In this document: one piece after another, positions 1 to 54,882 of the stretch | Layout: every line of letters starts with the position of its first letter | Numbering within the stretch: position 1 is the stretch's first letter | IMG/VR virus record: IMGVR_UViG_3300017747_001103 | Span: 1-54,882 of that record | DNA: 54,882 nt | Strand: one strand, 5' to 3' | DNA from: a virus | Lineage: Duplodnaviria; Caudoviricetes | Program-made: the position numbers and the translations under genes | The notes under the pieces: model-generated | The model's database searches: none | Told to the model about the DNA's origin: nothing | What the model saw: only the letters and a program-made list of their open reading frames with translations

Positions 1-123
1 CAGGGTCGATCAGCTCAGCCTCAATCTCCTGCCTGCCAAGGCTAGTGCCCTCGTATTGTAAGATTTGCTTCTTGAAGTTGTCAGCTAGGTTAGCTATGTT
101 GGCGTAGGTTGAGGCACGGGTTA
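1..123. repeat. Terminal direct repeat, left copy (circular assembly overlap)
   Basis: 1-123 is identical to 54760-54882, and the TerL frame continues across the join. Confidence 0.97.
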
Positions 124-736
124 GCACCACGTCGTCCCCACTTCTACCCACTAGCTCAACGATCAGATCTTTAGGTCTTGGCGTAGTAGTGCAGATGACT
201 CTTGTCTTCTTGCCAAGTCGGATGCCGAACATCATCATGTCCCAAGCTTCTTGGATGTAGTCCCAAGCCGCTAACTCATCACACCAGCCACCGTGGAACT
301 GAGCACCACGGAAGCGCTCGGGCTCGGATGCGGGGATGCCTTTGATCAGGCTCCCATTGACCAGCACGAGCTCGTGGAGGCTCTTGTTGTAGTCCTTCAC
401 CAGTATGTTAGGGATGACGTTCATCAGGCCGCTATCGCCCTCAAAGCAGGTGCCACGCACGTCTGCAGAGGTTGGGGCGGCTACCAGCCAGCGGGTTGCG
501 GGGTAGCTCCAAGCCCACCAGCCTATCTGCTCAGCTGCGGTTCGGGTCTTGCCAGCACCACGGCCAGCCAACATAAGCCATATATCCCACCAGTCACCCG
601 CAGGCACAATCTGATGGTCATGAGCTTGAGACAGCCACTTGGCACGCCACTCAAATGCGGCTCGGTAAGTGTCAGGGAGGGCTAGATACTTCTTGTGTAT
701 CTCAGGATCCCTCATCAGCTCAGCGACGTCAGTCAC
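1..736 (-). CDS. terL: Terminase large subunit, 5' part (ATPase); continues at 54759..54056, 479 aa in total
   Basis: Not in the ORF track. Manual translation from GTG at 736 gives MTDVAELMRDPEIHKKY...WLMLAGRGAGKTR (Walker A) and later GGWCDELAAW (Walker B). 736+704=1440 nt, in frame. Confidence 0.95.
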   Translation of the reverse strand, partial: MTDVAELMRDPEIHKKYLALPDTYRAAFEWRAKWLSQAHDHQIVPAGDWWDIWLMLAGRGAGKTRTAAEQIGWWAWSYPATRWLVAAPTSADVRGTCFEGDSGLMNVIPNILVKDYNKSLHELVLVNGSLIKGIPASEPERFRGAQFHGGWCDELAAWDYIQEAWDMMMFGIRLGKKTRVICTTTPRPKDLIVELVGRSGDDVVLTRASTYANIANLADNFKKQILQYEGTSLGRQEIEAELIDP

Positions 737-918
737 TTAGGATCCAATGCCTTGTCATGCATAAAGGTAAACTGCTTAGCCACGAACACGGCATCTTCAT
801 CGTTTATGTCTTTGAGCTTGATCTCTCTGCCTGTGCTTGTCAGTACAAAGTCACAGTCTTGGGGAAGATGGTTAATTTTGAAATACGTTATGTATGCTCT
901 AGCTTGATCTGGTGTCAT
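733..918 (-). CDS. Hypothetical protein
   Basis: ORF with 4-nt overlaps to both neighbours. Confidence 0.75.
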   Translation of the reverse strand: MTPDQARAYITYFKINHLPQDCDFVLTSTGREIKLKDINDEDAVFVAKQFTFMHDKALDPK

Positions 919-1136
919 TCTTTCCCCCTCGCTCGGATAGATTCTATGCAGGCTTCAACACCTAAACTATCAAAATCTTCATTAAGTGATTCACAAACCT
1001 TTGCACACGCCTCGCGCTCTGCTAATACTCCACCCATGTACGCTGCTTGCATTGCTTGTTGGTAAGCATCAGCAAGTATCCACAACTTACCTTCAAACTC
1101 TTTTGCTGGAATAGTTAATCCACCTGTATTTGTCAT
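915..1136 (-). CDS. Small protein with C-terminal EREACA...IRARG module
   Basis: LAEREACAKVCE...CIESIRARGKE; translationally coupled. Confidence 0.8.
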   Translation of the reverse strand: MTNTGGLTIPAKEFEGKLWILADAYQQAMQAAYMGGVLAEREACAKVCESLNEDFDSLGVEACIESIRARGKE

Positions 1137-1372
1137 GACTGCCCCCTCGCTCGGATAGCTGCAGCCGCTTCCAAATAAGTGTTTGCGCTAAAAGCAATCT
1201 GAGCACACGCCTCGCGTTCAGCGGCTACTAGCTTACGCAAAGCGTCCCTGAACATAGTCACCACAATCAATGGGACGCCTGCAGCCACAGCCTCATCCGT
1301 AAACTTGGCATCCTCAGCAGTCAACGTGACGGTAAAGTCTAAGCCATGTTCTTGGGCGCTAACATTATTCAT
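1133..1372 (-). CDS. Small protein with C-terminal EREACA...IRARG module
   Basis: VAAEREACAQIA...AAAAIRARGQS. Confidence 0.8.
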   Translation of the reverse strand: MNNVSAQEHGLDFTVTLTAEDAKFTDEAVAAGVPLIVVTMFRDALRKLVAAEREACAQIAFSANTYLEAAAAIRARGQS

Positions 1373-1527
1373 TTAGCATCTCCGCGATTGAGTAGGATCT
1401 GGCGTAGTTCAGCAGAGTGCCGCTTCTGCTCATCCAGCCATTTGTGTAGGACTTCGTTCTCGCGCCGTAATGCAGCCAGCTCAGCCTTTATAGCCGCCAC
1501 CTCAGCGTTGCTTACGAAGTCGCTCAT
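1369..1527 (-). CDS. Small coiled-coil protein (52 aa)
   Basis: Manual translation MSDFVSNAEVAAIKAELAALRRENEVLHKWL...; ATGA overlaps on both sides; below the ORF-track cutoff. Confidence 0.7.
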   Translation of the reverse strand: MSDFVSNAEVAAIKAELAALRRENEVLHKWLDEQKRHSAELRQILLNRGDAK

Positions 1528-2051
1528 TTGCCTTTAGCCTGCCTGCCGAGCTCCACAGTCTGCAGCATAGTCTCAAACACAGACAGGTCAGCCTTTACCT
1601 CTAACGGGCTGTCCTTGTCGCCTGCGAGTATCTGGCGGTCGCCATACTTTTTAGGGTTCCATTTGGCCAGCAGCTTCAGCCGCGTCTCGATCTGCAGCTT
1701 ACGGTGGCCAAGCATGTCTTGCCGAGTAATAGTCAAGCCATTGGCGCTGCTAGTCTCAGTCTCGCCCATCAGGGGAGTGTCAGCAATAGCCAGCAAATCC
1801 TCAGCTATAGCGTCGTAGCCCTGCTCTCGCGCCTGCGCGATGCGTTCGGATAATGCCTTGTCAACAGCAGCCCAAGCGTATATCGCAGTCCATGCAGGCA
1901 TGTGATTGTCTCTGCATATCTGACGTAATGGCTCACCGTCACTTAGGCGTTCACATATCTCTGCTGCTAGTTCAGGTGTGTACTTTGATGGGCGGCCAAG
2001 CTTCTTCGGCGACTTCTGTTGCTTGGCGGCAATTGTGGTGGGCTCAGACAT
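1524..2051 (-). CDS. terS: Terminase small subunit (Sf6/P22-like)
   Basis: GRPSKYTPELAAEICERLSDGEPLRQIC HTH and KLQIETRLKLLAKWNPKKYGD; lies upstream of TerL. Confidence 0.9.
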   Translation of the reverse strand: MSEPTTIAAKQQKSPKKLGRPSKYTPELAAEICERLSDGEPLRQICRDNHMPAWTAIYAWAAVDKALSERIAQAREQGYDAIAEDLLAIADTPLMGETETSSANGLTITRQDMLGHRKLQIETRLKLLAKWNPKKYGDRQILAGDKDSPLEVKADLSVFETMLQTVELGRQAKGK

Positions 2052-2093
2052 CTTCTCAGTCCTTCAGCGTAATTAGATGCCGATAGTGTAATG

Positions 2094-2435
2094 TCAACTT
2101 GGAAGTTCTGCAACGCCATCATCAATGCCATCTGCGTCGGCTAATAGAATGACTGACTTGGTTTCCTTGATTAAGTCGTAAATCTCTAAATCTTTGAACC
2201 CGCCATCGTAATCTTCTAAGTCAATTAAGTAAGGGAATATTTTATGCAACATAGCCAGCATCTCTGGGGCTGCGGCTATCAGACGCGCATTAGCAACTAC
2301 CTCTTCATCACTACGTGGTAACGAAGCTTGACCCATGTGGTTAGGGTCGCAAGTGCAGATGTCTGGGATGTTATCATCCTCAATCTCTACCCACGAACCT
2401 ACAGCAATCCAAGGCCCCGGCGTATGCTTACTCAT
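2094..2435 (-). CDS. Conserved phage protein (KHTPGPW...ANARLIAAAPE family)
   Basis: Recognisable N-terminal and internal motifs. Confidence 0.8.
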   Translation of the reverse strand: MSKHTPGPWIAVGSWVEIEDDNIPDICTCDPNHMGQASLPRSDEEVVANARLIAAAPEMLAMLHKIFPYLIDLEDYDGGFKDLEIYDLIKETKSVILLADADGIDDGVAELPS

Positions 2436-2650
2436 GCTGGCTCCTTGATTACGTTAAGAGCCTCAGTAGCTATGCGGATTACTTCTTTAAGGGCTCGACC
2501 ATCAGATGCTGCGGTGTACGGCACATTGATTATCTGCTCTAGCGCATCAATGGCTAACTGTGTGCTGCAGTATTGATCGTATGCAACATCAGCTAATTTA
2601 TCTATGTCGCGCTGAAGTTTGGAAACTTCGTATTGTTCTTTAACTTTCAT
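2432..2650 (-). CDS. Hypothetical protein
   Basis: ORF with strong SD (AAGGAGGG). Confidence 0.75.
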   Translation of the reverse strand: MKVKEQYEVSKLQRDIDKLADVAYDQYCSTQLAIDALEQIINVPYTAASDGRALKEVIRIATEALNVIKEPA

Positions 2651-2680
2651 CTTTCCCTCCTTACAGGTAATTGATTAAAT

Positions 2681-2882
2681 TGGTACTCGCTGCGTCTGTG
2701 GAGTTGAGCGCCGTGCATCCACACTCGGTTCAGCCTTCACAGCATCCGCTTTCCCAGCTGGTTACGATTATCCAGCGCGTATGTCGATGCTACATTGGCC
2801 TACGCCGACTAAGTTGCTGGTACGGCCTAGCTTATGGGCAAAATCATCTCCGCTTTCACCGTATCTCCCAAGCTTTCCCAGC
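2681..2882 (-). ncRNA. Putative structured cis-regulatory RNA (tandem stems with GAA/AGUA loop-E-like motifs)
   Basis: About 250-bp gap in an otherwise overlapping operon, with three hand-paired hairpin elements (see findings). Confidence 0.55.
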
Positions 2883-2902
2883 GATCTATTTTAACTTACC
2901 CT

Positions 2903-3097
2903 TCAAGCTTCCTCTACAGTTATCTTGTATTTTTTGCCCTGATTGTCTTCAACAATCATAAGCTTAGTCGTGCTTTGGAATGAGCCATCATCGCCCAAGT
3001 CCCACTGTATTTTGCCTACGTGGCAAAGCTTCCAGTCTCTGTCTTCAACCAAAGCTTCGCGGATTGTGTAGGCTATGTAGTCGCAGTAGGCAATCAT
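2903..3097 (-). CDS. Hypothetical protein
   Basis: ORF in operon. Confidence 0.75.
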   Translation of the reverse strand: MIAYCDYIAYTIREALVEDRDWKLCHVGKIQWDLGDDGSFQSTTKLMIVEDNQGKKYKITVEEA

Positions 3098-3099
3098 AA

Positions 3100-3366
3100 T
3101 TAAGCCTCCTCTGACATTTCTTCGTGGATCGCAATCTCAATTTCTTCGCGTTCACGGGGTGTAAGCGCGTCCCACAATGCACGCGATACCTTACCATCCA
3201 CAATGATATCGAAGTCCACCTCGATGTATCCGTGGTAGTCCCAATCGCTGTCGCGGCAGCTACGATCAGCTTTTTGCTCGTGGAAATAGTTCACGCTGAT
3301 AATCACTTCGATTGGCTCTTCCAATGCTGAAATATCTAACGTGTATTCGATTTGGACTGGTTTCAT
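3100..3366 (-). CDS. Hypothetical acidic protein
   Basis: ORF; DSDWDYHGY motif. Confidence 0.75.
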   Translation of the reverse strand: MKPVQIEYTLDISALEEPIEVIISVNYFHEQKADRSCRDSDWDYHGYIEVDFDIIVDGKVSRALWDALTPREREEIEIAIHEEMSEEA

Positions 3367-3518
3367 GACGCCTCCACTAACGTGTAGGACTCAGGTGTGC
3401 GGCACTCAGGGCAGATGTCTAACGTGCCGTCTGAGGCTCCGCTAGTGTCGTTAACAGTCTCAATCTCATCTTCGTGCATTACGTAATCGCAGCAATCGCA
3501 TTTGTAGTATTTGTCCAT
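3363..3518 (-). CDS. Small Zn-ribbon protein
   Basis: CDCC...CPEC; probable start MDKYY at 3518. Confidence 0.7.
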   Translation of the reverse strand: MDKYYKCDCCDYVMHEDEIETVNDTSGASDGTLDICPECRTPESYTLVEAS

Positions 3519-3574
3519 GATTCGCTCTCTTTCGCTATAAATAAGATACAAAGTTACGCTAGTTAAAAGTTATT

Positions 3575-3757
3575 TTATGAATGCATTTTTAATGCAGCCG
3601 CCCAAACACGATCAACTGTGGCCGCATTAATCTGATGTAATGTACGAGCGCGATTTTTGAACCAATTTTCAAACGCATCGCTTACTGGATGATGACCCGA
3701 AGTTTTTGCATATTTCCAGCAAGACTCAATGATTGTTGCCATTTCGTTATCAGTCAT
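3575..3757 (-). CDS. Hypothetical early protein
   Basis: Probable start MTDNE at 3757, after promoter and SD. Confidence 0.65.
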   Translation of the reverse strand: MTDNEMATIIESCWKYAKTSGHHPVSDAFENWFKNRARTLHQINAATVDRVWAAALKMHS

Positions 3758-3766
3758 TTTGTTCCC

Positions 3767-3828
3767 CCTATTCGCTGTCCTGCGTTGTGCAGTGATGTAA
3801 CTATAGCTTAAACGATTAACCTGTGCAA
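3767..3828 (-). promoter_or_regulatory. Sigma70-like promoter plus conserved leader, copy 1
   Basis: TTGCAC (3828-3823), 17 bp, TATAGT (3805-3800); leader GCAGGACAGCGAATAGG (3783-3767). Confidence 0.7.
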
Positions 3829-3833
3829 GCACT

Positions 3834-4046
3834 TTAGTAAATTATTCTATCTGCCCGATAATCCCCAGACCAATGCATCCCAAACGGCCTATGATAAAAG
3901 ACCCTTTGCCTCATGTCTTGTTCATTTTGCAAGAAGCTCTCTGGCGACAAAATCTTTACCATGTCTATAGCATGCTGGATTTGGTCTATGTCTTTTGATA
4001 ACGCTGCAGATTTCAGCATAAATACGCAGTTCACTGGCAACATCAA
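3834..4046 (-). CDS. Hypothetical protein
   Basis: ORF in operon. Confidence 0.65.
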   Translation of the reverse strand: MMLPVNCVFMLKSAALSKDIDQIQHAIDMVKILSPESFLQNEQDMRQRVFYHRPFGMHWSGDYRADRIIY

Positions 4047-4129
4047 ATTATCCCCTCAGTCATCATTATCACAAGAGCAAAGCCTAATGCTATGCATACC
4101 CACATAACCATTTCATCAGGATCAATCAT
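4043..4129 (-). CDS. 28-aa membrane peptide
   Basis: Manual translation MIDPDEMVMWVCIALGFALVIMMTEGII; overlaps neighbours. Confidence 0.5.
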   Translation of the reverse strand: MIDPDEMVMWVCIALGFALVIMMTEGII

Positions 4130-4277
4130 TGTTAACCCCCCAAAAAATGTCTAAATAATCTTCATAAGCAGCCCAGCACAGCAGGTATTGCCAACTACGC
4201 TGTGGCATACCCATCTCGTAATAAATCTCAGCTAAGTGCAAACACAACTCTTTTGTCGGTGGCGGCCTTTCTTTCAT
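4122..4277 (-). CDS. Hypothetical 51-aa protein
   Basis: Manual translation MKERPPPTKELCLHLAEIYY...; ATGA overlap. Confidence 0.6.
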   Translation of the reverse strand: MKERPPPTKELCLHLAEIYYEMGMPQRSWQYLLCWAAYEDYLDIFWGVNND

Positions 4278-4537
4278 GCGCCATTCCTTTCAGCTTCTAA
4301 TACACGCAAATCATTTGCAGCGTCAGATACCCCGTGCCAATCACCTCTGGTAATCATCACACGTAAATAATCAATTAAAACCGCACGCTGCGTAGAGTAG
4401 TCAGCATAGTTTTTACTGTCGTGTATAAATTTCATGTCGTCCATCAACTCTTCTGGCATACGGCATACATACTGATCACCTTCTCTTATCCATCGAATTG
4501 TTCCTGATGGAAAATCAATTTCTTCATATGCTTTCAT
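4274..4537 (-). CDS. Hypothetical protein
   Basis: GDWHGVSDAANDLRVLEA motif; probable start 4537. Confidence 0.7.
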   Translation of the reverse strand: MKAYEEIDFPSGTIRWIREGDQYVCRMPEELMDDMKFIHDSKNYADYSTQRAVLIDYLRVMITRGDWHGVSDAANDLRVLEAERNGA

Positions 4538-4665
4538 AAAGCGCTCCATAACCATTTAATGTACTTCCCTATCAAAACCCCAGCGGTACTAGCCATGAAT
4601 ACAAATGCAACTATTACTACTAAGCCGTAAATGTGTTGCAACAATGCTTTTCCCATTTCGTTCAT
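4534..4665 (-). CDS. 43-aa membrane peptide
   Basis: Manual translation MNEMGKALLQHIYGLVVIVAFVFMASTAGVLIGKYIKWLWSAL; ATGA overlaps. Confidence 0.55.
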   Translation of the reverse strand: MNEMGKALLQHIYGLVVIVAFVFMASTAGVLIGKYIKWLWSAL

Positions 4666-4892
4666 AACTCTTCTCCATTCTTCTCGGCTTCTTCGTTTAA
4701 TCTGTACAATTTCTCTTGTCCTGCACCTTTGAAGTACATAGGATTAAATTCTTTTGCATCAATCCAACCTTGTCTTCCGTCATCCATCAGCTCCACAAGA
4801 ATACGTTCACCTTTAATCTCAATGATCTTGCAGTTGTTAGCAGGTGAAGTGCCGCCAAACCAACCTGTATATCCAACTACAACGCCTTTCAT
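4662..4892 (-). CDS. Hypothetical protein (possible SH3-like beta fold)
   Basis: KIIEIKGERILVEL..DGRQGWI pattern. Confidence 0.65.
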   Translation of the reverse strand: MKGVVVGYTGWFGGTSPANNCKIIEIKGERILVELMDDGRQGWIDAKEFNPMYFKGAGQEKLYRLNEEAEKNGEEL

Positions 4893-5176
4893 CCCTGCCC
4901 TCTTTTGCGAATAGCATCAGCAGCGGAGTCGTATGCAGCAGTAACTAAGTCACCGTGCCAACTTGCCATTTCTTCACACAACCTCGCACACGCTTCGCGT
5001 TCTGCTTTGATTGCGGTTTCTACTTCCGACTTCAATCGCTCAATTTCGTCAGACATATCTTGTTTGTTCATCGACATAACCTTCATGGTGTCAATCATGC
5101 TTTGAATGTGATGGTTAAGGGTGCGAACTTCGCTTTCCAAAAATTCTTCTCTTGTGCCAAGTTTTCTTATACTCAT
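4889..5176 (-). CDS. Coiled-coil protein with EREACA module
   Basis: IKAEREACARLCEE...AADAIRKRG. Confidence 0.8.
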   Translation of the reverse strand: MSIRKLGTREEFLESEVRTLNHHIQSMIDTMKVMSMNKQDMSDEIERLKSEVETAIKAEREACARLCEEMASWHGDLVTAAYDSAADAIRKRGQG

Positions 5177-5361
5177 TCTTTACCCCTTAGACGGATATTT
5201 GTAGCGCAATGGTCGCACCCAATAGCGTCAAGTCGTTTTGCACATTCCTCACGCTCTGTTTCTGCGACTATGTTGGCAAAGCGTTCAAGGCTAGGATCAG
5301 AATAGTCATACATTACAAGTCCAGCCTCACGCGCCATGCGCGTAATGTCATCTCTTGTCAT
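5173..5361 (-). CDS. Small protein with EREACA module
   Basis: MTRDDITRMAREAG...EREECAK...CATNIRLRG. Confidence 0.8.
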   Translation of the reverse strand: MTRDDITRMAREAGLVMYDYSDPSLERFANIVAETEREECAKRLDAIGCDHCATNIRLRGKE

Positions 5362-6068
5362 GCAACTTCTCCAATTTTATAATCATGAAAAATAATGCCC
5401 TTACTTGCATCACCAACCTTACATGAACGCACCCAAACATTTTTACCGTTTTGTAGCCTGCGTAAATGCCCACGCCTGTCATGAAGTCTAGGGGAAGCAT
5501 GAGTACCGCCTTTAGATTCTGATTTTGGTTTTGTTGGCTCAATAACTACGGTACGCCATTCATAAGTAGGCAACTTCCCCTGAGCTATTTTTCTTTTGTT
5601 TGTAAATGTCTGCGATACAGACGGAACATATGCATTACAGCCTTGCGCCAAACTTCTATACCATGCAGCAACAAGACCTAAAGTCATCTGTGCATCGTAT
5701 TCTTCAACAATTTGATTTTCATCTACCGCCCCATATCTAACAAAATCATTACCAACAATGTATATCAATGGAGTTAATACATTTGGCATATTTCCAAGTT
5801 GACCTCTAAAAACACTAACCATTATTCCTTCGCTTGGTTGATCACCTTCAATCATCATCAATGCGTCATAAGTTTGATTATTTTTTGTTGAGAAGCCTTG
5901 CCAACAAACCATACATTTTTCAAAAGGTGGTCTATATTCATACAACCAATCTTGTTCAACTTTGTTTTGATCTTGTATGCCAGTAATGTCAAACCAATGG
6001 TAACTAGCAATGTCTACACCACCGTCTACCATCCATTTCATAGTGGAGCGAACAAGTGGTGTAGTCAT
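5358..6068 (-). CDS. Conserved phage protein with basic C-terminal SPRxHxRRGHxR motif
   Basis: HASPRLHDRRGHLRRLQNGKNVWV. Confidence 0.8.
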   Translation of the reverse strand: MTTPLVRSTMKWMVDGGVDIASYHWFDITGIQDQNKVEQDWLYEYRPPFEKCMVCWQGFSTKNNQTYDALMMIEGDQPSEGIMVSVFRGQLGNMPNVLTPLIYIVGNDFVRYGAVDENQIVEEYDAQMTLGLVAAWYRSLAQGCNAYVPSVSQTFTNKRKIAQGKLPTYEWRTVVIEPTKPKSESKGGTHASPRLHDRRGHLRRLQNGKNVWVRSCKVGDASKGIIFHDYKIGEVA

Positions 6069-6081
6069 CTCAAACCCCTGA

Positions 6082-6369
6082 TTAACGTGAAGTTACTTTG
6101 ACTGAGAATACTGCAGACGTGCTGGTGTACTGAGCTACTGTGTCTTCAGTAACACCGAGGTCTGCCAAAAGCTTTTTGTAGTTGACTGTGGCGCGGTTAG
6201 CTTCAATGACGGTGGCTTTGAACATGTCGCCCTCGAATACTTTGCTGCCATTAGGTGCTGTAGCTGAATCTTTGAAGCCATCTTTGATTGCGTCAGCTTG
6301 CTTAGTTAAGTCAGCAATCTGTGCCAAGAGTGAGCCTAAAGTGTCTACTGTGTTGAGATCGTTATTCAT
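6082..6369 (-). CDS. Hypothetical early protein
   Basis: First gene after a consensus promoter. Confidence 0.8.
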   Translation of the reverse strand: MNNDLNTVDTLGSLLAQIADLTKQADAIKDGFKDSATAPNGSKVFEGDMFKATVIEANRATVNYKKLLADLGVTEDTVAQYTSTSAVFSVKVTSR

Positions 6370-6379
6370 GATGTCGCTT

Positions 6380-6442
6380 CCTATTCGCTGTCCTGCACGT
6401 CGCAGTAGTGATACTTTAATTCTTTATTAAACGGTCTGTCAA
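6380..6442 (-). promoter_or_regulatory. Sigma70-like promoter plus conserved leader, copy 2
   Basis: TTGACA (6442-6437), 18 bp, TAAAGT (6418-6413); leader GCAGGACAGCGAATAGG (6396-6380). Confidence 0.75.
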
Positions 6443-6449
6443 CCCCTTT

Positions 6450-6743
6450 TTAAAAAATATTTTCATCTTTTTCTACAGGTAGTCCATCACACAGTAAACG
6501 CTGGATAGTTACATTTAAGGCATCTAGCTCGTCCATCTTGCGGATAGCCCATGCCCTGCGGTTCCCGTGCCAGCCCATCATGCTGCCTTGGTGGCAGTCG
6601 TAGCAGAGGGCTACGCAGGTGTATTGGCTGTGCTGCTTGACGTGGTGAGCTGAGCTCGGGGGAGGGGCGTTACAGACGCTGCAGGGCAGGCTCTTGACCC
6701 GCTGGAGGTGCCTGCGCTCTGCAGCTGTAAGTTTATTGTTCAA
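6450..6743 (-). CDS. HNH-type Zn-binding nuclease (Ref/DUF968-like)
   Basis: LPCSVC...AHH...LCYDCH. Confidence 0.75.
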   Translation of the reverse strand: MNNKLTAAERRHLQRVKSLPCSVCNAPPPSSAHHVKQHSQYTCVALCYDCHQGSMMGWHGNRRAWAIRKMDELDALNVTIQRLLCDGLPVEKDENIF

Positions 6744-7075
6744 ATCGTAGCCCTGTACTCGGCGCGATTAGAGGCTTCCTGTGACCGCCAAACCTCAATC
6801 CTAGCCTCAGCTGCCACCATGTGCCATTTGAGCGCTTCCTCGGCTTCTACAGCAGCCCTAAGGTCATTTAAAAGCTGTAAGTATTCTGGGTGGCTGTAGG
6901 CATCCCGTTCTTGGGCGTTTACTGCAGTCTCTAATGATTGCTTCATTAGCAACGACTTCTTAGACTTACGGAACTCCTCAAGGTATATCCGAGTAGCCTT
7001 GGCATGTGCCAGCTTAGCCCCGTGGTCGCGGATAAAATCTACTGCCTTTTGTGGATCAATTTCTCGTTCGCTCAT
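6740..7075 (-). CDS. Conserved helical phage protein
   Basis: LEEFRKSKK...AQERDAY...WRSQEA; probable start 7075. Confidence 0.8.
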   Translation of the reverse strand: MSEREIDPQKAVDFIRDHGAKLAHAKATRIYLEEFRKSKKSLLMKQSLETAVNAQERDAYSHPEYLQLLNDLRAAVEAEEALKWHMVAAEARIEVWRSQEASNRAEYRATI

Positions 7076-7077
7076 AG

Positions 7078-7260
7078 TTACCCCCATATTCGCCATAAAA
7101 TCATAGATACGCCAATTATCGCTAAGGCAGCAAATGCCCCAAGAACTACAGCCAAAGCCAACAACGTCAACTTAAATTCCAATCTTTCTGACGATGTGGG
7201 TTCTGCCTTTTTTAAGCGAACACTTCTCGCAAATCCATCTCTGTCTGTTCCCATTGTCAA
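7078..7260 (-). CDS. Small membrane protein
   Basis: C-terminal hydrophobic helix. Confidence 0.6.
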   Translation of the reverse strand: MTMGTDRDGFARSVRLKKAEPTSSERLEFKLTLLALAVVLGAFAALAIIGVSMILWRIWG

Positions 7261-7463
7261 ATACCTTGTACGTCCCGCCCTGTATGGGCTGTCGTTGCAT
7301 GCAGTTCGTGCAGAACCTCGGGTTTTGTGATGACTCTTTCTGTTCCAACACGGTTAATTACCTTTTTAATTTGTGATTTATCTAACTTAAAACGCTTAGC
7401 CAATGACCCAACAGAGTCACCCCTCATGAACGCTTCGTAAATGCTAATGTCTAGCGGTCGCAT
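7257..7463 (-). CDS. Small HTH (Mor-like) protein
   Basis: IYEAFMRGDSVGSLAKRFKLDKSQIKKVI. Confidence 0.65.
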   Translation of the reverse strand: MRPLDISIYEAFMRGDSVGSLAKRFKLDKSQIKKVINRVGTERVITKPEVLHELHATTAHTGRDVQGI

Positions 7464-7620
7464 TCTTAACTCCCATCATCATGTCAGCCATATCAAATGC
7501 AGCCTCCGCAATGAATCGTCTGTTGGGCTCACTATCAAGTATCTCAGGGTCAACAGAAGACATCAGCCCCTGTAAAGCAAACGCAGCAAACATACATCGC
7601 ATTTCATCATTCTCAATCAT
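7444..7620 (-). CDS. Small protein of the R-x-x-FAAxA...A-x-x-x-AD-x-M family
   Basis: Manual translation MIENDEMRCMFAAFALQGLM...AFDMADMMM; paralogue of 15121..15312. Confidence 0.7.
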   Translation of the reverse strand: MIENDEMRCMFAAFALQGLMSSVDPEILDSEPNRRFIAEAAFDMADMMMGVKNATARH

Positions 7621-8075
7621 CCAAATGTCCTCCTCGCATATTCCGCTATCAATAAAGCCTCGGCTCTTCCATGATGCTTCTTTAACTTTAACATTGCATC
7701 AGGAAATAAATTTCTTGCCATTACCAAAGACTTCTCTTTTTCCGCAGTCACACCCATAACTTTTTTCCATGCCTGCGGTAACACCATCTCAACCCTATCA
7801 GACAACAATGCAGCTACAGCTTCAATCGCACCAAACGCCCTCATAAACTTACCTGAGCTAGATATTCCCTGCCCCGGTCTTACACCTACGTGCTCAATGC
7901 AGATGGCATATGTATCACCCGGCACTGTAATTTTATAAATCTGTTCTTTCAAAGCTTTGACGTCAATCTTATCGCCATCAGCCATGATGTCACCAGCTGC
8001 TACAAATCCACCGTTGTGGTCTATTGAGGCTATTGCTCCAGACCGTAAGCCGGGGTCTATACCTATCCAGATCAT
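7617..8075 (-). CDS. ruvC: RuvC-like Holliday junction resolvase
   Basis: IGIDPG, ICIEHV, PQAWKK, GRAEALLIA. Confidence 0.88.
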   Translation of the reverse strand: MIWIGIDPGLRSGAIASIDHNGGFVAAGDIMADGDKIDVKALKEQIYKITVPGDTYAICIEHVGVRPGQGISSSGKFMRAFGAIEAVAALLSDRVEMVLPQAWKKVMGVTAEKEKSLVMARNLFPDAMLKLKKHHGRAEALLIAEYARRTFG

Positions 8076-8320
8076 TGGCGTTGTATTGGTATACGGTTGC
8101 GGATTGCATCCCCCAATTTTTCTATGTCAACACATTCATCAGCCAGTTTGGCGCACTCTTCACGCTCAATCAAAATAGCTTGCTTTGTAGTCTCTATCGC
8201 CACAGCCATAATTTCAGCCTGAGCTAGATTCAATGCGTCATCAAATTCTTTTTGGGTGAACACTTCTACGTGACCACTGCCTGCTAAAAAATTCTTTTGA
8301 AAATTACTTAGTTCACTCAT
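8072..8320 (-). CDS. Protein with EREACA module
   Basis: ILIEREECAKLADE...LGDAIRNR. Confidence 0.75.
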   Translation of the reverse strand: MSELSNFQKNFLAGSGHVEVFTQKEFDDALNLAQAEIMAVAIETTKQAILIEREECAKLADECVDIEKLGDAIRNRIPIQRQ

Positions 8321-8541
8321 TTCCAGTCTCCATGTTCACCGCGGTTTCCAAGTTTCCATTGTTGTTTAATATCCGATTCGAGCGTACTTCTAGGATGGAG
8401 CTCGTTCCAACCCTTTGCCCAACTACCGTCAGGTCGAACCCAACCAGCCAGAAACTTATGTGCCTCATCCCTATCTCTGATTCGCATGCGGATAACTTCT
8501 CTGACAAGGCATCTGTATTTGTGTTGTTCAACGTCATTCAA
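8317..8541 (-). CDS. Hypothetical protein
   Basis: ATGA overlap with the helicase; QWKLGNRG..GDW motif. Confidence 0.7.
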   Translation of the reverse strand: MNDVEQHKYRCLVREVIRMRIRDRDEAHKFLAGWVRPDGSWAKGWNELHPRSTLESDIKQQWKLGNRGEHGDWK

Positions 8542-9554
8542 AATTCCCCCGTCTGATCAAATGCCATTGGCACACCACCAAATCTTTCTACAAACTGCTG
8601 ACTTTCACCGTTGTACCACAAAGAAATCCACCCCTCAAACTCACCGTTCCTTTGCTTCTCACACATCAAATACATGTCAGGCACATCATCACTAATCATC
8701 TTCCCAGCCTGTATGTCATGCTCTTTCTTTTTGTTTCTGTACACCAAGAACACATTGTCTACTTGGTCTGTGATTGCACCAGTGCCTTTGATGTCTGTCT
8801 TGCTTGGCATATTCTCTTCACTGCCCAACTTTCTAATGTGATGGACTAAGTGAATGTGAATATTGTGATCACGAGCAACTGCACACAGCTCATCAATAAA
8901 ATACTTTTGATCATTGTATGCATCTTCTGCAGCCACACACTTCATTAGACTATCAATGAATACATGAGTCACACCAAGCTCAACCGCAACGTACCTAGTC
9001 ATTGCAATTACTTGCTGAGCATTAGTCGTTCCCTGTTGATCATATAGCCACAGCTTTTCATTAGAAAACCCTAAGAACCTGTCAGCAATAATCTGGAACT
9101 CAGGCTTTGAAGTTTTTTTGTATGGGTTATCAAAGTTAGTCCCAGAAAACTGACGAAGCATACGGTTAAGGGTTTGCATGGGCTTCATCTCAAAGCTGGC
9201 AATACAAACCTTTTTGTTTTGCTTGATCAACCCAAGCGCAATCTGCCCAGTGACCAACGACTTGCCACCGCCATTGGTGCCAGCATAAATCGTTACCTCA
9301 CCCAAACGGTATTGGAAGTCATCGCTAGTTTTGCCCCAACACAAGTAACCTAAAGATTCTTTGCGCTCAGGCTGATCAAACTGGTTGACCATTTCTTGCA
9401 GCCAGTGGTTGGGCTCATGCACCTGATGCGTTATGTCGTTAGTCTTTAAATATTTCTCAACATCAATATCTTGAGACTTGACAATCCGCAGGCGGCGCTC
9501 TTCGTCAAGAGCCTTAGCTCTTTCCTCGATGAAAGTTAGATTAGACGTTGCCAT
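8538..9554 (-). CDS. SF4 (DnaB/T7 gp4-like) replicative helicase
   Basis: Walker A AGTNGGGKS, SFEM, VFIDSL, HIHLVHH, DIKGTGAITDQVD, KQRNG. Confidence 0.92.
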   Translation of the reverse strand: MATSNLTFIEERAKALDEERRLRIVKSQDIDVEKYLKTNDITHQVHEPNHWLQEMVNQFDQPERKESLGYLCWGKTSDDFQYRLGEVTIYAGTNGGGKSLVTGQIALGLIKQNKKVCIASFEMKPMQTLNRMLRQFSGTNFDNPYKKTSKPEFQIIADRFLGFSNEKLWLYDQQGTTNAQQVIAMTRYVAVELGVTHVFIDSLMKCVAAEDAYNDQKYFIDELCAVARDHNIHIHLVHHIRKLGSEENMPSKTDIKGTGAITDQVDNVFLVYRNKKKEHDIQAGKMISDDVPDMYLMCEKQRNGEFEGWISLWYNGESQQFVERFGGVPMAFDQTGEF

Positions 9555-9972
9555 AGCGCATAGCCTCCGTAATTCGTTCGTGAGCTAATCTGACACGTTG
9601 ACGGTCAGAATTGGACAGACTCTTACCTTCGCTAACGTCAAAGGCTGCAATCTGCAAAATGGTTGACTCAAAATGGATAATCCGCATTAAGTCGGTTGCG
9701 TAAAAAGAAACCTTTACGGGCTTCATAGGATCGTTGTAGAGCTGTCGTTTTTCGTCAGGCGGGAACAAGTCACCTACATCCATCCCAACAGCAGCCATAA
9801 TGCTTTGGACAGAGCAATCCGCAAAGCAATGTATCAGGATGCGACCATCATCAAGCTGGCGTACAGCAAGGCTAGGGCTCTTGTCTTCGTGGGCAGGGCA
9901 GCAGGCAGTCCACGAGTCACGCTTACCTTTGACTTTAGTCAGCCGAGACAATAGGGTTTCTAAAGCGCTCAT
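9541..9972 (-). CDS. Primase-type CHC2 zinc-finger protein (no TOPRIM domain)
   Basis: CCPAHEDKSPSL...HCFADC. Confidence 0.85.
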   Translation of the reverse strand: MSALETLLSRLTKVKGKRDSWTACCPAHEDKSPSLAVRQLDDGRILIHCFADCSVQSIMAAVGMDVGDLFPPDEKRQLYNDPMKPVKVSFYATDLMRIIHFESTILQIAAFDVSEGKSLSNSDRQRVRLAHERITEAMRYGNV

Positions 9973-10685
9973 AGGATTTTGACCCCCGAAGCTTTAGCCT
10001 GACCAGAAGCTTGAGCCAAATGATTAGCTCGTTGACCACGAACCCAGTTTCTCCAAGTAGCATCCCAATCCAACTTCACTCCTTTGGCACCGGGTTGAGA
10101 AACCCAATAATCACGAAAGCTATCAGCAGTAGCCTGTGGGCTCAAATCAGTCCTATTGGTTTTGCAGAACTGGATTTGGTCTTCGTTAGGAACCCAGTCA
10201 GCAGGCAGTCGAGTTCCACGAGACTGTTTTGTCTCTACTATAGAAGATGAAGATGAAGAAGAAGATGAAGGGGTTGGTTTTTGCTTATCCTCTTGAACAA
10301 CCTTAAGGTTAACCTTACCCTTATCCATTAAGGCAGGGTTCCCACCAAGCTTACCCCCCATAGCCCTTATGTTCCTTAGGTTTTCGTCTCTAATCATCCT
10401 GCGGCTGCAGATCACACCGTCTGATGTCAAATCATAAACACCCGCCTGCTCAAGCTCGTTCAACCAACCTTCAACAACATCTAAGGTTTCCCCAACCATA
10501 CGTGCAAGGTTGGGCGCAAGGATAACCTTATCGCCAACCTTAAGATGGCCATAAGGATTACCTTCGTGCATGTAACAGATCATGTCCATCCACAGCCCAC
10601 GAGCTCCTGTTGAACAAGATCTTAGGGCTGTATCTCTAAGCCAGTCTGATGGATAGAACTGGAATGATGGACGTTTAGGCATCAT
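9969..10685 (-). CDS. Replication initiator protein (lambda O-analogous)
   Basis: RPSFQFYPSDWL N-terminus, Ser linker, C-terminal LPADW...DWDATWRNW; lies before primase/helicase; contains internal iteron-like repeats. Confidence 0.8.
   Translation of the reverse strand: MMPKRPSFQFYPSDWLRDTALRSCSTGARGLWMDMICYMHEGNPYGHLKVGDKVILAPNLARMVGETLDVVEGWLNELEQAGVYDLTSDGVICSRRMIRDENLRNIRAMGGKLGGNPALMDKGKVNLKVVQEDKQKPTPSSSSSSSSSIVETKQSRGTRLPADWVPNEDQIQFCKTNRTDLSPQATADSFRDYWVSQPGAKGVKLDWDATWRNWVRGQRANHLAQASGQAKASGVKIL
10299..10541. repeat. Cluster of AACCTT/AAGGTT hexamers, putative origin iterons
   Basis: 8 copies at 10299, 10305, 10311, 10466, 10483, 10506, 10524, 10536. Confidence 0.6.
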
Positions 10686-10875
10686 CTACCCCATCATTCC
10701 ATGCAGAATTTATTTCAACCTCGCCATCAATTACCCATTTCTGTATTCTGCGAAACTGATCTAAAGTTATATAAATAAAAACAAATTCACCCATATCTTC
10801 GCAAAACTGTTCTAAAACAATAGTTCCCGCCGCCGTAAAATCTACTTCAACACTTTGGGTACCTTTAAGTTTCAT
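10675..10875 (-). CDS. Hypothetical protein downstream of the C4-like RNA
   Basis: Probable start MKLKG at 10875 with GGAG SD. Confidence 0.65.
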   Translation of the reverse strand: MKLKGTQSVEVDFTAAGTIVLEQFCEDMGEFVFIYITLDQFRRIQKWVIDGEVEINSAWNDGVDDA

Positions 10876-10890
10876 GGCTTTCTCCAAACG

Positions 10891-10990
10891 AAAAAAGCCC
10901 TAGGCGAGACTCTCACCAATTAAGGTGTTGGCAGACTGGAAGGTACCAGCAGAGTCCCGTCTAGGGCTTACCTTAACTGCGCTGCCAAGC
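10891..10990 (-). ncRNA. C4/CI-like antisense RNA (cloverleaf terminator with upstream complementary sites)
   Basis: 19-bp closing stem 10951-10969/10895-10913, then a U run. Internal UACCUU loop and CUGCCAA linker are complementary to AAGGUA and UUGGCAG just upstream. Confidence 0.7.
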
Positions 10991-11003
10991 GCTTTGGAGT
11001 TAA

Positions 11004-11207
11004 TCATACACCGAATATGTCAGGTCGTAAAATCTTGCGGCTGACTTTACGTTTGGTATATTCCGAAATAGCCCTAGCCAATGCAGGCGAAGGCAATTTT
11101 TTCCCAGCAATAATAAGGCTAAGCCAAGTTTTACTTATCCCCAAGGTTTTAGCCATAGCTGCTTTCGACCCATGAGGTTGTTCAGTAAAAAAATCGTTTA
11201 AATTCAT
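11004..11207 (-). CDS. Cro/YdaS-like HTH regulator
   Basis: KAAMAKTLGISKTWLSLII...LRPDIF; first gene at the divergent promoter. Confidence 0.85.
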   Translation of the reverse strand: MNLNDFFTEQPHGSKAAMAKTLGISKTWLSLIIAGKKLPSPALARAISEYTKRKVSRKILRPDIFGV

Positions 11208-11230
11208 AACAAACCTTTCGTTAATGCCAT

Positions 11231-11292
11231 ATTAAACCATGACAGAATTTTTAACGCAAGGTATTGTAAGTGCAAATTAAATGATATAAGAT
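11231..11292. promoter_or_regulatory. Divergent sigma70-like promoters
   Basis: Plus strand: TTGTAA (11264), 17 bp, TAAGAT (11287). Minus strand: TTGCGT (11259), 17 bp, TGn-TTTAAT (11236). Confidence 0.6.
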
Positions 11293-11318
11293 GCAAAAAA
11301 TTAAGGAGGAGTTACACA

Positions 11319-11546
11319 ATGGAGAAAAAGGACGAGGTTAAATATTACGTAACTAAGGCTGGCATCAAGATCGGCAGTTACTACGAGAAGAAACCTACAA
11401 AAGACTTAACGTATGACATGGAGATTATTCAGTTAGCAATACTTAATGACCAAGGTTCTATCCGTCGTGAAAAGCTTAGGCGCATAGGAACTATGTTAGC
11501 TGTATGTGGTTTTCTTTTTGCTCTTATGTTAATAACTAAAAATTGA
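11319..11546 (+). CDS. Small membrane protein
   Basis: SD AAGGAGG; C-terminal TM helix; TKAGIKIG motif. Confidence 0.75.
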   Translation: MEKKDEVKYYVTKAGIKIGSYYEKKPTKDLTYDMEIIQLAILNDQGSIRREKLRRIGTMLAVCGFLFALMLITKN

Positions 11547-11553
11547 GGAATTT

Positions 11554-11730
11554 ATGGACAGCGAATATCATCAAGCGAATTTAGAGCGACAGCAGCAACT
11601 AGAAGAGGCGCTACGGCGTGCAGTGAATCATATGGCCACTGATGATGACTGGGCCATCATCTACTACGAATGTGGTTTGAAAGCCCAACAAAGGAAAGCA
11701 AATGAGTCTAATAGCGAAAGCAGAATCTAG
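11554..11730 (+). CDS. Hypothetical 58-aa protein
   Basis: Manual translation MDSEYHQANLERQQQLEEAL...WAIIYYECGL; GAGG SD. Confidence 0.6.
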   Translation: MDSEYHQANLERQQQLEEALRRAVNHMATDDDWAIIYYECGLKAQQRKANESNSESRI

Positions 11731-12346
11731 CGGCGGGTCGTTTACCCCTGTTCCACCCGGTCTTCACCTTGCTCGGTGTTATCGGATTATTGACATGGGC
11801 ACCCAAAAATCTACGTACATGGGTCAAGAGAAGCACTTGCGAAAGATCATGGTTCAGTTTGAAGTTCATTCAATTGATGACGATGGGAACCCCCTGTTAA
11901 CTGACAAGGGTGAGCCACTGTCTATATCTAAGAACTACACCTTGTCTCTTAATGAGAAGGCAAACTTATCCGTTGACCTAGAGTCATGGAGGGGCATGGC
12001 CTTTACTGCAGACGAGCGCAAAGGTTTTGAGTTGAAGAAGCTTCTAGGCGTTTGGGCAATGATCTCTGTGGCTAAGTCTACAGGTCATGATGGTAAGGAA
12101 TACACCAACATCAACAACATCAACCCAGTGCCTGCCAACATTAAGAAAGCAGGCTTACCCGATCCCCACAACGAAGCAAAACTCTTTAGTCTTGAAGAAC
12201 CAGACATGCCAATGTTTGAAACCTTTGGTAATAAGCTTAAAGAGAAGATTGGCAACAGCCCTGAATGGCAACGCAGTCAAAGTAAACAGGGCAAAAATAA
12301 AACTACTGATTCGTTTGACGATGCGTTAGACGACATAGATTTTTAG
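11702..12346 (+). CDS. Putative ssDNA-binding protein
   Basis: FTPVPPGLHLARCYRIIDMGTQ OB-like start; acidic tail ending DDIDF. Confidence 0.7.
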   Translation: MSLIAKAESSGGSFTPVPPGLHLARCYRIIDMGTQKSTYMGQEKHLRKIMVQFEVHSIDDDGNPLLTDKGEPLSISKNYTLSLNEKANLSVDLESWRGMAFTADERKGFELKKLLGVWAMISVAKSTGHDGKEYTNINNINPVPANIKKAGLPDPHNEAKLFSLEEPDMPMFETFGNKLKEKIGNSPEWQRSQSKQGKNKTTDSFDDALDDIDF

Positions 12347-12355
12347 GAGACAGTA

Positions 12356-12595
12356 ATGGCCCCAGCACACACACTGTTTGATTTCTTAAAGACGGAGTAC
12401 AACATTCCATCTGATAGGCGGTTGTGTGAGGCTTTGGGGCTCAAGCCTCCAGTGCTTAGTAAGATCAGGCATGGTGTTATTGGTATTAGTGGTGACATCA
12501 TGATTCTGATTCATGAGAAGACTGGAATGACTATAGCGGATATTAAAGAACTCATTAGCGAAAATGGAAAAACAAATACTGTCACTTCTGTTTAG
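12356..12595 (+). CDS. XRE-family HTH protein
   Basis: SDRRLCEALGLKPPVLSKIRHG. Confidence 0.75.
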   Translation: MAPAHTLFDFLKTEYNIPSDRRLCEALGLKPPVLSKIRHGVIGISGDIMILIHEKTGMTIADIKELISENGKTNTVTSV

Positions 12596-13355
12596 CCTGA
12601 TTACATCATCATCACAACCAGAGTGGCATCGAGGGGAGGCAATAGAATCATTTGGCCCTGACGTGTCAGAGCGTGCTGCGTGTATGGCTGCAGAGAATAA
12701 AGCGATCTTTAGCGTAGTAAGACAAGTAGCAGGCGAAGCTGTATCAACGTCTCAATACCAGCTGTGTAACGAAGCAAGCGAGGAAGTATGCCAAATGCTT
12801 ATCTCGTCTACGTCATACACAGAGGGCATGGTGACTGGCATGCGAAAGTTGAGTACAGAGGTATCAGGATCAAGCATACGGTCTTGTAAAGTTGCTGTAG
12901 AGGTAGCTCTTACTAAAGACAGTGGGAAGTCTGACATTGGGTTTGACCCAGAAATACGGGTATCTAAAACTCAGTTACGGGAAGGTGAACTATTCAAAGT
13001 AATAGTCAATCCAACCCAGCCAATGTTTTTAAACCTGTTTTACTTTTCACCGTATCTTGAGCGTCATGAGCAAGTGCAGTTTCTGTATCAGTTTGAAGAA
13101 GTAATTACTAGCAAGGTAGAGCTTCCTGATCTTCCATTAGTTCTTTGGGCGACTTTTCCAAAGACTAAAGTTAACGGGAACATAGCAGGCGAAGTAATGA
13201 TTGCAGTTGCAACAAAACGGCCAATCTCATTTAGGAAGACATTCTCTTTAGCAGAGTTTAACCAGAGAATTCAAGAGATCCCGAAAAGCGAAAGAAGAGT
13301 CGTCAGAATGCCTTACCTAGTGTGGGCTAAAGACAAGAGCCATAAACTTCAATAG
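12564..13355 (+). CDS. Putative secreted protein (LPP20/FlgT-N-like domain plus DUF4384-like domain)
   Basis: Hydrophobic N-terminus; LREGELFKVIVNPTQPMFLNLF and GEVMIAVATK Ig-like pattern. Confidence 0.55.
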   Translation: MEKQILSLLFSLITSSSQPEWHRGEAIESFGPDVSERAACMAAENKAIFSVVRQVAGEAVSTSQYQLCNEASEEVCQMLISSTSYTEGMVTGMRKLSTEVSGSSIRSCKVAVEVALTKDSGKSDIGFDPEIRVSKTQLREGELFKVIVNPTQPMFLNLFYFSPYLERHEQVQFLYQFEEVITSKVELPDLPLVLWATFPKTKVNGNIAGEVMIAVATKRPISFRKTFSLAEFNQRIQEIPKSERRVVRMPYLVWAKDKSHKLQ

Positions 13356-13366
13356 AGAGAATTACC

Positions 13367-13945
13367 ATGAAAAAATTATTAGCGTGGATTTGCCTTATTA
13401 CTTTAGTTGGTTGTAGTGTGTTTAAGACTGAAGCTCAAAGTGCTAAAGAAGACATAAAAAAAGAAGTCGCCAAACAGATAGACCAGATACCTGATTGGTA
13501 TCTAAAGCCCCCCAAAGATGCTGATGCCCTGTATGAGAAGGCTGCAGCTAAGTCCCGTGATGTCCAAATGGCTGTTACTAAAGCCACCATGCTTGCTAAA
13601 TCTCAGTTAGCTATCACCATCCAAGGTGAAGTCAATTCCATTATGAAGTTGTTTATGGAAGAGAACGGCCCTACTAGTGGGGCTCAGGTATCTAACAACG
13701 TATCTATAGCCACTGTCCAAGAAGCACTCAAAATGCGTATGAATGGCGTTCAAGAAGAGAAGACACAGATATTCCAAGAGGGTGATAAGTACGTTGCCTA
13801 TGTCCTTTTGAAGTACCCACTGGGTGATATGAATAAGCTAGTGGTTGATCAGATACGTCAGGACGATGCCGTCAACTCTAAGGTTAGATCAGATGAGGCG
13901 TATGACGAAATTGAGCGCAAGATTCAAGATCGAAATAAAAAATAA
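13367..13945 (+). CDS. Lipoprotein, LPP20-like
   Basis: MKK, hydrophobic stretch, lipobox LVGC; IPDWY; A..KA...AK.QLA. Confidence 0.75.
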   Translation: MKKLLAWICLITLVGCSVFKTEAQSAKEDIKKEVAKQIDQIPDWYLKPPKDADALYEKAAAKSRDVQMAVTKATMLAKSQLAITIQGEVNSIMKLFMEENGPTSGAQVSNNVSIATVQEALKMRMNGVQEEKTQIFQEGDKYVAYVLLKYPLGDMNKLVVDQIRQDDAVNSKVRSDEAYDEIERKIQDRNKK

Positions 13946-14367
13946 TGTCTCGTCCTATGTATGAAAACAACAAAGACCTAGCCAACGAAAAAGAAGTGGC
14001 GGGTCTTCTGTCAGCCAAAAATGGCTACGTATTTTATAAACTAAAAATTGCCTATCACGTTGACTGGCTAATTATGGAAAAGGGCAAGCCAAAGTATGTT
14101 GCTGAAATTAAACGCAGGCTTAATCCTAGTAATCAATACCCAACTCTTATGCTGTCATTACAGAAATGGATGAAGGGTAAAGAGATGGCTGCAGAAATGA
14201 AAATACCGTTTGTCTTGATTATTAAATGGGATGACGGAGTGTTTTTTTATAAGGCAGGCAGCTCAGAAGTTACTTATGGGTTTGGCGGCAGGTACGACAG
14301 AGAAGATTCACAAGACCAAGAGCCAATGGTTTTTATTCCAGTACATAAATTTAAGAGGATTTTATGA
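13945..14367 (+). CDS. PD-(D/E)xK nuclease
   Basis: VDWL...AEIKRR. Confidence 0.75.
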   Translation: MSRPMYENNKDLANEKEVAGLLSAKNGYVFYKLKIAYHVDWLIMEKGKPKYVAEIKRRLNPSNQYPTLMLSLQKWMKGKEMAAEMKIPFVLIIKWDDGVFFYKAGSSEVTYGFGGRYDREDSQDQEPMVFIPVHKFKRIL

Positions 14368-15128
14368 TTGCGAAAGAACACGCCGCAGAGTCTGGTCATT
14401 GGTATACCCGTGAAGGGGATCCGATGTACACAATCATGGGCAAGAGCACAGGCAAACTGAGAAACACTACCTTGCGGGATGCCAGAGAACTAAACCTAGT
14501 CCCATCAGTCAGTGGGATCATTAACGTAGCAGCCAAGCCAGCTCTTACGGTGTGGTTGCAAGAGCAGGCAATTCTTGCCGCTTTGACTCTACCAAGGGGT
14601 GAAGATGAGCTTGAGTCAGTCTGGCTAAAGCGCGTCCTGTCAGATTCTAAGCAGCAGGGCAGGGATGCAGCCGATCTAGGCACAGAGATCCACGCAGCCA
14701 TACAGGGCTTCTACGAGGGTCGTACAGCTTCTAAGTACCCACACCATGTCGATAGCTGCAAAAAGGCCATAGAAGCCTTCTACGGGGCTCGTAGCTGGGT
14801 CTGTGAGAAGTCTTTCTCTCATGAGCTAGGGTTTGGTGGGAAATGCGACATGTTTAAAGCTGACGGCGATGGAATAGTCATAGACATCAAGACTAAGGAC
14901 TTTAAAGACCTGTCTAAGCCTTTGGCATACGACGAGCACATGCTACAGCTCGCCGCTTACCGAGCAGGTCTAGGGCTACCTAGTGCTAAGTGTGCAAACG
15001 TCTTTGTGTCTCGGAATAACCCAGACTTGGCTCATGTCCACGAATGGGCTGAGGAAGACATTCAGAAGGGCTGGAAGATGTTCCAGAATTTACTTAACTA
15101 CTGGCAGCTTAAAAACAACCATGAATAA
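14364..15128 (+). CDS. PD-(D/E)xK exonuclease
   Basis: PSVSGII, GTEIH, GGKCD, IDIKTK, QLAAY. Confidence 0.88.
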   Translation: MIAKEHAAESGHWYTREGDPMYTIMGKSTGKLRNTTLRDARELNLVPSVSGIINVAAKPALTVWLQEQAILAALTLPRGEDELESVWLKRVLSDSKQQGRDAADLGTEIHAAIQGFYEGRTASKYPHHVDSCKKAIEAFYGARSWVCEKSFSHELGFGGKCDMFKADGDGIVIDIKTKDFKDLSKPLAYDEHMLQLAAYRAGLGLPSAKCANVFVSRNNPDLAHVHEWAEEDIQKGWKMFQNLLNYWQLKNNHE

Positions 15129-15312
15129 TATAAAAGCATTCCCAAACCACCGTAGCGAAGGCATGGACTTGCGTGATTACTTTGCAGCTAAAGTAATGGC
15201 TGCATCTTTTTATAATCCTTTAGAAATGACTCTTGGTGAAATAAACGAAATTACAAAAGCAGCCTATAAGGTTGCAGACGCGATGATGAAGGCGAGGGAA
15301 AACAATGAGTAA
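15121..15312 (+). CDS. RDYFAAK-family small phage protein
   Basis: GMDLRDYFAAKVM...AYKVADAMMKAR; probable start ATG 15121. Confidence 0.8.
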   Translation: MNNIKAFPNHRSEGMDLRDYFAAKVMAASFYNPLEMTLGEINEITKAAYKVADAMMKARENNE

Positions 15313-15556
15313 AGAACTACGTGAAGACGCACAAAAATACGTTGATGAAGATTTAATCAAACAAGTCTACTTCCAGTGTAATAACCAGCTTAAAGATGGC
15401 ATCTACCCTGACGAAATAGAGTTGATTGAATACTCTGAGAAGCTAATTCTTGTGGCAGGAGCTGCAATAGCTAAAGCTGAACGGGAAGAGATTCTAAAGA
15501 TTGTAGACGCCCTAAACCCTGAGATTGCTCGTGTAATACGTGAACGCAGAGGATGA
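15305..15556 (+). CDS. Hypothetical protein with degenerate EREACA module
   Basis: IAKAEREEILKIV...IARVIRERRG. Confidence 0.75.
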   Translation: MSKELREDAQKYVDEDLIKQVYFQCNNQLKDGIYPDEIELIEYSEKLILVAGAAIAKAEREEILKIVDALNPEIARVIRERRG

Positions 15557-15585
15557 AAAAAAACCCCCTAGCGCCAACTAGGGGG
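15556..15585 (-). terminator. Rho-independent terminator ending the late arm
   Basis: CCCCCUAG-UUGGCG-CUAGGGGG followed by U8, at the convergence point. Confidence 0.85.
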
Positions 15586-15632
15586 CAATCCACTGGGAAC
15601 GTCAAGCACGTTCGGGGAGTCCAGTGGCACCG

Positions 15633-16472
15633 TTATTTCTTAAATCGTTTATACATCTCAGCCGCGGGGACAGACAGTAAAGACAACGCCCCACCACCTA
15701 ACCTAGTGGCAGGATGGGGGATTAAAGAAGCCGCAGAACCAAGCGCTCCAACGCCGTAAATAGCCGCCAAGGGGTAATCTCCCTTTTGGTATGCTTCGTA
15801 GGCTTGTGCGCCCTCTAAACCAGCCCCAGCACCCATTAACGTGCTACCTAGAGGAACCTTGCCTAGCATCCTTGTGGCAGTTTTAGCGCCTTCAGCTAAC
15901 TTATTCTTAGATGCCAACTCTTCTGCCAGCTTCTTCTGTTCAGCCCAGCCCTCGATGCCTAACTGTCTACCGGGGGAAATCTTGCTACTGATCTTGCCCT
16001 TATTCTTAGCACGCTCATAAGCCTCAGCTACCTCTTGAACAGTATAGCCCTCACCCTTGCCGTAACCTGTCTTTGACATCCATTTCTGACCGGGTGCGCG
16101 GGAATCTACAACTTGGGGAGCTTTAGCAGCGTTAACTTCTCTACGACCTGCCTCCATACCAATCGTAGCTCCAGTAGCTATGCCAGCTTGCTGAGTAGGT
16201 GACAAGGCTTGTATGTCACGGATCATGCTAGGTTCAGCAGCAGTAGGCTTTGAAGGCGTAGCAGGGGCTGCTGGAGACACGTCAGAGAATGATGAGTCAG
16301 CAGGCGCTTCAGGCTCAGCTAAACCAGCTGCTTCAATGATGGCGTGTTGAGTCTCTGCGTTAGCATTAGCAAACTCAGGTGTTTTAGCTACAAACCTAGA
16401 AAAAATAACGCGCTTAGTCTCAAGGTTTGCGTTTATGTAATCAGGGTCATCTAAAATAGCTTCAGCGCCCAT
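15633..16472 (-). CDS. Putative internal virion/ejection protein
   Basis: Last late gene; Gly/Ala-rich hydrophobic C-terminal helices. Confidence 0.55.
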   Translation of the reverse strand: MGAEAILDDPDYINANLETKRVIFSRFVAKTPEFANANAETQHAIIEAAGLAEPEAPADSSFSDVSPAAPATPSKPTAAEPSMIRDIQALSPTQQAGIATGATIGMEAGRREVNAAKAPQVVDSRAPGQKWMSKTGYGKGEGYTVQEVAEAYERAKNKGKISSKISPGRQLGIEGWAEQKKLAEELASKNKLAEGAKTATRMLGKVPLGSTLMGAGAGLEGAQAYEAYQKGDYPLAAIYGVGALGSAASLIPHPATRLGGGALSLLSVPAAEMYKRFKK

Positions 16473-18394
16473 TATTGACTCCCCATCTTTTTCTTAAACT
16501 TATTAACAACATTCATGTCTACGCCGGGTGGTTGATTCTGATCTAAAGAAACATTACCAGACGAAGAGGATCTACTAGGCGCAACACCCGCTGGACGATT
16601 AGCAGGGGTGTTAAATTTCTCACCGGGGAAATGGACTGCCATAATCTTTTTAAGCTTGGCGTCATAACCGTCTAACAAGCGGTTGTACTCTTTTGAATCT
16701 TCATAATCTGAGAAGTTCTTCTTCGCATTTTCAGGACGACGCTCCCACTCACGAAGCATACGAGCTGCAGCTGCATCTAACTCTGCACGAGCCTTAGTCA
16801 TCTCAGCCTTAGCTTGAGCAGCACCGGGGCTGTCAGACAAGTCACCAGAGAATCTTGGGATAACAGCACCCTCCATGTTCGACACAGAGCCTTGGCCAGA
16901 CAAGAACATCTTACGGAAACCAAGCTCATTCTGAGCAAAGATTCGAGCCGCAACCAATGACGCTTTAATTTCATCGTCGGTAGCGCCAGCGTTCCTAAGA
17001 GCTTTCTCAACAGACGGAACACTAATCGAATAATTGCCTACTCTAGCTCCCTCAGAAATTACTGTTCCTAAAGCATTTAAAATGCCGGGCTTAGCAAAGA
17101 ATCCAAAAATTTCTTTAGTCTTTGGATCTGTAGCCAACTGAATAATTTGTTCAGAGTTTTGGATAAGCTGACGAGATGCACGAGACGAATCAAACAATGC
17201 TTCACGGGTAGCCTCAGAAGCTTCAACACGCTTTTCACCACGCTTTGTCTCAGTTGCTTGTTCAAGAGATTCCTGTGACTTAGATTTAGGTAATGTGCTT
17301 TCAGTAGTAGTACCTGCAGCTGTAGTGCCTGTTCCTTTAATCTTAAATAGTCTGTTAATGTAATCGTCGCCCTGACCCTTACTATCAGCCTCCATGTACT
17401 CAAGGTATTGAGCAGGCGTAAAGGGGAGCTTGCGTGAATTACCGCCATACGAAACTGTGTATTCTTTTTGCTCACCGTACTTAGCTTTTTCAGCTTCTGT
17501 AGCCTTGGCTTTTAATCCTTCAAGTTCTGTGGCTGTAGCTAAACGCATACCGCCGGGTACTGTCTTATCTTCAATGAAGTTAAAGGGAACATTGATCCGT
17601 CTATAAAAATCCTTTAACCCTTCAATGTTTCCAGAACTAGCCAAAGTTTGCATTTCCTGCACTTCGTCTGGATACAAGAATCGTTTTTCACCAGCAATAA
17701 TAAATTCTTCTCGGCTCTTACGGCGCTCTTCACGAAGCTTCATTTCTGCATCAGCTACTGGCTTTAAATCTGGATCCATCGACATAATAGCCAACTGGGC
17801 GTCAGAAATATTAGGCAGTAATCCACCTTCACCACGAGCTCTGGTAGGTCTTGCTACGGGCTGTGCAACTGGCTGAGCTGCAGGTTGGGCTGCAGGTTGT
17901 GCCTCACCAGCTACAGGGGCTGCTACAGGGGCAGCAACTGGCGTAGCTTTAGCAGCCATAGGAGCATTGCCCTGCTGAAGCCTCATCAACATCTCAGGAA
18001 TTGCAGCAGCCTTCCTGTTTTTAATTGATTCAAGCTCCATCTCATACTGCAACTTGCCTAAAGCCTGTTGACGTGTAAATTCCTTTTCTTGCTCTTCAGC
18101 CGCAGCTGTAGTTCCATAACCTAAAGACTCACCAAAAGATCCTGTCTTTGTAGGCGCAAGCATTCCACCAGCAAATCTCATTAACGTAGGGTCAAACATG
18201 CGCTTTTGAGACAATTGCAAAAGTTGGTCACGACGTGAATCAAGAGCTCGTTGACCAGCAAGAGCCCTATCTTTTGAATCTTTTAACATTGACGCAAAAA
18301 CGTCTTCGGATTGTGTTTTTTGTTGCGCCTCCATTTCTGGTGGCACAGTTGCACCTTCAGCTGTTGCTTGTGAAAGTGGGCCTAAATTTGCCAT
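16472..18394 (-). CDS. Putative DNA ejection protein
   Basis: Helical; MLAPTKTGSFGESLG motif; position after tail genes. Confidence 0.6.
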   Translation of the reverse strand: MANLGPLSQATAEGATVPPEMEAQQKTQSEDVFASMLKDSKDRALAGQRALDSRRDQLLQLSQKRMFDPTLMRFAGGMLAPTKTGSFGESLGYGTTAAAEEQEKEFTRQQALGKLQYEMELESIKNRKAAAIPEMLMRLQQGNAPMAAKATPVAAPVAAPVAGEAQPAAQPAAQPVAQPVARPTRARGEGGLLPNISDAQLAIMSMDPDLKPVADAEMKLREERRKSREEFIIAGEKRFLYPDEVQEMQTLASSGNIEGLKDFYRRINVPFNFIEDKTVPGGMRLATATELEGLKAKATEAEKAKYGEQKEYTVSYGGNSRKLPFTPAQYLEYMEADSKGQGDDYINRLFKIKGTGTTAAGTTTESTLPKSKSQESLEQATETKRGEKRVEASEATREALFDSSRASRQLIQNSEQIIQLATDPKTKEIFGFFAKPGILNALGTVISEGARVGNYSISVPSVEKALRNAGATDDEIKASLVAARIFAQNELGFRKMFLSGQGSVSNMEGAVIPRFSGDLSDSPGAAQAKAEMTKARAELDAAAARMLREWERRPENAKKNFSDYEDSKEYNRLLDGYDAKLKKIMAVHFPGEKFNTPANRPAGVAPSRSSSSGNVSLDQNQPPGVDMNVVNKFKKKMGSQ

Positions 18395-18396
18395 AA

Positions 18397-19374
18397 TTAC
18401 CTCACCAAGTTGCCGCTTGCATCATAAAAATTACCCTGACCATCATGGTAAGAAGCACCAGCAGGAATGTTTGAAGTAGCTGAAGGAGCCTCAGAACGAA
18501 TAGCACCACCCTCAGCTTGTTTAGTAACCGCAGATGGGCTCAATGTAGTCGTAGAGCCGGGGCTTGCAAATGAACCTAAAGCAGCCAGCAACCCAGTAAT
18601 CTGCGATAACGGGCTGTTTGTATATCCTGTAGAACCAACAGTCTGCTTAATTTCACCTGTAGGAATATTCAACCCTTGCATCAACTTAGAGTAGTTCTGA
18701 GCTGCAGTCATTGGGTAGTCGAGTTGCTTTTGACCTAAAGCCTGCTCTTGGCTGCCTAAGTCATACAAATTTTTCATACCAGAAGTTGCCGCTTGTTGCT
18801 GCTGTGAGCCCAAGCCACCTAAAACCTGACCTGCCTGCATTTGACGGTTAAGGTCAGCTTGGGCAGCCGTCATAGCGTTACCGTAGCCAGTATTTAAAGC
18901 GCTGTACTGCTGACCCATTAAATTAGATTGCATGTCTCTCAGCATGTTGCCAGTAGCATTGAACTGACGCTGTGATCCAAAAGAGCCCATGCCACCCGCT
19001 GCGCCTTGCATTGCAGGCAGAAGGTTTTCATTAATCTGCCGACCCTGCAAACGGCCCATCTCGTCCACCACATTTTGGGTGTACGGGTTCATGTAGTTGC
19101 CTACAATCTGATTAGCGCCTGTAGTGCCAGACTGAGCAGCCAAGTCAGCGCCTGCGCCCATAGTACCAAGACCAGAAAAAGCAGTCTGTGGAGCCATTGA
19201 CATAGCCTGTTGTTGCAGAGGTGAGAACCCAGCAACACCACCCATCTGAACGCCTGCCTGACCTAAGTTAGCTATGTCCTGAAGGTAATTAGTATAGAAC
19301 TCAGGCGCTGTCGTCTGAGCTTGGGCGGTACTAGTAATTGACGGTAGTACATCACCTTGGAAAATATCAGCCAT
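18397..19374 (-). CDS. Putative ejection/pilot protein
   Basis: Q/G/A-rich; VAGFSPLQQQA, YMNPYTQNVV, GSFGSQR. Confidence 0.65.
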   Translation of the reverse strand: MADIFQGDVLPSITSTAQAQTTAPEFYTNYLQDIANLGQAGVQMGGVAGFSPLQQQAMSMAPQTAFSGLGTMGAGADLAAQSGTTGANQIVGNYMNPYTQNVVDEMGRLQGRQINENLLPAMQGAAGGMGSFGSQRQFNATGNMLRDMQSNLMGQQYSALNTGYGNAMTAAQADLNRQMQAGQVLGGLGSQQQQAATSGMKNLYDLGSQEQALGQKQLDYPMTAAQNYSKLMQGLNIPTGEIKQTVGSTGYTNSPLSQITGLLAALGSFASPGSTTTLSPSAVTKQAEGGAIRSEAPSATSNIPAGASYHDGQGNFYDASGNLVR

Positions 19375-20578
19375 TTTTGTTGCTCCTCGATTGAGCTGCC
19401 TTCATATATGCCAAGGGTGACTTAGCTGGTGGAGGTATTTTGTTAACAGGAGCCGAGCGCTTATGGGCTCGGATTTCTTCACGAAACTTGTCTAGTAGGT
19501 CGGAACCTGCCTTAGTTGACCCGTTACCCAACTGAGCAACAGTATCAGCATCAAACACGTACTCACCATCTGCAAGCATTGCAGGTATATCGTCAGACTG
19601 ACCATCGCCTTCACCTGTAACACGAGATCCATTACGGTAGTCATGACGACCCTCTACAACAGGAACGTGCAAGCCACCCTGCTTAGCTTCGCCGCCTTGT
19701 GCCATCTGATTAAGAATGTCCTGTGGGTTAACCACCTGACCAAACGTGTAATAGCTAGGGGCTTGAGCCTCACCACCGTCAGCCATTAAAGGCGTAGCCA
19801 TGCCGCCGTCTTTGAGCGTCCATACGCTAGGATAAGTAATGTTGTTTGATGTGTTTTGATTAGCTGCGGCATTAGTAGATTGAGTGTTTGTAGACCCTAA
19901 ATTAGTATATGAGCTTGGGTTGCTTCCACCAAGCCAATTAGTAAAAGAAGAGACTCCGGGGATTGCTTTCAAGAAACTACTTATGCCACTACCAGCACTA
20001 GATCCTAAATTGGTTAACCCTTGAATTGCATTATTAGTAGCATTAGAAGATGCATAGTCTTTACTCTCAGGCATGATGTAGCCCAACGCAGCACCTAAAA
20101 GAGCGCCCGTCATTGGGTCAATCGTATTCTCACCACGAGGCGTAATCGTTGGGTTAAATTGGGTATTTCTCCCAGTGCCTGCAGATGTGATTGACTGAGG
20201 TTGGGCATTCATCGCCATTTGAGGACGTGCAGTATATTGAGACAATGCGCCTTGCTGACCCATCCCCATAGGAATGCCTAACGCCCTTGCTAGTTCTGGC
20301 GTGATGTTTGGCTGTGTATCCCTAGCACCATATTCAGCATAAGGAACATAACGCCCAGTAGGAATTTGCGTCGTTCTAGGCGCAATATTCCCAACCTTGG
20401 TCATATCTACGCCCTGATTAACACCGCCGGGCGGTTCAATAGACGTCAGCAATTTGCTCATCAGAGCGCCAAGAGCAGCTCCTTTAGCCGTATTGCTGCC
20501 CATAAGACCCGTTAACGAGCCAAGCCAGTCTGTGCTTGAAGTTACTGCTGGGGCTGCTGTTGGGGTTGGATCTGCCAT
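19367..20578 (-). CDS. Putative internal virion protein with C-terminal GxGDGxSDxIPAxLxxGEYV domain
   Basis: GEGDGQSDDIPAMLADGEYVFDADTV, preceded by four xxxGG motifs. Confidence 0.65.
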   Translation of the reverse strand: MADPTPTAAPAVTSSTDWLGSLTGLMGSNTAKGAALGALMSKLLTSIEPPGGVNQGVDMTKVGNIAPRTTQIPTGRYVPYAEYGARDTQPNITPELARALGIPMGMGQQGALSQYTARPQMAMNAQPQSITSAGTGRNTQFNPTITPRGENTIDPMTGALLGAALGYIMPESKDYASSNATNNAIQGLTNLGSSAGSGISSFLKAIPGVSSFTNWLGGSNPSSYTNLGSTNTQSTNAAANQNTSNNITYPSVWTLKDGGMATPLMADGGEAQAPSYYTFGQVVNPQDILNQMAQGGEAKQGGLHVPVVEGRHDYRNGSRVTGEGDGQSDDIPAMLADGEYVFDADTVAQLGNGSTKAGSDLLDKFREEIRAHKRSAPVNKIPPPAKSPLAYMKAAQSRSNKNG

Positions 20579-20587
20579 AATTTTTCC

Positions 20588-23500
20588 TTATTGCCGTATA
20601 GAAACTAAACCACCACGCCTAGCTATTTTGGTACTAGAACGAGCAGCTATTTCTTCTGGTGTCATCATCGTAAACGAAACTGGGTATAAATCACCAATTG
20701 GACGTTTTGCCAACGGTGTGGTTACTGCTGTATAGCCTGCGGGGACTTGACTTAATCCACCTGTTGACACTTTACCACTACCAAAAGCCCCCGCCAATGC
20801 TGCTAAAACGCCTGTTATATCTGATTTGTTGTCAGTAGTAGTAGTGACTGGGGGTGTTACTGGCGGCGTAACAGGTGGAACATTCGGAGTTACGGTAGTA
20901 GGCGTAGTAACAGGAGTAGTAGTTACCGGTGTACTAGGGATTGCATTAACAGGCGGCGTAATAGGAATTAAATCGGTTATTGGTTTTGTAACAGGGGCTG
21001 GTTGTGTTGCAGCCGTTGTTTCAGTTTTAGGTACTGTTTGTGTTGCTGGAGTTGTCTCAGTTTTAGGTACTGTCTCTGTTTTAGGTGCTGTCTCAGTTCC
21101 CGGTGTTGTTGTAGGCGCTGTTGTTGGCACCGTTTCAGGCATTGTTGTAGGCGTAGTAGTAGGTGTAGTCGCTGGCGTTGTAGTAGGCGTTGTTGTTGGT
21201 GTTGTAGCAGGTGTTGTTGTTGGTATAGTAGTAGGCAGTACATAAGGCACAAAAGAAGGAGGTACTGCTGGATTTTTTACAGGCGCTGTTGTTGTATTTG
21301 GCAAAATTGTTGGCACAGTTGATGGATATTCTGGAGCAACTAAAGGCGTAACATTTGGTGGCACAAAGTTTTGCACCGCAGGGTTTCCATATTGGTCGTA
21401 CAGCGTGCCTGATTTATCAACATATAAACCAGAACCTTTTCCATCTTGTAATATTAACTGGCCATCTTTGCTAATAGATTCACCGGGAAGAATTTTTGTA
21501 AAAAGTTCAGGTACGTTATATTTCGCAACAACTTCAACAGGAGATAATTTTTTTGTATAGTCGTAAGTACCATCAGCAATTGGACTTAAAAATTGCTTCA
21601 TTTTTTCAGCCATTATTTGGTCTTCGTTTGTATTTTGACCAATATTGCCCGGTGTAACCATTGAAGCTATACCAACTAATCCATCTGCTAACGTATACAT
21701 ACCAGCCTGCCTCAATGCTTGTATGCTTGATTCAGTAGTAACGCTTCTTGCATACAAAGGGTCATTAGCAGCAGCTTGTAACATGCTTTGAGCTACTTTT
21801 TCTTGAGCCGCTCTTGTTAACTGCTGAATGTTTTCTGCAGTTACAGGCATAGCTTGAGCAACATCAATTTTTACTGATGGGTCAGCGTATGCTGAGTAAA
21901 TCATGTCTTTAATTTCAGTTGGAGTGTCGCTAGATAATTCTGGTGAGCGCAAAGTAATTAAATCTGATTTATCTGGTGTTGGTTCTGGGTATCTTGACCG
22001 CTCTACAATAGTAGCGGTTCCGGGGCCATCTACTTTTCCTGCAGCCTCACCAGCTTTTGCAGCACCAGTAATAATAGCCGGTGCAGCATTTTTAAGCGCC
22101 TCAGCAACATCACCACCATTAATAAGGGTCTGAGTAGCGATGTTTGATACGTTGCCTGCAGCGTTGACTGTTGCAGCTATAACTTTAGGGTCAGCACCTT
22201 TTACAGCGTCATAGACTAAATTTTGAGCCTGAGTGCCAACATACTGACCAGCTAAGCTAGTAGCTGCATTTTCTAAAGCGTTAGGGTCGCCAAGCACAGT
22301 ACCAGTAACGCCAACAGTAACGGCGTTAGCCAACATGTTAGTAACTTGCTGTGAGCTTGTGTTGGTTGCACGAGCAATTGCTTCTACTTTGCTTTGATCA
22401 ATACCAACCCTATTAAGAAGCTGCGTAGAGTTTCCTGCAAGTGCTGGGCCAACCGCACCAGTTAATGCCGCCTGACCTATATCACCGCCAGTAAGCCCTG
22501 ACGTAACCATATTTTGTATTGCGCCAGAAAGCATACTTACACCAGTAGCGCCAATAGTCTGAGCAAGCGTTACTGCAGGCACTCCCATTGTGAATGCCGT
22601 AGGAGCAACCGCAGCGCTTACTTGAATACCTCCAATGGCGCTGTTTAACATCCCACCTAATTGGGGGGCAAAAACCATCGCCGCCATTTGAATTAACGGC
22701 ATAAGCTCAGCCAACTGCCCTGACGCACCTGCGTGGTGTACTCGCTCCCCTTCGTAATAATTTACTATTGGCTCATTCTTCTCATTAAGAACAGGAGTAA
22801 GCACACCACTTTCGTTTGCCTTATATAAAATACCAGCATGGGGGGTGGCTTTGTTAGCACCTACATTTTCAATAGCATTAGCTACGTAGTAAAGGTCTTT
22901 TGTCTTTTCTGAAATGTCTGCATACAGAGCTTTTGTATCTAATGCTTGTTCAAATTCTTTTGTTTTTGGGTTTATTCTTGCTAGGTAAGTCTCACCAGTG
23001 CGCGGGTTTGTATATTCTGCAGAATTTGCTGACGTTGGTTTTTCAACTTGGCCATAAGCATATCCAGCAGGAACAAATTTTATTGGCATGGTATAGCTAT
23101 CACCATCGAGTCCTATTTGTTTTGCTGCTGTTAAATAATCATTGTCTGTTGCTTTTAGTCCTTTTGAATTTACTATTCCTGTCGTTGTTGAGCCGATTCC
23201 ACCAGTTCCATCGTGGTACGAGCCTGTACTCAAACCAAGTATGGCTGGGCCTTGTAAAAGAAGAGCGCTGTCTGACATCATGTTCCAGCCTTCTTGAGCA
23301 AACGCTGCCCTAGCTTTCCCATTGCCTTTTACGTTATTGCCATATCTAGCAACTATCGAATCAAACTTATCTCTGTTAAGAAGAGGCAGTCCTGTTGTTG
23401 GGTCAATATTAGAAAATAAACTAGCGTCACCACCTTGGAGTGCCAACTGTCTTGCTTTTGCTGATGCTGGTGTTTCTGGTGTAGATACTTGAGTACCTTT

Positions 23501-25102
23501 AAATTCAATACCATCAAAGTGCGGAGTTATTTTGCTTTTTACGTCATCCGTAAAGTCACCAGCATCAATCAGTTTGTTAAATTCACCAAACAAAGATTTT
23601 GCAGCAGTAACGTCTGAAGCGCTTGAAATGTCAGCAAGGTTTTCTCTAAACTGTTTAGCATATCCAACAACATCATTTGCGTAAGCGTTGTACGTTTGAA
23701 GATCAGGCTCTATTCCCTGTAAATTTTCATTATATTTATTTTCAGCTGTTTGTACTAAACCACTTTTTTGAGCAACTACATTGTCTTGAGCTTCTACATT
23801 TTTATATGCGGCAGAAGATAATGTGTCAGCAATCCCACTAAGCTTGGAGCCATTAACATCAGAAACATCTCTAGCAGCAATAACTTTGGGATAGAAAGCG
23901 TCACCAAGTTTATTCTCAATGGTTCCCATTGCCCTTTCAGCTGATTCAACATTAGCTTGGGCTACTGATTTGGCTACGTCTTTTGCTTTGTCTGCTTCAG
24001 ACTGAATTGAATCACGAGTTTCTCTTGTGGTGTCTACTAACCTTTGTGCGTTGTCATGATATTGGTTACGGGTGTTTTCTTCTTTTTCTCTAAGCGTGTT
24101 GTAATTTTTTTCAGCATTTTCACGAGCAGTGTTAGCTTTTTGTTCAGATTCTTGTTTTACTCGATTAAGTTCTCTTTCCGCATTATCACGAGATTGCGCT
24201 TGGCTTTGAATTTTATTATTTGCGTCACGCTCAACCTCTTCGCGTTTTTTATTTGCATTGCTTTGAGCAGTCTCAAAAGCTCGTTCTGCTTCAATTTTTT
24301 TATTAACTAAAGAATCCCATGAAGAGCCAGAACGGATTTCTGCATTATCTATTCTGTTTTCTGCTTCACGAAGGCCATTGCGTTTGTTTTCAATTTCACG
24401 TAGTGCGTCTTGATAACCGCCATTATCATTTAAGTGACGACCAGAATTTTTCCAGTTATCAAGGTCATTAAGTTTGTTTTGAGCTTCGTTAAACGTGTTA
24501 CGTTTATTATCGTAATCAGAGTTGTCTCTGAGATAATTTTCGTTCTCTGCTTTTTCTTTTGCTTTGTTGTATATTTCTTGAGAACCACGCAAATTGTTAA
24601 GTAGGTCTTGATACCCAGAATTTTGTTTTAAATAATTAACATTGTCATAGTCATGGACTGCCTTGTTATAGGCATCGTTAGCTTTACCTGACTTATCTAA
24701 AGTTGCTTTATATGCGTCACTCTCTTCAAACCATTTATTTGAATTTAAAAATGAATAAGCAGAGTTATATTTATCACGCGCAGATTTGTACTCTGAGCTG
24801 TCTTCTAAATATTTTCTATTGTCTAAAATGTCTTTAAGGTTTTTGTAATTTTCCAAAGACTTATTGTATGTATCTTTTACGGTATTGTAAGAATCTACGT
24901 TTAGGTAAGTTTTGTTTTCATAATCATTACGAATATTTTTTAATTTATTAGACTCATCGTTAAGAATTGATTTTAAATTATTGATTCCATCTTCAAGAGA
25001 CTTAAGACTACCTTTAGCCGAGTTGTACTTAGCCAAAGCAGACTTTGCCTTAGTGACGGCATTTTTAATATCATCAAGTTTTGGTAAGCCAGCAACTGCC
25101 AC
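20588..25102 (-). CDS. Large (1504 aa) putative internal virion/ejection protein
   Basis: N-terminal coiled-coil repeats, Gly/Ala-rich middle, Pro/Thr-rich tail, C-terminal RRGG. Confidence 0.65.
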   Translation of the reverse strand: MAVAGLPKLDDIKNAVTKAKSALAKYNSAKGSLKSLEDGINNLKSILNDESNKLKNIRNDYENKTYLNVDSYNTVKDTYNKSLENYKNLKDILDNRKYLEDSSEYKSARDKYNSAYSFLNSNKWFEESDAYKATLDKSGKANDAYNKAVHDYDNVNYLKQNSGYQDLLNNLRGSQEIYNKAKEKAENENYLRDNSDYDNKRNTFNEAQNKLNDLDNWKNSGRHLNDNGGYQDALREIENKRNGLREAENRIDNAEIRSGSSWDSLVNKKIEAERAFETAQSNANKKREEVERDANNKIQSQAQSRDNAERELNRVKQESEQKANTARENAEKNYNTLREKEENTRNQYHDNAQRLVDTTRETRDSIQSEADKAKDVAKSVAQANVESAERAMGTIENKLGDAFYPKVIAARDVSDVNGSKLSGIADTLSSAAYKNVEAQDNVVAQKSGLVQTAENKYNENLQGIEPDLQTYNAYANDVVGYAKQFRENLADISSASDVTAAKSLFGEFNKLIDAGDFTDDVKSKITPHFDGIEFKGTQVSTPETPASAKARQLALQGGDASLFSNIDPTTGLPLLNRDKFDSIVARYGNNVKGNGKARAAFAQEGWNMMSDSALLLQGPAILGLSTGSYHDGTGGIGSTTTGIVNSKGLKATDNDYLTAAKQIGLDGDSYTMPIKFVPAGYAYGQVEKPTSANSAEYTNPRTGETYLARINPKTKEFEQALDTKALYADISEKTKDLYYVANAIENVGANKATPHAGILYKANESGVLTPVLNEKNEPIVNYYEGERVHHAGASGQLAELMPLIQMAAMVFAPQLGGMLNSAIGGIQVSAAVAPTAFTMGVPAVTLAQTIGATGVSMLSGAIQNMVTSGLTGGDIGQAALTGAVGPALAGNSTQLLNRVGIDQSKVEAIARATNTSSQQVTNMLANAVTVGVTGTVLGDPNALENAATSLAGQYVGTQAQNLVYDAVKGADPKVIAATVNAAGNVSNIATQTLINGGDVAEALKNAAPAIITGAAKAGEAAGKVDGPGTATIVERSRYPEPTPDKSDLITLRSPELSSDTPTEIKDMIYSAYADPSVKIDVAQAMPVTAENIQQLTRAAQEKVAQSMLQAAANDPLYARSVTTESSIQALRQAGMYTLADGLVGIASMVTPGNIGQNTNEDQIMAEKMKQFLSPIADGTYDYTKKLSPVEVVAKYNVPELFTKILPGESISKDGQLILQDGKGSGLYVDKSGTLYDQYGNPAVQNFVPPNVTPLVAPEYPSTVPTILPNTTTAPVKNPAVPPSFVPYVLPTTIPTTTPATTPTTTPTTTPATTPTTTPTTMPETVPTTAPTTTPGTETAPKTETVPKTETTPATQTVPKTETTAATQPAPVTKPITDLIPITPPVNAIPSTPVTTTPVTTPTTVTPNVPPVTPPVTPPVTTTTDNKSDITGVLAALAGAFGSGKVSTGGLSQVPAGYTAVTTPLAKRPIGDLYPVSFTMMTPEEIAARSSTKIARRGGLVSIRQ
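20830..21300 (-). repeat. Pro/Thr-rich coding tandem repeats (PTTT; ETVPKT)
   Basis: 12-nt and 18-nt periodicity. Confidence 0.85.
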
Positions 25103-25104
25103 GA

Positions 25105-25353
25105 TTAATCCCTCGGCTGAACAGCACCAACAACAGCATAAGCCCAGTCCATCCAGTTGTTATATGGCATGGTTCCCGGTATAGCTTCGTTAGTGAATAC
25201 ATCAATAGCTTTAAGCCCCTCGCCCCACTTATGCCAATCAGTCTGTGAGTTAGGTATCTCTAACTGTTGAGCAGCGTACAGCTCACACATTAAAGCAGCC
25301 CAGCTCTCAAACGTATGGCCAGTTGGATCATAAATAAGCGATACATTAGCCAT
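25105..25353 (-). CDS. Small Trp-rich virion-associated protein
   Basis: ORF coupled to the tail gene. Confidence 0.75.
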   Translation of the reverse strand: MANVSLIYDPTGHTFESWAALMCELYAAQQLEIPNSQTDWHKWGEGLKAIDVFTNEAIPGTMPYNNWMDWAYAVVGAVQPRD

Positions 25354-27622
25354 TTGAGTATGGCCTTACGTCGCCCATATCGGCGTTTAAAATCAAACGA
25401 CCGAGCTGGTAATCACCACCTGCCACGTTAGATCTGAACGTCAAACGTAATTCTCTGCGTTGTTCACGCAAGTCAATCTTGCCAGTAGTTGGAGAGAATA
25501 CATAAGGCCCTGTAGTCACATCTTCCCCTTGTGCAAAGGGGCGTCCAGTAACGTACATCTCCATATCACCAGACTGAATAAAATCAGGCTCAGCACGCTC
25601 TAAATGCGTCCAGCGGTTATCTCCAACTTGGTTAGGCTGTGATGGGCCACCGCCTACCCAGCTAAGGTCATTAGTCTGGAAGTAGCTCTCTATCGCATTC
25701 ACACTTGCATTCTGAATTGAATCAGTGCCAATTTCATGTTGCCACAAAGACACAAAGTTCATTACTGTATTCACAAGCAAAACAAACCCACTACCAGCGG
25801 GAGGTAATGTGGCAGATAAAGTATTGTTGACTGCGTAGTCAATCCCATGCGCCGTAATGGTTACGGTTGTAACTACACCACCAGCAACGACTATTGTGGC
25901 AAAGGCACCAGTACCTGAGCCGCCAGTTAACGCAATATTGGTGTAAGTGCCGTTTGTATAGCCAGAGCCAGCGTTATCAATCGTAAAAGCGTTAACGCCA
26001 CCTTCTGCCTGCAATTCATACCCAACATTTAATGGGTAGTGGAAAACCTGAGAGAAGTATCCAGACGACCTGTAAGAACCTAAAGCCTGTCCAGCGTCAT
26101 ACCAAGTATTTTCACGAATGTTATAGATAATCGCGTCATTGCACTCTGTAGAGTCGCCGCGGGGATAGAACCACCAGATTTCACCAAAACGGGGAACCTT
26201 GTTTACATACACTTTTTGACGCTGAGCATAGTTCAGGTTGTCATAAAAGTAGTTCTGATTCATGTTGTTAGGTATTTCTTTGACCACGCCGTTGTACATT
26301 AGGAAGCGGTCAACGCCACACCAGTAATAAATACCGTCATATTCAATAACTGACTGGCTGGACAATATTGAAGACTGGCTAGAAATAATATCGTACCGCC
26401 AGTACAAAGTAGTAGTCACACCACCGCTAGTTATGTTTGTCGGCGCATAGGACACACGGATCAACGAATCTAATGACCAAAACATACCAGAAGGCGAGTT
26501 AGAGCCACCACGCACTGGCAAGGCTTGTACAACCTTTGAGCTGGCTACGTTAGTCTCATTAGCTGTGGCACCGTTCCAGTCCGTAGGATCACCAGCAGCG
26601 CAGTTCTTAATTAAACCGTTATTCCCATAAACAAATACATATGGGTGAAGAACTACTACACCGCCAGATACAGAAATATTATTGTCAAAAGTTAGAGTTA
26701 CGGTTCCGCTGGCTGTTGCCGCTGCGCTTAAAACTACAGTCTGTACGGTAGAAGTTACAACCGCCAAGGTAGAAATTGTCCCTGAAAACCCTGTGCCGCC
26801 TGCTAAGCTTGGTAGAGTAAAACTGTCTCCAGCAACGTAATTAGAGCCAATAGCTGTAACCGTCACAGAGCTAATAGAACCAGAAGCCACTACTACTGTA
26901 GCCAAGCCACCAGACCCACTACCGCTAACAATTGCAACGCCAGTAAATGTTCCGTTTGTATACGCCGAGCCTACATTGTTAATTAATACAGTTCCTATAG
27001 ACCCGTATGAACTAGAAAAATAATTAGTTACCGTTGTGCTTGACGGAATACCTGTGCCAGTAACCGTTTGCCCAATTGCTACTTTTGTATTAACAGCAGA
27101 AAGAGTAACTTGAGTGCTTGCATTTACCGTTGTTCCGGTAGCAGTAAAGATGCCAATCTTCTGCATTGTAGTGCCAGTAATATTGCCAATTAATACCGGA
27201 GTATTGGTCGTATTAGCAATGTCTGACAAGTTTTGACCGGGGTGGGTTACCAATTGCTCAGTACCAGCGCCTGTTGTGTCGAAAAAAGAATCAAACTGCC
27301 AAAGGTTGTTAACGCTTACTGTGAAGTTTGACAACGTAAAATCAGACACTCCAGAGCCCGTTCCGTTGTTTGTAATTGGAAGGACTTGTAAGCCTGCAGA
27401 ATAGCCGTTGTAGACGTAGTTGAAGTTAGGTTGTGGGTTTAGGTATAAGCCACGCGACGGGCCTGCTAGACGGTCTGTAATTTGACGGTAGCCACCAATT
27501 TTACGTGGGCGACCACGCTGGAACCTTACCCAGCGGCCATCCACATAAAAACTCATATCAAAAATTGTGCCGTCCCGCTGAATGCCGGGTTGCGTATCAA
27601 GGGCAAATACCTTTTTGGTCAT
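25346..27622 (-). CDS. Tail nozzle/stabilisation protein (P22 gp10-like beta-propeller) with inserted repeats
   Basis: WVRFQRGRPRKIGG, YWCGVDRFLMYNGVV, FGEIWWFYP, YNIRENTWY. Confidence 0.75.
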   Translation of the reverse strand: MTKKVFALDTQPGIQRDGTIFDMSFYVDGRWVRFQRGRPRKIGGYRQITDRLAGPSRGLYLNPQPNFNYVYNGYSAGLQVLPITNNGTGSGVSDFTLSNFTVSVNNLWQFDSFFDTTGAGTEQLVTHPGQNLSDIANTTNTPVLIGNITGTTMQKIGIFTATGTTVNASTQVTLSAVNTKVAIGQTVTGTGIPSSTTVTNYFSSSYGSIGTVLINNVGSAYTNGTFTGVAIVSGSGSGGLATVVVASGSISSVTVTAIGSNYVAGDSFTLPSLAGGTGFSGTISTLAVVTSTVQTVVLSAAATASGTVTLTFDNNISVSGGVVVLHPYVFVYGNNGLIKNCAAGDPTDWNGATANETNVASSKVVQALPVRGGSNSPSGMFWSLDSLIRVSYAPTNITSGGVTTTLYWRYDIISSQSSILSSQSVIEYDGIYYWCGVDRFLMYNGVVKEIPNNMNQNYFYDNLNYAQRQKVYVNKVPRFGEIWWFYPRGDSTECNDAIIYNIRENTWYDAGQALGSYRSSGYFSQVFHYPLNVGYELQAEGGVNAFTIDNAGSGYTNGTYTNIALTGGSGTGAFATIVVAGGVVTTVTITAHGIDYAVNNTLSATLPPAGSGFVLLVNTVMNFVSLWQHEIGTDSIQNASVNAIESYFQTNDLSWVGGGPSQPNQVGDNRWTHLERAEPDFIQSGDMEMYVTGRPFAQGEDVTTGPYVFSPTTGKIDLREQRRELRLTFRSNVAGGDYQLGRLILNADMGDVRPYSNG

Positions 27623-28875
27623 GTAAACACGCCCCCAGCAATACCCGTAGTAAACGTGCCAGTTGTGCCATTTACGGTGCCAGTTATTGTTAACCCAGTA
27701 GCCGTTAAATTAAGACGTTGTGTCCCCAATATAGACATGTTCAGTTGACCAGTGCCGGGGCGGTAAATACCTGTATTTGTCTCTGCCGCAAAGTTCATAC
27801 CCGGTAGGGTCGCTGTACCACTAACAATACTAAGGTTAGTAGCTCCAACCTGAACTGTATTTGCATTTAAAAAGTTTGTGCCGTCGCAAATCAACGTAAC
27901 CTGAGCGCCAACTGGAATAACCGCATTAAAACCACCACTAACACCCGTTGAAACTGTCAACGTAAAACCGTTGTCTACTGTTTGATTACTAATGACGTAG
28001 AAGTTAACCGCAGGCGGGTAGTAAGCAATGACGTTGCCAGTCAAGGTTCCTACGTATTCTTGAATCGTATTTGCAGCTTCACTAGGAGTAATGTTGTAGC
28101 TGCCAGTAGTGACTGCTTTAACTAACGAGCTAAACGCAAAGTTTGAGCTTTGGCCATAGCCAACAGTTAACCACTCTGATCCTGTACAAACAATAAAAGC
28201 CGACTCGTCTGGGGCAAAGATTTTTGTCAGACCCAAGTCAATAGTCTGTGAGCCATAACAGTCAACAGTCAAAGAACCTGTGCCATTATTTTTCAGCAAG
28301 AAAAAGTAATTGTCGCCAACATCAGCTACAGCAGGTAAGTTGACTGTTCCCGTACCACTTACCCAAACTTTGGTTTGAGCTCGGTCAGCGGCAACAAATG
28401 CATAGCCAGTAGAAAAAGTAGTTGCAGGATGGCTTTGATTTAGTGTTGTTGAAACAGCAACCAAACCAAGCCCAGCAAGAGTAGCAGAGTCAGCAGAACT
28501 GGTGCCAGCACCAAAGTCAATGACACCCCAAGTACCAGCTGCGGTACTGTTTGTAGTGATGTAAACGTACTGCGCTTTATTGGCTGCAACTGTGACAATT
28601 GTGCCTCCAGCATTGTCTTTGACGGTAAAAGCCGTTCCCGTCATGTTACGTATTAGGGAATCCTCACCAACGGAAACTTGGTTAGCTGGCGGCATGGTCA
28701 GCGACAACCCAGCTGTTGACGGCGTTACTTGCATAATACGTGCAACGTAGTCGCCTGATGCGTTACCGTTAATAGGCCAAGACAGAGTCGTATCTGCAGT
28801 CAGGCTAATTGCCCGAAAACTAACGTCTGTTGGCTGTACAACGTCGCCAGTAAAAGGGGAAACGTAAGAAGTCAT
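27619..28875 (-). CDS. Tail/fibre-associated structural protein
   Basis: Beta-rich, T/G-rich; repeated TL..P...Y...N modules. Confidence 0.7.
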   Translation of the reverse strand: MTSYVSPFTGDVVQPTDVSFRAISLTADTTLSWPINGNASGDYVARIMQVTPSTAGLSLTMPPANQVSVGEDSLIRNMTGTAFTVKDNAGGTIVTVAANKAQYVYITTNSTAAGTWGVIDFGAGTSSADSATLAGLGLVAVSTTLNQSHPATTFSTGYAFVAADRAQTKVWVSGTGTVNLPAVADVGDNYFFLLKNNGTGSLTVDCYGSQTIDLGLTKIFAPDESAFIVCTGSEWLTVGYGQSSNFAFSSLVKAVTTGSYNITPSEAANTIQEYVGTLTGNVIAYYPPAVNFYVISNQTVDNGFTLTVSTGVSGGFNAVIPVGAQVTLICDGTNFLNANTVQVGATNLSIVSGTATLPGMNFAAETNTGIYRPGTGQLNMSILGTQRLNLTATGLTITGTVNGTTGTFTTGIAGGVFT

Positions 28876-28877
28876 AA

Positions 28878-29507
28878 TTAGCTATCCATCGCAACAGCCT
28901 GACGATCACCCATACGCTGGACATCCTCAGTTTTAAGTGTCTGAATAATTTGCTGATACTGCGCCTGCCACATAGGTATGCGCTCATCGTTCTTTAAGAA
29001 CGGCATAGCCTGTAGCAAAGCGCCGTACAGCAGCGCTTGAGGTGCGTACTCAGTAAACCAGTTGGTTTGATTCGTGTCGTCCAGAGGCTGTAAGCGCTGG
29101 TAATACAGGATTTCAAAGGTATAAGCAGCCACAGGCGTCGGCGCTACTAGCCAATGTGTGTAGTCATAGTCTGCGTAATAGGCAGGAGTACCAGTAGCGG
29201 TTGCATCAGGCCAATATTCACGCAGATACTCATATTTGCGTAAGAAAACAGGTTGTCTTTCGCCAGAAACCACCACATTCATTGAGACTGTCTTGTGCCA
29301 ACGAGCTGGTTTTGCAATTATGGCTTCACCAATAACCATAGTGCTGTTATTTACAGTCAAGTTTCCAAGGAATTTGATTTCGCTGGCAATCACTTGCTCA
29401 GCTAACATAATAAAGGTAGGAATTTTGGCAAGCGTCTGGGAATCGGAGCGCTCCAAGTAGCTGGCTATATCATCTGCCAAAGACGTGTATGTCATTGAAG
29501 CTGCCAT
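28878..29507 (-). CDS. Head-tail adaptor (tail tubular A-like)
   Basis: IPTFIMLAE, GTPAYYA, VAPTP, TNWF...LLYGAL..A.PFLKND. Confidence 0.8.
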   Translation of the reverse strand: MAASMTYTSLADDIASYLERSDSQTLAKIPTFIMLAEQVIASEIKFLGNLTVNNSTMVIGEAIIAKPARWHKTVSMNVVVSGERQPVFLRKYEYLREYWPDATATGTPAYYADYDYTHWLVAPTPVAAYTFEILYYQRLQPLDDTNQTNWFTEYAPQALLYGALLQAMPFLKNDERIPMWQAQYQQIIQTLKTEDVQRMGDRQAVAMDS

Positions 29508-29568
29508 TACCGTTTACCTTTCAAAGAGCCATGCATCATTTTAAGCTCCTATTGCATTTTTGTGAATA

Positions 29569-30045
29569 TCAAAGTAGATAAAGAGCGCGTTCATCCTTGC
29601 GTCTATTCTCAAGACCTCTAAGGACTTTGCCGCCAGCTTTTGTGTACTTCATAAACTCTTCTGCAGCGCCCTTGTAATCGCCTCTATTGTGCCTTTGGCG
29701 AAGCGTAGAACGTTGCAGAGTACCTAAGCCTACATTAAAGGAAAAACTGACCAGAGCGTCCATCCAGCCTTGCCTAGAGCCAGCACTAGGACAATATTTA
29801 AGAACTCCGCGCTCAAACCGCTCAAGGTCTTTAGCAAGTATGGCATCCGACTCTTCCATCGTAAATGTTCTGTTCCAACCTTCTGGAATTACCAGATTGT
29901 TGCGCTCTTCAAACGGCACCCTTGCATGACTCGGTTCAATTACATGGCCAACGCAAACAGTCCACAACCTAGCAGGGCATCGGTATGGCTTTAATCTGAT
30001 GCCCTCGTGATGGGCAATCATTTTGATAGCTTTTGGGCTAATCAT
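29569..30045 (-). CDS. Endolysin, GH24 lysozyme
   Basis: HHEGIRLKPYRCPARLWTVCVGH (E-x8-C-x5-T), DALVSFSFNVG, GLENRRKDE. Confidence 0.93.
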   Translation of the reverse strand: MISPKAIKMIAHHEGIRLKPYRCPARLWTVCVGHVIEPSHARVPFEERNNLVIPEGWNRTFTMEESDAILAKDLERFERGVLKYCPSAGSRQGWMDALVSFSFNVGLGTLQRSTLRQRHNRGDYKGAAEEFMKYTKAGGKVLRGLENRRKDERALYLL

Positions 30046-30659
30046 ATCAATTTAGTACCTTTGTTTTTATACAAATTTTCCAAATCTTTTATGTGGTCTG
30101 AGCCAACAAAATAAACGCCTTTGGGCTGGGATAAAAGCCACATGTCGCGGTAATTATTTGCTTTGTCTGCCATCTTCTTTGCGGGAGTATTACCAGATTC
30201 CCACATAGCACGTTCGCCTTTATCAATAAACTTAGTTACATTTTCTTTAGTTGCTTGAGCACGACTTAACTTTAAATAATCAGCACCCATCTCTTCTAAA
30301 AAACTTGTCAACGTATCTGCGTCAAACCGTTTGTTTTTAAAATAGCCAAATTTGCTTTGGGTATTTAATATACGGTTAAAAATAGCGCCCTCACCAACCA
30401 AAATTTTTTTTTGTTCATTTGTTGCTGTGTTAGCAAAAAGCACAAACAAAAAATGTTTGGGGTAACCTTTTATATTTTTTGCGGCAGCATCATCCCATGA
30501 TCCTTTGTATAAAACGCCCGGTATCTTGTCGCCGCCGTCACCTTCGTACCACGCACCATACTTTTCGGTTGCTGCTTTAATTTGTGGCGGTAACGATACT
30601 TTTTTACCGTGTACCTGACCAACAAACATCAACTCGGGGCGAATAGAAAAAGTTTTCAT
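30042..30659 (-). CDS. Putative TraB/Tiki/EreA-ChaN-fold hydrolase
   Basis: FVGQVH...WYEG...RDMW...FVGSDH motif order; AT-rich. Confidence 0.5.
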   Translation of the reverse strand: MKTFSIRPELMFVGQVHGKKVSLPPQIKAATEKYGAWYEGDGGDKIPGVLYKGSWDDAAAKNIKGYPKHFLFVLFANTATNEQKKILVGEGAIFNRILNTQSKFGYFKNKRFDADTLTSFLEEMGADYLKLSRAQATKENVTKFIDKGERAMWESGNTPAKKMADKANNYRDMWLLSQPKGVYFVGSDHIKDLENLYKNKGTKLI

Positions 30660-31171
30660 TTGCCAAACGCCCGACCGCCGAAGTGAAACGCTATGATGCT
30701 GGCAAACAGCGCCTGAGTTTCGTTATCCCAAAGCTGGTCAGCCAACGCATTAAATTCCACACCGCTAGTTAAACCTTTGTATGCCAGCACACTATCAATA
30801 CCCACTAGTAAGAAAAAGAACCCGTAAGTAATTACAGGTCTAACTGATGCGCGGAAATCTTTCATCCACTGGCTTGTACCTTCATTTAGGCTTGTATCGT
30901 GGGCATAGATAGCACTCATCTCTGCTTGCTGTGCGTCTATAAGAGATATTTTCTCGTCCGACGCGGTTTGCGTCCGTATCTCATCTAACTTGATGGCTTC
31001 AATCTGTTGTTGGGCAACGTACCCTGCGGCGGCTAGTTGTAGTTCGCGCTCTGTCTGCATCTGAGCTAGTTTTAGCTCATGCGATTTATCGGCACGGTCT
31101 TGGAATAAATCTAGTATCTTGGGCAAGCCACCCATTAAGAAACTAACAAGCGTTGAAAGTAATGTCAGCAT
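30656..31171 (-). CDS. Holin-like membrane protein
   Basis: DKSHEL, RASVRPVITY, TM helices, FHFGGR; adjacent to the endolysin. Confidence 0.7.
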   Translation of the reverse strand: MLTLLSTLVSFLMGGLPKILDLFQDRADKSHELKLAQMQTERELQLAAAGYVAQQQIEAIKLDEIRTQTASDEKISLIDAQQAEMSAIYAHDTSLNEGTSQWMKDFRASVRPVITYGFFFLLVGIDSVLAYKGLTSGVEFNALADQLWDNETQALFASIIAFHFGGRAFGK

Positions 31172-31431
31172 TATCTTTTAGCCCTTTCTTCCATTAACTT
31201 GATACGCACTTGCAGGTCATGCAAATCTTTATAAATATCTTCTTTTAATTTGTGCCTAGCTTCCGCGCTTAATGGGCTGTCTGTAGGAGTTCCCTGCGGA
31301 GTGATTAACGCTGGCATAGAACCTTCAATCTTAGTCAGGCGGGTATTGAACGAACCAACTTCACCAAGAAGCCAGCCGATAGCAGCTACAAGGATAGGCA
31401 ATACAGCTTTTAAAATATCTTGCATTGTCAT
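31171..31431 (-). CDS. Small membrane/coiled-coil protein (lysis region)
   Basis: N-terminal TM followed by coiled coil. Confidence 0.75.
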   Translation of the reverse strand: MTMQDILKAVLPILVAAIGWLLGEVGSFNTRLTKIEGSMPALITPQGTPTDSPLSAEARHKLKEDIYKDLHDLQVRIKLMEERAKR

Positions 31432-31724
31432 TGTTCCCCCTGCATTTGTAACATTATCTTTGCGCGTAACTCACGCATCTTCTTTGTTTCTTCCATCGCC
31501 AGAGCAGTTGCGTTTGCCATGTCCCCGTACATAATTGCCAGCGCAGGAATTGCAACAACTAGCACAAGACACACCACGATGACGGCGAAGAAAACTGCCC
31601 ATGAAACGTGTGACTCATTCGGATCAGAATCATTACCCATAGGAACCACGATATTATGAATAACACCGCGAGAATTAACGTCATTTGCTCCGCGATTTTT
31701 CTTTTTATATTTGCCCGTCGCCAT
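31428..31724 (-). CDS. Small membrane protein overlapping the upstream gene (start uncertain: 31724 or 31640)
   Basis: TM helix plus coiled coil; ATGA coupling downstream. Confidence 0.6.
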   Translation of the reverse strand: MATGKYKKKNRGANDVNSRGVIHNIVVPMGNDSDPNESHVSWAVFFAVIVVCLVLVVAIPALAIMYGDMANATALAMEETKKMRELRAKIMLQMQGEQ

Positions 31725-32170
31725 TGAGCTACCCTCTGTTTCTGTAGTTCTTGACGCTGAACCTCTGCTCTTTCTTCTTTCACCTTATCGCGCATAGCTT
31801 CAAAAGCCGTCCATATTGCACCGAGCTCTTTTGGTGCTGAGTACACGAGGGTTTCGCGTAACTCTGTTTCTAATCTATTCATTTCTTTTATTGCCATCAC
31901 CCTGTTAAAAGCTTCCTGATTAACAGATAGATCAGGGTCGCGAGACTTTTTGGCTTTTAACTCTTCTTCGTGAACATGCTTTTCAATTTGCTCATGCGCT
32001 TTAAAAAAATTCCCCAGATGGCCACTAATGTCAGCAACCACATCTTTGGCTTGACCGTAAGCGTCAACCAGTTCCATACCCTGTGCTTTGTATTCTTGAT
32101 ATGTAGAACACAATTGCCGCACAGCAGCCGCAGCCAATTTTGCACCCGCAAGGATTGTAAGAGGATCCAC
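31559..32170 (-). CDS. Coiled-coil membrane protein
   Basis: MDPLTILA start; C-terminal TM. Confidence 0.75.
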   Translation of the reverse strand: MDPLTILAGAKLAAAAVRQLCSTYQEYKAQGMELVDAYGQAKDVVADISGHLGNFFKAHEQIEKHVHEEELKAKKSRDPDLSVNQEAFNRVMAIKEMNRLETELRETLVYSAPKELGAIWTAFEAMRDKVKEERAEVQRQELQKQRVAQWRRANIKRKIAEQMTLILAVLFIISWFLWVMILIRMSHTFHGQFSSPSSWCVLC

Positions 32171-32171
32171 T

Positions 32172-32366
32172 TCATCCGATAAATCGTTTTAGCAGCTCAG
32201 CAGCCACACCGGGGCCTAACAACACAAGAACCATCAATGCATAGATCAAATGCTCAATCTTCTGCATACGCTTAGAGCCCTCATCAAATCTACGTTGAAT
32301 GCCCTCATATCGTTCAGCGCATACAGCTTCATGCACTGACAAACGTGTATCTGTATCCTCAGCCAT
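32172..32366 (-). CDS. Small TM protein (HEAVCAERY family)
   Basis: RLSVHEAVCAERY followed by TM. Confidence 0.8.
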   Translation of the reverse strand: MAEDTDTRLSVHEAVCAERYEGIQRRFDEGSKRMQKIEHLIYALMVLVLLGPGVAAELLKRFIG

Positions 32367-32532
32367 TTGCGACCTCGGGTTCTACCTTCTCAGCATTAGC
32401 CGCTTGTATCTGCGGGATAGCTTGGTTGTGAATGGCTTGAATAATCTGGAATGAATGAGTGTAAGGAAGCTGGCCTAATGCAGTCAGCAACTCGTTAATC
32501 TCATCAATCGTAAATTTTAAGTTAATGTCCAT
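32359..32532 (-). CDS. Hypothetical 57-aa protein
   Basis: Manual translation MDINLKFTIDEINELLTALGQLPY...IHNQAIPQI. Confidence 0.7.
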   Translation of the reverse strand: MDINLKFTIDEINELLTALGQLPYTHSFQIIQAIHNQAIPQIQAANAEKVEPEVANG

Positions 32533-32533
32533 A

Positions 32534-32842
32534 TCAAATAGATTGAGAAGTTAAAAAGTTTAAATCGGCGCTAGTTAATGCACCAAAATTAGCACTGGTT
32601 ATTGCTGGCAACGGTTCCGCAGTTAATTCTGTTTCTTGTGGCAATGTGTACTCAACCCATTGCTCTTGCGACTGACTCCACGACCAATTACCTGCTGGCT
32701 TAACATCACGAATAACCCAACCCGGTGGATACCACCAGACTACCTCTTTGCCTTCAGGTGCAATAGGAGCATCAGGCACTTCAATCCAGCCATCTGTGCC
32801 ATCTGTCTCTGTCTTAGGAATAGAACCATTTTTAGAAAACAT
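32534..32842 (-). CDS. Putative tail fibre chaperone
   Basis: Trp/Pro-rich, directly after the lectin-domain fibre; exact start uncertain. Confidence 0.55.
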   Translation of the reverse strand: MFSKNGSIPKTETDGTDGWIEVPDAPIAPEGKEVVWWYPPGWVIRDVKPAGNWSWSQSQEQWVEYTLPQETELTAEPLPAITSANFGALTSADLNFLTSQSI

Positions 32843-32849
32843 ACGTCAC

Positions 32850-34880
32850 CTATAGAAGAGGGAAGGCTGCTGTTGGGGCTGTAAATGTGGCTGTATACCG
32901 CGCATAGCCTTTGGTAATTCTAAAATCATCCATGTAGCCATCAAAATATTGCACACCGCCCGCAAAAGGGTTAACCCCAAGTGTTAAATTAGTTGTTGTT
33001 CCTGACATGCTTGTTGAATTTGTTGCGCTTGCTACTTGAGTACCATTTATAAACATTTTTAATGAAGTACCAGAACGGGCTACAGCAACATGTATCCACG
33101 TACCAGTGCTTGGAGTATTTGTATACGATATAAGCCCAGTATCACCATAACCAAAATTCCAAGCGCCTGTGTCTGAACGCCATTGCAATCCCCATCCAGT
33201 TGTTGAATTTAAATAATTTGTTGCTAATGCTTGAACTGTTGAAACAGAATTAAAATTAACCCAAAGCTCAATAGTAAAGTCACCAGTTCCAAAATCAAAA
33301 AAATCACTTTGTCTAATAGTTAAACGGTCAGTAGACCCGTTAAACTTCATGGAAGTAGTACCCCATTTAGCTGTGGTTGTACTTACCTGTGCGCTACCTA
33401 CAGTCTCTAGTACATTCTTTGCAGCAGAGTCAAAGATGCCAGCGTTAGTGTAGTTAATCAAAAGCTGTGTGTTAGTTACTGCAGTTGGCGGTGCGGTCGG
33501 TACAGTAATTGTTGACTGCGTTGGATCGTATGCACCTGAACCCTTTATAAATCTTTGACCAGACACATAACCAAAGATTAGTTCCGCACCAGATACATTT
33601 GCACCAATAGTTATTGTTGTTCTAGTAGTCGGCTTAGTAATGGCGTTTGTTGCTGTACCTTCTCTTACCCCATTTACAAACAACGCAATGTTATTAGACG
33701 CATCTGTTGCAACAACAACGTGATGCCATTGGTAAGGTTGTCTTGTAGCAGCACCGTTTATAAATGCTGGTGAACTGGCATTGTTATATACTAGATAAAA
33801 CTTATTTACGTCAAAAGCAATAGCATACTCAATGCCATTAGACGCTGACCAACTAAGCGCACCACCATGTTTATAAGCAAAGTGTTGACCAGCAACGGCT
33901 GATGTTGGGTAAACCCAAGCCTCAAATGACGCAACTAAACCACCAAGATCAAGATTATTGGCAGAATCAGTAAAGGTAAGATAATCCCCCGTACCATCAA
34001 AATACCCACTACCACCTACTACAGCAGCGTCATATTCAATAGTAGGTAAGAATGGAGAGAAGGCTTGGACGGATACGGAACCGTTAGCGGTGACCGTTGC
34101 AGGACTAGCACTATTATCAACAAATCTATTAGATTGGCAGGTGAGTAATGTTGTGCCTGTGATTGCAGTCAATGGTGTAGTGCTTGGTGTAAAGTTACTT
34201 GTATAAACAGTAGTAGTAGTGAACCTAGCATTACTAATGTATCCACTAAAGAAAACGTCCCCAGCACTACCAATATTAGTTCTACCAATACACAATTGAG
34301 GAGTGGGAGTTACGGGCGTTCCTGCTTTTGTTCCTGTTGCCGAGCTTACGCCATTAATATAAATAGTAAAGTTGCTTGTTCCATCATAAACAAAAGCTAC
34401 GTGCGTCCATGTATTTAATGGAACGGTTCCAGTTGTTGTTGTTATTTGTGGAGTGGTAGTAAAATACCTAAACGCCACTTGACTTGAAGTGTTTATATAA
34501 AGTTCAAATTGATTTGAAGAGGATAAATCTGAAAGAGCAAAAATTGCGTTATTTGCAGCTACCGAAGTAACGTAAACCCATGCTTCGTATGTTCTAGCTC
34601 CTGTATTAAATACAAAATTAGCATTGTATGGAACTGTCAAATAATTAGCACTACTACTAAAAAAATTCCCCCACCCCGTCTGACTAAACGGAGTAAATGT
34701 TCCCTGCGTAGTATTACCGTTCCTAGTAATCGTGAAGTTATTAGTCGAGCTATCTAAGAACGTATTGTTTTGAGCGCCATTAGTCGCCGTTGTGTTTAGC
34801 AACAACGTGACAAGGTTAAAGTAAGCGTCTTTAATAACAGACGCAGCTCCAGCCAACAATAAATTAAGAATCCCAGACAT
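32850..34880 (-). CDS. Receptor-binding/fibre protein with three LamG (ConA-like) domains
   Basis: Three T(I/Y)ExWV...WxHV...FINGV...GYxxxxR repeats; probable start 34880. Confidence 0.85.
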   Translation of the reverse strand: MSGILNLLLAGAASVIKDAYFNLVTLLLNTTATNGAQNNTFLDSSTNNFTITRNGNTTQGTFTPFSQTGWGNFFSSSANYLTVPYNANFVFNTGARTYEAWVYVTSVAANNAIFALSDLSSSNQFELYINTSSQVAFRYFTTTPQITTTTGTVPLNTWTHVAFVYDGTSNFTIYINGVSSATGTKAGTPVTPTPQLCIGRTNIGSAGDVFFSGYISNARFTTTTVYTSNFTPSTTPLTAITGTTLLTCQSNRFVDNSASPATVTANGSVSVQAFSPFLPTIEYDAAVVGGSGYFDGTGDYLTFTDSANNLDLGGLVASFEAWVYPTSAVAGQHFAYKHGGALSWSASNGIEYAIAFDVNKFYLVYNNASSPAFINGAATRQPYQWHHVVVATDASNNIALFVNGVREGTATNAITKPTTRTTITIGANVSGAELIFGYVSGQRFIKGSGAYDPTQSTITVPTAPPTAVTNTQLLINYTNAGIFDSAAKNVLETVGSAQVSTTTAKWGTTSMKFNGSTDRLTIRQSDFFDFGTGDFTIELWVNFNSVSTVQALATNYLNSTTGWGLQWRSDTGAWNFGYGDTGLISYTNTPSTGTWIHVAVARSGTSLKMFINGTQVASATNSTSMSGTTTNLTLGVNPFAGGVQYFDGYMDDFRITKGYARYTATFTAPTAAFPLL

Positions 34881-35923
34881 TAGGTCAACCCCGATCCTGA
34901 AATAATCCAAGTAGTAGTAGTCATCTTGATTGCAGTTGCCATGCCGTACTGCGCTAATGTTCGGCTTCCAGTAGTACCCGTTCCAGCTAAATACATTGTG
35001 TCGCTTGTGATTGCAATCGTTACTACTTGCGAAGTCATGTTAATAAACGTCAGCACCGTACCTGTCGCGTAAGCCACGTTTGCATTACTGTCAATCGTAA
35101 ACGTCCTAGCATTTGCATCTGTACTAGGATGGAATATAGCTTTACCAGAGTCTGCCAAAACCGTTGTGTATGCCGCTGATTGCGAATTAATCGGCACATT
35201 CAAATAACCAACGCTTGCCGAGGCAGGTGGGAAGGTCATTGTCGTGCTGTCAGTACCAGCCAACGTAATGCTGTTACTGGCTGTCAACGTCTTGCCATCA
35301 GCAATCGTTAACGTAGAACCAGTAGCAGGAGCCGTTAAAGTTACTTTGTTAACTGTGGTGGCAGACGCTACACCAAGCACAGGAGTTACAAGCGTCGGTG
35401 ACGTAGCAAATACTAAGTCACCTGAACCAGTTTCTTCAGTAACCGCAGCTGCTAAGTTTGCAGCCGATGGAGTGCCTAGAAATGTAGCTACGTTAGCACC
35501 TAAGCCACTTACACCAGTAGAAATTGGTAAGCCAGTGCATGAACTCAACGTACCTGAGCTTGGCGTACCTAAAACTGGTGTAACAAAAGTAGGAGACGTG
35601 TTTAAAACCACGCTGCCAGTGCCTGTGCTTGATGTAACTCCAGTGCCGCCATTGGCCACCACAAGTGTTCCTGCGACTGACACAACGCCTGTGGTTGCTG
35701 TGCTAGGCGTTAAACCAGTGGTGCCAAACGAAATAGAGTCAACACTAGTCAACGAAGCTTTACTAGCAATGGTCTGAACCGCGCCAAGATTGTCCTTGTA
35801 AAACAACTTGCCGTCAGTAATATTGATAGCCAATTCACCGTTTACTAAATTGGTATTAACAGGAACAGCAGATACTGTTGTACTGTAATAAAGTGAGATT
35901 GGCGTGTAGGTTGCTTGTGCCAT
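34880..35923 (-). CDS. Tail fibre protein
   Basis: GELAINITDGKLFYKD, TSPTLVTPVLG repeats, WIISGSGLT end. Confidence 0.8.
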   Translation of the reverse strand: MAQATYTPISLYYSTTVSAVPVNTNLVNGELAINITDGKLFYKDNLGAVQTIASKASLTSVDSISFGTTGLTPSTATTGVVSVAGTLVVANGGTGVTSSTGTGSVVLNTSPTFVTPVLGTPSSGTLSSCTGLPISTGVSGLGANVATFLGTPSAANLAAAVTEETGSGDLVFATSPTLVTPVLGVASATTVNKVTLTAPATGSTLTIADGKTLTASNSITLAGTDSTTMTFPPASASVGYLNVPINSQSAAYTTVLADSGKAIFHPSTDANARTFTIDSNANVAYATGTVLTFINMTSQVVTIAITSDTMYLAGTGTTGSRTLAQYGMATAIKMTTTTWIISGSGLT

Positions 35924-35933
35924 AATTTATTCC

Positions 35934-36404
35934 TTAAAAAGTCCCGCCAGTAATAGAACCCCATGCTGGCACAGATGCTCCTGCAATCAATACCTGCCCT
36001 TGCGTTCCGTTAGAAATACTTGATACCGCAACCGTACCAACAATAGTTTTTAGACTGCCAGTAGTGTCATACGACCCATCTGTCGTCCACGTATCTCCAA
36101 CTTGCAACGTAACTTTAACGATTGTTCTGAGCGTACTGTTGTTGTTGTAGCTAACAGTTAACGTAACAGCTGCAGTATCTCTGTTCTCTATGGTAATGGT
36201 CTTAACAGTCCTACGAGTAGAAGCAGCAGGAGCAGCAACTAAAGTAACTGACGAAGTACCATTTAAAGCGCCATCGTTAGCGCCCTCTGTAAAAGTCGTG
36301 CCATTATTATCAGCGTAAGCAGACGTAAAATCAGGGTTGGTTGTAGCCGCAGCCCCTGACATGGCTACTACAATTGATTTTGTGGTTGCGTCAAGGATTA
36401 ACAT
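35934..36404 (-). CDS. Virion structural protein
   Basis: Beta-rich; probable start 36404. Confidence 0.7.
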   Translation of the reverse strand: MLILDATTKSIVVAMSGAAATTNPDFTSAYADNNGTTFTEGANDGALNGTSSVTLVAAPAASTRRTVKTITIENRDTAAVTLTVSYNNNSTLRTIVKVTLQVGDTWTTDGSYDTTGSLKTIVGTVAVSSISNGTQGQVLIAGASVPAWGSITGGTF

Positions 36405-36412
36405 ATTTTTTC

Positions 36413-38149
36413 CTAAGAAATAAACCAAGCATACGCATTAGCTTGGGATGATAAGCCGCCACCGCCTGCTGCTTGCCATGCCGCTGTGGTTCCATCAGAC
36501 GTTAAGACATATCCGTTGGAGCCAATTCCAAGCCTTGTGGCGCTATTTGTTCCGTTCCCTATTATAAGATCACCAGTAGTGGTTATGGGAGACAAAGCAT
36601 TGAACGCTGCAGAAGCAGAAGTTTGTCCTGTACCACCACTTGATATTCCTAAAGTACCAGCAAGGGTTATAGCCCCTGTAGTAGCAGTAGACGGCGTTAA
36701 GCCGCTTAAAGAGGTACTGAATGACGTTACACCGCCAGTTGAAGCAGCCCACGTAGGCACCCCTGCGGCAAGTGTTAATACAAATCCGTTTGTGCTAACA
36801 GAAAGCTTACTTAGCGTATTGGTCGCAGAGGCATATAAAATATCTCCAGTGGCATACGTGTTTTGATTTGTACCGCCGTTAGTTGCACCTAACGTGCCTG
36901 CAAGAGTAATCGTCCCACTTGATGTAATTGGGCCACCAGATGTCGTTAATCCAGTTGTACCACCCGATACATCCACTGAACTAACAGTGCCACCTGTAGC
37001 AACAGCAATATTTGTAGCGCTAGTAATCTGCCCTTGAGCATTTATTATGATCTGCGGAATGTTTGAAGATGAACCATAAGTACCCGCAACCACAGTTGTA
37101 TTAGCAATAGCTATGGTTCCAGTGGTCGTAATTGGCCCACCAGTTAGTCCTGTGCCTGTAGCTATTGCAGTTACACCGCCACCACCGCTGCCAGTTCCTA
37201 GCGTAATCCATCCAGCAGTCGTATACGCCTCAACAACCCCAAGGTCGCTGTTATAGCGCAACATGCCACCAACAGGCGTACCGGGACGAGCAAAAGAGCT
37301 ACCTATAGGAAGCGTTAAACTACCAGTACCGGGGATTATTGGGTTAGTAGCAATTGAAACAGTAGGGGTGGTAGTGCCATTAACGACTGTTATTTGATTT
37401 GCAGTGCCTATTACATTAGTAACAGACCCCGCACCAGTGCCAAAAACTGTCCAAGCACCGTTTTGATAGAACTCAAAATTAACATTGTCTGTGTTGTATC
37501 GGATAGTGCCGTTTGATGGAACCGCAGCACGAGCAGCCGTATTACCAGATGGCACAACTACACCAGCAGAACCCGGCAAAATTGGGTTGCTAGTAATAGA
37601 AATAGTCGGATTTCCGACACCATTACCGTTAGCTACATCAATTTGATTAGACGTACCAAGAATCGTAGTAGTTCCGACGCTTGTACCGTTAATCATGTTC
37701 AAAATACCTGTGCCAGACAGCCCAGCTAAGCTTGCAGGCAAGCCACTAAGCGCTAATGTAGGGTCACCAGAAGCTCCAGAGCCATTAGTAACGCTCAAAC
37801 CACTACCAGAAACCGCTATAGAACGGTTTGTAACGGTCGATGCACCTGTTTTGGCTACCAACCCATTAGCTGCTGCCTCTAAACTGCCTGAAGCCCCGTT
37901 TAACGTGATTGTAAGGGTGCTTAAAGCTCCACCGTCAGTCAAGCCAATACCTAAACTGCCTGATAAGGCTCTTGAGTTAGGTAGTGTTGACTGTTGGGTT
38001 AAGGTTAAGAAGTTCTGCTGCTGGGCAGGGGACGCTGCAATAGCTGAAGTAGGGACGCGAACAGTCACCCCGTTCTGGACAACTGGAACTTGCTCTGTCC
38101 CTGTAATTGGGCCACCAGCAGGTAATTGGGTAATCTGTATATTTGCCAT
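36413..38149 (-). CDS. Tail fibre protein
   Basis: G/T-rich shaft repeats (GGPITT.GTI; G.IRYN.D; GGTGQT). Confidence 0.8.
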   Translation of the reverse strand: MANIQITQLPAGGPITGTEQVPVVQNGVTVRVPTSAIAASPAQQQNFLTLTQQSTLPNSRALSGSLGIGLTDGGALSTLTITLNGASGSLEAAANGLVAKTGASTVTNRSIAVSGSGLSVTNGSGASGDPTLALSGLPASLAGLSGTGILNMINGTSVGTTTILGTSNQIDVANGNGVGNPTISITSNPILPGSAGVVVPSGNTAARAAVPSNGTIRYNTDNVNFEFYQNGAWTVFGTGAGSVTNVIGTANQITVVNGTTTPTVSIATNPIIPGTGSLTLPIGSSFARPGTPVGGMLRYNSDLGVVEAYTTAGWITLGTGSGGGGVTAIATGTGLTGGPITTTGTIAIANTTVVAGTYGSSSNIPQIIINAQGQITSATNIAVATGGTVSSVDVSGGTTGLTTSGGPITSSGTITLAGTLGATNGGTNQNTYATGDILYASATNTLSKLSVSTNGFVLTLAAGVPTWAASTGGVTSFSTSLSGLTPSTATTGAITLAGTLGISSGGTGQTSASAAFNALSPITTTGDLIIGNGTNSATRLGIGSNGYVLTSDGTTAAWQAAGGGGLSSQANAYAWFIS

Positions 38150-38490
38150 TATGGACTCTGACTCAAATTATCAAGATTGCCATTTTGTTCAGGTGTGGCT
38201 GTGTTCTGCTCAGGTGAAATAACAAATTCATTTGGTGCATTTGTTGTAATCCCTGTCGGATTGTCAGCCACGCTCTCATCAGGACGAGGGAACCGTAACG
38301 TAATGCGCTCTGTCTTCCGCGCAGGTAATCTATACGGGTCAAACTGATCCTTACATCCTTGGTCACACACCATCAACCCCGGAAAGTTCGGGTCTTTTTC
38401 TAACACGGCATGAGGACGCTTCATTTTACAACGATCACACACCGCAATTGCGATGTCTGAATAACCTCTAGTATCAAGAAATACTGGCAT
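38149..38490 (-). CDS. Small Cys-containing head-completion-like protein
   Basis: AVCDRC...GLMVC..GC.D, PRPD. Confidence 0.7.
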   Translation of the reverse strand: MPVFLDTRGYSDIAIAVCDRCKMKRPHAVLEKDPNFPGLMVCDQGCKDQFDPYRLPARKTERITLRFPRPDESVADNPTGITTNAPNEFVISPEQNTATPEQNGNLDNLSQSP

Positions 38491-39563
38491 TATCTTGTAT
38501 AGACTGAAATGTTAGGAGCCAAATAAATCGGCGATTTATCGCGCTCTTCCTGTTCAGCTTCCATTAGATACTGCATTCCCATCTTCTCTAAATAACCAAT
38601 TCTATCCATCTGAATGCCGGGCAGTTCTAGGCTCATCCTGTGAGCCAGCATCATTACTGTAGCCTCGTACCACCGCTGTGGAATCTCAAGCTCATCAGTT
38701 AGTGAGCCTACGTCCATAATTTGACGAGAGTACCAAACAGTCATCTGGATAAATGGGTCACTAGGCACAGGCCATAGGTATAGCTCAGGCACAGGGATAG
38801 TGCGGTTAAACCAATATTGAAACGGCTGATTAGCTGTGAAGTTCTTGTTTGGCAGGCTTGTATAGTCATCACGATTTAAACGAGCCATTGGTATTTCAGT
38901 GCTGTTGTTGCCAACGTAGAATTCGCGCAAGGCTAATGTCGTGCCGTTGTACACACGTACACGGTAGTACATAACAGACTGGCCGGGGTCTATATCCGTC
39001 CAAATCCATTGGTTGTCAGTAACAACTACCGCGCCAAGATCATCAAGGGTTGACCATGTGCTTCCGTCAGTCGAATACTCAAAAGTAACTGACCAAGTGG
39101 CAGAGCCGCCGCCAGACACGTAAGGCAAAATACCAATACTGCCAGCATAAATAGGAGTGCTTGTGCCATAAAAAACTTGGATGTTACCGTTTGCTGAGGT
39201 CTGTTGGCAGAATGTGTCTACGTCGCCGTCGTAAACATTTGCAACTACGCCGCCTGCAGAAGAGGTGTAATCACCTGAAGGGCGGTTCATCTTGCGATAC
39301 AGAGCGTTTAGGACGTCTACAGCGCCCAAAGGAAGGCTGTATATGTATTTGTCGGCAGACAGCCCTATAACCTTCTTATCAATCGCCCAGTATTGAATGC
39401 CACGGTTAATTAAATGCGACAGAAGAAAGTACAAAGACTGACGTGAAGCTACCTGCTGCTCAGACGTCAGCTCCTCAGCTAACTTTCCACAACGACGAGC
39501 ACCGTGGTCTATCAGCTCTTGGACATTTATTACTGTCGTACTAACTGTGCCTGAATAAGCCAT
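38490..39563 (-). CDS. Adaptor/ring-like protein with inserted discoidin-like domain
   Basis: NRGIQYW, LNRDDYTSLPNK, YLWPVP; insert VYDGDVDT...EYSTDGSTW...YYRV. Confidence 0.65.
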   Translation of the reverse strand: MAYSGTVSTTVINVQELIDHGARRCGKLAEELTSEQQVASRQSLYFLLSHLINRGIQYWAIDKKVIGLSADKYIYSLPLGAVDVLNALYRKMNRPSGDYTSSAGGVVANVYDGDVDTFCQQTSANGNIQVFYGTSTPIYAGSIGILPYVSGGGSATWSVTFEYSTDGSTWSTLDDLGAVVVTDNQWIWTDIDPGQSVMYYRVRVYNGTTLALREFYVGNNSTEIPMARLNRDDYTSLPNKNFTANQPFQYWFNRTIPVPELYLWPVPSDPFIQMTVWYSRQIMDVGSLTDELEIPQRWYEATVMMLAHRMSLELPGIQMDRIGYLEKMGMQYLMEAEQEERDKSPIYLAPNISVYTR

Positions 39564-39566
39564 GAT

Positions 39567-39860
39567 TTACCAATTTGATGATTTTTTAGAACCAGTTTGA
39601 CCAGTTGTAACTTTTGTCTTTGGTATTTTTATTGCGCCACCATGTTTGTTTCCAATTTTTCTTAGACGCGCTCTAGCTTTAGCTTCAGCAGCAAAATTAT
39701 CTAGGTCACTACTACCACTTGGCGCATTACGAAAATCTTGCATTTCTTGTTTAGATGCGGCTTGACGAGCATCAAACTCTTCTTTAGTTACAGGAGCTCC
39801 GTCAATCTCATAGACTTGACCTTCTGGTGTTGGGTACGTTCTAAAAGAACTATCAGACAT
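39567..39860 (-). CDS. Small protein with C-terminal GG-tag cassette
   Basis: KHGGAIKIPKTKVTTGQTGSKKSSNW. Confidence 0.75.
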   Translation of the reverse strand: MSDSSFRTYPTPEGQVYEIDGAPVTKEEFDARQAASKQEMQDFRNAPSGSSDLDNFAAEAKARARLRKIGNKHGGAIKIPKTKVTTGQTGSKKSSNW

Positions 39861-39870
39861 TTTTATCTCC

Positions 39871-40179
39871 CTACCAATTTGATGATTTCTTAGAATTTCT
39901 TTGCCCAGTTGACACTTTTGTCTTTGGAATTTTTATTCTGCCGCCTTTTTTTATTTCAAAATCTGTTTTTCGCTCTGGTTCAAAATTACGCATTCTGTAC
40001 AGTTCTTCTTGATCGTTAACAAAAGAAGGTTTTGTTTCCATGAGAACAGGATTAGGCTTCGACTCCCTCATTGGATCATTGTCGTAATCAACAATTCCTA
40101 CACTAGCCGCAATATCATCAATATCTTTACCCGGATAGTTAGGAACAACACGTTTTTTAGATTTGCCTGTCTTTTTCAT
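39871..40179 (-). CDS. Small protein with C-terminal GG-tag cassette
   Basis: KKGGRIKIPKTKVSTGQRNSKKSSNW. Confidence 0.75.
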   Translation of the reverse strand: MKKTGKSKKRVVPNYPGKDIDDIAASVGIVDYDNDPMRESKPNPVLMETKPSFVNDQEELYRMRNFEPERKTDFEIKKGGRIKIPKTKVSTGQRNSKKSSNW

Positions 40180-40584
40180 TTACCACCCCGAGCAATTCCA
40201 GCGTTTCATAGATGCCCGTGCGCGTGAGCCGCGCTCAGAGCTTTTTGCTATAGGTTCCATCCGAGCACAGAAAGAGTTCTTGCGTGCACCACCTTGGGGC
40301 TGCGGAGCTTTTAAATCGCTACCAGTCTCTCTGTTGTACTTCGCACGACCCTTGGCCGTCAATCCAGCCCCCTGCTCCGCTGGTAGCTTCTCGCCTCGAC
40401 CTACGGAAAGAGAAGGGCCTCCCTCTTTTAATTTCGATGGGAGCTTCCCGAAGGCTTTTTTTCCTACGTTAGATTCTGTGTATTCGGCTGCTTTAGCTGA
40501 AGACATGCCAACTTTTTTAGCAACAGAAGGATTATGCTCAATAGCCTTCATCAACTTAAACTGTGCTTTGGATTTAGCAGGCAT
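40180..40584 (-). CDS. Small basic protein (MPAKSKAQ module and GLTAKGR...SFCARM module joined at KEGG)
   Basis: Recognisable basic phage motifs; probable start 40584. Confidence 0.8.
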   Translation of the reverse strand: MPAKSKAQFKLMKAIEHNPSVAKKVGMSSAKAAEYTESNVGKKAFGKLPSKLKEGGPSLSVGRGEKLPAEQGAGLTAKGRAKYNRETGSDLKAPQPQGGARKNSFCARMEPIAKSSERGSRARASMKRWNCSGW

Positions 40585-40586
40585 AA

Positions 40587-40802
40587 TTACCAACAAGATT
40601 TTTTAGCAGAACCGCCATTTTTCTTCTTGGCAGTTTTAGCAGACTCTACAAAGTCTTGTTTTGATGGCGCACCTTTGCTACCAGCTTTACGCATCTTTTC
40701 GCCAGAGCCTTCAGAAATTCGTTCACGTTTTGCATGAATATTTTCATAAAGACCACCGCCTTTCATTTTCTTTTCAGAGAATAACTTATCCACTATGGCC
40801 AC
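40587..40802 (-). CDS. Small basic protein (GLYxNIHAKRxRI family)
   Basis: MKGGGLYENIHAKRERI...KKNGG; start uncertain. Confidence 0.75.
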   Translation of the reverse strand: MAIVDKLFSEKKMKGGGLYENIHAKRERISEGSGEKMRKAGSKGAPSKQDFVESAKTAKKKNGGSAKKSCW

Positions 40803-40841
40803 CCGTTGAGGTTTTGTTGTTACGTCTTTAACTTGACATGA

Positions 40842-41594
40842 TTAGTCTGGGTTCTTAATGAGAATACCACCCGCATACATACTGCAAGTAAGCGGGCCAC
40901 CAGCACTAGATTTGACGCAAAACTGCATGTCAGTTTTTTCGGTGTGAGCAATTTGAACAGTATAAGGAATCTCCTGTTTCTGCACGAAAACAGTCTGATG
41001 TGTCACAGTAATAGCGCCAGTTACGTTATCTTTGTTGTACTCTTGGGCAATCATATAAGCACTAGAAGTAAAACCAATAGCAGCGTCATATTGTACGTAA
41101 GACAGATAGAACGTATAACCTGCTGGAACTGTATAAATTGACATTTGCGTCTGACCAACACCGGGGTTGATCTGAGCGTAAGTCGTAGAGCTAATTTTTG
41201 CGGTAATGGTTCCAACATTGGTGCCGTTGGTCACATACATTGCATTGATTCGCAAAAACGAATTAGTGGTCGTTACATTAGTTGTGCCGTTTATCGCAAT
41301 AGTTTCATTTAACGGAACAAAATTAGCGCCACAACCTTCAATTCGTATGCTAAGTGCAGTCGTGTCCGATGCAGAACTGCTCACTAAAACCAAAGGGGCA
41401 GCAGATGATGGAGGCGTGTATAAACCGCCAGATTGTGTCTGACCTTCCCACATTGGGCCAGTTGCGGTATTTGCGATATTTGGGCTGTAGCCAAAAATTT
41501 CAATTCCAGTATGCCCATCTACTTGACCACGGGCTACTTGCAGCTCAAATGGCTCATACGCACCCTGACGAGTGGCAGAAGAATAAGTTCCCAT
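40842..41594 (-). CDS. Virion structural protein
   Basis: FELQVARG, IFGY, FLRIN, GQTQMSIYTVPAGYT; probable start 41594. Confidence 0.7.
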   Translation of the reverse strand: MGTYSSATRQGAYEPFELQVARGQVDGHTGIEIFGYSPNIANTATGPMWEGQTQSGGLYTPPSSAAPLVLVSSSASDTTALSIRIEGCGANFVPLNETIAINGTTNVTTTNSFLRINAMYVTNGTNVGTITAKISSTTYAQINPGVGQTQMSIYTVPAGYTFYLSYVQYDAAIGFTSSAYMIAQEYNKDNVTGAITVTHQTVFVQKQEIPYTVQIAHTEKTDMQFCVKSSAGGPLTCSMYAGGILIKNPD

Positions 41595-41606
41595 ATCAAT
41601 CCTCAA

Positions 41607-41633
41607 TTAAAAGTAGGGGGCGAACCCCCTACT
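41607..41633 (-). terminator. Rho-independent terminator
   Basis: AGUAGGGGG-UUCG-CCCCCUACU followed by UUUAA. Confidence 0.75.
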
Positions 41634-41638
41634 CATTT

Positions 41639-42670
41639 TCAACAAGCACTACCGCCGCGCTTTTTACCCGGAGGCGAAACTGTTTTGCTTACTTCGCGCT
41701 CAGTTGTAGTCACCGCACCTTGACCAGTCATGCCACTTAAAGCTTTCTTGATCTTACGTGGGATATACATCAACGCATCACTAACGTCAGACCGAAGTCC
41801 TTCGTTAAATTTGCGCTCATCAGCATCAAATGCATCACGCGCAGCTGCGTTAGTACGCGCCTGTGCATCACCACCATCAGCCATCTTTTTTGCAGTAGTT
41901 ACCTTCCCGCCCTTTTTAAAGGTGCCAGATAACTGGTTGATGCTTACTGGACTAGAGGGCTTTTTACGCCCTTGAGGCATCGCGACGGGCTTCCCTGAAT
42001 CAACAACTCCCCCCGCCGCGTAAGCTTTTTTTGGGGCACCACCGTTCTTGTAGCCACCCGCATTAGACTTAGCCACGCCACCAGTTGCATAACCACCGCC
42101 ATTGCCGTTCTTCACGCCGCCAGTTTTGGCAGGTGAATGATCAGTTTTGGATGTGTGCATCTTCGTATTACGATACTCGCCACCTTGGTTCTCAGTATTG
42201 ATGATCCCGCCAGAAGCTAGACCACCCTTCTTGTAACCACCTTGACCATTAACAACGCCGCCAGTAGCAAACTTCTTACCAGCCATCGCCTTCTTGATCA
42301 TTGCACGGTCTTGAGCTGCGTCATCATGAGCCTTGCCACCCTTTTTCATCATTGGTGCCGATGGGGGTGCCATAGGATCAGGAGAAGCCATAGGAGGACG
42401 CATAGGCGGCTTCATTGCCTTGCGACGCATTGCCATTGAAGGGCGCTTAGGGCCAACCACTGGAGCAGCAGAACCGCCCACAGGGCCTGATGTAATGCGC
42501 GGAGCACCCATCATTGCGTCAGCCATACTAGGATCACCACCCATAGCCATCTTCTTGGCTTTAGTTGTAGATCCACCCTTCTTCATAGCAACAGCACCAC
42601 CTTTTTTAAGCTTCAAAATAACTGAAGGCTCGGTGGTTTCCATTTTTACCATTGGTTTAAATTGACCCAT
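41639..42670 (-). CDS. Low-complexity Lys/Gly/Met-rich protein with more than 12 xxxGG motifs
   Basis: KKGG, AMGG, ATGG, ASGG, AAGG, ADGG, KRGG repeats. Confidence 0.85.
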   Translation of the reverse strand: MGQFKPMVKMETTEPSVILKLKKGGAVAMKKGGSTTKAKKMAMGGDPSMADAMMGAPRITSGPVGGSAAPVVGPKRPSMAMRRKAMKPPMRPPMASPDPMAPPSAPMMKKGGKAHDDAAQDRAMIKKAMAGKKFATGGVVNGQGGYKKGGLASGGIINTENQGGEYRNTKMHTSKTDHSPAKTGGVKNGNGGGYATGGVAKSNAGGYKNGGAPKKAYAAGGVVDSGKPVAMPQGRKKPSSPVSINQLSGTFKKGGKVTTAKKMADGGDAQARTNAAARDAFDADERKFNEGLRSDVSDALMYIPRKIKKALSGMTGQGAVTTTEREVSKTVSPPGKKRGGSAC

Positions 42671-42681
42671 GATGGTTCTCC

Positions 42682-43131
42682 TTAAACTTTCTGGGCGTAG
42701 ACTACGGTCAGGCGGAAAGTGCCTTGCGTAGTTGATACGGTGCCATTAGGGTCAACAGTAATAACAACATTTGTATTTGCACCAACATCAGACATTGAAG
42801 TCAATTGAGCTGCAGTAAATGCCAAGGCAGTACGTCCAACCAAAGTTACATCAGTGGCAGACAGGTATTGAGTACCAGCCGCAGCTGTTCCAATCGTTGC
42901 ATTAACTAAGGTTGCAGTGCCAGCGCCATACGCAGGAACTGTAACCATATCGACAATTAAGTCAATAATTTGAGATGATGCGGGGATAGTAATTGTTGCG
43001 CTTGTTGCAGTACCAGCGGCAACAGTCGTGACAGTAGTTGTTTGACTAAGGACAACATAACCACCATCAGTCGTGTCAGTTAGCGTGCCAGAACCAGAAC
43101 GGAGCGTCGAACCAAAATAGGTTTGAGCCAT
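42682..43131 (-). CDS. Putative capsid decoration protein
   Basis: Directly after the MCP; MAQTYFG start at 43131 with AGGAG SD. Confidence 0.65.
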   Translation of the reverse strand: MAQTYFGSTLRSGSGTLTDTTDGGYVVLSQTTTVTTVAAGTATSATITIPASSQIIDLIVDMVTVPAYGAGTATLVNATIGTAAAGTQYLSATDVTLVGRTALAFTAAQLTSMSDVGANTNVVITVDPNGTVSTTQGTFRLTVVYAQKV

Positions 43132-43150
43132 TTCATTTCTCCTGTTAGGA

Positions 43151-43168
43151 GGGGAGCCGAAGCTCCCC
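43151..43168 (-). promoter_or_regulatory. UUCG hairpin after the major capsid gene
   Basis: GGGGAGC-UUCG-GCUCCCC with no U run, so likely an mRNA-stabilising hairpin. Confidence 0.6.
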
Positions 43169-43175
43169 AACTGGT

Positions 43176-44090
43176 TTAGACGCCCGGTGTGCCGTACATA
43201 GCACGCCAGTCGGTGAAGCCAACTTGGTAACGCTCGGTTGCCTTGTAGCGCATCGAGTCAGTTTCAAAGTCACCTTCCATCGTCTTCTCAAGCTTACGAC
43301 GCATCAGGAGCTTCATGCCCTCTGGTGCATCAGTCTGTACCCACCATGCGGTGGAAGAAGTCAGACGCGACAATACTGCAGCGCCTTCATCCAACAGACC
43401 AATCGACTTGATTGGGTTGATGTCGTTGTTAGCGTTGCCGCTACGCAGAACAGACTTCAGGAGAACTTCAGCTTGGAACACGTTACCGGGAGCTACAACG
43501 ATTTGACGTGGAACCAAACGGATTTTCTTGCCATTGTTGTCTACCGCTTGACGGATCTGAATCAACATCTGTTCCAAAGAAGTCTGGGACAGGTTGGCTG
43601 CAGTAGTCAGCAAGTTCGACACAGTGCCATTGACGATTGGGTGTGAAGCTGAGTTCAGCTGTACACCGTCACCGCCGGGGTATGCAGAGTTAAACGCACG
43701 GTTCAATACGTTAGCCGACAGCGTCTCTTTAGTCTCAATCAATGACTGAGCTAAGTGACGAGCATAAACTTGACCAATACGGATGTGGTCGCCATCTTCA
43801 ACCAACACTTTGGTCAGCGCGAAGGCCAAACCGAAGACTTGGTAAACATAGCGCTGCAGGAACAGAACACCACCCTGTTGATACGATACTGGAGTACCGT
43901 CAGGCAGTTGTGGAGCTGCGCCAAAGCCATACAGAACTGGCTCTTCGTGGTAGTTACGCGGGATACCTTCTTGCTCACGGAAAACGCGTGACCATTCGTC
44001 GGTACGCTGATCGTAGACACCATCAAAACATTCATTCAGAATTGGTTCGACAATGCTACGAAAGTCGGTACTTCTCATTGGGGCTGCCAT
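43176..44090 (-). CDS. Major capsid protein
   Basis: EEPVLYGFGAAP, GLAFALT...ED, VLNRAF, GDGV.L.S.SHP, EGDFET...YKATERY..G..DWR. Confidence 0.9.
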   Translation of the reverse strand: MAAPMRSTDFRSIVEPILNECFDGVYDQRTDEWSRVFREQEGIPRNYHEEPVLYGFGAAPQLPDGTPVSYQQGGVLFLQRYVYQVFGLAFALTKVLVEDGDHIRIGQVYARHLAQSLIETKETLSANVLNRAFNSAYPGGDGVQLNSASHPIVNGTVSNLLTTAANLSQTSLEQMLIQIRQAVDNNGKKIRLVPRQIVVAPGNVFQAEVLLKSVLRSGNANNDINPIKSIGLLDEGAAVLSRLTSSTAWWVQTDAPEGMKLLMRRKLEKTMEGDFETDSMRYKATERYQVGFTDWRAMYGTPGV

Positions 44091-44103
44091 GTTTTAGCCC
44101 TCC

Positions 44104-44676
44104 TTAGATAGCGTTAATGTTTGCAACGTACTGGTGCTCTGAAATCTGCGCCTGAACGATTACATACGTATCACCCCATGCATTATCTACGTAGGGGGCT
44201 AAATTGATCACACGCATCTGCTTAGTAGCAGATGTGCCAGCTGCGGAAGTACCGAGCGTGCACTGTGATAGACCTGTCACATTAGAACCAGCAGTTGTGT
44301 TGGTTAAGTCAAACTGCTCACCAACGGCAGCTTGAGTCAACGAACCTTCTGCTTGGATCTCATACACAATGTTAGGATCAGAGTAGTAGTAAGCGATGCA
44401 AGAACCTGCAGTGTATGCAGTCGATGCAGGCCAGTAGTTGGAAACACGACGACGACCAGTAGTGTCAGTCCACTCAACGCCAGCAAAAGCGCCTTGGAAT
44501 GCATCACCAGTAGTTGCAGGATTCAACAGACCAGCAGTAGTCAATAAAACAGGTTGGCCCTTCAAAATGTCGGAACCATAACCAGAAACAATACCGCCAG
44601 CAAGAGCCACAGCGCGATCAAGACCCGAAGGATGAAACGCAGGGCGCAGGCCGAACGGAGCAGATGTCGAAGACAT
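44104..44676 (-). CDS. Putative capsid cement/minor head protein
   Basis: APFGLRP, F.GVEWTD..G, DPNIVYEIQ; between scaffold region and MCP. Confidence 0.7.
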   Translation of the reverse strand: MSSTSAPFGLRPAFHPSGLDRAVALAGGIVSGYGSDILKGQPVLLTTAGLLNPATTGDAFQGAFAGVEWTDTTGRRRVSNYWPASTAYTAGSCIAYYYSDPNIVYEIQAEGSLTQAAVGEQFDLTNTTAGSNVTGLSQCTLGTSAAGTSATKQMRVINLAPYVDNAWGDTYVIVQAQISEHQYVANINAI

Positions 44677-44705
44677 AGTTAACTCCTATCAGTTATAAAC
44701 AATGC

Positions 44706-45248
44706 CTAGCCAGCAAAAGATGGCGCAGGCAACGGTTTGTCCAATTGCTCAATGCCCTCACCCTCAACTTGACCGAGTGCTCTACCTCGGCTATCACGTC
44801 CAACGGACTGCTCTGCTTGTAACTTGATCTTATTCGCTTCTTCCAGTGGTGCATCGTGATGGAAGTGCGCCATAATTTCTTGATACTGATCCATAGGGAT
44901 CTTAAACAAAAGCATTTCGTTACACGCAATGTATCCAGTATGTTCGCCAGCCTTTACACGGTAATTTTCAAACCCTTTTATATCCTCAGCTTGCACTGGG
45001 ACATAACCGAGACGAATCCGTTTGTCGATGCCGTCGTAACTATTGGTTGTTGATAACCAGCATAAATGCCAGCCGGGTATATCAGGTGCATTAGGCAAAG
45101 CGCTTTGTGTCCACTCATCTTTCCACATCTTTCGACGTTCTTCAGACGACACAAAAGTTTCTTCGGGTGCCTCACGAGCTGAGTCATGACTAACGCGAGA
45201 TGTTTCGCGTCCACCGGCAGAGAGAGATTTCTTTAAGCGAGAATCCAT
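44706..45248 (-). CDS. Conserved head-module protein
   Basis: LPNAPDIPGWHLCW...LGYVPV...LLFKIP. Confidence 0.75.
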   Translation of the reverse strand: MDSRLKKSLSAGGRETSRVSHDSAREAPEETFVSSEERRKMWKDEWTQSALPNAPDIPGWHLCWLSTTNSYDGIDKRIRLGYVPVQAEDIKGFENYRVKAGEHTGYIACNEMLLFKIPMDQYQEIMAHFHHDAPLEEANKIKLQAEQSVGRDSRGRALGQVEGEGIEQLDKPLPAPSFAG

Positions 45249-45250
45249 GA

Positions 45251-46240
45251 TTAACCCCTTTGATTACGTTGACGTGATTCCATTGCGTAGCGCTTTATCA
45301 TGCGGTTCCTTTTTTCAGGATCGTCCCACATGCCAGCATCTTTCATAGCAGTTACCTGCTCACGAGACAGAGTGAATGAATTTCCACTTCCACCTCTACT
45401 ACTCGACACTTCGCGCCCCGAACTGGTTACAACGCTTCTCGGACGGCGGTTTACTGGTTTCTCATCAGTGAAGTCAGTATAACGGTTAGGTAATACTTTT
45501 GACAAGCGGTTGTCAAGCTCTTCCCAATATTCTGAAGATTTTGGATCCCAACCCTCATCAGCAAGGGCTTGGTCTACAGTCATAGCTATGCGCGAGTCCA
45601 TGTCCTTAGCCTGCGCGTTGTACCAAGGGTTAGCCTCCATCCACTTTGCTGCGTACCGCTGCAGCATAGGGTCTTGCTCAATAGTTTGAGCTTTGTCAGG
45701 CGTAACCATGCGCTTCTTAACGCCCTCAAGGTTTTCAGACTGCTGACGAGCGTCGTACCACATCTCCTGAGCACTAGCTAACAGGTCTCCATCCATTGAC
45801 TCAGTGGCTTCCTTCATCTTGCGCTTTGCGTATTCAATACGCATTTGTTGATCCTCAATAGCCTTATCCATACGGGCTAAATCGGCACCAGCTGTCTTCC
45901 TCTCTACAACAGAAAGGCGCTCAAGTAGCTCTTGGTTCTGACGTTGCAGGTTTTGCAGGCGAACGTCTTTCTCAGTTGCAACTTGACGGTGATATTCCTT
46001 ACGAGCTTTGCGTTTATTGCGTTTAGCAGCACGCATAGCCTCAGCTTCAGGGTCTATGTCTCCAGTAGCGGCAATCTCAGCAGCTTCTGCCTGTGCATCA
46101 GCCTCGTCCTGCTCCTCTGGGGTAGCTGGAGCATTATCATCATCATGTATTGCCAGATCATCAGGCAGATCAACGGTTGCTGAACCGTCAACACCTTCCT
46201 TAACAAATAAGTCTGGCTCTTTATTAGCATCTGTACTCAT
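45251..46240 (-). CDS. Scaffolding protein
   Basis: Acidic N-terminus, coiled coil, W...NPWY, SSEYWEELD.RL; upstream of MCP. Confidence 0.75.
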   Translation of the reverse strand: MSTDANKEPDLFVKEGVDGSATVDLPDDLAIHDDDNAPATPEEQDEADAQAEAAEIAATGDIDPEAEAMRAAKRNKRKARKEYHRQVATEKDVRLQNLQRQNQELLERLSVVERKTAGADLARMDKAIEDQQMRIEYAKRKMKEATESMDGDLLASAQEMWYDARQQSENLEGVKKRMVTPDKAQTIEQDPMLQRYAAKWMEANPWYNAQAKDMDSRIAMTVDQALADEGWDPKSSEYWEELDNRLSKVLPNRYTDFTDEKPVNRRPRSVVTSSGREVSSSRGGSGNSFTLSREQVTAMKDAGMWDDPEKRNRMIKRYAMESRQRNQRG

Positions 46241-46671
46241 ACGAATGCCCTCATTTCTAATGGATTGCCCGTTACTCGGGTGATTACTTCATGGTCATTG
46301 AGAACCATAAAGAGAGCTGGATCTTCATCAGGCTGGCCATCTACTGGCACCTCCCAACGATCACCGCCCCACTTCGGAACGCGAATATAGTCGCCTACAC
46401 GAGCCCATGCCCCTTCAGGCCAGTCTTCCATCGTGTCGCGCTTCTTAAACGCCAGAGGGCCTATAGCAATAACCTTGGCCACTTGACCATTCCATTTTTC
46501 CGTTTCCCGAGTCTCTTCCACTAGGATAATTCCACCATTCGTTGTCTTCTTCTTAGTGCGACGAAGTTGTACAAGTATGCGTGCTCCGAGGGGTTCATTA
46601 CCGGGGTCTACAGTGGGGAAAGCCCACGCTATGTCAGCCTCGTTAGAAGCTACCGGTTCATTCATGTTCAT
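46237..46671 (-). CDS. groES: GroES-like co-chaperonin
   Basis: PLGARILV, TNGGIIL mobile loop, KVIAIG, VGDYI, LNDHEV. Confidence 0.85.
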   Translation of the reverse strand: MNMNEPVASNEADIAWAFPTVDPGNEPLGARILVQLRRTKKKTTNGGIILVEETRETEKWNGQVAKVIAIGPLAFKKRDTMEDWPEGAWARVGDYIRVPKWGGDRWEVPVDGQPDEDPALFMVLNDHEVITRVTGNPLEMRAFV

Positions 46672-46843
46672 CGTCTTCCCTTAATATATTGTTAAGTATG
46701 TCAAGGGCATCTTCCAGCCCTTGGTGTTGACCTACCAGCCGTTGATACGTCTCAAAGTTGACGCAGTTACCTGCAACCAACGATGAGGAGATCTCGTACT
46801 GACGTGCTTTAACAGCACTTATAAAGTCGCTTTCGTATCTCAT
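46658..46843 (-). CDS. Small conserved head-region protein
   Basis: FETYQRLVGQHQGL. Confidence 0.8.
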   Translation of the reverse strand: MRYESDFISAVKARQYEISSSLVAGNCVNFETYQRLVGQHQGLEDALDILNNILREDDEHE

Positions 46844-47019
46844 GCGTTTCGCTTGTCTACGCCTTTGCCGCTTTCAAAATTGCCGTGGTCGCTGTTAGCC
46901 AAAGGCTGAGTAGCTTTGCCTTCTTCTTTCATTTGCTGGCCAGTGATCCAAGCGCCAGCTGCGTTACGATGACGCTGAGGTACTGCTTCGGACTGTTCGT
47001 CCTTTAGTGTGATAGCCAT
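46840..47019 (-). CDS. Hypothetical 59-aa protein
   Basis: Manual translation MAITLKDEQSEAVPQRHRNAAGAW...; AGGAG SD; ATGA overlap. Confidence 0.7.
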   Translation of the reverse strand: MAITLKDEQSEAVPQRHRNAAGAWITGQQMKEEGKATQPLANSDHGNFESGKGVDKRNA

Positions 47020-47021
47020 GA

Positions 47022-49514
47022 TTAGCTCCTTAGGTTACGTTGTGCTGCCTCTTGCAGCGTTAAAGCAGTTTCCTGCTGTTCTTGACGCAGCTTCACCTCG
47101 TCTACCGTCAACTCGGCTTCCTTCATGCGTTCTTTTGTTAGGTTGTTCTCGGCGTTCATAGCCACTTCAACCTGCAACTTATCTTGCGACATCTTCATGT
47201 CTGCCTGATCTCTAGCAGCACGGCGTTGTGTCTCAGCCATTGAAGCCTGCAATACAGCGTTGGCTTCTGGGTCTTGGATCAATCCCTTCTGCTGATCTGC
47301 CTGCTTCTGCTGCATCTGAGCTAACAACTGACCTAACTGTTGCAGACTTGGCATGACCTGAGCAAATACCTGTTGGGCATCCATCTCAACGTGAGCTGAA
47401 GCTGCGGCAATCGTCTGGTCAATGCTCTTCTGCATCTTGCTTTCAGCATATTTCCTAAGATCAAGATCAGTTCCTTGGGTAACGTAGGCATTTGCCTGAT
47501 TTGTGTACCAGAGAAGCATGTGCTGCTTAATATGCTCAATCTCTTGGGGCAAGCACTTCTGGGCAAGCATAGGGTTACTACCAAAGATAGGGTCTAAGGC
47601 GAACTTCAGGTGCGTTTGTATGTGCGCTAGGTGGTCTTGGCTTGGATAAGCAAAGGATGGACGACCCAACGCCATAGCAGCGTTCTCATCAATCGCATTC
47701 ATCTCCGTTGGTTTGACTGCAGTAGGCATCAACTCACTAGGATTTGGCACTTTCATCTGTTTTAGAGCCCTTGAGTACACCGCCCTACGGTCAAACAGGT
47801 CAGGAGCTTCCTTAGCAAAGGCAATAACCGCCTGAGTCTGCGCCATACGCTGTGTTTCAGAGAAAATATGGGGGTCAGATACAGGAACCACGTCAGAATT
47901 GCGTTTAAAGTCCTCTCTGGTGATCGGCAGCTCGGCAACCATGTCACCACGGCGCTGGTCATCCAGATACCAGCGGTTAATACGACCCAAAACACGCAAA
48001 ACACGGGCTTGTGAGTCATGTAAACGCGCATGAATAGCTGAGAATACTGCAGCACCCTGCTCAATCAACGCTTGAGTAGTGCCTACAGGCGCATTAGAGG
48101 TGATGTCAGCGATCTTTTCCTCTGCGGTGGTCACTACCCCCTTAGCTGCGGTCGTAAGCCAGCCTAAAAGCTCCATAAGCACTGGAGAAGGTGGGTTAAA
48201 TGGCATAGGCATAGCGATTTTGCGTATGTCGTCAATACCGGGGGAGCCTTCCAACTCAATAACCTGCGTCACATCTATCTGATCAGACTGACCAGAGATT
48301 TTGCCGCCCTTCAACTTCATCATTGTGGCGCTGTTGTTGATGTGTGCGGTATCCAACAGAGCACGTAGAGCGCCAGTCAGAGCTGCAGACATGCCGCCAA
48401 TCAGATGAGGCAAGCCAATAGCATAGGCACCACGCCAAGGGATGAACTTAAACTCAATCAGCCAGTCCAGTTTGGTCAGTGTCTCGTCGCCTTCTTCCCA
48501 GTTACGGTACAAGCCAATGACTTCAGACGTCAAATCGTCAATCATCAGGATGTACGGGGCTAGTTCACCCTTGCTGCGGTCGTCATCCTCCATCTCCAGC
48601 CATGTATAGATGTGATAAACAGTACGAATACCGTCCACATTGTCAGACATGCTCTTGCCTTCGATCTTGTCGTTAGCCTTTTCTGGGCCTGATTGCTCAG
48701 GATCTAACGATGCACGCACCAAAGTAATGTCACGGTACAGGCCACGGTCTACTCGGCGCTTGAATTCAAACTCTGTGATCTCATGAACTTCCGTTACACG
48801 CTGTGCGGTGTAGAAGTTACCAGCCGCGAAGGGCAGGTAGACGTTATCAATAGGCACAAACTCAGCACATGGGCGCTTTTTCTGCTCGTCGTACCACATC
48901 TTCATGTACTGTGAGCCACCCAAAGGCAGCTGTGTCAGCAGTTGTTCCTGCTCGTCGCGGTACTCTTCGATCTGCTCAGTCAGCTGCCAGTTCATGTAGT
49001 CGCGCTTGCGCTCAGCTACCTCAACCTTCTCAGGCGTTGACTCACCTAAGACTTGTGATCTGACAGGGCCATCAGGTGGGAAGAGCTCTTTGATTGCACG
49101 GGAAGCAAAGTCAATACAGCCCTCAGCCATAATAGGATGCACAACCTTGGACGCACCATTGAAGTTAGCACCACCGGGGGCGTCATTACCCATACCAGTA
49201 CGGCGCAGGCCATCTTCATACTGCTTGTCACGTCCCTTGCGGTCTTCCTTGTCCTTCTCAATGTACTCAATGAACTCAAGGGCAAGGCTGCTAAGGTCTA
49301 AAGGGCTGAACTCTTCAGACAGGTTGGCGTAGTAGTCTTCATCATCTGATGGGCCTTTGAAGCCATTCATATGAACAACGACTGAGCCATCATCCATCTC
49401 TTCAAGTTCGCCCTCTTCTTCGTCTTCCATGTCGACGATAGCACCGCCATCAGGCGTTTTAGTCACTCCGTCTATAAAGCGCCCAAAGTTTGGGTCTACT
49501 GGCATTTCAGGCAT
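47022..49514 (-). CDS. Portal protein (P22-like)
   Basis: 830 aa; GASKVVHP, ELFPPDGPV, RDYMNWQLTE, APVGTTQALIEQG, C-terminal Q-rich coil. Confidence 0.9.
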   Translation of the reverse strand: MPEMPVDPNFGRFIDGVTKTPDGGAIVDMEDEEEGELEEMDDGSVVVHMNGFKGPSDDEDYYANLSEEFSPLDLSSLALEFIEYIEKDKEDRKGRDKQYEDGLRRTGMGNDAPGGANFNGASKVVHPIMAEGCIDFASRAIKELFPPDGPVRSQVLGESTPEKVEVAERKRDYMNWQLTEQIEEYRDEQEQLLTQLPLGGSQYMKMWYDEQKKRPCAEFVPIDNVYLPFAAGNFYTAQRVTEVHEITEFEFKRRVDRGLYRDITLVRASLDPEQSGPEKANDKIEGKSMSDNVDGIRTVYHIYTWLEMEDDDRSKGELAPYILMIDDLTSEVIGLYRNWEEGDETLTKLDWLIEFKFIPWRGAYAIGLPHLIGGMSAALTGALRALLDTAHINNSATMMKLKGGKISGQSDQIDVTQVIELEGSPGIDDIRKIAMPMPFNPPSPVLMELLGWLTTAAKGVVTTAEEKIADITSNAPVGTTQALIEQGAAVFSAIHARLHDSQARVLRVLGRINRWYLDDQRRGDMVAELPITREDFKRNSDVVPVSDPHIFSETQRMAQTQAVIAFAKEAPDLFDRRAVYSRALKQMKVPNPSELMPTAVKPTEMNAIDENAAMALGRPSFAYPSQDHLAHIQTHLKFALDPIFGSNPMLAQKCLPQEIEHIKQHMLLWYTNQANAYVTQGTDLDLRKYAESKMQKSIDQTIAAASAHVEMDAQQVFAQVMPSLQQLGQLLAQMQQKQADQQKGLIQDPEANAVLQASMAETQRRAARDQADMKMSQDKLQVEVAMNAENNLTKERMKEAELTVDEVKLRQEQQETALTLQEAAQRNLRS

Positions 49515-49526
49515 GATTCATCCTCT

Positions 49527-52500
49527 TTAAATTGCGTTATAAGCTGCGCCACCTTTGGCGAACCGTTTAGTCAAAGCTTGGTGAACCATGTCATCAAGGT
49601 TAACAGTTACATTCTTTGATAGAGCTTGAGCTACTAAGTCGTCAAGGTTGATGACACCACTTTCAGCCATGTTTACTGCGCCGCCTTGGGCTTTGTTTTG
49701 TGGCAAATACTTCTTCACAATTGGCTCCCACTCTTCACGGGTCATAAGACCATTTTTTAATTCTCCAGCCCTTCTTGCGGCGGCAATTGCAATCATACGG
49801 TCAGAGGAAGAAGCATCAAAACTTTGCGGAATAAAATCTTTTAATGAGTGATGTGCAACGTCATACAAATCAGTATGGTGCATATCACCAACGCTACTAA
49901 AATTTCCTGACTTTACAAAGTCTTGGACAAATGGGATGTATTCGGGGTTAGGCTTGCGGTTGTTCTTACCTTTAATCTCTAAGATTTTTGATGGCATTGC
50001 TTTTTTTGCCATGTTTATAGCAATGTCTTCAATGTCTTTACTTGTATATCCATTAGGTAATCTTTTAGCTTCTTCTTCCGCTAAAGCCATATATTTCTGA
50101 ACCTCTTCATGCCTTGGTGCATATTTATTAGGCTCAACCTCAATCGTTACATGCGGCTCACCCTTAGCATCACGCAATGTATATATCTCAACCTCGCCAT
50201 TAAGTAATGGCTCACAATGACCAGCGCCACCAACGCAATGGCGCATCATGTCGCCTTCATACTTGGTGGCTTGCCTTACAAACTTCTCTGCCTCTTCATC
50301 AGAGTAACCTTCAGGGCGTTTAATCTGTCTCCAGCTAACACCGTTAGGATTGTTCTCTGGGTACTCTTTAAATGTATGTGTAGCAGGATTGTTAGCAACC
50401 TGAAGGTCAGACTTAGTCTTCTGTACGTTACGCCATGCGCTAATCTTCCCAGACAATGCAGACACATCGTCTACCGTCATCTTCTCTAAGTCTTTTGGAG
50501 TAATCTTTAAATGTTTTGGAAGTACAGAGGCAGGATCCATAGCCTCTTTTAGCTCGTCAATCATGTGACGGAACTCAAAAGAAACATCGCTATATGAGTC
50601 CAAATCATAAACAACATCATCTGGATTAAGTTTAGTTAACCAAGGATTTCTTTCAAGCGTATCTGGATCGCTTAGCTTTTGTTTTACTTTTTGAGTTTTC
50701 ACCTCAGCATCAACGGCTCTTTCCCATTTCTTAGATGCTGGGTGCGTGCCAAGTGGCTCACCTTGGACGCCTGCACGCTCTCTCTTACCGCGTAATCCCT
50801 CCCCAAAACCTTTAGAGCCTTCAGTATAATCAGCCCAACCATGTTCAGGAATGGTTACGTGAAACAAGCCTTGCGATGCTATGTATTCTTCGTCAGCAAA
50901 CTTTTCCCTAGCTTTCTCTAAGTCACCCTCAGACAATGTTGTGTCTTTGCCTGCTGCTTTTGCCTTAGCTATGTCAGCTTCCATCTTGGCTAATCTTGCT
51001 TGGTTTGCTTCTTTCAGCTTCTCAGCCTCAGCAGCACGGCGCTCGATGCCTAAACGAATAGGGTCTTCAGCCGTCCCCATCTCATTCTTAATGTATGGGT
51101 GAAGCTTCTTATCAATCCATTTACCAACAGCAAGATCAGTTGTTTGGTTTGGGGTAAGTTTTGGCAATAACTCAGGCAACCACCCGTCTCTAAGCAAAGA
51201 TTCATTTTGCTTATCTATTAAATCTTGATTCCAAATAGTTGTCTCATTTTTGAGCCTTCTGGGCACAAACTCAGAAGAATTATTAAGAAAGTTCCCACCT
51301 TTAGGCTTGATGATGTTCATACGTGGGTCAACGCCGTACTTGCTGGCAATGTCTAACGCCATCTCAGCTGCAGTAGGGGCAAGCTTCTTAGCGCTAGCCA
51401 CAAGAGCACGACCAGCAGGCGCTAACTCTTCGCCAGTAAGCGGCATAAATTGCCCAAGCTCTTGAGCTATCTTTGCCTCATGCGAATCACCAGCCGATGG
51501 CAGTATGGTGTCTAAGTCTTCCATTGTTGGAAGTTTGAACGCAGGCGGTGTTTTATAAGTCTGCGGGAATGTCTGACCTTTAGGCTTGCGCTCCATCGCT
51601 GGCAACGCACCTTCAAGGTCGCTCATACCTTCAATAATATCGCCCGGTATTCCTGCGGTTCCTATAACTCGACCACGTAAGCCACCAGCCAACATATTGA
51701 ACAGGCCAGACATAGCACCAGTAAAGACATCATTAGTGTCTGTCCATACACCTGTGCGACCTTTTTGTAAGTTAGCGTCAGCTGACCACTTCAATGGGAA
51801 TAGCTGAGATACATCACGCTTCTCAGGTATGCCACCTTCAGCTAACCCGCCTTTCTTCTTGCCTGTCAACTGCTTGATGCGCTCACGGTATTCGTTAAAC
51901 TGGTTGATGTATTGATCGTCTACCAATTGATGCGGGAATACTTTCTGGATAGTCCCAGTAAAGTCTGATGGGTCTTTGGTGGTAGCAATATGTTGAGCGG
52001 CATCAGGGTTGCTAATAACAAATGGGGTCAATACTTCCTGTTGCCCAATCGCATCTCCAAGTATGCGGTGACTGTATGTGTTATGCGGGTTACCAGCTGC
52101 CTCAACCAATGCACCCGGCTTTAACTCACCAGTCATCAGGCCAGTCATGTTAATTTCCATGTCCCGCAGGAAAGGCTCAGTGATAGCGTATTGAATATCT
52201 AAACCGTTTGGTAATCCTAAAGGCTGTGTAACCTTTGGGACTTTCATTCGATTGTTGAACCATTTACGCAAAGCAGTATCAGACTTCATAACTTCCATTG
52301 CCGCTTCTCTATCAGCTACGCCGGGCCAATGCGGGAATGTAATAATCTCTTTAGTTTTTGGGTCTTTATAGCCTTTAGCAATAATGCTATCGAACATATT
52401 AATCTTAGCTGGATCAGCCTTAGACCAATCAATCGCACGCAGGTTAGCGTCAGCAAAATGCATAGCAAAGTTATTTGACATAGGCCCCATCGCAAGATGC

Positions 52501-54053
52501 GACCCAATGATTCTGTTGGGCTCATATGCATCAGCAAGCCTGTCAACCTTGCTTTGTACGTTCTTAGCAGGGACTTCCGTTGACTTCCAGAACTCAGGCT
52601 CAGGCAAATGTTTTTGTCCCAAGCCGTATAAAGCGCCACCTTGTTGCTCAGAGTCTATGGGGAAACCTTCAAGCTCATCAAGAATCTTGTTTGATACCGT
52701 CTGATCACCGGGAAACGACACGATTATGTCGCCCTTAGTTGGGCTGTAGGTGCTCTCCTGAGCTACCGTGCCATAGGGAGTTAGTTTGTAGTTGAGCTTC
52801 TTGACTCGCTCCTGCTCTTTCATTGAACGCCCAGCAAGGTTCTTTGTGTCTTTCGCCTTACCAGTTAGGACGTGCTCACCAAGCATCTGCCTAGCAACAC
52901 GCTCAGCTTGCGCGTTAATGAAGTCGGAAGACATGTTTGCGCGTGGCAGAACAAGTGGCAGAGCATTGTCACCGCTATGCGTCAAAGCCTTCATTGCCTT
53001 CATTGCCTTCTTAGCAGCACCACCAACGCCCATCTTCTGGACGCCACGCTGCATTGCGCTATGAACTATCTCGTCTAAGTCAATTACGCCGCCCTTAGCC
53101 TTGTTGATAGTCTTTGCGATCTGCCCCAACATCTCAGCGCTAGGCGGTGGTGGGCTGTTTGACGTTTGGTTGCCAAAGTTGACATCAGTATTAAAAAAGT
53201 TAGGCATGTTTGCAGCGCCGCCCTCAACAGAGCCGCCCTCAGCAAAAAGTGGTGGTAGTTTACGCGCCTTAGTCCAATCAGGAATACGATCCTCTTTGTT
53301 CGTAAAGCGTTCTTCAGGTATAACTAGGGGCTCATCGCCTATTTGCTCTATCAACGCTTGCAGGTAATCTTCTTGGCTTCTGCGTGGGAATGGCTCACGC
53401 AGGTTCGCTCTTGGGAGCATACGCCATAATGTGTTCTCATCACCAAGCTCTTCTAACGCTACGTTGCGATGACGGCCTTCATGACCTGATACAAATGGCA
53501 ACTTACCTTTGTTCTTATTCAATTCAAGAAACGGGACATCTGAAGCGCCGCCACCACCGGGTGACATCTTTTGCATGTATGACTCTATTGCCGCACGATA
53601 TGGGTCTGTCAACGTAGCTGCATATTTTTGAAACTCAGCAGGGTTAGCAACCATCATGGCAGCTGCATTGTCGCCACCAAAAGCCTGACGCAAAGCCTCT
53701 TCTGTGTATTGATTCTCAAGGTTCTTGACCTGATCAGCCGCACGTTGCACACGCTTAGCGCCGTACTCGCCCTTACTCTGGCGTATAGCCTGCTCTACGT
53801 TTGATACCTTGCTGGGTATGATGACGGATGGCGCTTGAACCGCCTCATCCTCTTTGCCTAGCGTCTTCTTAGCCTTGGCTATAGTCTTTTTGCCCTTCTC
53901 AGTCGGCAGGGTATGAGGCGCATACGCAGCCTCCTGCGCTGCCTTCCTAGCCGCCATCTCAGCAGCTATAGCTTCTTGTGCCGCCCGACTACCAGCTGGC
54001 ATCTTTGACAGGAGTTCAGCAAGAGGGGCAGCAATCTTAGAATAGTTAGGCAT
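49527..54053 (-). CDS. Large polyvalent-type multidomain protein (ParB/Srx-like, unknown and PcfJ-like modules) with xxxGG linkers
   Basis: HEGRHR near aa191; EGDMMRHCVGG...IYTLRD.KGEPHVTIEV...EIKGKNN near aa1266-1370; lies between terL and portal. Confidence 0.7.
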   Translation of the reverse strand: MPNYSKIAAPLAELLSKMPAGSRAAQEAIAAEMAARKAAQEAAYAPHTLPTEKGKKTIAKAKKTLGKEDEAVQAPSVIIPSKVSNVEQAIRQSKGEYGAKRVQRAADQVKNLENQYTEEALRQAFGGDNAAAMMVANPAEFQKYAATLTDPYRAAIESYMQKMSPGGGGASDVPFLELNKNKGKLPFVSGHEGRHRNVALEELGDENTLWRMLPRANLREPFPRRSQEDYLQALIEQIGDEPLVIPEERFTNKEDRIPDWTKARKLPPLFAEGGSVEGGAANMPNFFNTDVNFGNQTSNSPPPPSAEMLGQIAKTINKAKGGVIDLDEIVHSAMQRGVQKMGVGGAAKKAMKAMKALTHSGDNALPLVLPRANMSSDFINAQAERVARQMLGEHVLTGKAKDTKNLAGRSMKEQERVKKLNYKLTPYGTVAQESTYSPTKGDIIVSFPGDQTVSNKILDELEGFPIDSEQQGGALYGLGQKHLPEPEFWKSTEVPAKNVQSKVDRLADAYEPNRIIGSHLAMGPMSNNFAMHFADANLRAIDWSKADPAKINMFDSIIAKGYKDPKTKEIITFPHWPGVADREAAMEVMKSDTALRKWFNNRMKVPKVTQPLGLPNGLDIQYAITEPFLRDMEINMTGLMTGELKPGALVEAAGNPHNTYSHRILGDAIGQQEVLTPFVISNPDAAQHIATTKDPSDFTGTIQKVFPHQLVDDQYINQFNEYRERIKQLTGKKKGGLAEGGIPEKRDVSQLFPLKWSADANLQKGRTGVWTDTNDVFTGAMSGLFNMLAGGLRGRVIGTAGIPGDIIEGMSDLEGALPAMERKPKGQTFPQTYKTPPAFKLPTMEDLDTILPSAGDSHEAKIAQELGQFMPLTGEELAPAGRALVASAKKLAPTAAEMALDIASKYGVDPRMNIIKPKGGNFLNNSSEFVPRRLKNETTIWNQDLIDKQNESLLRDGWLPELLPKLTPNQTTDLAVGKWIDKKLHPYIKNEMGTAEDPIRLGIERRAAEAEKLKEANQARLAKMEADIAKAKAAGKDTTLSEGDLEKAREKFADEEYIASQGLFHVTIPEHGWADYTEGSKGFGEGLRGKRERAGVQGEPLGTHPASKKWERAVDAEVKTQKVKQKLSDPDTLERNPWLTKLNPDDVVYDLDSYSDVSFEFRHMIDELKEAMDPASVLPKHLKITPKDLEKMTVDDVSALSGKISAWRNVQKTKSDLQVANNPATHTFKEYPENNPNGVSWRQIKRPEGYSDEEAEKFVRQATKYEGDMMRHCVGGAGHCEPLLNGEVEIYTLRDAKGEPHVTIEVEPNKYAPRHEEVQKYMALAEEEAKRLPNGYTSKDIEDIAINMAKKAMPSKILEIKGKNNRKPNPEYIPFVQDFVKSGNFSSVGDMHHTDLYDVAHHSLKDFIPQSFDASSSDRMIAIAAARRAGELKNGLMTREEWEPIVKKYLPQNKAQGGAVNMAESGVINLDDLVAQALSKNVTVNLDDMVHQALTKRFAKGGAAYNAI

Positions 54054-54055
54054 GT

Positions 54056-54882
54056 CTACACCGCATAAGGGTTGGTTCGCTTCCGACTGGCGTAGACGTA
54101 GTCGTCATCGTCGTCGTCTGGCGGTTCAGGGTCAATGTCCAAGAATCTAGCATCCCGCAAGTATCTCAGAGCCTGTGTACAACTGTCCACGAAATCATCA
54201 TGGGTTGAATCAGGGAAACTGCATATCTGGCTTACGAACCCCTCAGCCCAGTCCCTTACGTATCCTTTACGTTGAGTGCTCTCAGGTATCCACACGCGCT
54301 TGTGAGCAATAATGTTGGCGACAATACTAAGTCGCTGAATCTTATCGGCTCTGCCGGGGTTGTATGCCCTGACTGGGAGGTGAGCTCGTTGTAAGTCTTG
54401 GATAAGTGATATACCCGAAGCCTTGTCTTCAATGAGTATAAGGTCAACCTTTTTGCCACCGACAAAGTTTCCTCTGCCTTCTTCCTCGGGATCAGACCCA
54501 AACGATACTTTGAATTCCTCGATAACCTTCGGACGTAGATCCGGGTACTGTAGCCTGTCTTGCCATGCGTCAATGAGCATGACGGCCATTGGCCCATCAA
54601 GTGGTTTAAAAATGCCCCACGTTGTCGCCGCAGTCGGGTCATTGACGGTCTTCTCCGTGTAAGCACAGTCATAGCTTTGGAGTACAAACTCAAATTTAGG
54701 GAAGGGTTTATTACATGGCCACAGTCTGAACATGTCACGCTTAACGATGCCAGACTCCTCAGGGTCGATCAGCTCAGCCTCAATCTCCTGCCTGCCAAGG
54801 CTAGTGCCCTCGTATTGTAAGATTTGCTTCTTGAAGTTGTCAGCTAGGTTAGCTATGTTGGCGTAGGTTGAGGCACGGGTTA
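54056..54882 (-). CDS. terL: Terminase large subunit, 3' part (RNase H-like nuclease)
   Basis: QSYDCA, LIEDKASG, FPDSTHDDFVDS; in frame with 736..1 across the circular junction. Confidence 0.95.
   Translation of the reverse strand, partial: TRASTYANIANLADNFKKQILQYEGTSLGRQEIEAELIDPEESGIVKRDMFRLWPCNKPFPKFEFVLQSYDCAYTEKTVNDPTAATTWGIFKPLDGPMAVMLIDAWQDRLQYPDLRPKVIEEFKVSFGSDPEEEGRGNFVGGKKVDLILIEDKASGISLIQDLQRAHLPVRAYNPGRADKIQRLSIVANIIAHKRVWIPESTQRKGYVRDWAEGFVSQICSFPDSTHDDFVDSCTQALRYLRDARFLDIDPEPPDDDDDDYVYASRKRTNPYAV
54760..54882. repeat. Terminal direct repeat, right copy
   Basis: Identical to 1-123. Confidence 0.97.

Follow-up and report, generated by a model that had tools for sequence, protein, structure and literature searches.

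A Gly-Gly motif shared by presumed head-internal proteins in a clade of uncultured phages and its possible role as a packaging tag

A lineage-specific short linear motif, with the consensus hydrophobic/Lys, Ala/Lys, x, Gly, Gly, x, Val/Ala/Ile, recurs in the presumed cargo proteins of a podovirus-like phage and its relatives. The window, the whole stretch of 54,882 nucleotides analysed here (IMG/VR record IMGVR_UViG_3300017747_001103), is a complete circular genome of 54.8 kb. It belongs to a large, uncultured clade; relatives of its portal are encoded on 590 IMG/VR stretches. Our data support the motif as a specific conserved signal and not as Lys/Gly-rich noise. Its carriers probably reside inside the head or are ejected from it, judging from gene position, composition and analogy. 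We favour, with a probability of about 0.4, the reading that the motif is a docking tag for packaging or retention, for which we infer a candidate receptor inside the procapsid.

Motif counts and carrier proteins in the window

The strict pattern of the first-pass annotation, [KMFYL][AK].GG, was counted against 2000 per-protein shuffles. The 41 late ORFs hold 26 strict sites versus 3.5 expected, with a shuffle maximum of 10 and none of the 2000 shuffles reaching 26; since the pattern was defined after looking, part of this enrichment is built in. Nearly all of the late sites (25 of 26) fall in five proteins, and the other late ORFs have one site versus 2.2 expected. The 41 early and middle ORFs have none (0.68 expected). 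The reported rarity in early proteins is uninformative by itself because less than one copy is expected there. A lone strict site in ORF 32850-34910 (0.12 expected), absent from the first-pass list, is probably due to chance. The second residue after Gly-Gly, which the pattern leaves free, is Val, Ala or Ile in 19 of the 26 window sites against a background of 21.8%; for two sets of unique sites from relatives the share is 81% (275 sites) and 71% (301 sites). This free position and the occurrence of matching protein classes in 80 other loci are two independent checks on the motif, and both hold.

Nine carriers had been listed, and all nine ORFs and every quoted pentapeptide are present at the coordinates given (Table 1). 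Five of them match the strict pattern. The other four do not: QAEGG in the 325-aa protein, ARRGG in the 1504-aa protein, NKHGG in the 97-aa protein and IKKGG in the 102-aa protein fall outside it, and these proteins are members in an extended sense only.

Table 1. Motif carriers and head proteins of the window, with strict sites observed and expected from shuffling
Product	Coordinates	Strand	Observations
Gly-rich 325-aa protein	18397..19374	-	0 strict sites vs 0.18 expected; loose QAEGG then AI
403-aa presumed ejection protein	19367..20578	-	3 strict sites vs 0.15 expected
1504-aa protein, presumed ejection module	20588..25102	-	C-terminus RRGG-LVSIRQ
97-aa basic protein	39567..39860	-	NKHGG then AIKIPKTKV; ends SSNW; pI 9.5; outside strict pattern
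102-aa basic protein	39871..40179	-	IKKGG then RIKIPKTKV; ends SSNW; pI 9.8; outside strict pattern
DUF6321 protein	40180..40584	-	1 strict site vs 0.11 expected (ORF 40180-40596)
71-aa basic protein	40587..40802	-	2 strict sites vs 0.09 expected
Very basic, Gly-rich, predicted-disordered 343-aa protein	41639..42670	-	13 strict sites vs 0.57 expected; 20 GG dipeptides
Major capsid protein (Mu gpT-like, HK97 fold class)	43176..44090	-	Pfam Phage_capsid_4 E 3.4e-11; motif absent
Scaffold-like 329-aa protein	45251..46240	-	Named from position, composition and sequence
Portal protein	47022..49514	-	PHROG portal E 2.8e-15; strict motif absent; directly 3' of polyvalent gene
1508-aa polyvalent protein, pre-portal	49527..54053	-	6 strict sites vs 0.42 expected

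The 1508-aa protein is a member of the known polyvalent class. Iyer, Burroughs, Anand, de Souza and Aravind (2017, PMC5512222) proposed that proteins of this class are packaged, delivered with the DNA and possibly processed, and attributed the processing to zincin-like peptidase domains within the proteins themselves. Like them, the window protein is large and multidomain, its relatives combine several unrelated effector-type domains in variable composition and order, and its gene adjoins the packaging genes, with the portal on one side and, on the other, the large terminase, whose ORF runs across the contig ends. Its sole Pfam match, PcfJ, is below cut-off (22.1 versus 25 bits), and the pre-portal proteins of relatives carry the polyvalent-family domains ART-PolyVal (11 of 31), PcfJ (10 of 31) and LPD23 (2 of 31). 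Unlike the proteins described in that article, as far as its available text goes, no zincin-like peptidase domain was found here, and the motif is common to linkers, C-termini, small basic proteins and scaffold; the word "linker" does not occur in its main text. BLAST coverage divides the 1508-aa protein into three domain blocks (about residues 76-270, 365-730 and 790-1400), which are separated and trailed by motif-bearing linkers, with strict sites starting at residues 270, 318, 732, 737, 1454 and 1498. An AF2 model of residues 226-830 has a fold at 366-732, where most 10-residue blocks have pLDDT >88, while residues 239-360 and 733-830 are mostly at pLDDT <50. The sites at 270, 318, 732 and 737 map to segments with pLDDT <50 that flank this fold, and a non-motif Gly-Gly at residue 472 lies inside it.

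The 343-aa protein has a pI of 10.3 and a net charge of +37, gives no Pfam or PHROG family match, and is modelled in the ESM Atlas with a pLDDT of 0.40. In the family alignment its N-terminus is conserved and its C-terminus reads KKRGG-SAC; an N-terminal profile matches 296 representative clusters, and 25 of 29 basic proteins of the clade end in GG-x-x-C. The smaller basic proteins are built from modules. In the DUF6321 protein, "module 1" (starting MPAKSKAQF) is followed by LKEGG and "module 3", the DUF6321 domain itself (PF19846; residues 76-133 of the 40180-40596 ORF, E 4.5e-14, 53.3 bits over a cut-off of 28.5). Its start is likely the ATG at 40584, as annotated before, the longest ORF reaching 40596. 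In the 71-aa protein, a short lead and MKGGG precede "module 2", and KKNGG and 7 further residues, the last of them W, follow it; its module 2 is homologous to the middle part of 172-196-aa proteins in relatives. Across the relatives, modules 1-3 are found fused or alone, with ORF starts just after the Gly-Gly. No family match was found for the 102-aa protein, whose C-terminal part is a paralogue of the 97-aa product; the latter has one homologue among the 80 loci.

In the presumed ejection module, the 1504-aa protein has no Pfam or PHROG family match. Its RRGG-LVSIRQ-type tail is C-terminal in 14 of 62 homologous upstream ORFs versus 0.2 expected, and it also ends many pre-portal (polyvalent) proteins of relatives, so that one tail class is common to unrelated proteins. 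The strict sites of the 403-aa protein (residues 255, 265 and 292), together with AKQGG, lie in the linker preceding a conserved C-terminal domain with weak tape-measure PHROG matches. Its 75 IMG/VR homologues hold 154 sites versus 24.6 expected, and 704 neighbouring ORFs hold 62 versus 57.0. The weakest carrier is the 325-aa protein, which has a weak PHROG match to "DNA ejection protein" (E 0.0013) and homologues with 0-2 strict sites. We infer a scaffold function for the 329-aa protein, which is acidic at its N-terminus, coiled in its central part and basic at its C-terminus; in the window it carries the motif in degenerate form only (IAATGDID).

Conservation and placement in relatives

In 80 portal-anchored IMG/VR loci, observed and shuffle-expected strict sites were compared for each protein class, and the classes matching the window carriers are enriched in related phages. 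The basic protein class has 336 sites versus 21.1 expected (carriers 29 of 29), the pre-portal class 284 versus 28.5 (carriers 71 of 77), the DUF6321 class 27 versus 3.3 and the scaffold class 18 versus 1.2, in the last case as a single site near the N-terminus of 18 of 52 proteins. Portal (6 versus 7.2; 71 relatives), capsid (0 versus 1.8; 35 relatives) and, in the 80 loci, terminase (1 versus 3.9), GroES-like protein (0 versus 1.3) and adaptor (0 versus 0.8) are not enriched.

A DNA-contact element, in which Lys-rich Gly-Gly repeats of histone-like proteins neutralise and organise packaged DNA and the other copies are incidental, is in our view highly improbable. The main carriers are very basic (net charges +37, +18, +10, +8 and +4; pI 9.5-10.4), and in the basic protein family Lys is the commonest residue at -2 and -1 from the first Gly. 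However, the polyvalent proteins have Ala at -2 in 66% of sites and often Asp or Glu at -1, and the scaffold copies lie within a strongly acidic region. Nor does charge account for the hydrophobic residue conserved at -3 or for the Val at +3, the second residue after Gly-Gly.

The placement of the motif follows domain boundaries and C-termini, as the first-pass annotation had described: it is found in low-pLDDT linkers, at shuffling breakpoints and in C-terminal tails. The position of the pre-portal gene is the same in 62 loci, in which an ORF of 300 aa or more has its end <400 nt ahead of the portal, and the domain order of these proteins is shuffled among relatives. Block A always closes with LPxx-Y/F-A-E/K-GG and block B with TGKKKGG. 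Internal BLAST HSP ends lie at most 20 residues from a site in 1598 of 4906 cases versus 538 expected by area, these ends being non-independent. Of 65 pre-portal proteins, 48 have the motif among their final 30 residues (2.1 expected), as do 27 of 29 basic proteins (4.6 expected), compared with 13 of 542 controls (10.0 expected), and stand-alone modules retain it. The peptides after the last Gly-Gly form few recurring classes that are mostly C-terminal (24/33, 9/9, 13/16 and 5/5), placing a short peptide at the terminus of otherwise unrelated proteins. Because it is kept at C-termini, the motif is not a mere linker.

These results bear on the possibility of a passive hinge, a Gly-Gly turn with small hydrophobic flanks that is inherited with each cassette and keeps cargo flexible for packing and portal threading, with no partner and no cutting. 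The low-pLDDT linkers are consistent with it, and the alternating hydrophobic residues around Gly-Gly, with an 8-residue period in doublets, might suit a minimal beta-hairpin. In addition, cassettes bring their own trailing motif, and common descent explains part of the recurrence. We nevertheless consider a hinge unlikely. It gives no reason for retention at the C-terminus of most pre-portal proteins and of stand-alone modules. It also leaves unexplained why unrelated domains are followed by one seven-residue pattern that unrelated proteins carry too, and why a protein without folded domains has about 13 copies.

Packaging tag or cleavage site

The T4 capsid-targeting sequence and the cargo-loading peptides of encapsulins are short terminal peptides that direct unrelated cargo into a shell of, or with, an HK97-fold protein. 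The C-terminal position of our motif resembles that of encapsulin cargo-loading peptides, and it may act likewise. Unlike both, it is also internal and multicopy, and its sequence is unrelated. As a packaging or retention tag, it would mark a presumed cargo composed of the polyvalent effector, the histone-like basic protein with about 13 copies, the DUF6321-type basic proteins, the scaffold in many relatives and the ejection-module proteins. Exposed copies would each bind weakly to some conserved partner inside the procapsid, which may be the capsid protein, the scaffold or the portal. A domain cassette that brings its own copy would stay packageable through domain shuffling, and the last copy with its short C-terminal peptide would serve as a terminal anchor.

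The conserved capsid protein is a possible receptor; its mean column identity is 94% (36 sequences), compared with a median of 63% for the portal. Caulobacter phage RW has a homologous head module but no motif-bearing protein. Because the RW capsid protein is nevertheless 76% identical, the presumed capsid receptor is not specific to the motif system. Two further features count against docking: doublets 8 residues apart and 13-20 sites per protein equally suit a degradation substrate, and two-sided conservation around Gly-Gly is typical of protease subsites. The x position accepts Lys, Glu, Asp and Thr, which suits a solvent-facing residue and equally a loose hinge.

These features lead to the possible, though rather unlikely, alternative of a cleavage site. 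A protease cutting at or beside Gly-Gly would free the polyvalent domains, trim C-terminal peptides and chop the basic protein into DNA-binding peptides, comparable to the systems of T4, phiKZ/SPN3US and adenovirus. Modules that the motif links in some phages have genes of their own elsewhere, with the ORF start just after Gly-Gly, and the motif is kept before short C-terminal tails. The 13-20 sites in one disordered basic protein and the single site in the N-terminal region of the scaffold in relatives also fit. Both sides of Gly-Gly are conserved: the pattern itself sets positions -3 and -2, and +3 is free yet Val, Ala or Ile in 71-81% of sites. Precedents are SPN3US gp245, the adenovirus protease and the proposed processing of polyvalent proteins, as given in the available parts of the respective articles (PMC10052503, PMC4246237, PMC5512222).

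The main difficulty for cleavage is the peptidase. No peptidase family was found in 61 window ORFs covered by Pfam and/or PHROG scans or in 31 pre-portal proteins from relatives, and six-frame searches gave no match to C48 (PF02902), C5 (PF00770), C39 (PF03412), Mu-like_Pro, S78, S77, S49 or M23 at E up to 1. The earlier remark that no canonical prohead protease is recognisable was therefore accurate. The pre-portal proteins do not all share any one domain block, so a protease hidden there would be missing from some of them. In the head module the scaffold is a protein of its own, and no protease is encoded. One conserved head protein of 180 aa has His61, Cys109 and His130 as invariant residues; it shows no protease-like fold, including that of clan CE type, and RW, in which the motif is lacking, encodes it as well. 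C39 processing of a double-glycine leader was rejected separately: PF03412 is absent, and the sites are internal or C-terminal, in contrast to an N-terminal leader ending in Gly-Gly. The first-pass annotation had proposed one signal for targeting proteins into the prohead and/or cutting them. This is supported as far as a specific conserved signal goes, confined to plausible head-internal or ejected proteins, in linkers and at C-termini, which may sort them into the prohead. Against the cutting half stand the lack of a protease of any searched family, the head module with its separate scaffold, the RW head module, which comes without motif-bearing proteins, and the motif register, which differs from the adenovirus-type sites to which the annotation had pointed.

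Cleavage motifs of the T4/phiKZ/SPN3US type end in Glu, whereas that of the window ends in Gly-Gly. In SPN3US, nine head proteins share the motif that gp245 cuts, and some propeptides contain it several times, according to the available text of PMC10052503. Similar to T4 gp21, phiKZ gp175 and SPN3US gp245, as far as covered there, one short motif occurs here in many presumed head-internal or ejected proteins, sometimes several times per protein. In those phages an essential prohead protease has been identified and propeptides are mostly N-terminal, whereas here the six-frame searches gave no S77, S78, S49 or Mu-like_Pro protease and the motif lies internally or at the C-terminus. In adenovirus, precursors of core, scaffold and coat proteins are cut by the viral protease at (M/I/L)XGG|X and (M/I/L)XGX|G, and in pVI a site is followed by a short, basic peptide that forms the C-terminus and contains a conserved Cys (PMC4246237, available parts). 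As in adenovirus so described, the motif here has Gly-Gly after a hydrophobic residue and is carried by histone-like proteins, a scaffold and further presumed internal proteins, and the GG-x-x-C ends of the basic proteins resemble the pVI Cys peptide. In contrast, the hydrophobic residue here is at -3 from the first Gly, with Ala/Lys and a variable x between, which would correspond to P5, compared with P4 in adenain sites. The virus lineage is also unrelated, and the cysteine protease that defines clan CE (adenain/Ulp1-type), searched as C5/C48 in six frames, was not found. A full adenovirus-like maturation seems very unlikely. It would require an unrecognised Gly-Gly-directed protease cutting one shared motif, either a new phage fold (e.g. 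the 180-aa head protein) or a recruited host enzyme. Such a protease would release polyvalent effector domains, dismantle the scaffold and chop the histone-like precursor into basic peptides retained on the DNA, and the C-terminal Cys peptides might be cofactors or anchors like pVIc.

Implications for phage cargo loading

To our knowledge, only a few model phages have shown how heads are loaded with non-structural cargo, such as polyvalent effectors, anti-defence enzymes and internal proteins. In the clade described here, one seven-residue motif marks the whole presumed cargo set and accompanies each domain that is shuffled. A packaging tag would account for free domain swapping in polyvalent proteins without loss of packaging, and it would offer a portable means of bringing foreign proteins into phage heads. 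A cleavage site would point to a protease that has escaped recognition and to a process in phages comparable to the core maturation of adenovirus. Under either reading, the motif would predict the virion cargo of these phages from sequence alone.

Enrichment and conservation of the motif

The [KMFYL][AK]xGG motif is real and conserved. The first-pass annotation had chosen this pattern after inspecting the late proteins, and every pentapeptide it quoted is found in the window sequence. When the same pattern was counted against 2000 shuffles per protein, the 41 late ORFs were found to carry 26 sites against 3.5 expected, with a shuffle maximum of 10, which bears out the proposed enrichment. The sites fall in the 343-aa basic protein (13 vs 0.57 expected), the 1508-aa pre-portal protein (6 vs 0.42), the 403-aa protein (3 vs 0.15) and a 71-aa protein (2 vs 0.09), with single sites in the ORF at 40180-40596 and in the fibre-like 686-aa protein; the remaining window ORFs have none. 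The lone match in the fibre-like protein is probably due to chance. This protein contains three Laminin_G_3 (concanavalin-like) repeats (E 3.8e-60). Of nine carriers originally named, four lack the pattern as stated and belong only in an extended sense, and the rest stand. The claimed rarity in early genes is uninformative: the 41 early/middle ORFs have 0 sites where 0.68 are expected, and the early/late contrast therefore has no independent weight. Because the pattern was picked after inspection, we looked for evidence outside it, at the second residue after the Gly-Gly (+3), which the pattern leaves free. This residue is V, A or I at 19 of the 26 window sites against a background of 21.8%, and in 81% of 275 and 71% of 301 unique sites in relatives.

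MW202545.1, a metagenomic phage and the closest GenBank relative, carries 21 sites against 4.6 expected, located in syntenic proteins. Caulobacter phage RW (2 sites vs 3.5 expected) and Roseobacter phage CRP-902 (3 vs 3.4) show no enrichment; both have homologues of the portal, capsid, scaffold-like and GroES-like proteins, and neither encodes the pre-portal giant or the basic protein. When IMG/VR was scanned with a portal profile, 599 stretches matched, 590 of them with a portal relative. The best 80 of the 590 (portal identity 60-97%) were analysed, and their ORFs were classed by BLAST to window proteins or by position, blind to motif content. The same protein classes are enriched across these loci, and the motif thus proves to be conserved in related phages. 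The unassigned ORFs also exceed expectation (57 sites vs 17.1), so some carriers are still unclassified. The 254-aa protein is common to the window and MW202545.1 and missing from RW and CRP-902; it was rejected as an obligatory partner of the motif, since just 8 of 29 loci with a basic protein also encode it.

Strict motif sites by protein class in the 80 portal-anchored loci
Class	Observed	Expected	Carriers
Basic protein	336	21.1	29/29
Pre-portal proteins	284	28.5	71/77
DUF6321 proteins	27	3.3	19/22
Scaffold	18	1.2	18/52
Portal	6	7.2	
Capsid protein	0	1.8	
Terminase	1	3.9	
GroES-like	0	1.3	
Adaptor	0	0.8	

In a second scan, 75 homologues of the 403-aa protein carry 154 sites against 24.6 expected, and the 704 ORFs neighbouring them 62 against 57.0. 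The ORF upstream of these homologues is the counterpart of the 1504-aa window protein, and 14 of 62 such ORFs end in GG-L-x-x-hydrophobic, against 0.2 expected. The same tail also terminates many pre-portal proteins. The C-terminal domain of the 403-aa protein (residues ~305-360, GDGQSDDIPAMLADGEYVFDA...) weakly matches several tape-measure PHROGs and occurs twice in the MW202545.1 homologue; it is apparently a short domain, widespread among ejected or tail-internal proteins.

Gene layout and the head module

The window is an entire IMG/VR virus record. Bases 1-123 and 54760-54882 are identical, a terminal repeat of 123 bases, and the genome is therefore a 54,759-bp circle. Once the repeat is removed, the large terminase is a single ORF of ~479 aa over the junction, so that its two pieces in the window are an artefact of the opening point. 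Judged by family searches, the layout is podovirus-like, on the minus strand.

Features of the window
Feature	Position	Strand	Basis or remark
Small terminase	1524-2051	-	family searches
Large terminase	wraps contig ends	-	family searches
1508-aa pre-portal protein	49527-54053	-	family searches
Portal	47022-49514	-	family searches
GroES-like co-chaperonin	46237-46671	-	Cpn10, E 4.2e-07; PHROG co-chaperonin GroES
Scaffold-like 329-aa protein	45251-46240	-	
180-aa head-module protein and 190-aa protein	44706-45248 (180-aa)	-	no assigned function
Capsid protein, Mu gpT-like	43176-44090	-	family searches
162-aa protein	between capsid and basic protein in the listed layout	-	
343-aa basic protein	41639-42670	-	
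254-aa protein	40842-41606	-	
Four small basic proteins	39567-40802	-	
Adaptor-like protein	38490-39563	-	family searches
Fibre-like 686-aa protein	32850-34910		
SU10 adaptor family match	28878-29507		E 2.6e-27
Tail and fibre genes, lysozyme among them		-	family searches
Large proteins without known family	15633-25102	-	one with weak 'DNA ejection protein' match
403-aa protein	19367-20578		

The SU10 adaptor family has its strong match outside the adaptor-like protein, which it matches weakly (E 0.0005, below the cut-off); the latter weakly matches F5/8 type C as well.

The capsid protein is unusually conserved, with a mean column identity of 94% in 36 sequences and a median BLAST identity of 92%; the portal reaches a median of 63% and other head proteins 44-70%. 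RW, CRP-902 and DSL-LC05 also have annotated GroES-like homologues. The window GroES-like protein, encoded in the head module, has a mobile-loop-like segment, KKTTNGGIILV; a resemblance of the motif to the GroES mobile loop (TTNGGIILV in the phage protein) was set aside, the motif being polar at the position of the third hydrophobic residue of GroES. A second short motif, acidic residues followed by D-G-S/G-A-x-V-x-hydrophobic, occurs at the N-termini of the portal (ELPDGSAIV-x-M, within 60 aa) and the scaffold-like protein (E-x-DGSAVVDLP, within 30 aa). It is near-universal in the clade (loci L005-L084) and, in a four-way consensus, extends to RW and CRP-902, both without the Gly-Gly motif. 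Possibly it represents a distinct and more ancient assembly signal.

Architecture of the carrier proteins

By their domain content, the pre-portal proteins are polyvalent proteins sensu Iyer et al. 2017, a known class for which packaging and processing have already been proposed (PMC5512222, in extract). Among 31 diverse relatives, ART-PolyVal is found in 11, PcfJ in 10 and LPD23 in 2; the PcfJ match of the window protein is below the cut-off. Judged by BLAST coverage, the 1508-aa protein is made up of block A (~76-270), block B (~365-730) and block C (~790-1400), the order of which differs in relatives. The motif clusters between and behind these blocks, as expected from the domain-boundary placement noticed at first pass. 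Of 4906 internal HSP ends, 1598 are no more than 20 residues away from a site, against 538 expected by area, a comparison in which the ends are non-independent. Block A has the constant ending LPxx-Y/F-A-E/K-GG; block B ends in TGKKKGG, often with a second copy 8 residues on. In an AlphaFold2 model of residues 226-830 (alignment of 18 rows), residues 366-732 fold confidently, and pLDDT stays mostly under 50 in the segments 239-360 and 733-830. These low-pLDDT segments hold the loose MGVGG as well as the sites at 270, 318, 732 and 737; a GG at 472, outside the motif, is within the fold. Foldseek found 0 matches for the block B fold in the PDB at E up to 0.001. Block A (window 53244-53826) contains GHEGRHR, an HExxH-like string invariant in 10 sequences, for which the block was considered as a possible zincin peptidase. 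It matches no peptidase family and no other family either; a nuclease-like or metal-binding role is also conceivable.

The motif also sits near C-termini, the other placement noticed at first pass. Among 65 pre-portal proteins, 48 have its loose form within 30 residues of the C-terminus, where 2.1 would be expected; among 29 basic proteins the number is 27 (vs 4.6 expected), and among 542 control ORFs it is 13 (vs 10.0 expected). The peptides behind the last GG fall into a few classes, mainly C-terminal ones. A passive hinge between domains is an unlikely role for the motif, since it leaves these C-terminal copies unexplained.

The 343-aa basic protein, on sequence grounds, is a distinct family without a match in Pfam or PHROG. 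It has a net charge of +37 and is predicted to be disordered (Atlas model pLDDT 0.40). The N-terminal 25 residues are near-invariant in the family alignment, their profile finds 296 representative clusters among 1.84 billion proteins, and the C-terminal residue is Cys in 25 of 29 members. A tblastn search among phages returned nothing, which does not mean absence: MW202545.1, in the same collection, encodes a homologue, probably masked by the low-complexity filter. Complex prediction of the capsid protein with residues 1-75 of the basic protein scored 0.00 in two uncontrolled runs and bears on binding in neither direction. That the motif is a pure DNA-contact element is improbable, as its acidic contexts would be left unexplained.

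The DUF6321 family consists of three modules with the motif at the joints. Relatives combine them as 1+2+3, 1+3, 2+3 or 3 alone; in the window, module 2 is one gene and modules 1+3 are another. In relatives, ORFs of this family start directly behind GG, and the proteins end in ...RWxC(P/S)GW or ...RWKC; the four small window proteins are basic with a C-terminal Trp. DUF6321 also forms the C-terminus of ~520-aa proteins of T4-like cyanophages (Synechococcus phage S-P4 gp060; S-CRM01 g34), one annotated as structural and one encoded just upstream of the large terminase. With 0-1 strict sites each, these cyanophage proteins fall outside the motif system. Module 1 matches structural-annotated genes of E. 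coli jumbo phages (Escherichia phage 121Q). The position of their genes, their charge and analogy suggest that the carriers lie inside the head; in other phages, some proteins with DUF6321 or module 1 are 'structural', by annotation only.

Cleavage or docking

Cleavage at the motif, as first proposed, is a serious rival reading, if a rather doubtful one. Modules that the motif links in some genomes are encoded as separate genes in others, there is conservation on both sides of the Gly-Gly, and a disordered protein with 13-20 sites resembles a precursor. There are also precedents in SPN3US (PMC10052503, in extract) and adenovirus (PMC4246237, in extract), the adenain sites being off in register by one position relative to the phage motif. 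Against cleavage, no protease was found. Family searches identified no peptidase family in 61 window ORFs or in 31 pre-portal proteins of relatives, and eight protease families had no match in the six-frame translation of the window, which upholds the initial impression that a canonical prohead protease is absent. A protease hidden in the pre-portal proteins cannot serve the whole clade because no block is universal. The head module encodes its scaffold separately and lacks a protease; RW, whose head module is homologous (capsid protein 76% identical), has no motif protein at all.

The conserved 180-aa head protein was considered as a hidden cysteine protease and dropped as evidence, because it has no recognisable fold and is also found in the motif-less RW; it is retained only as a remote candidate for an unrecognised protease. 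Its residues H61, C109 and H130 are invariant in 40 sequences. Foldseek found 0 PDB matches to the AF2 model (mean pLDDT 70.3) with E up to 0.001, and the single match of a PDB sequence profile had E 0.88; BFVD returned uncharacterised phage proteins only.

We favor, at a probability of roughly 0.4, the reading that the motif acts as a non-cleaved, multivalent docking or retention tag, because no protease was found, no block is universal and the RW head module lacks the motif. Such a tag would explain why the motif is retained at C-termini, why unrelated proteins have recurring terminal peptides in common, why a copy stands behind each shuffled domain, and why the motif is found in the scaffold.

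Each of the three elements is known: polyvalent proteins, targeting peptides, and cleavage motifs that several proteins share. We found no description of the motif in the literature on polyvalent proteins, ART-PolyVal, internal virion proteins, cleavage motifs or capsid targeting, supplements excluded (those of PMC5512222 could list such architectures), and no paper on DUF6321. What appears to be new is a single linear motif across several protein classes of a large uncultured clade. It unites the linkers and C-termini of polyvalent proteins, a histone-like disordered protein, DUF6321 proteins, the scaffold and ejection-module proteins.

What the first reader, a model, noticed from the sequence alone, without database searches (positions are those of the whole stretch)
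19380..19830. Candidate GG-processing domain: tape-measure-type GxGxGxSDxIPAxLxxGEYV module in a podovirus-like internal protein
Seen: four GG motifs immediately precede a compact C-terminal domain, HDYRNGSRVTGEGDGQSDDIPAMLADGEYVFDADTVAQLGNGS. Established, from memory: a similar (F/Y)AxGG...G...GE(F/Y)V segment lies near the C-terminus of siphovirus tape-measure proteins such as lambda gpH, which is proteolytically matured. Inference: this domain, with Ser/Asp/Glu as potential catalytic residues, may be the self- and trans-acting peptidase or reader for the genome-wide GG tags.
Basis: inference. Interest (0 to 1): 0.75.

Follow-up and report, generated by a model that had tools for sequence, protein, structure and literature searches.

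The report
Tape-measure-type module in podovirus ejection protein
The conserved end of an internal protein of a short-tailed phage carries the motif found near the end of tape-measure proteins of long-tailed phages; it is real and very widespread, but nothing shows that it is the protein-cutting enzyme first proposed.

Summary
Window 19380-19830 is the C-terminal ~150 aa of a 403-aa ORF (19367-20578, minus strand), with four conserved GG dipeptides followed by RHDYRNGSRVTGEGDGQSDDIPAMLADGEYVFDADTVAQLGNGS.

- **Context:** the genome is a complete podovirus-type virus record. The gene lies in a post-tail "ejection protein" cassette that is syntenic in other aquatic podoviruses.
- **Distribution:** the module matched 7949 50%-identity clusters. 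It ended within 10 aa of the C-terminus in 361 of 362 stored homologs. It has no Pfam or NCBIfam model.
- **Tape-measure link:** it matches five PHROG tape-measure families and the Douge tape-measure protein. Lambda gpH shares only a motif-level resemblance that is not significant.
- **Peptidase idea:** not supported. There was no peptidase family hit, both AlphaFold2 models were low-confidence, the proposed Ser is Glu in the HTVC023P ortholog, a second tandem core copy in MW202545 lacks the Ser-Asp part, and phage GB2A has the module without GG-rich proteins. An AxGG element lies just upstream of the core in every lineage examined, so it reads better as part of the module than as its substrate.
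- **Best reading (about 0.45):** a non-enzymatic docking or anchoring module of a tape-measure-like ejection protein.
- **Open rival:** a processing-site cassette, because the known T5 pb2 cleavage site directly precedes AEGG.

The parts
19367..20578 (-). 403-aa ORF (p403), a putative tape-measure-like ejection or internal virion protein. It is the first conserved gene of the post-tail cassette.
   Evidence: The ORF is listed. 1559 near-length homologs were found at E<=1e-3, all unnamed or 'hypothetical'. Synteny is shown.
20441..20530 (-). N-terminal Gly/Ala-rich amphipathic segment (aa 17-46, DWLGSLTGLMGSNTAKGAALGALMSKLLTS). It is glycine-zipper-like.
   Evidence: Sub-threshold Pfam Gly-zipper_YMGG match, E 0.015. 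AlphaFold2 predicts helices at 17-25 and 29-46. It is among the most hydrophobic 15-aa windows of the protein. G33, A34, G37, L39 and L44 are at least 90% conserved.
20075..20116 (-). Second Gly-zipper-like hydrophobic segment (aa 155-168, PMTGALLGAALGYI).
   Evidence: This is the most hydrophobic window of the protein. AlphaFold2 predicts a helix at 155-168. P155, G158, L160, G162 and G166 are at least 90% conserved.
19670..19813 (-). GG-motif region (aa 256-303) with four [AK]xGG elements and a conserved PSYYT(F/Y)G element.
   Evidence: Sequence. Conservation. Enrichment is 4 observed against 0.9 expected. 317 of 362 stored homologs have at least one [AK]xGG in the 80 aa upstream of the core.
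19517..19648 (-). Acidic core of the module (aa 311-354): Y-R-x-G-S-x-V, then GxGxGxSDDIPAxLxDGE(Y/F)V, then xDAxxVAxLGNGS.
   Evidence: PHROG tape-measure hits fall on aa 308-374. Douge and JBD30 tape-measure proteins match here. Invariant columns are listed. Net charge of aa 306-355 is -7.
19370..19513 (-). Basic, predicted helical C-terminal tail of the module (aa 356-403). It ends the protein.
   Evidence: AlphaFold2 predicts helices at 356-374 and 388-399. Net charge is +7. The module ends within 10 aa of the C-terminus in 361 of 362 homologs.
18397..19374 (-). Downstream 325-aa gene. Its start overlaps the stop of p403, and it is the conserved neighbour of the module gene.
   Evidence: ORF. 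Homologs lie downstream of the module gene in GB2A (E 1e-27), MW202545 (3e-17), HTVC023P (2e-8) and MinM2 (2e-6), but not in DSL-LC04. It has a weak match to phrog_4287 'DNA ejection protein', E 0.0013.
15633..18394 (-). The last two genes of the cassette (640 aa and 279 aa).
   Evidence: ORFs. No family hits. The position corresponds to genes of 435-645 aa followed by a lytic or DNA-transfer protein in relatives.
20588..25102 (-). Upstream 1504-aa protein with Thr/Pro-rich repeats that ends ...IARRGGLVSIRQ.
   Evidence: Sequence. No family hit.

Best explanation
The region is the constant C-terminal module, about 95-150 aa, of the first protein of a podovirus ejection (internal virion) protein cassette.

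The protein is built like the distal end of a tape-measure protein:
- Gly-zipper-like hydrophobic helices;
- a low-complexity linker;
- AxGG elements;
- an acidic Gly-rich stretch ending in a probable strand-turn-strand (IPAMLA-DG-EYVF);
- a basic helical tail that ends the chain.

I read the module as a non-enzymatic docking element. It would take its final shape only on a partner and tether an extended, metastable polypeptide that is destined for ejection. The partner would be the exit end of the virion (nozzle or portal channel) or the co-conserved 325-aa neighbour. The variable N-terminal part would leave the virion and act on the cell envelope.

What is shown: the module's existence, its conservation, its position at the C-terminus, its synteny and its sequence kinship with some tape-measure families.

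What is inferred: that the protein is in the virion, that it is ejected, and that the module works by docking.
For: **C-terminal position and variable N-terminal part**
- The module ends within 10 aa of the C-terminus in 361 of 362 stored homologs, whose lengths run from 70 to 1572 aa.
- 50 of the 120 listed longer homologs carry a different N-terminal domain, PF13946.
- A constant end on variable bodies is what an anchor or packaging handle would look like.

**Fixed gene position**
- In GB2A and MW202545 the adaptor, 418-aa and 758-aa tail-gene homologs lie upstream of the module gene.
- The cassette after the module gene ends in a lytic, SLT or 'DNA transfer' protein in GB2A, MW202545 and DSL-LC04.
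- In MinM2 the cassette is followed by a very large protein annotated RelA/SpoT.
- A homolog of the 325-aa protein lies downstream in 4 of the 5 relatives tested.

**Tape-measure kinship**
- 5 PHROG tape-measure families match.
- Douge gp16 matches at E 1.1e-5 and JBD30 gp46 at E 0.21.
- In the six PHROG profiles that matched (five tape-measure families and one family of unknown function) the motif lies at about 59-94% of profile length.

**Literature on the matched tape-measure segment**
- In the passages read of PMC11445458, JBD30 residues 1022-1066 overlap the matched 1000-1056. The authors predict a hook of two helices and a beta-hairpin there and propose that it anchors the protein in the baseplate. 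They liken it to the T5 pb2* C-terminus, seen in the crevice of the opened hub.

**No independent fold or enzyme signature**
- AlphaFold2 gave mean pLDDT 56.8 (68-row alignment) and 54.6 (96 rows). The core stayed below 50 while the flanking helices formed.
- No family matched more than 2 of the 68 members scanned.

**Conservation pattern across lineages**
- Across six podovirus lineages plus lambda, only G324, G338, V341 and G351 are invariant.
- That is a turn-and-hydrophobic pattern typical of a binding hairpin, not of an active site.
Against: - No partner was identified and no structure exists for the motif in any phage. Only the last 33-42 residues of the JBD30 and Douge tape-measure proteins are resolved.
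- In Douge the motif occurs twice, at 963-1006 and 1411-1451 of 1699 residues. Both sites are far from the end, which a simple terminal anchor does not explain.
- Within the window's clade the polar triad S-D-D is present in 342 of 362 homologs. Many charged residues are invariant. Conservation that strict could reflect metal binding or chemistry rather than docking.
- Presence of the protein in virions was not shown for any member.
- The last gene of the window's cassette has no recognisable lytic domain.
- Low AlphaFold2 confidence does not prove that a fold is absent.
Confidence: 0.45

Rival explanations
1. Processing cassette. The AxGG element plus the GE(F/Y)V core would mark, or themselves catalyse in cis, a maturation cleavage. 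That cleavage would separate a membrane-active N-terminal part from a C-terminal fragment that stays with the virion tip, as in lambda gpH -> gpH* + gpHC and T5 pb2 -> pb2* + pb2C.
For: - T5 pb2 is cleaved after R1127 (passages of PMC10038345). The translated gene reads ...NSFVPR then AEGGMMYPGVSYQMGEHGTEVV, so an AxGG element directly follows the only mapped site.
[quoted passage not shown] The site and the catalyst are both unknown (PMC12617516).
- By mass, a 14-kDa fragment puts the cut near residues 710-720, next to AIGG (707-710) and 14-27 residues before ATGG (737-740).
- AxGG elements precede the core in every lineage examined.
Against: - Homology of the module to lambda gpH and T5 pb2 is not significant.
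- No nucleophile is conserved across lineages.
- The stretches between the GG sites are themselves conserved, which is unlike linkers between cleavage sites.
- No cleavage data exist for any podovirus member.
Confidence: 0.15
2. Envelope-directed element. The module would bind or locally degrade peptidoglycan, or another host envelope component, once ejected. Muralytic activity was reported for the C-terminal region of T5 pb2.
For: - The motif is shared between long-tailed and short-tailed phages, whose exit structures differ. That fits a host target as well as a phage partner.
- Passages of PMC10038345 and PMC12617516 cite muralytic activity and a metallopeptidase motif in T5 pb2C.
- That region begins with AEGG...GEHGTEVV.
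- The module occurs in more than one copy in Douge gp16 and in MW202545.
Against: - The His-x-x-Glu of T5 (GEHGTE) has no counterpart in the module core.
- H312 and H372 are conserved only within the window's clade. They are absent from GB2A, DSL-LC04 and HTVC023P.
- No lysin, M15, M23, LysM or SLT family matched.
- PMC12617516 states that lambda virions contain no such enzyme.
- T5 similarity is not significant, E 0.35.
Confidence: 0.15
3. The module would be a self- and trans-acting peptidase, or a reader, for [AK]xGG tags carried by many virion proteins of this genome.
For: - The tags are real. [AK]xGG is enriched in the window, 43 observed against 18.5 expected.
- The enrichment is concentrated in three proteins: p403 (4 against 0.9), the 343-aa basic protein (14 against 2.2) and the 1508-aa pre-portal protein (7 against 1.6).
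- The same three orthologs are enriched in MW202545.
- No recognisable protease was found in the structural ORFs scanned, so the catalyst, if there is one, is unidentified.
Against: - No fold, pocket or peptidase family was found.
- The Ser is not conserved in HTVC023P gp79 or in the second MW202545 copy.
- GB2A has the module without tag enrichment, 10 against 9.3 and 6 against 5.8.
- Tape-measure proteins carry the motif in phages with no such proteome-wide tags.
- AxGG is an integral upstream part of the module.
Confidence: 0.04

Closest known systems
Internal motif of siphophage tape-measure proteins (Douge gp16, PDB 8zdo chain S; JBD30 gp46, PDB 8rk3 chain A; PHROGs 6090, 3547, 5448, 25241, 23013)
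   Same: The same sequence pattern, (Y/F)AxGG-x-x-GxGxGxSDxIxAxxSxGE(F/Y)-x-x-x-A-x-x-V-x-x-x-G, matched significantly. It lies in the C-terminal part of an extended, mostly unresolved protein destined for ejection.
   Different: Here it ends the protein instead of lying 100-700 residues before the end. The carrier is 403 aa in a tail-tube-less, podovirus-type genome, so it is not a length ruler. The AxGG position next to the core is degenerate (YRNGS), and extra AxGG copies lie upstream.
Lambda gpH C-terminal fragment (gpHC, the glycine-rich region)
   Same: It has FATGG...GEFVF...IGVGN...YATGG in the part of gpH that is cleaved off and unresolved (about 690-817). The order of hydrophobic Gly-rich stretch, motif and terminal helix is the same.
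   Different: The resemblance is at motif level only: hhalign E 0.029 and 0.056 over 22 columns, and no HMM hit. Lambda lacks the GxGxGxSD part. The Pfam and NCBIfam lambda models do not match p403.
T5 pb2 C-terminal region (pb2* hook and pb2C)
   Same: AEGG followed by GE-x-G-x-E-V-V lies next to the mapped maturation site. The pb2* end docks in the opened hub, which is the functional analogy used here.
   Different: There is no significant similarity, E 0.35. T5 has a His-x-x-Glu metallopeptidase-type motif that is absent here.
Podovirus ejection or internal core proteins (T7 gp14-gp16, P22 gp7/gp20/gp16)
   Same: The gene cassette follows the tail genes. The proteins are low-complexity and predicted to be largely unfolded. 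In relatives the cassette ends with an SLT or 'DNA transfer' protein.
   Different: No sequence match to those families was found. The only hint is a weak phrog_4287 'DNA ejection protein' hit of the neighbouring gene. The comparison with T7 and P22 rests on my recollection of their gene order, not on a call.

Membership tests
Tape-measure-type AxGG / GxGxGxSDxIxAxLxxGE(F/Y)V motif (no Pfam model; seen in PHROG tape-measure families) | Significant sequence match of the core to tape-measure profiles or proteins | tested here: met
   5 PHROG tape-measure families at E 4.9e-5 to 5.1e-3 on aa 308-374. Douge gp16 at E 1.1e-5 with two sites, and E 0.0036 with a profile.
Tape-measure-type AxGG / GxGxGxSDxIxAxLxxGE(F/Y)V motif | (F/Y)AxGG element directly upstream of the Gly-rich/SD core | tested here: inconclusive
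   The element is canonical in GB2A (MARGGYAV), DSL-LC04 (FANGGIA), MinM2 (YAEGGAL) and HTVC023P (YANEGGLA). In the window the adjacent position is YRNGS, and four [AK]xGG lie 10-55 aa upstream.
Tail length tape-measure protein (functional class) | Encoded in a long-tail module (tail tube gene, chaperone gene pair) and long enough to span a tail | tested here: not met
   The genome has an SU10-type adaptor. Its homologs are annotated as tail tubular protein A or adaptor in other phages. No tube, sheath or chaperone hits appeared in the ORFs scanned. Relatives HTVC023P and HTVC027P have podovirus morphology (passages of bioRxiv 10.1101/2019.12.14.876532).
Lambda-type tape measure (Pfam Tape_meas_lam_C PF09718; NCBIfam TIGR01541) | Match to the family model | tested here: not met
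   p403 has no hit. In gpH, PF09718 covers 627-701, upstream of the motif.
Podovirus ejection / internal virion proteins | Position in a conserved post-tail cassette ending with a lytic or DNA-transfer protein | tested here: met
   Met in relatives. In the window the cassette order is kept, but the last gene has no recognisable lytic domain.
Podovirus ejection / internal virion proteins | Presence in the virion and ejection into the host | not testable with these tools
   No proteomic or structural data were found for any member.
Peptidases (S24/S26 Ser-Lys, S74 self-cleaving chaperone domain, M14/M15/M23 metallopeptidases, C39, JAB) | Match to a peptidase family model or known catalytic motif | tested here: not met
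   No Pfam hit at E<=1 other than sub-threshold Gly-zipper and similar matches. No family matched more than 2 of the 68 members. NCBIfam gave nothing. hhalign against lambda cI gave probability 0.05%.
Peptidases | Catalytic residues conserved across all orthologs | tested here: not met
   S328 aligns with Glu in HTVC023P gp79 and is missing from the second tandem core of MW202545. E339 is Asp in MW202545 copy 1. Only four positions (three Gly, one Val) are invariant across lineages.
Peptidases | Globular fold with a pocket or groove | tested here: inconclusive
   AlphaFold2 gave pLDDT 56.8 and 54.6, with the core below 50. Foldseek against PDB gave 0 of 52 matches at E<=0.001. Low confidence does not prove that a fold is absent.

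The most novel reading that the evidence does not exclude
The bipartite AxGG + GE(F/Y)V unit is a conserved maturation cassette common to tape-measure proteins and podovirus ejection proteins.

Cleavage would occur at or beside an AxGG element, as mapped in T5 (R1127, then AEGG). The adjacent hairpin core would direct or catalyse it.

This would name the long-unknown determinant of lambda gpH -> gpH* processing. It would also imply that the extra AxGG elements in the 343-aa basic protein and the 1508-aa pre-portal protein of this phage are processing or docking sites of the same system.
Probability: 0.1. Interest if true: 0.75.

Novelty: new variant of a known kind. Interest (0 to 1): 0.4.

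Why it matters
- **Annotation.** The module matched 7949 clusters at 50% identity. It has no Pfam or NCBIfam model, and no solved structure covers it. It appears to be why podovirus genes get labelled 'tail tape measure protein' in the GB2A and DSL-LC04 records. Defining it as a family would correct those labels.
- **Evolution.** It gives a sequence-level link between the distal end of some tape-measure proteins and a podovirus ejection protein. The two groups have so far been treated as functional analogues.
- **An open question made testable.** The motif sits in the part of tape-measure proteins that is cleaved and unresolved. PMC12617516 says that both the site and the catalyst of gpH cleavage are unknown. 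[quoted passage not shown] A cultivable Caulobacter phage with the module at a protein end is a simple system for testing anchoring against processing.

Tried and rejected
1. **Homotrimer of aa 253-403** (complex prediction). The verdict was 'no answer', score 0.09 against a mark of 0.42, and controls were not run. This is not evidence either way.
2. **Foldseek of the low-confidence model against PDB**. 0 of 52 matches reached E<=0.001. This was expected to be meaningless.
3. **S24/S26-like reading of G-x-S-x-x-x-P-x-x-L-x-x-G-E-x-V.** hhalign against lambda cI gave E 0.82 with 1 aligned column. Rejected.
4. **Deep homology to lambda gpH and T5 pb2.**
   - hhalign gave E 0.029 and 0.056 for gpH and 0.35 for pb2.
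   - A narrow HMM gave no hit in the lambda H and T5 late-region loci.
   - A broader HMM built from 55 podovirus module sequences gave no hit in the same loci, among 1151 background ORFs.
   - Homology is therefore not shown.
5. **Reaching tape-measure-type relatives through the large searches.**
   - The listings were capped: the best 150 or best 120.
   - They showed only close podovirus-type relatives.
   - The genome-contig scan gave 5 loci from 102 pattern stretches, all on contigs titled as metagenome-assembled genomes.
   - So I could not count how many of the 7949 clusters are tape-measure proteins.
6. **ESM Atlas**. None of the 30 nearest clusters has a common Pfam family. The nearest named cluster, crAss_CARG1, scored 0.82, which is only a lead and was not followed.
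7. **Literature search for the motif strings.**
   - Searching 'tape measure protein' together with GEFV gave 0 papers.
   - Searching SDSIPA, GTGTSD, NGEFVV, DGEYV, SDDIPA and SDSVPA gave 4 papers, all irrelevant.
   - Only the held open-access library was searched.
8. **A protease for the GG tags.** No peptidase family turned up in the structural-block ORFs scanned. The ORFs at window 1-15128 were not scanned.
9. **Calcium-loop and metal-site readings of GEGDGQSDD.** Considered by eye only. The acidic residues are not kept in GB2A or DSL-LC04 (GPGTGRSDS, GPGTATSDS). Not pursued.
Full report
**What is there**

Window 19380-19830 lies inside one ORF, 19367-20578 on the minus strand, 403 aa.
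- four GG dipeptides (KDGG, ADGG, AQGG, KQGG; aa 258-302);
- an acidic core, RHDYRNGSRVTGEGDGQSDDIPAMLADGEYVFDADTVAQLGNGS (aa 311-354);
- a basic tail to the stop codon (aa 356-403).

Net charge is -7 for aa 306-355 and +7 for aa 356-403.

GG as such is not enriched in the protein, 6 observed against 5.7 expected. All four C-terminal GG do fit [AK]xGG, 4 against 0.9 expected. They are also conserved. In 96 homologs G295 and G296 are invariant, and G258, G259, G268, G269 and G302 are at least 90% conserved. The core is almost invariant.

**The phage and the gene's setting**

The window is a complete virus record with direct terminal repeats. Its recognisable genes are:

| Window coordinates | Assignment | Evidence |
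|---|---|---|
| 54056-54733 | terminase C-terminal domain | |
| 47022-49514 | portal | |
| 46237-46671 | GroES-like protein | |
| 43176-44090 | Mu-gpT-type capsid protein | |
| 28878-29507 | SU10-type adaptor, E 2.6e-27 | |
| 29569-30045 | endolysin | |

The adaptor's relatives are annotated as tail tubular protein A or adaptor in other phages. No tube, sheath or chaperone gene appeared among the ORFs scanned.

Capsid relatives include MW202545 (88% identity), the Caulobacter Riverwalk phages (76%), and pelagiphages HTVC023P and HTVC027P. The last two 'resemble podoviruses in morphology' (passages of bioRxiv 10.1101/2019.12.14.876532).

Gene order on the minus strand is adaptor, 418 aa, 758 aa, 1504 aa, the 403-aa protein, 325 aa (start overlapping its stop), 640 aa, 279 aa.

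The adaptor, 418-aa and 758-aa proteins and the 325-aa neighbour have homologs in the same order in GB2A and MW202545. In four phage lineages found by tblastn the module lies at the very end of the first cassette gene:
- 9 of 50,697 records matched, and each match covered only query residues 273-394;
- I examined one record per lineage: GB2A, MW202545, DSL-LC04 and MinM2;
- in GB2A, MW202545 and DSL-LC04 the cassette ends in a protein annotated as lytic tail protein, SLT-domain protein or DNA transfer protein.

A homolog of the 325-aa protein lies downstream in GB2A, MW202545, MinM2 and HTVC023P, but not in DSL-LC04.

**How widespread and how constant**

- A full HMMER scan of 1.84 billion cluster representatives gave 7949 proteins at E<=1e-3, 3120 at E<=1e-10 and 318 at E<=1e-30.
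- Word-indexed searches gave 1559 near-length relatives, 1284 longer relatives, and 4163 relatives of the DSL-LC04 type.
- All 362 stored homologs contain the module. It ends within 10 aa of the C-terminus in 361 of them. Their lengths run from 70 to 1572 aa, and 15 have two copies.
- Of the 120 longer homologs listed, 50 carry PF13946 upstream. I recall that accession as DUF4214.
- No Pfam family matched more than 2 of the 68 members scanned.
- NCBIfam gave nothing. The 30 nearest ESM Atlas clusters are viral and unnamed.

**Kinship with tape-measure proteins**

Residues 308-374 hit six PHROGs at E<=0.01. Five of them are 'tail length tape measure protein', at profile positions between about 59% and 94% of profile length.

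Against PDB sequences, the Douge tape-measure protein matches twice (963-1006 and 1411-1451 of 1699; E 1.1e-5). JBD30 gp46 matches once (1000-1056 of 1158; E 0.21). The aligned pattern is YAxGG-F-x-x-GxGTGxSDS-x-x-A-x-x-S-x-GEF-x-x-x-A-x-x-VA-x-x-G.

Neither segment is resolved. Only residues 1658-1699 of Douge and the last 33 residues of JBD30 are built (passages).

Lambda gpH does contain FATGG...GEFVF...IGVGN...YATGG. That lies in the cleaved, unresolved part, about residues 690-817. Statistically the link is not established:
- hhalign gave E 0.029 and 0.056 over 22 columns;
- neither my narrow nor my broader podovirus HMM hit gpH or T5 pb2;
- the lambda models do not match the 403-aa protein, and in gpH itself PF09718 covers residues 627-701, upstream of the motif.

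'Tape-measure-type' is therefore supported for some tape-measure families, but not specifically for lambda.

**The GG elements belong to the module**

The C-terminal sequences of the other lineages each show an AxGG element just before the Gly-rich/SD core:
- GB2A: NMARGGYAVKGPGTGRSDSIKANLSDGEYV
- DSL-LC04: TFANGGIA...GPGTATSDSIPAMLSDGEFV
- MinM2: NYAEGGAL...GPGDGMSDDIPAL, a 12-residue insert, then ADGEYV
- HTVC023P gp79: FYANEGGLA...FNQGGVNY...GVGDKDEDTMLAQLADGEFV

In the window the adjacent element is degenerate (YRNGS), and the recognisable copies lie further upstream.

**Tests of the peptidase idea**

1. No peptidase family matched. The superficial likeness to the Ser-Lys peptidases fails against lambda cI.
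2. AlphaFold2 gave no confident fold.
   - The 151-aa module with 68 rows gave pLDDT 56.8 and pTM 0.30.
   - The full length with 96 rows gave pLDDT 54.6 and pTM 0.24.
   - The core stayed below 50 in both.
   - Foldseek found nothing.
   - This is weak evidence, because a low score does not prove disorder.
3. The candidate catalytic residues are not conserved across lineages.
   - S328 aligns with Glu in HTVC023P gp79.
   - The second tandem core of MW202545 (PVPANIADGEYVFPASFVTALGGG) lacks the GxGxGxSD half.
   - E339 is Asp in MW202545 copy 1.
   - With lambda included, only G324, G338, V341 and G351 are invariant.
4. Co-occurrence is loose.
   - The window and MW202545 share [AK]xGG enrichment in three orthologous proteins.
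   - GB2A has the module without enrichment (10 against 9.3 and 6 against 5.8).
   - CRP-901 and QDWS535 have related capsids, but no module was detected in the stretches fetched (38.3 of 53.0 kb and 26.6 of 50.1 kb).

**What I think it does**

The protein has the layout of a tape-measure distal end. It has Gly-zipper-like hydrophobic helices (aa 17-46 and 155-168), a low-complexity linker, AxGG elements, the core, and a terminal helical tail.

The JBD30 authors predict a hook of two helices and a beta-hairpin for residues 1022-1066, which overlap the matched segment. They propose that it anchors the protein inside the baseplate. They liken it to the T5 pb2* C-terminus, which was seen docked in the crevice of the opened hub (passages).

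A constant C-terminal end on highly variable bodies, a fixed gene neighbour, and a turn-and-hydrophobic conservation pattern all fit a docking handle that folds on a partner. I give this 0.45. The docking step, presence in the virion and ejection are all inferences.

**What remains open**

- *Processing cassette, 0.15.* The T5 site after R1127 is directly followed by AEGG. The 14-kDa lambda fragment places the cut near 710-720, beside AIGG and just before FATGG. The lambda catalyst is unknown.
- *Envelope-directed or muralytic role, 0.15.* This rests on the reports for T5 pb2C. The T5 His-x-x-Glu is absent here.
- *Trans-acting GG peptidase, 0.04.*

One fact against the simple anchor is that the two Douge copies lie far from the protein's end. 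Another is that S-D-D is kept in 342 of 362 clade members, which hints at metal binding or chemistry.

**Limits**

- Result listings were capped at 120-150 rows. I could not count how many of the 7949 clusters are true tape-measure proteins.
- Supplementary figures were closed, including the JBD30 hook model and the T5 cleavage map.
- The early-gene ORFs at window 1-15128 were not scanned for proteases.
- The ORF sets used for the [AK]xGG statistics are my own greedy ORF calls, not curated genes.

Noticed in passing
window 41639-42670 (-): 343-aa, very basic, low-complexity protein two genes after the capsid gene. It has 20 GG (8.5 expected) and 14 [AK]xGG (2.2 expected), for example KKGG, FATGG, YATGG, YAAGG and MADGG. 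It ends ...KKRGGSAC. The MW202545 ortholog (449 aa) has 12 [AK]xGG (2.7 expected), the same N-terminus (MGQFKPMVKM) and a similar end (...RKRGGPAKC). No family hit.
   Followed up: partly
window 49527-54053 (-): 1508-aa protein directly upstream of the portal gene with 7 [AK]xGG (1.6 expected). It ends ...RFAKGGAAYNAI. Its only family hint is a weak PcfJ-like match at aa 1263-1311 (E 1.4e-4, below the cut-off). The MW202545 counterpart is 890 aa with 5 [AK]xGG.
   Followed up: partly
window 20588-25102 (-), 49527-54053 (-), 41639-42670 (-): Three large virion-block proteins end with a basic residue, then x-GG, then 3-6 more residues (IARRGGLVSIRQ, RFAKGGAAYNAI, KKRGGSAC). Whether these ends are processed or docked is unknown.
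   Followed up: no
L005 (phage T5, AY543070) 20122-23781 (-), pb2 residues 1122-1150: The published T5 pb2 maturation site (after R1127, PMC10038345) is immediately followed by AEGGMMYPGVSYQMGEHGTEVV. That is an AxGG element plus a GE...V element.
   Followed up: partly
L002 (MW202545) 7282-9201: The module protein of the closest relative has two tandem cores. The second lacks the GxGxGxSD half and resembles the lambda-type segment in form.
   Followed up: partly
L019 (HTVC023P) 6799-7749, gp79: A 316-aa divergent ortholog of the module protein in a cultured pelagiphage. It has Gly-zipper-like N-terminal segments, YANEGG and NQGG elements and an LADGEFV core. The record annotates it as hypothetical.
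   Followed up: yes
window 46237-46671 (-): GroES-like (Cpn10, E 4.2e-7) gene between the portal and capsid genes. Relatives carry an annotated co-chaperonin at the same place: CRP-901, HTVC023P, QDWS535 and MW202545.
   Followed up: no
window 38490-39563 (-): 357-aa protein with a sub-threshold F5/8 type C domain and a second, weak SU10-adaptor-like stretch (aa 210-311, E 5e-4).
   Followed up: no
window 20588-25102 (-): 1504-aa protein whose N-terminal third is Asn/Lys/Asp-rich with recurring N-Y-L-type repeats. Its C-terminal part has long Thr/Pro repeats (PTTTPATTP...). It has no homolog in the GB2A or MW202545 cassette loci.
   Followed up: no
records OR260089 (GB2A) and OR003939 (DSL-LC04): The module-bearing gene is annotated 'tail (length) tape measure protein' in these records. 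The records otherwise carry adaptor and stabilization-type tail genes. The label probably comes from this motif alone.
   Followed up: partly

Follow-up and report, generated by a model that had tools for sequence, protein, structure and literature searches.

The 1508-amino-acid protein encoded between terL and the portal gene of this phage (P0001) is probably an accessory, polyvalent-type multidomain protein that occupies a hypervariable cargo slot, is loaded into the virion and exchanges its modules at connectors. Alignment with relatives shows that a framework of short peptides stays constant in proteins whose modules have been exchanged, reordered, gained or lost, and that the exchange points fall on connector-coding DNA. 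In the arrangement proposed here, the cargo would consist of three globular modules, A, B and the PcfJ-like C, and the constant framework of an N-terminal leader, flexible connectors (in which short acidic amphipathic helices come after a hydrophobic-[A/K]-x-GG motif) and a C-terminal tail built alike. Modules may be exchanged by homologous recombination. The protein would be a late product that is loaded into the capsid, the leader and GG-helix peptides serving both as hinges and as docking signals, and would enter the host with the DNA, where its modules could act as early effectors.

The window, that is the whole stretch of 54,882 nucleotides analysed, has ends that share an exact 123-bp overlap, so that the contig is circular and represents a phage genome of about 54.8 kb with terL crossing the junction (C-terminal part at 54056-54880, N-terminal part at 2-736). 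The reading frame of P0001, including its stop codon, is confirmed at 49527-54053 on the minus strand, which is the strand of all features given below. It starts 2 nt past the stop of terL, which lies upstream, and ends 12 nt ahead of the start of the portal gene, with an AGAGGA ribosome-binding site in the gap. The portal protein (830 aa, 47022-49514; phrog_1216, E=2.8e-15) has relatives in 591 out of 600 matched stretches of IMG/VR. The protein between terL and portal described in the earlier note is thus confirmed with both of its flanks. Its gene belongs to the late packaging operon and is tightly packed translationally with terL and portal. The phage lineage is widespread and aquatic, and is related to HTVC023P-type pelagiphages, Phage DSL-LC04 and Caulobacter phage RW.

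Two confident folds, modules B and C, were found with AlphaFold and a third module, A, is conserved by alignment; all three recur independently in relatives. Module A (aa 70-280, 53214-53846) contains the invariant GHEGRHR..AL in an alignment of 14 sequences, with HEGRHR located at aa 191, and its end is the invariant LP..[FY]A.GG, the terminal GG being present in 14/14. The HEGRHR motif had suggested a ParB/Sulfiredoxin-like module. In that superfamily an active-site motif Gly-x-His-Arg..Ala follows a beta-strand. The HEGRHR motif is indeed there, but Pfam and PDB profiles lend the label no support: at E<=1 none of the 14 members matches the ParB families of Pfam, and a PDB profile search with the module gave neither a ParB nor an Srx match. 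Alignment by hhalign with the ParB_N domains of relatives reached a probability of 51% (E=1.6e-4) over just 22 columns, a local match that supports the label weakly. Module A is not demonstrably ParB-like.

Module B (aa 363-736, 51846-52967) corresponds to the region of about 390 residues (aa 345-730) that could not be identified at first reading, a description which has held. It is a globular alpha/beta domain ending in KKGG, modelled by AF2 with a pLDDT of 89.7 and a pTM of 0.86 and a confident fold over aa 363-732, and has 0 matches at E<=1e-3 among the solved folds of the PDB. All 17 of its matches in BFVD are phage proteins, and a search of representatives placed it in a family of 1391 clusters. 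Many polar residues are invariant in this family but no cysteine is. Module C (aa 913-1452, 49698-51317), which begins at a near-invariant KPKGGNW, carries near-invariant HC..HC and D..H residues and was modelled mostly at pLDDT 75-90; a fold search gave weak GNAT-like matches only (best E=0.054). The C-terminal PcfJ-like signature noticed earlier stands in part. It coincides with a match to PF14284 at aa 1263-1311 (50121-50267) that stays below the 25-bit cut-off, whether the search is made with the whole of P0001 (E=1.4e-4, 22.1 bits) or with module C alone (E=4.7e-5, 23.7 bits). Homology to PcfJ is likely despite the missed threshold because the corresponding module in a relative, P0033, reaches 39.9 bits. 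No function for the PcfJ-like family was found in the literature under that name.

Between and around these modules lie the peptides that we regard as the framework. The leader (aa 1-69, 53847-54053) is rich in Ala and Lys and is 65-75% identical in relatives whose next modules differ; at the DNA level, similarity to one relative (L059) continues from terL up to aa 52. Connector 1 (aa 281-362, 52968-53213) holds GG321, the first LD helix and GG344. In its modelled part, aa 309-362, the pLDDT is below 50 and short helices span aa 327-334 and 346-359. Its GG and LD-helix motif is kept in 18/120 relatives by a hand count. Connector 2 (aa 737-912, 51318-51845) includes GG740, GG790 and two invariant peptides. 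The earlier note had called this part low-complexity; it is instead a connector of 180 residues (pLDDT below 50 over aa 733-912) that is well conserved, with invariant columns at aa 735-755 and 889-899 in 9/9 close relatives and, by tblastn, 78-82% identity over aa 737-870 as against 24-38% in module B. A Gly-rich hydrophobic stretch is present at about aa 778-805 of this connector. The C-terminal tail (aa 1453-1508, 49530-49697) contains GG1457, two LD helices and GG1501. It too has a pLDDT below 50, its modelled helices spanning aa 1470-1479 and 1486-1498, and DNA similarity to a second relative (L058) starts again at aa 1455 and continues into the portal gene.

The GG dipeptides of P0001 are at aa 126, 166-169, 273, 278, 321, 344, 472, 735, 740, 790, 919, 1275, 1457 and 1501. 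Their number, 16 against 8.5 expected, was reached in 46/5000 shuffles, while [AK]xGG occurs 7 times against 1.7 expected (5/5000 shuffles). The LD-helix pattern, described before as a helix repeated three times, was recovered at aa 323-334, 1467-1478 and 1484-1494 (0.02 expected; 0/5000 shuffles). The GG sites given in the earlier note are listed about 3 residues too low, and those at 126, 166-169, 472, 790 and 1275 had been missed. The low-confidence connectors contain most of the GG sites, together with the three LDxxV helices; GG472 and GG1275, however, are buried in confidently folded cores, and GG919 stands at the start of fold C.

Wherever the contig includes the flanks, loci found through module B (51/51) use the slot between terL and portal. 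The modules occur in the orders A-B-C, B-A-C, C-B-A, B-C, B-A and C-B, and relatives also have different modules, namely ART-PolyVal, ParB_N and LPD23, with ART-PolyVal and ParB_N as separate modules; among 45 scanned relatives bearing B, ART-PolyVal was found in 7, LPD23 in 3 and PcfJ in 11. Across 71 loci found through the portal and having both flanks, terL is 38-98% and portal 61-96% identical, and the slot ranges from 1256 to 8161 nt. Swapping of modules with conserved linkers, as had been predicted, is what these loci display. The slot gene is probably accessory: no gene separates terL from portal in Caulobacter phage RW or Roseobacter phage CRP-902. This bears on the view that P0001 is an essential structural or ejection protein similar to the T7 core proteins or phi24B gp47, part of a trans-envelope conduit whose modules serve entry and not takeover. 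The size of P0001, its place among head genes and the Gly-rich hydrophobic stretch (about aa 778-805) in the flexible 180-aa connector would suit such a role, which has been proposed for gp47 (bioRxiv 10.64898/2026.04.10.717836). Yet besides the empty slots, some relatives have slot proteins of just 416-476 aa, 31/71 loci have a slot without detectable similarity to any piece of P0001, and a separate giant protein of 1504 aa in the tail region is a better candidate for the role. We consider an essential ejection function to be improbable.

Phages that are nearly identical to this one (terL 98%, portal 96-97% identical) retain DNA similarity within the slot gene only as short islands. With L058, the P0001 gene shares nucleotide similarity only over aa 734-756, 887-921 and from 1455 to the end; with another relative (L053), the similarity extends from terL as far as aa 280 and afterwards covers only aa 735-782, 892-901 and 1457-1467. 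Edges of these islands coincide with the GG sites near aa 280, 735, 919 and 1457, whereas about half (aa 756, 782, 887, 892, 901 and 1467) are off GG, in a comparison of four relatives that are not independent of one another. With edges at these four GG sites, and with GG closing module A in 14/14 and module B in 222/223 cases, exchange at the conserved linkers, suggested from the single sequence, is strongly supported by the alignments, in which modules are reordered and recombined and connectors are conserved better than modules. The divergent B-like modules of close relatives (24-38% identity) could also have arisen by fast divergence in place instead of replacement.

The same motif may be read in a different way. 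Adenovirus and African swine fever virus possess GG-specific maturation proteases, which the recurrence of the motif in other proteins of this phage recalls. P0001 might then be a true polyprotein, in which a protease from the phage, the host or an unrecognised fold in P0001 itself cuts after hydrophobic-[A/K]-x-GG, in the capsid or after entry, freeing effectors and trimming C-terminal tails. The invariance of GG at the ends of A and B agrees with this, as do the conserved residues on either side (-3 M/K/Y/F, -2 A, +2 V) and the recurrence of the motif in other proteins: a conserved 343-aa protein beside the capsid gene has it at least 12 times, and the giant 1504-aa tail-region protein has it at its C-terminus. 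Moreover, a conserved 180-aa protein between the portal and capsid genes has invariant His and Cys residues and no family match, and peptidase processing of polyvalent proteins has been proposed by Iyer et al. (PMC5512222). Against this, no peptidase family was found by Pfam in P0001 or 38 scanned ORFs, nor any peptidase by PHROGs in 18 ORFs, and B lacks an invariant Cys. With a profile match spanning aa 6-299, the 304-aa capsid protein has no space for an N-terminal domain to be removed, and a prohead protease need not be invoked. GG472 and GG1275 are buried, the short helices after GG are themselves conserved, and separate slot proteins keep a GG and helix tail of their own: in slots with two ORFs each carries one at its C-terminus, 71/223 module B domains have only such a tail after them, and GG occurs in the last 70 residues of 104/119 slot proteins against 50/188 control ORFs. 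Release by cleavage at GG, as the earlier note had it, is on these grounds not upheld, and we regard the polyprotein as rather unlikely. Processing at GG in P0001 is possible and is not required by the data, and a GG-specific protease of novel fold, for example the 180-aa His/Cys protein, is conceivable.

The presence of such tails on separate proteins is explained no less well by a docking or loading signal than by a cleavage site, and this putative role is favoured here. T4 internal proteins, through their capsid-targeting sequence, and encapsulin cargo, through its loading peptides, enter an HK97-fold shell by means of short terminal peptides that serve diverse cargo. In T4 this peptide sits at the N-terminus and a known prohead protease cuts it off. 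The same loading logic is proposed for the P0001 leader and GG-helix tails, which show no sequence similarity to either. A bolder version, which we put forward only tentatively, is that hydrophobic-[A/K]-x-GG, with its acidic helix, might be the recognition element of a dedicated and undescribed virion cargo system. One machinery would read the motif on slot proteins, on the protein beside the capsid gene, which consists almost wholly of such motifs, and at the C-terminal end of the giant protein from the tail region. It could be either a docking site inside the capsid or the portal, or else a maturation protease specific for Gly-Gly and of new fold; the DNA of the motif would double as homology arms, so that any effector domain can be plugged in, and module B would adopt an enzyme fold not seen before.

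Fusions of MuF or SPP1 gp7 are likewise linked to head genes and join a constant part for incorporation to exchangeable enzymatic cargo. P0001 shares this plan of constant part and swappable cargo beside head genes. It has no MuF domain by Pfam or PHROG, its gene lies upstream and not downstream of portal, it has several cargo positions against one C-terminal toxin, and its constant part is made of short flexible peptides as opposed to a folded domain. Head proteins of this kind fused to polymorphic toxin domains are mentioned in the work on phage polyvalent proteins, which were described as likely packaged (Iyer, Burroughs, Anand, de Souza, Aravind 2017, PMC5512222). Like polyvalent proteins, P0001 is a large polypeptide of several unrelated globular domains (the folds B and C and the conserved A, in a class with two to fifteen), is encoded beside virion genes of a phage with a portal-terminase system, and belongs to a family with extensive domain shuffling in which relatives carry ART-PolyVal, ParB_N and LPD23. 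The domain network of polyvalent proteins includes ART-PolyVal, LPDs, MPTase and DdrB-like ParB. P0001 itself has no MPTase, other peptidase or hallmark polyvalent domain above the Pfam threshold, the PcfJ match being sub-threshold, and for modules A and B there is no match among Pfam families, those of the LPD type included. The words 'PcfJ', 'linker', 'glycine' and 'low-complexity' are all absent from the main text of PMC5512222; the GG and helix framework and its match with breakpoints are thus not described in that main text.

Delivery of P0001 in the virion as effectors is plausible, and we infer it from the late packaging operon, the ART-PolyVal and LPD23 domains of relatives, which are hallmarks of polyvalent proteins, and the polyvalent protein of phi24B. 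The latter, gp47, is a giant multidomain protein of 2811 aa that was found in virions by proteomics and whose ejection was proposed by its authors (bioRxiv 10.64898/2026.04.10.717836). It has LPD5, LPD1, LPD38 and a MuF-C metallopeptidase and no sequence relation to P0001. It could be argued that P0001 is an enzyme complex made late that stays in the cytoplasm and is never packaged, acting for example on DNA or assembly, with connectors that are linkers and recombination arms only. Modules B and C are rich in invariant polar residues, as enzymes are, late co-transcription is no proof of packaging, and binding to the portal is without support in this analysis. Pure linker function is nevertheless an insufficient explanation for short GG and helix tails that are conserved at the C-terminus of independently encoded slot proteins, and ART-PolyVal and LPD23 are domains of proteins considered delivered. 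A purely cytoplasmic role accordingly appears to have little chance of being correct.

If P0001 is indeed a virion-loaded cargo protein, a very common group of aquatic phages would carry a plug-and-play delivery cassette in which the constant parts are loading and linker peptides and the variable parts are enzymes aimed at the host. A concrete and testable rule would follow for the way in which polyvalent proteins are put together, loaded and varied. Hydrophobic-A/K-x-GG with its helix would become a signature by which packaged proteins of uncultured phages may be found, and large uncharacterised domain families such as module B, with its 1391 clusters, would be candidates for host-takeover or counter-defence enzymes. 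The connectors, for their part, could be natural junctions for engineering cargo into phage particles.

The two ends of the window share an exact overlap of 123 bp (1-123 and 54760-54882), which shows that the contig closes into a circle of about 54.76 kb. The terL gene spans the circle junction, its two end fragments mapping onto one terL gene in relatives. P0001, the 1508-aa protein considered here, is the product of a single minus-strand ORF (49527-54053); the ORF begins 2 nt past the stop codon of terL, and 12 nt separate its end from the portal start. Downstream on the same strand lie the portal gene (phrog_1216), a GroES/Cpn10-like gene (46237-46671, minus strand), the gene for a scaffold-like protein of 329 aa, and genes for proteins of 180 aa and 190 aa followed by that of the capsid protein. 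The window also encodes a phage lysozyme (29569-30045) and an Sf6-type small terminase (1524-2051), and two matches to the SU10 adaptor family are found at 28878-29507 and 38490-39563 (minus strand), one of the two proteins having in addition a sub-threshold match to an F5/8 type C domain. A megablast search of the phage collection gave no match. By portal identity the closest records in that collection are Manatee Spring metagenomic phage MW202545 (63%) and the Caulobacter phages RW, KcrB, RLK and GB2A (51%), followed by the Roseobacter phages CRP-901 and CRP-902, Phage DSL-LC04 and the Pelagibacter phages HTVC027P and HTVC023P (about 30%). A GroES/Cpn10-like gene is found throughout this phage group in the interval from portal to the scaffold-like gene (loci L001, L138, L139 and L141), its carriers including DSL-LC04, RW, MW202545 and HTVC027P.

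The gene in the interval between terL and portal, hereafter the slot, is accessory and hypervariable. A portal-anchored search yielded 591 relatives in 600 matched stretches; 80 loci were retained, and in the 71 that include terL as well as portal the gap between the two measures 1256 to 8161 nt. In 31 of the 71, tblastn (E<=1e-4) shows no similarity to any part of P0001, and yet terL is still 38-98% and portal 61-96% identical. In Caulobacter phage RW a tRNA alone lies between terL and portal, and in Roseobacter phage CRP-902 the slot is empty. It is on account of this dissimilarity, the varying gap length and these two genomes without a slot ORF that the gene is so described. Elsewhere the slot contains two ORFs (HTVC027P), an 890-aa ORF (MW202545) or an 825-aa 'PcfJ-like protein' (DSL-LC04). 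In the RW locus (L138, 2445-5247) terL is annotated as two pieces flanking a SAM-dependent methyltransferase gene, and it is a tRNA-Val that occupies the position of the cargo slot of other relatives. Main-text passages covered by literature searches contain no description of the slot or of the arrangement of Gly-Gly (GG) and helix dealt with below, and the slot is not mentioned in the passages covered of PMC9599517 and PMC12753301.

The earlier note had described P0001 as a chain of modules marked by GG dipeptides, three copies of an LDxxV (LD) helix, a HEGRHR motif and a PcfJ signature, and all of these are present, with corrections, HEGRHR being at aa 191. The LD pattern occurs three times against 0.02 expected (0 of 5000 shuffles), [AK]xGG seven times against 1.7 (5 of 5000) and GG 16 times against 8.5 (46 of 5000). 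PcfJ is the only Pfam family found in P0001 (aa 1263-1311, E=1.4e-4, 22.1 bits where the cut-off is 25 bits), and a search of the PHROGs gave no match. An AlphaFold2 model of module B (aa 363-736), built from 36 aligned sequences, is a single globular alpha/beta domain with a pLDDT of 89.7 and a pTM of 0.86. In a second model, covering aa 309-1508 and built from 35 aligned sequences (mean pLDDT 71), B is folded at aa 363-732 and module C at aa 913-1452, and pLDDT falls below 50 at aa 309-362, 733-912 and 1453-1508, where secondary structure is limited to short helices, the three LD motifs among them. From this model it follows that GG321, GG344, GG735, GG740, GG790, GG1457 and GG1501 lie in flexible connectors. 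GG472, which is invariant in the B alignment, is inside fold B, and GG1275, nearly invariant in the C alignment, is inside fold C; GG919 falls in the nearly invariant KPKGGNW with which fold C begins.

Among slot proteins, that is, the products of the slot, the order of shared modules varies. A word-indexed search found 153 relatives, and when the best 120 were mapped by BLAST the order was, for example, A-B-C in P0001 itself (module A being aa 70-280), B-A-C in P0012 as well as P0015, and C-B-A in P0028 together with eleven or more others, with ART-PolyVal, ParB_N, GP88 or DUF6973 modules additionally present in some. Among 45 representatives scanned (every third of 134 new ones) there were 11 with PcfJ, seven with ART-PolyVal, three with LPD23 and one each with a GDSL lipase and DUF4214; ART-PolyVal and LPD23 are names given for the polyvalent proteins treated in the text of Iyer et al. 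2017 (PMC5512222). In 51 viral contigs found through B, the B-bearing ORF lies behind terL and ahead of portal in every case where the contig extends far enough. Recombination with a breakpoint within B, near aa 617 (as in P0005), was considered and rejected, since the replaced segment resembles a divergent B-like domain.

The connectors are the constant part of slot proteins. At locus L058 the flanking terL and portal genes are 98% and 96-97% identical to those of the window, and the slot protein is 24% identical to P0001 in B, 32% in C, 82% over aa 737-870 and 59% in the tail (aa 1453-1508); L059 and L060 follow the same pattern of high connector and low module identity. When nine close relatives are aligned, invariant columns cluster at aa 735-755, 889-899 and about 1463-1477, and this clustering persists even where an unrelated module replaces B or C (P0098, P0064 and L059). 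At the DNA level the flanks of the gene are 82-92% identical to close relatives, and similarity within it is restricted to islands, which in P0001 residues cover 734-756, 887-921 and 1455 to the end for L058, terL to 280, 735-782, 892-901 and 1457-1467 for L053, and for L060 a similar set to which the greater part of C (975-1391) is added at 75%. The edges at aa 280, 734/735, 921 and 1455/1457 are at most 2 aa from GG278, GG735, GG919 and GG1457, and those at aa 756, 782, 887, 892, 901 and 1467 have no GG nearby; as the four relatives are not independent, this coincidence is a description and not a test. Taken with the permuted modules and conserved connectors, the islands with edges at GG sites bear out the suggestion that modules are exchanged at the linkers, which is well supported.

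Punctuation by GG extends across the slot proteins. The ending is ..[FY]A.GG in all 14 sequences of module A and ..KKGG in 222 of the 223 module B domains, and ..A.GG is also found behind the ART and ParB_N modules of relatives. Over 1189 unique sites in 119 slot proteins, residues enriched around GG are H at -4, M/K/Y/F at -3, A at -2 and V at +2. A GG is present in the last 70 residues of 104 of the 119 non-redundant slot proteins; of 188 control ORFs taken from these loci, 50 have one. The usual C-terminus is a basic-GG with a further 6-40 residues behind it, in many cases an acidic amphipathic helix. Two slot ORFs of at least 100 aa are found in 24 of 92 non-redundant loci and three in five, every long ORF of these loci having a conserved N-terminus and a GG and helix tail to itself; moreover, 71 of the 223 B domains are followed by nothing but such a tail. 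Because each ORF has its own tail and some B domains only a tail behind them, this speaks, in our reading, for 'leader - cargo - GG-helix tail' as the functional unit and for a role of the tail in its own right. A C-terminal GG could be imagined as a by-product of the ribosome-binding site of the portal gene; this was rejected, as AGAGGA comes only after the ORF has ended and GG1501 precedes the portal start by over 30 nt. In one set of two-ORF loci (L018-L020, L028-L045 and L124-L136) the first ORF has a near-identical tail, GG-EIT.DDL.LEER[KP]L, the second ends in GG...N.D.M..EL...K, and the two overlap by 4 nt, so that the ribosome-binding site for the second ORF may also lie within the final codons of the first tail.

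As to what the modules are, C is PcfJ-like by homology, the relative P0033 reaching a PcfJ score of 39.9 bits, and its HC..HC and D..H residues are nearly invariant. Fold matches of C are all to GNAT-type acetyltransferases and weak (best E=0.054), and a GNAT-type fold for this model is only a lead. PDB sequence and profile searches with P0001 and with the alignments A1, A2 (module A), A3 and A8 returned nothing credible. Module A has an invariant GHEGRHR..AL motif, and its ParB identity is a lead and not a result, because none of its 14 members matches a ParB family, a PDB profile search found neither ParB nor Srx, and hhalign against the ParB_N domains of relatives gave a probability of 51% over only 22 columns around the motif. 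The ParB_N domain that Pfam detects in relatives is a module distinct from A, and the sole Protein Atlas lead for A, 0.78 to an ART-PolyVal cluster, is below the useful range. Module B is without a Pfam match even at E<=10, without a PDB sequence match and without a usable Protein Atlas match; Foldseek against the PDB, with B and with the aa 309-1508 model, gave 0 matches at E<=1e-3, the best TM-score of B to a PDB fold being about 0.13. It resembles 17 predicted structures, all of uncharacterised phage proteins, one of which, from a Flavobacterium phage, is annotated 'Structural protein'. When 1.84 billion representatives were searched by profile, B was found in 1391 clusters at E<=1e-3, in 928 at E<=1e-10 and in 293 at E<=1e-30. 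It lies at either end or in the middle of proteins about 430-2400 aa long, and is sometimes almost on its own.

It had also been proposed that the modules are released by cleavage. No peptidase family was found in P0001, in 38 ORFs scanned with Pfam or in 18 scanned with PHROGs, and the profile match of the 304-aa capsid protein begins at residue 6, which leaves it no N-terminal domain to be removed and gives no reason to infer a prohead protease. Cleavage of P0001 is therefore possible but unsupported, and two findings keep it alive. The first is a 343-aa protein encoded directly downstream of the capsid gene (41639-42670, minus strand), which shares the motif of the P0001 connectors and consists almost wholly of KKGG, MA.GG, FA.GG and YA.GG repeats in at least 12 copies, with an invariant N-terminus and a C-terminus of ..KKRGG plus three residues. 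It is conserved and has at least 496 relatives in IMG/VR; of five related phage records, MW202545 has it and RW, CRP-902, HTVC027P and DSL-LC04 lack it, which makes one of three slot-bearing and neither of two slot-less records, a sample too small to judge co-occurrence. The second is a giant tail-region protein of 1504 aa (20588-25102, minus strand), which has no match in Pfam or PHROG searches and may be an internal or ejection protein. Its C-terminal part is Pro/Thr-rich and ends in ..RRGG plus six residues, like the slot-protein tails of relatives. That three structural-region proteins share one motif implies that something common to them reads it, either a binding site or a protease. Considered as a candidate protease, the protein of 180 aa encoded between portal and capsid (44706-45248, minus strand) is 62-99% identical across 54 loci, with W-H-x-C-W-L-S-T-T-N, C-N-E-M and His130 invariant and an N-terminal ..SAGG; no family or PDB match was obtained, and it is a candidate for an unrecognised head-assembly enzyme.

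The phi24B protein gp47, as presented in the text covered of a preprint (bioRxiv 10.64898/2026.04.10.717836), is a precedent for a polyvalent protein present in virions. By analogy with it, and from gene context and the domains of relatives, it is reasonable to suggest that the modules of P0001 would be virion-delivered effectors. We file P0001 as a protein of the polyvalent kind; what sets it apart is a framework of short conserved peptides, together with two or three domain families that have no known structure and no known function.
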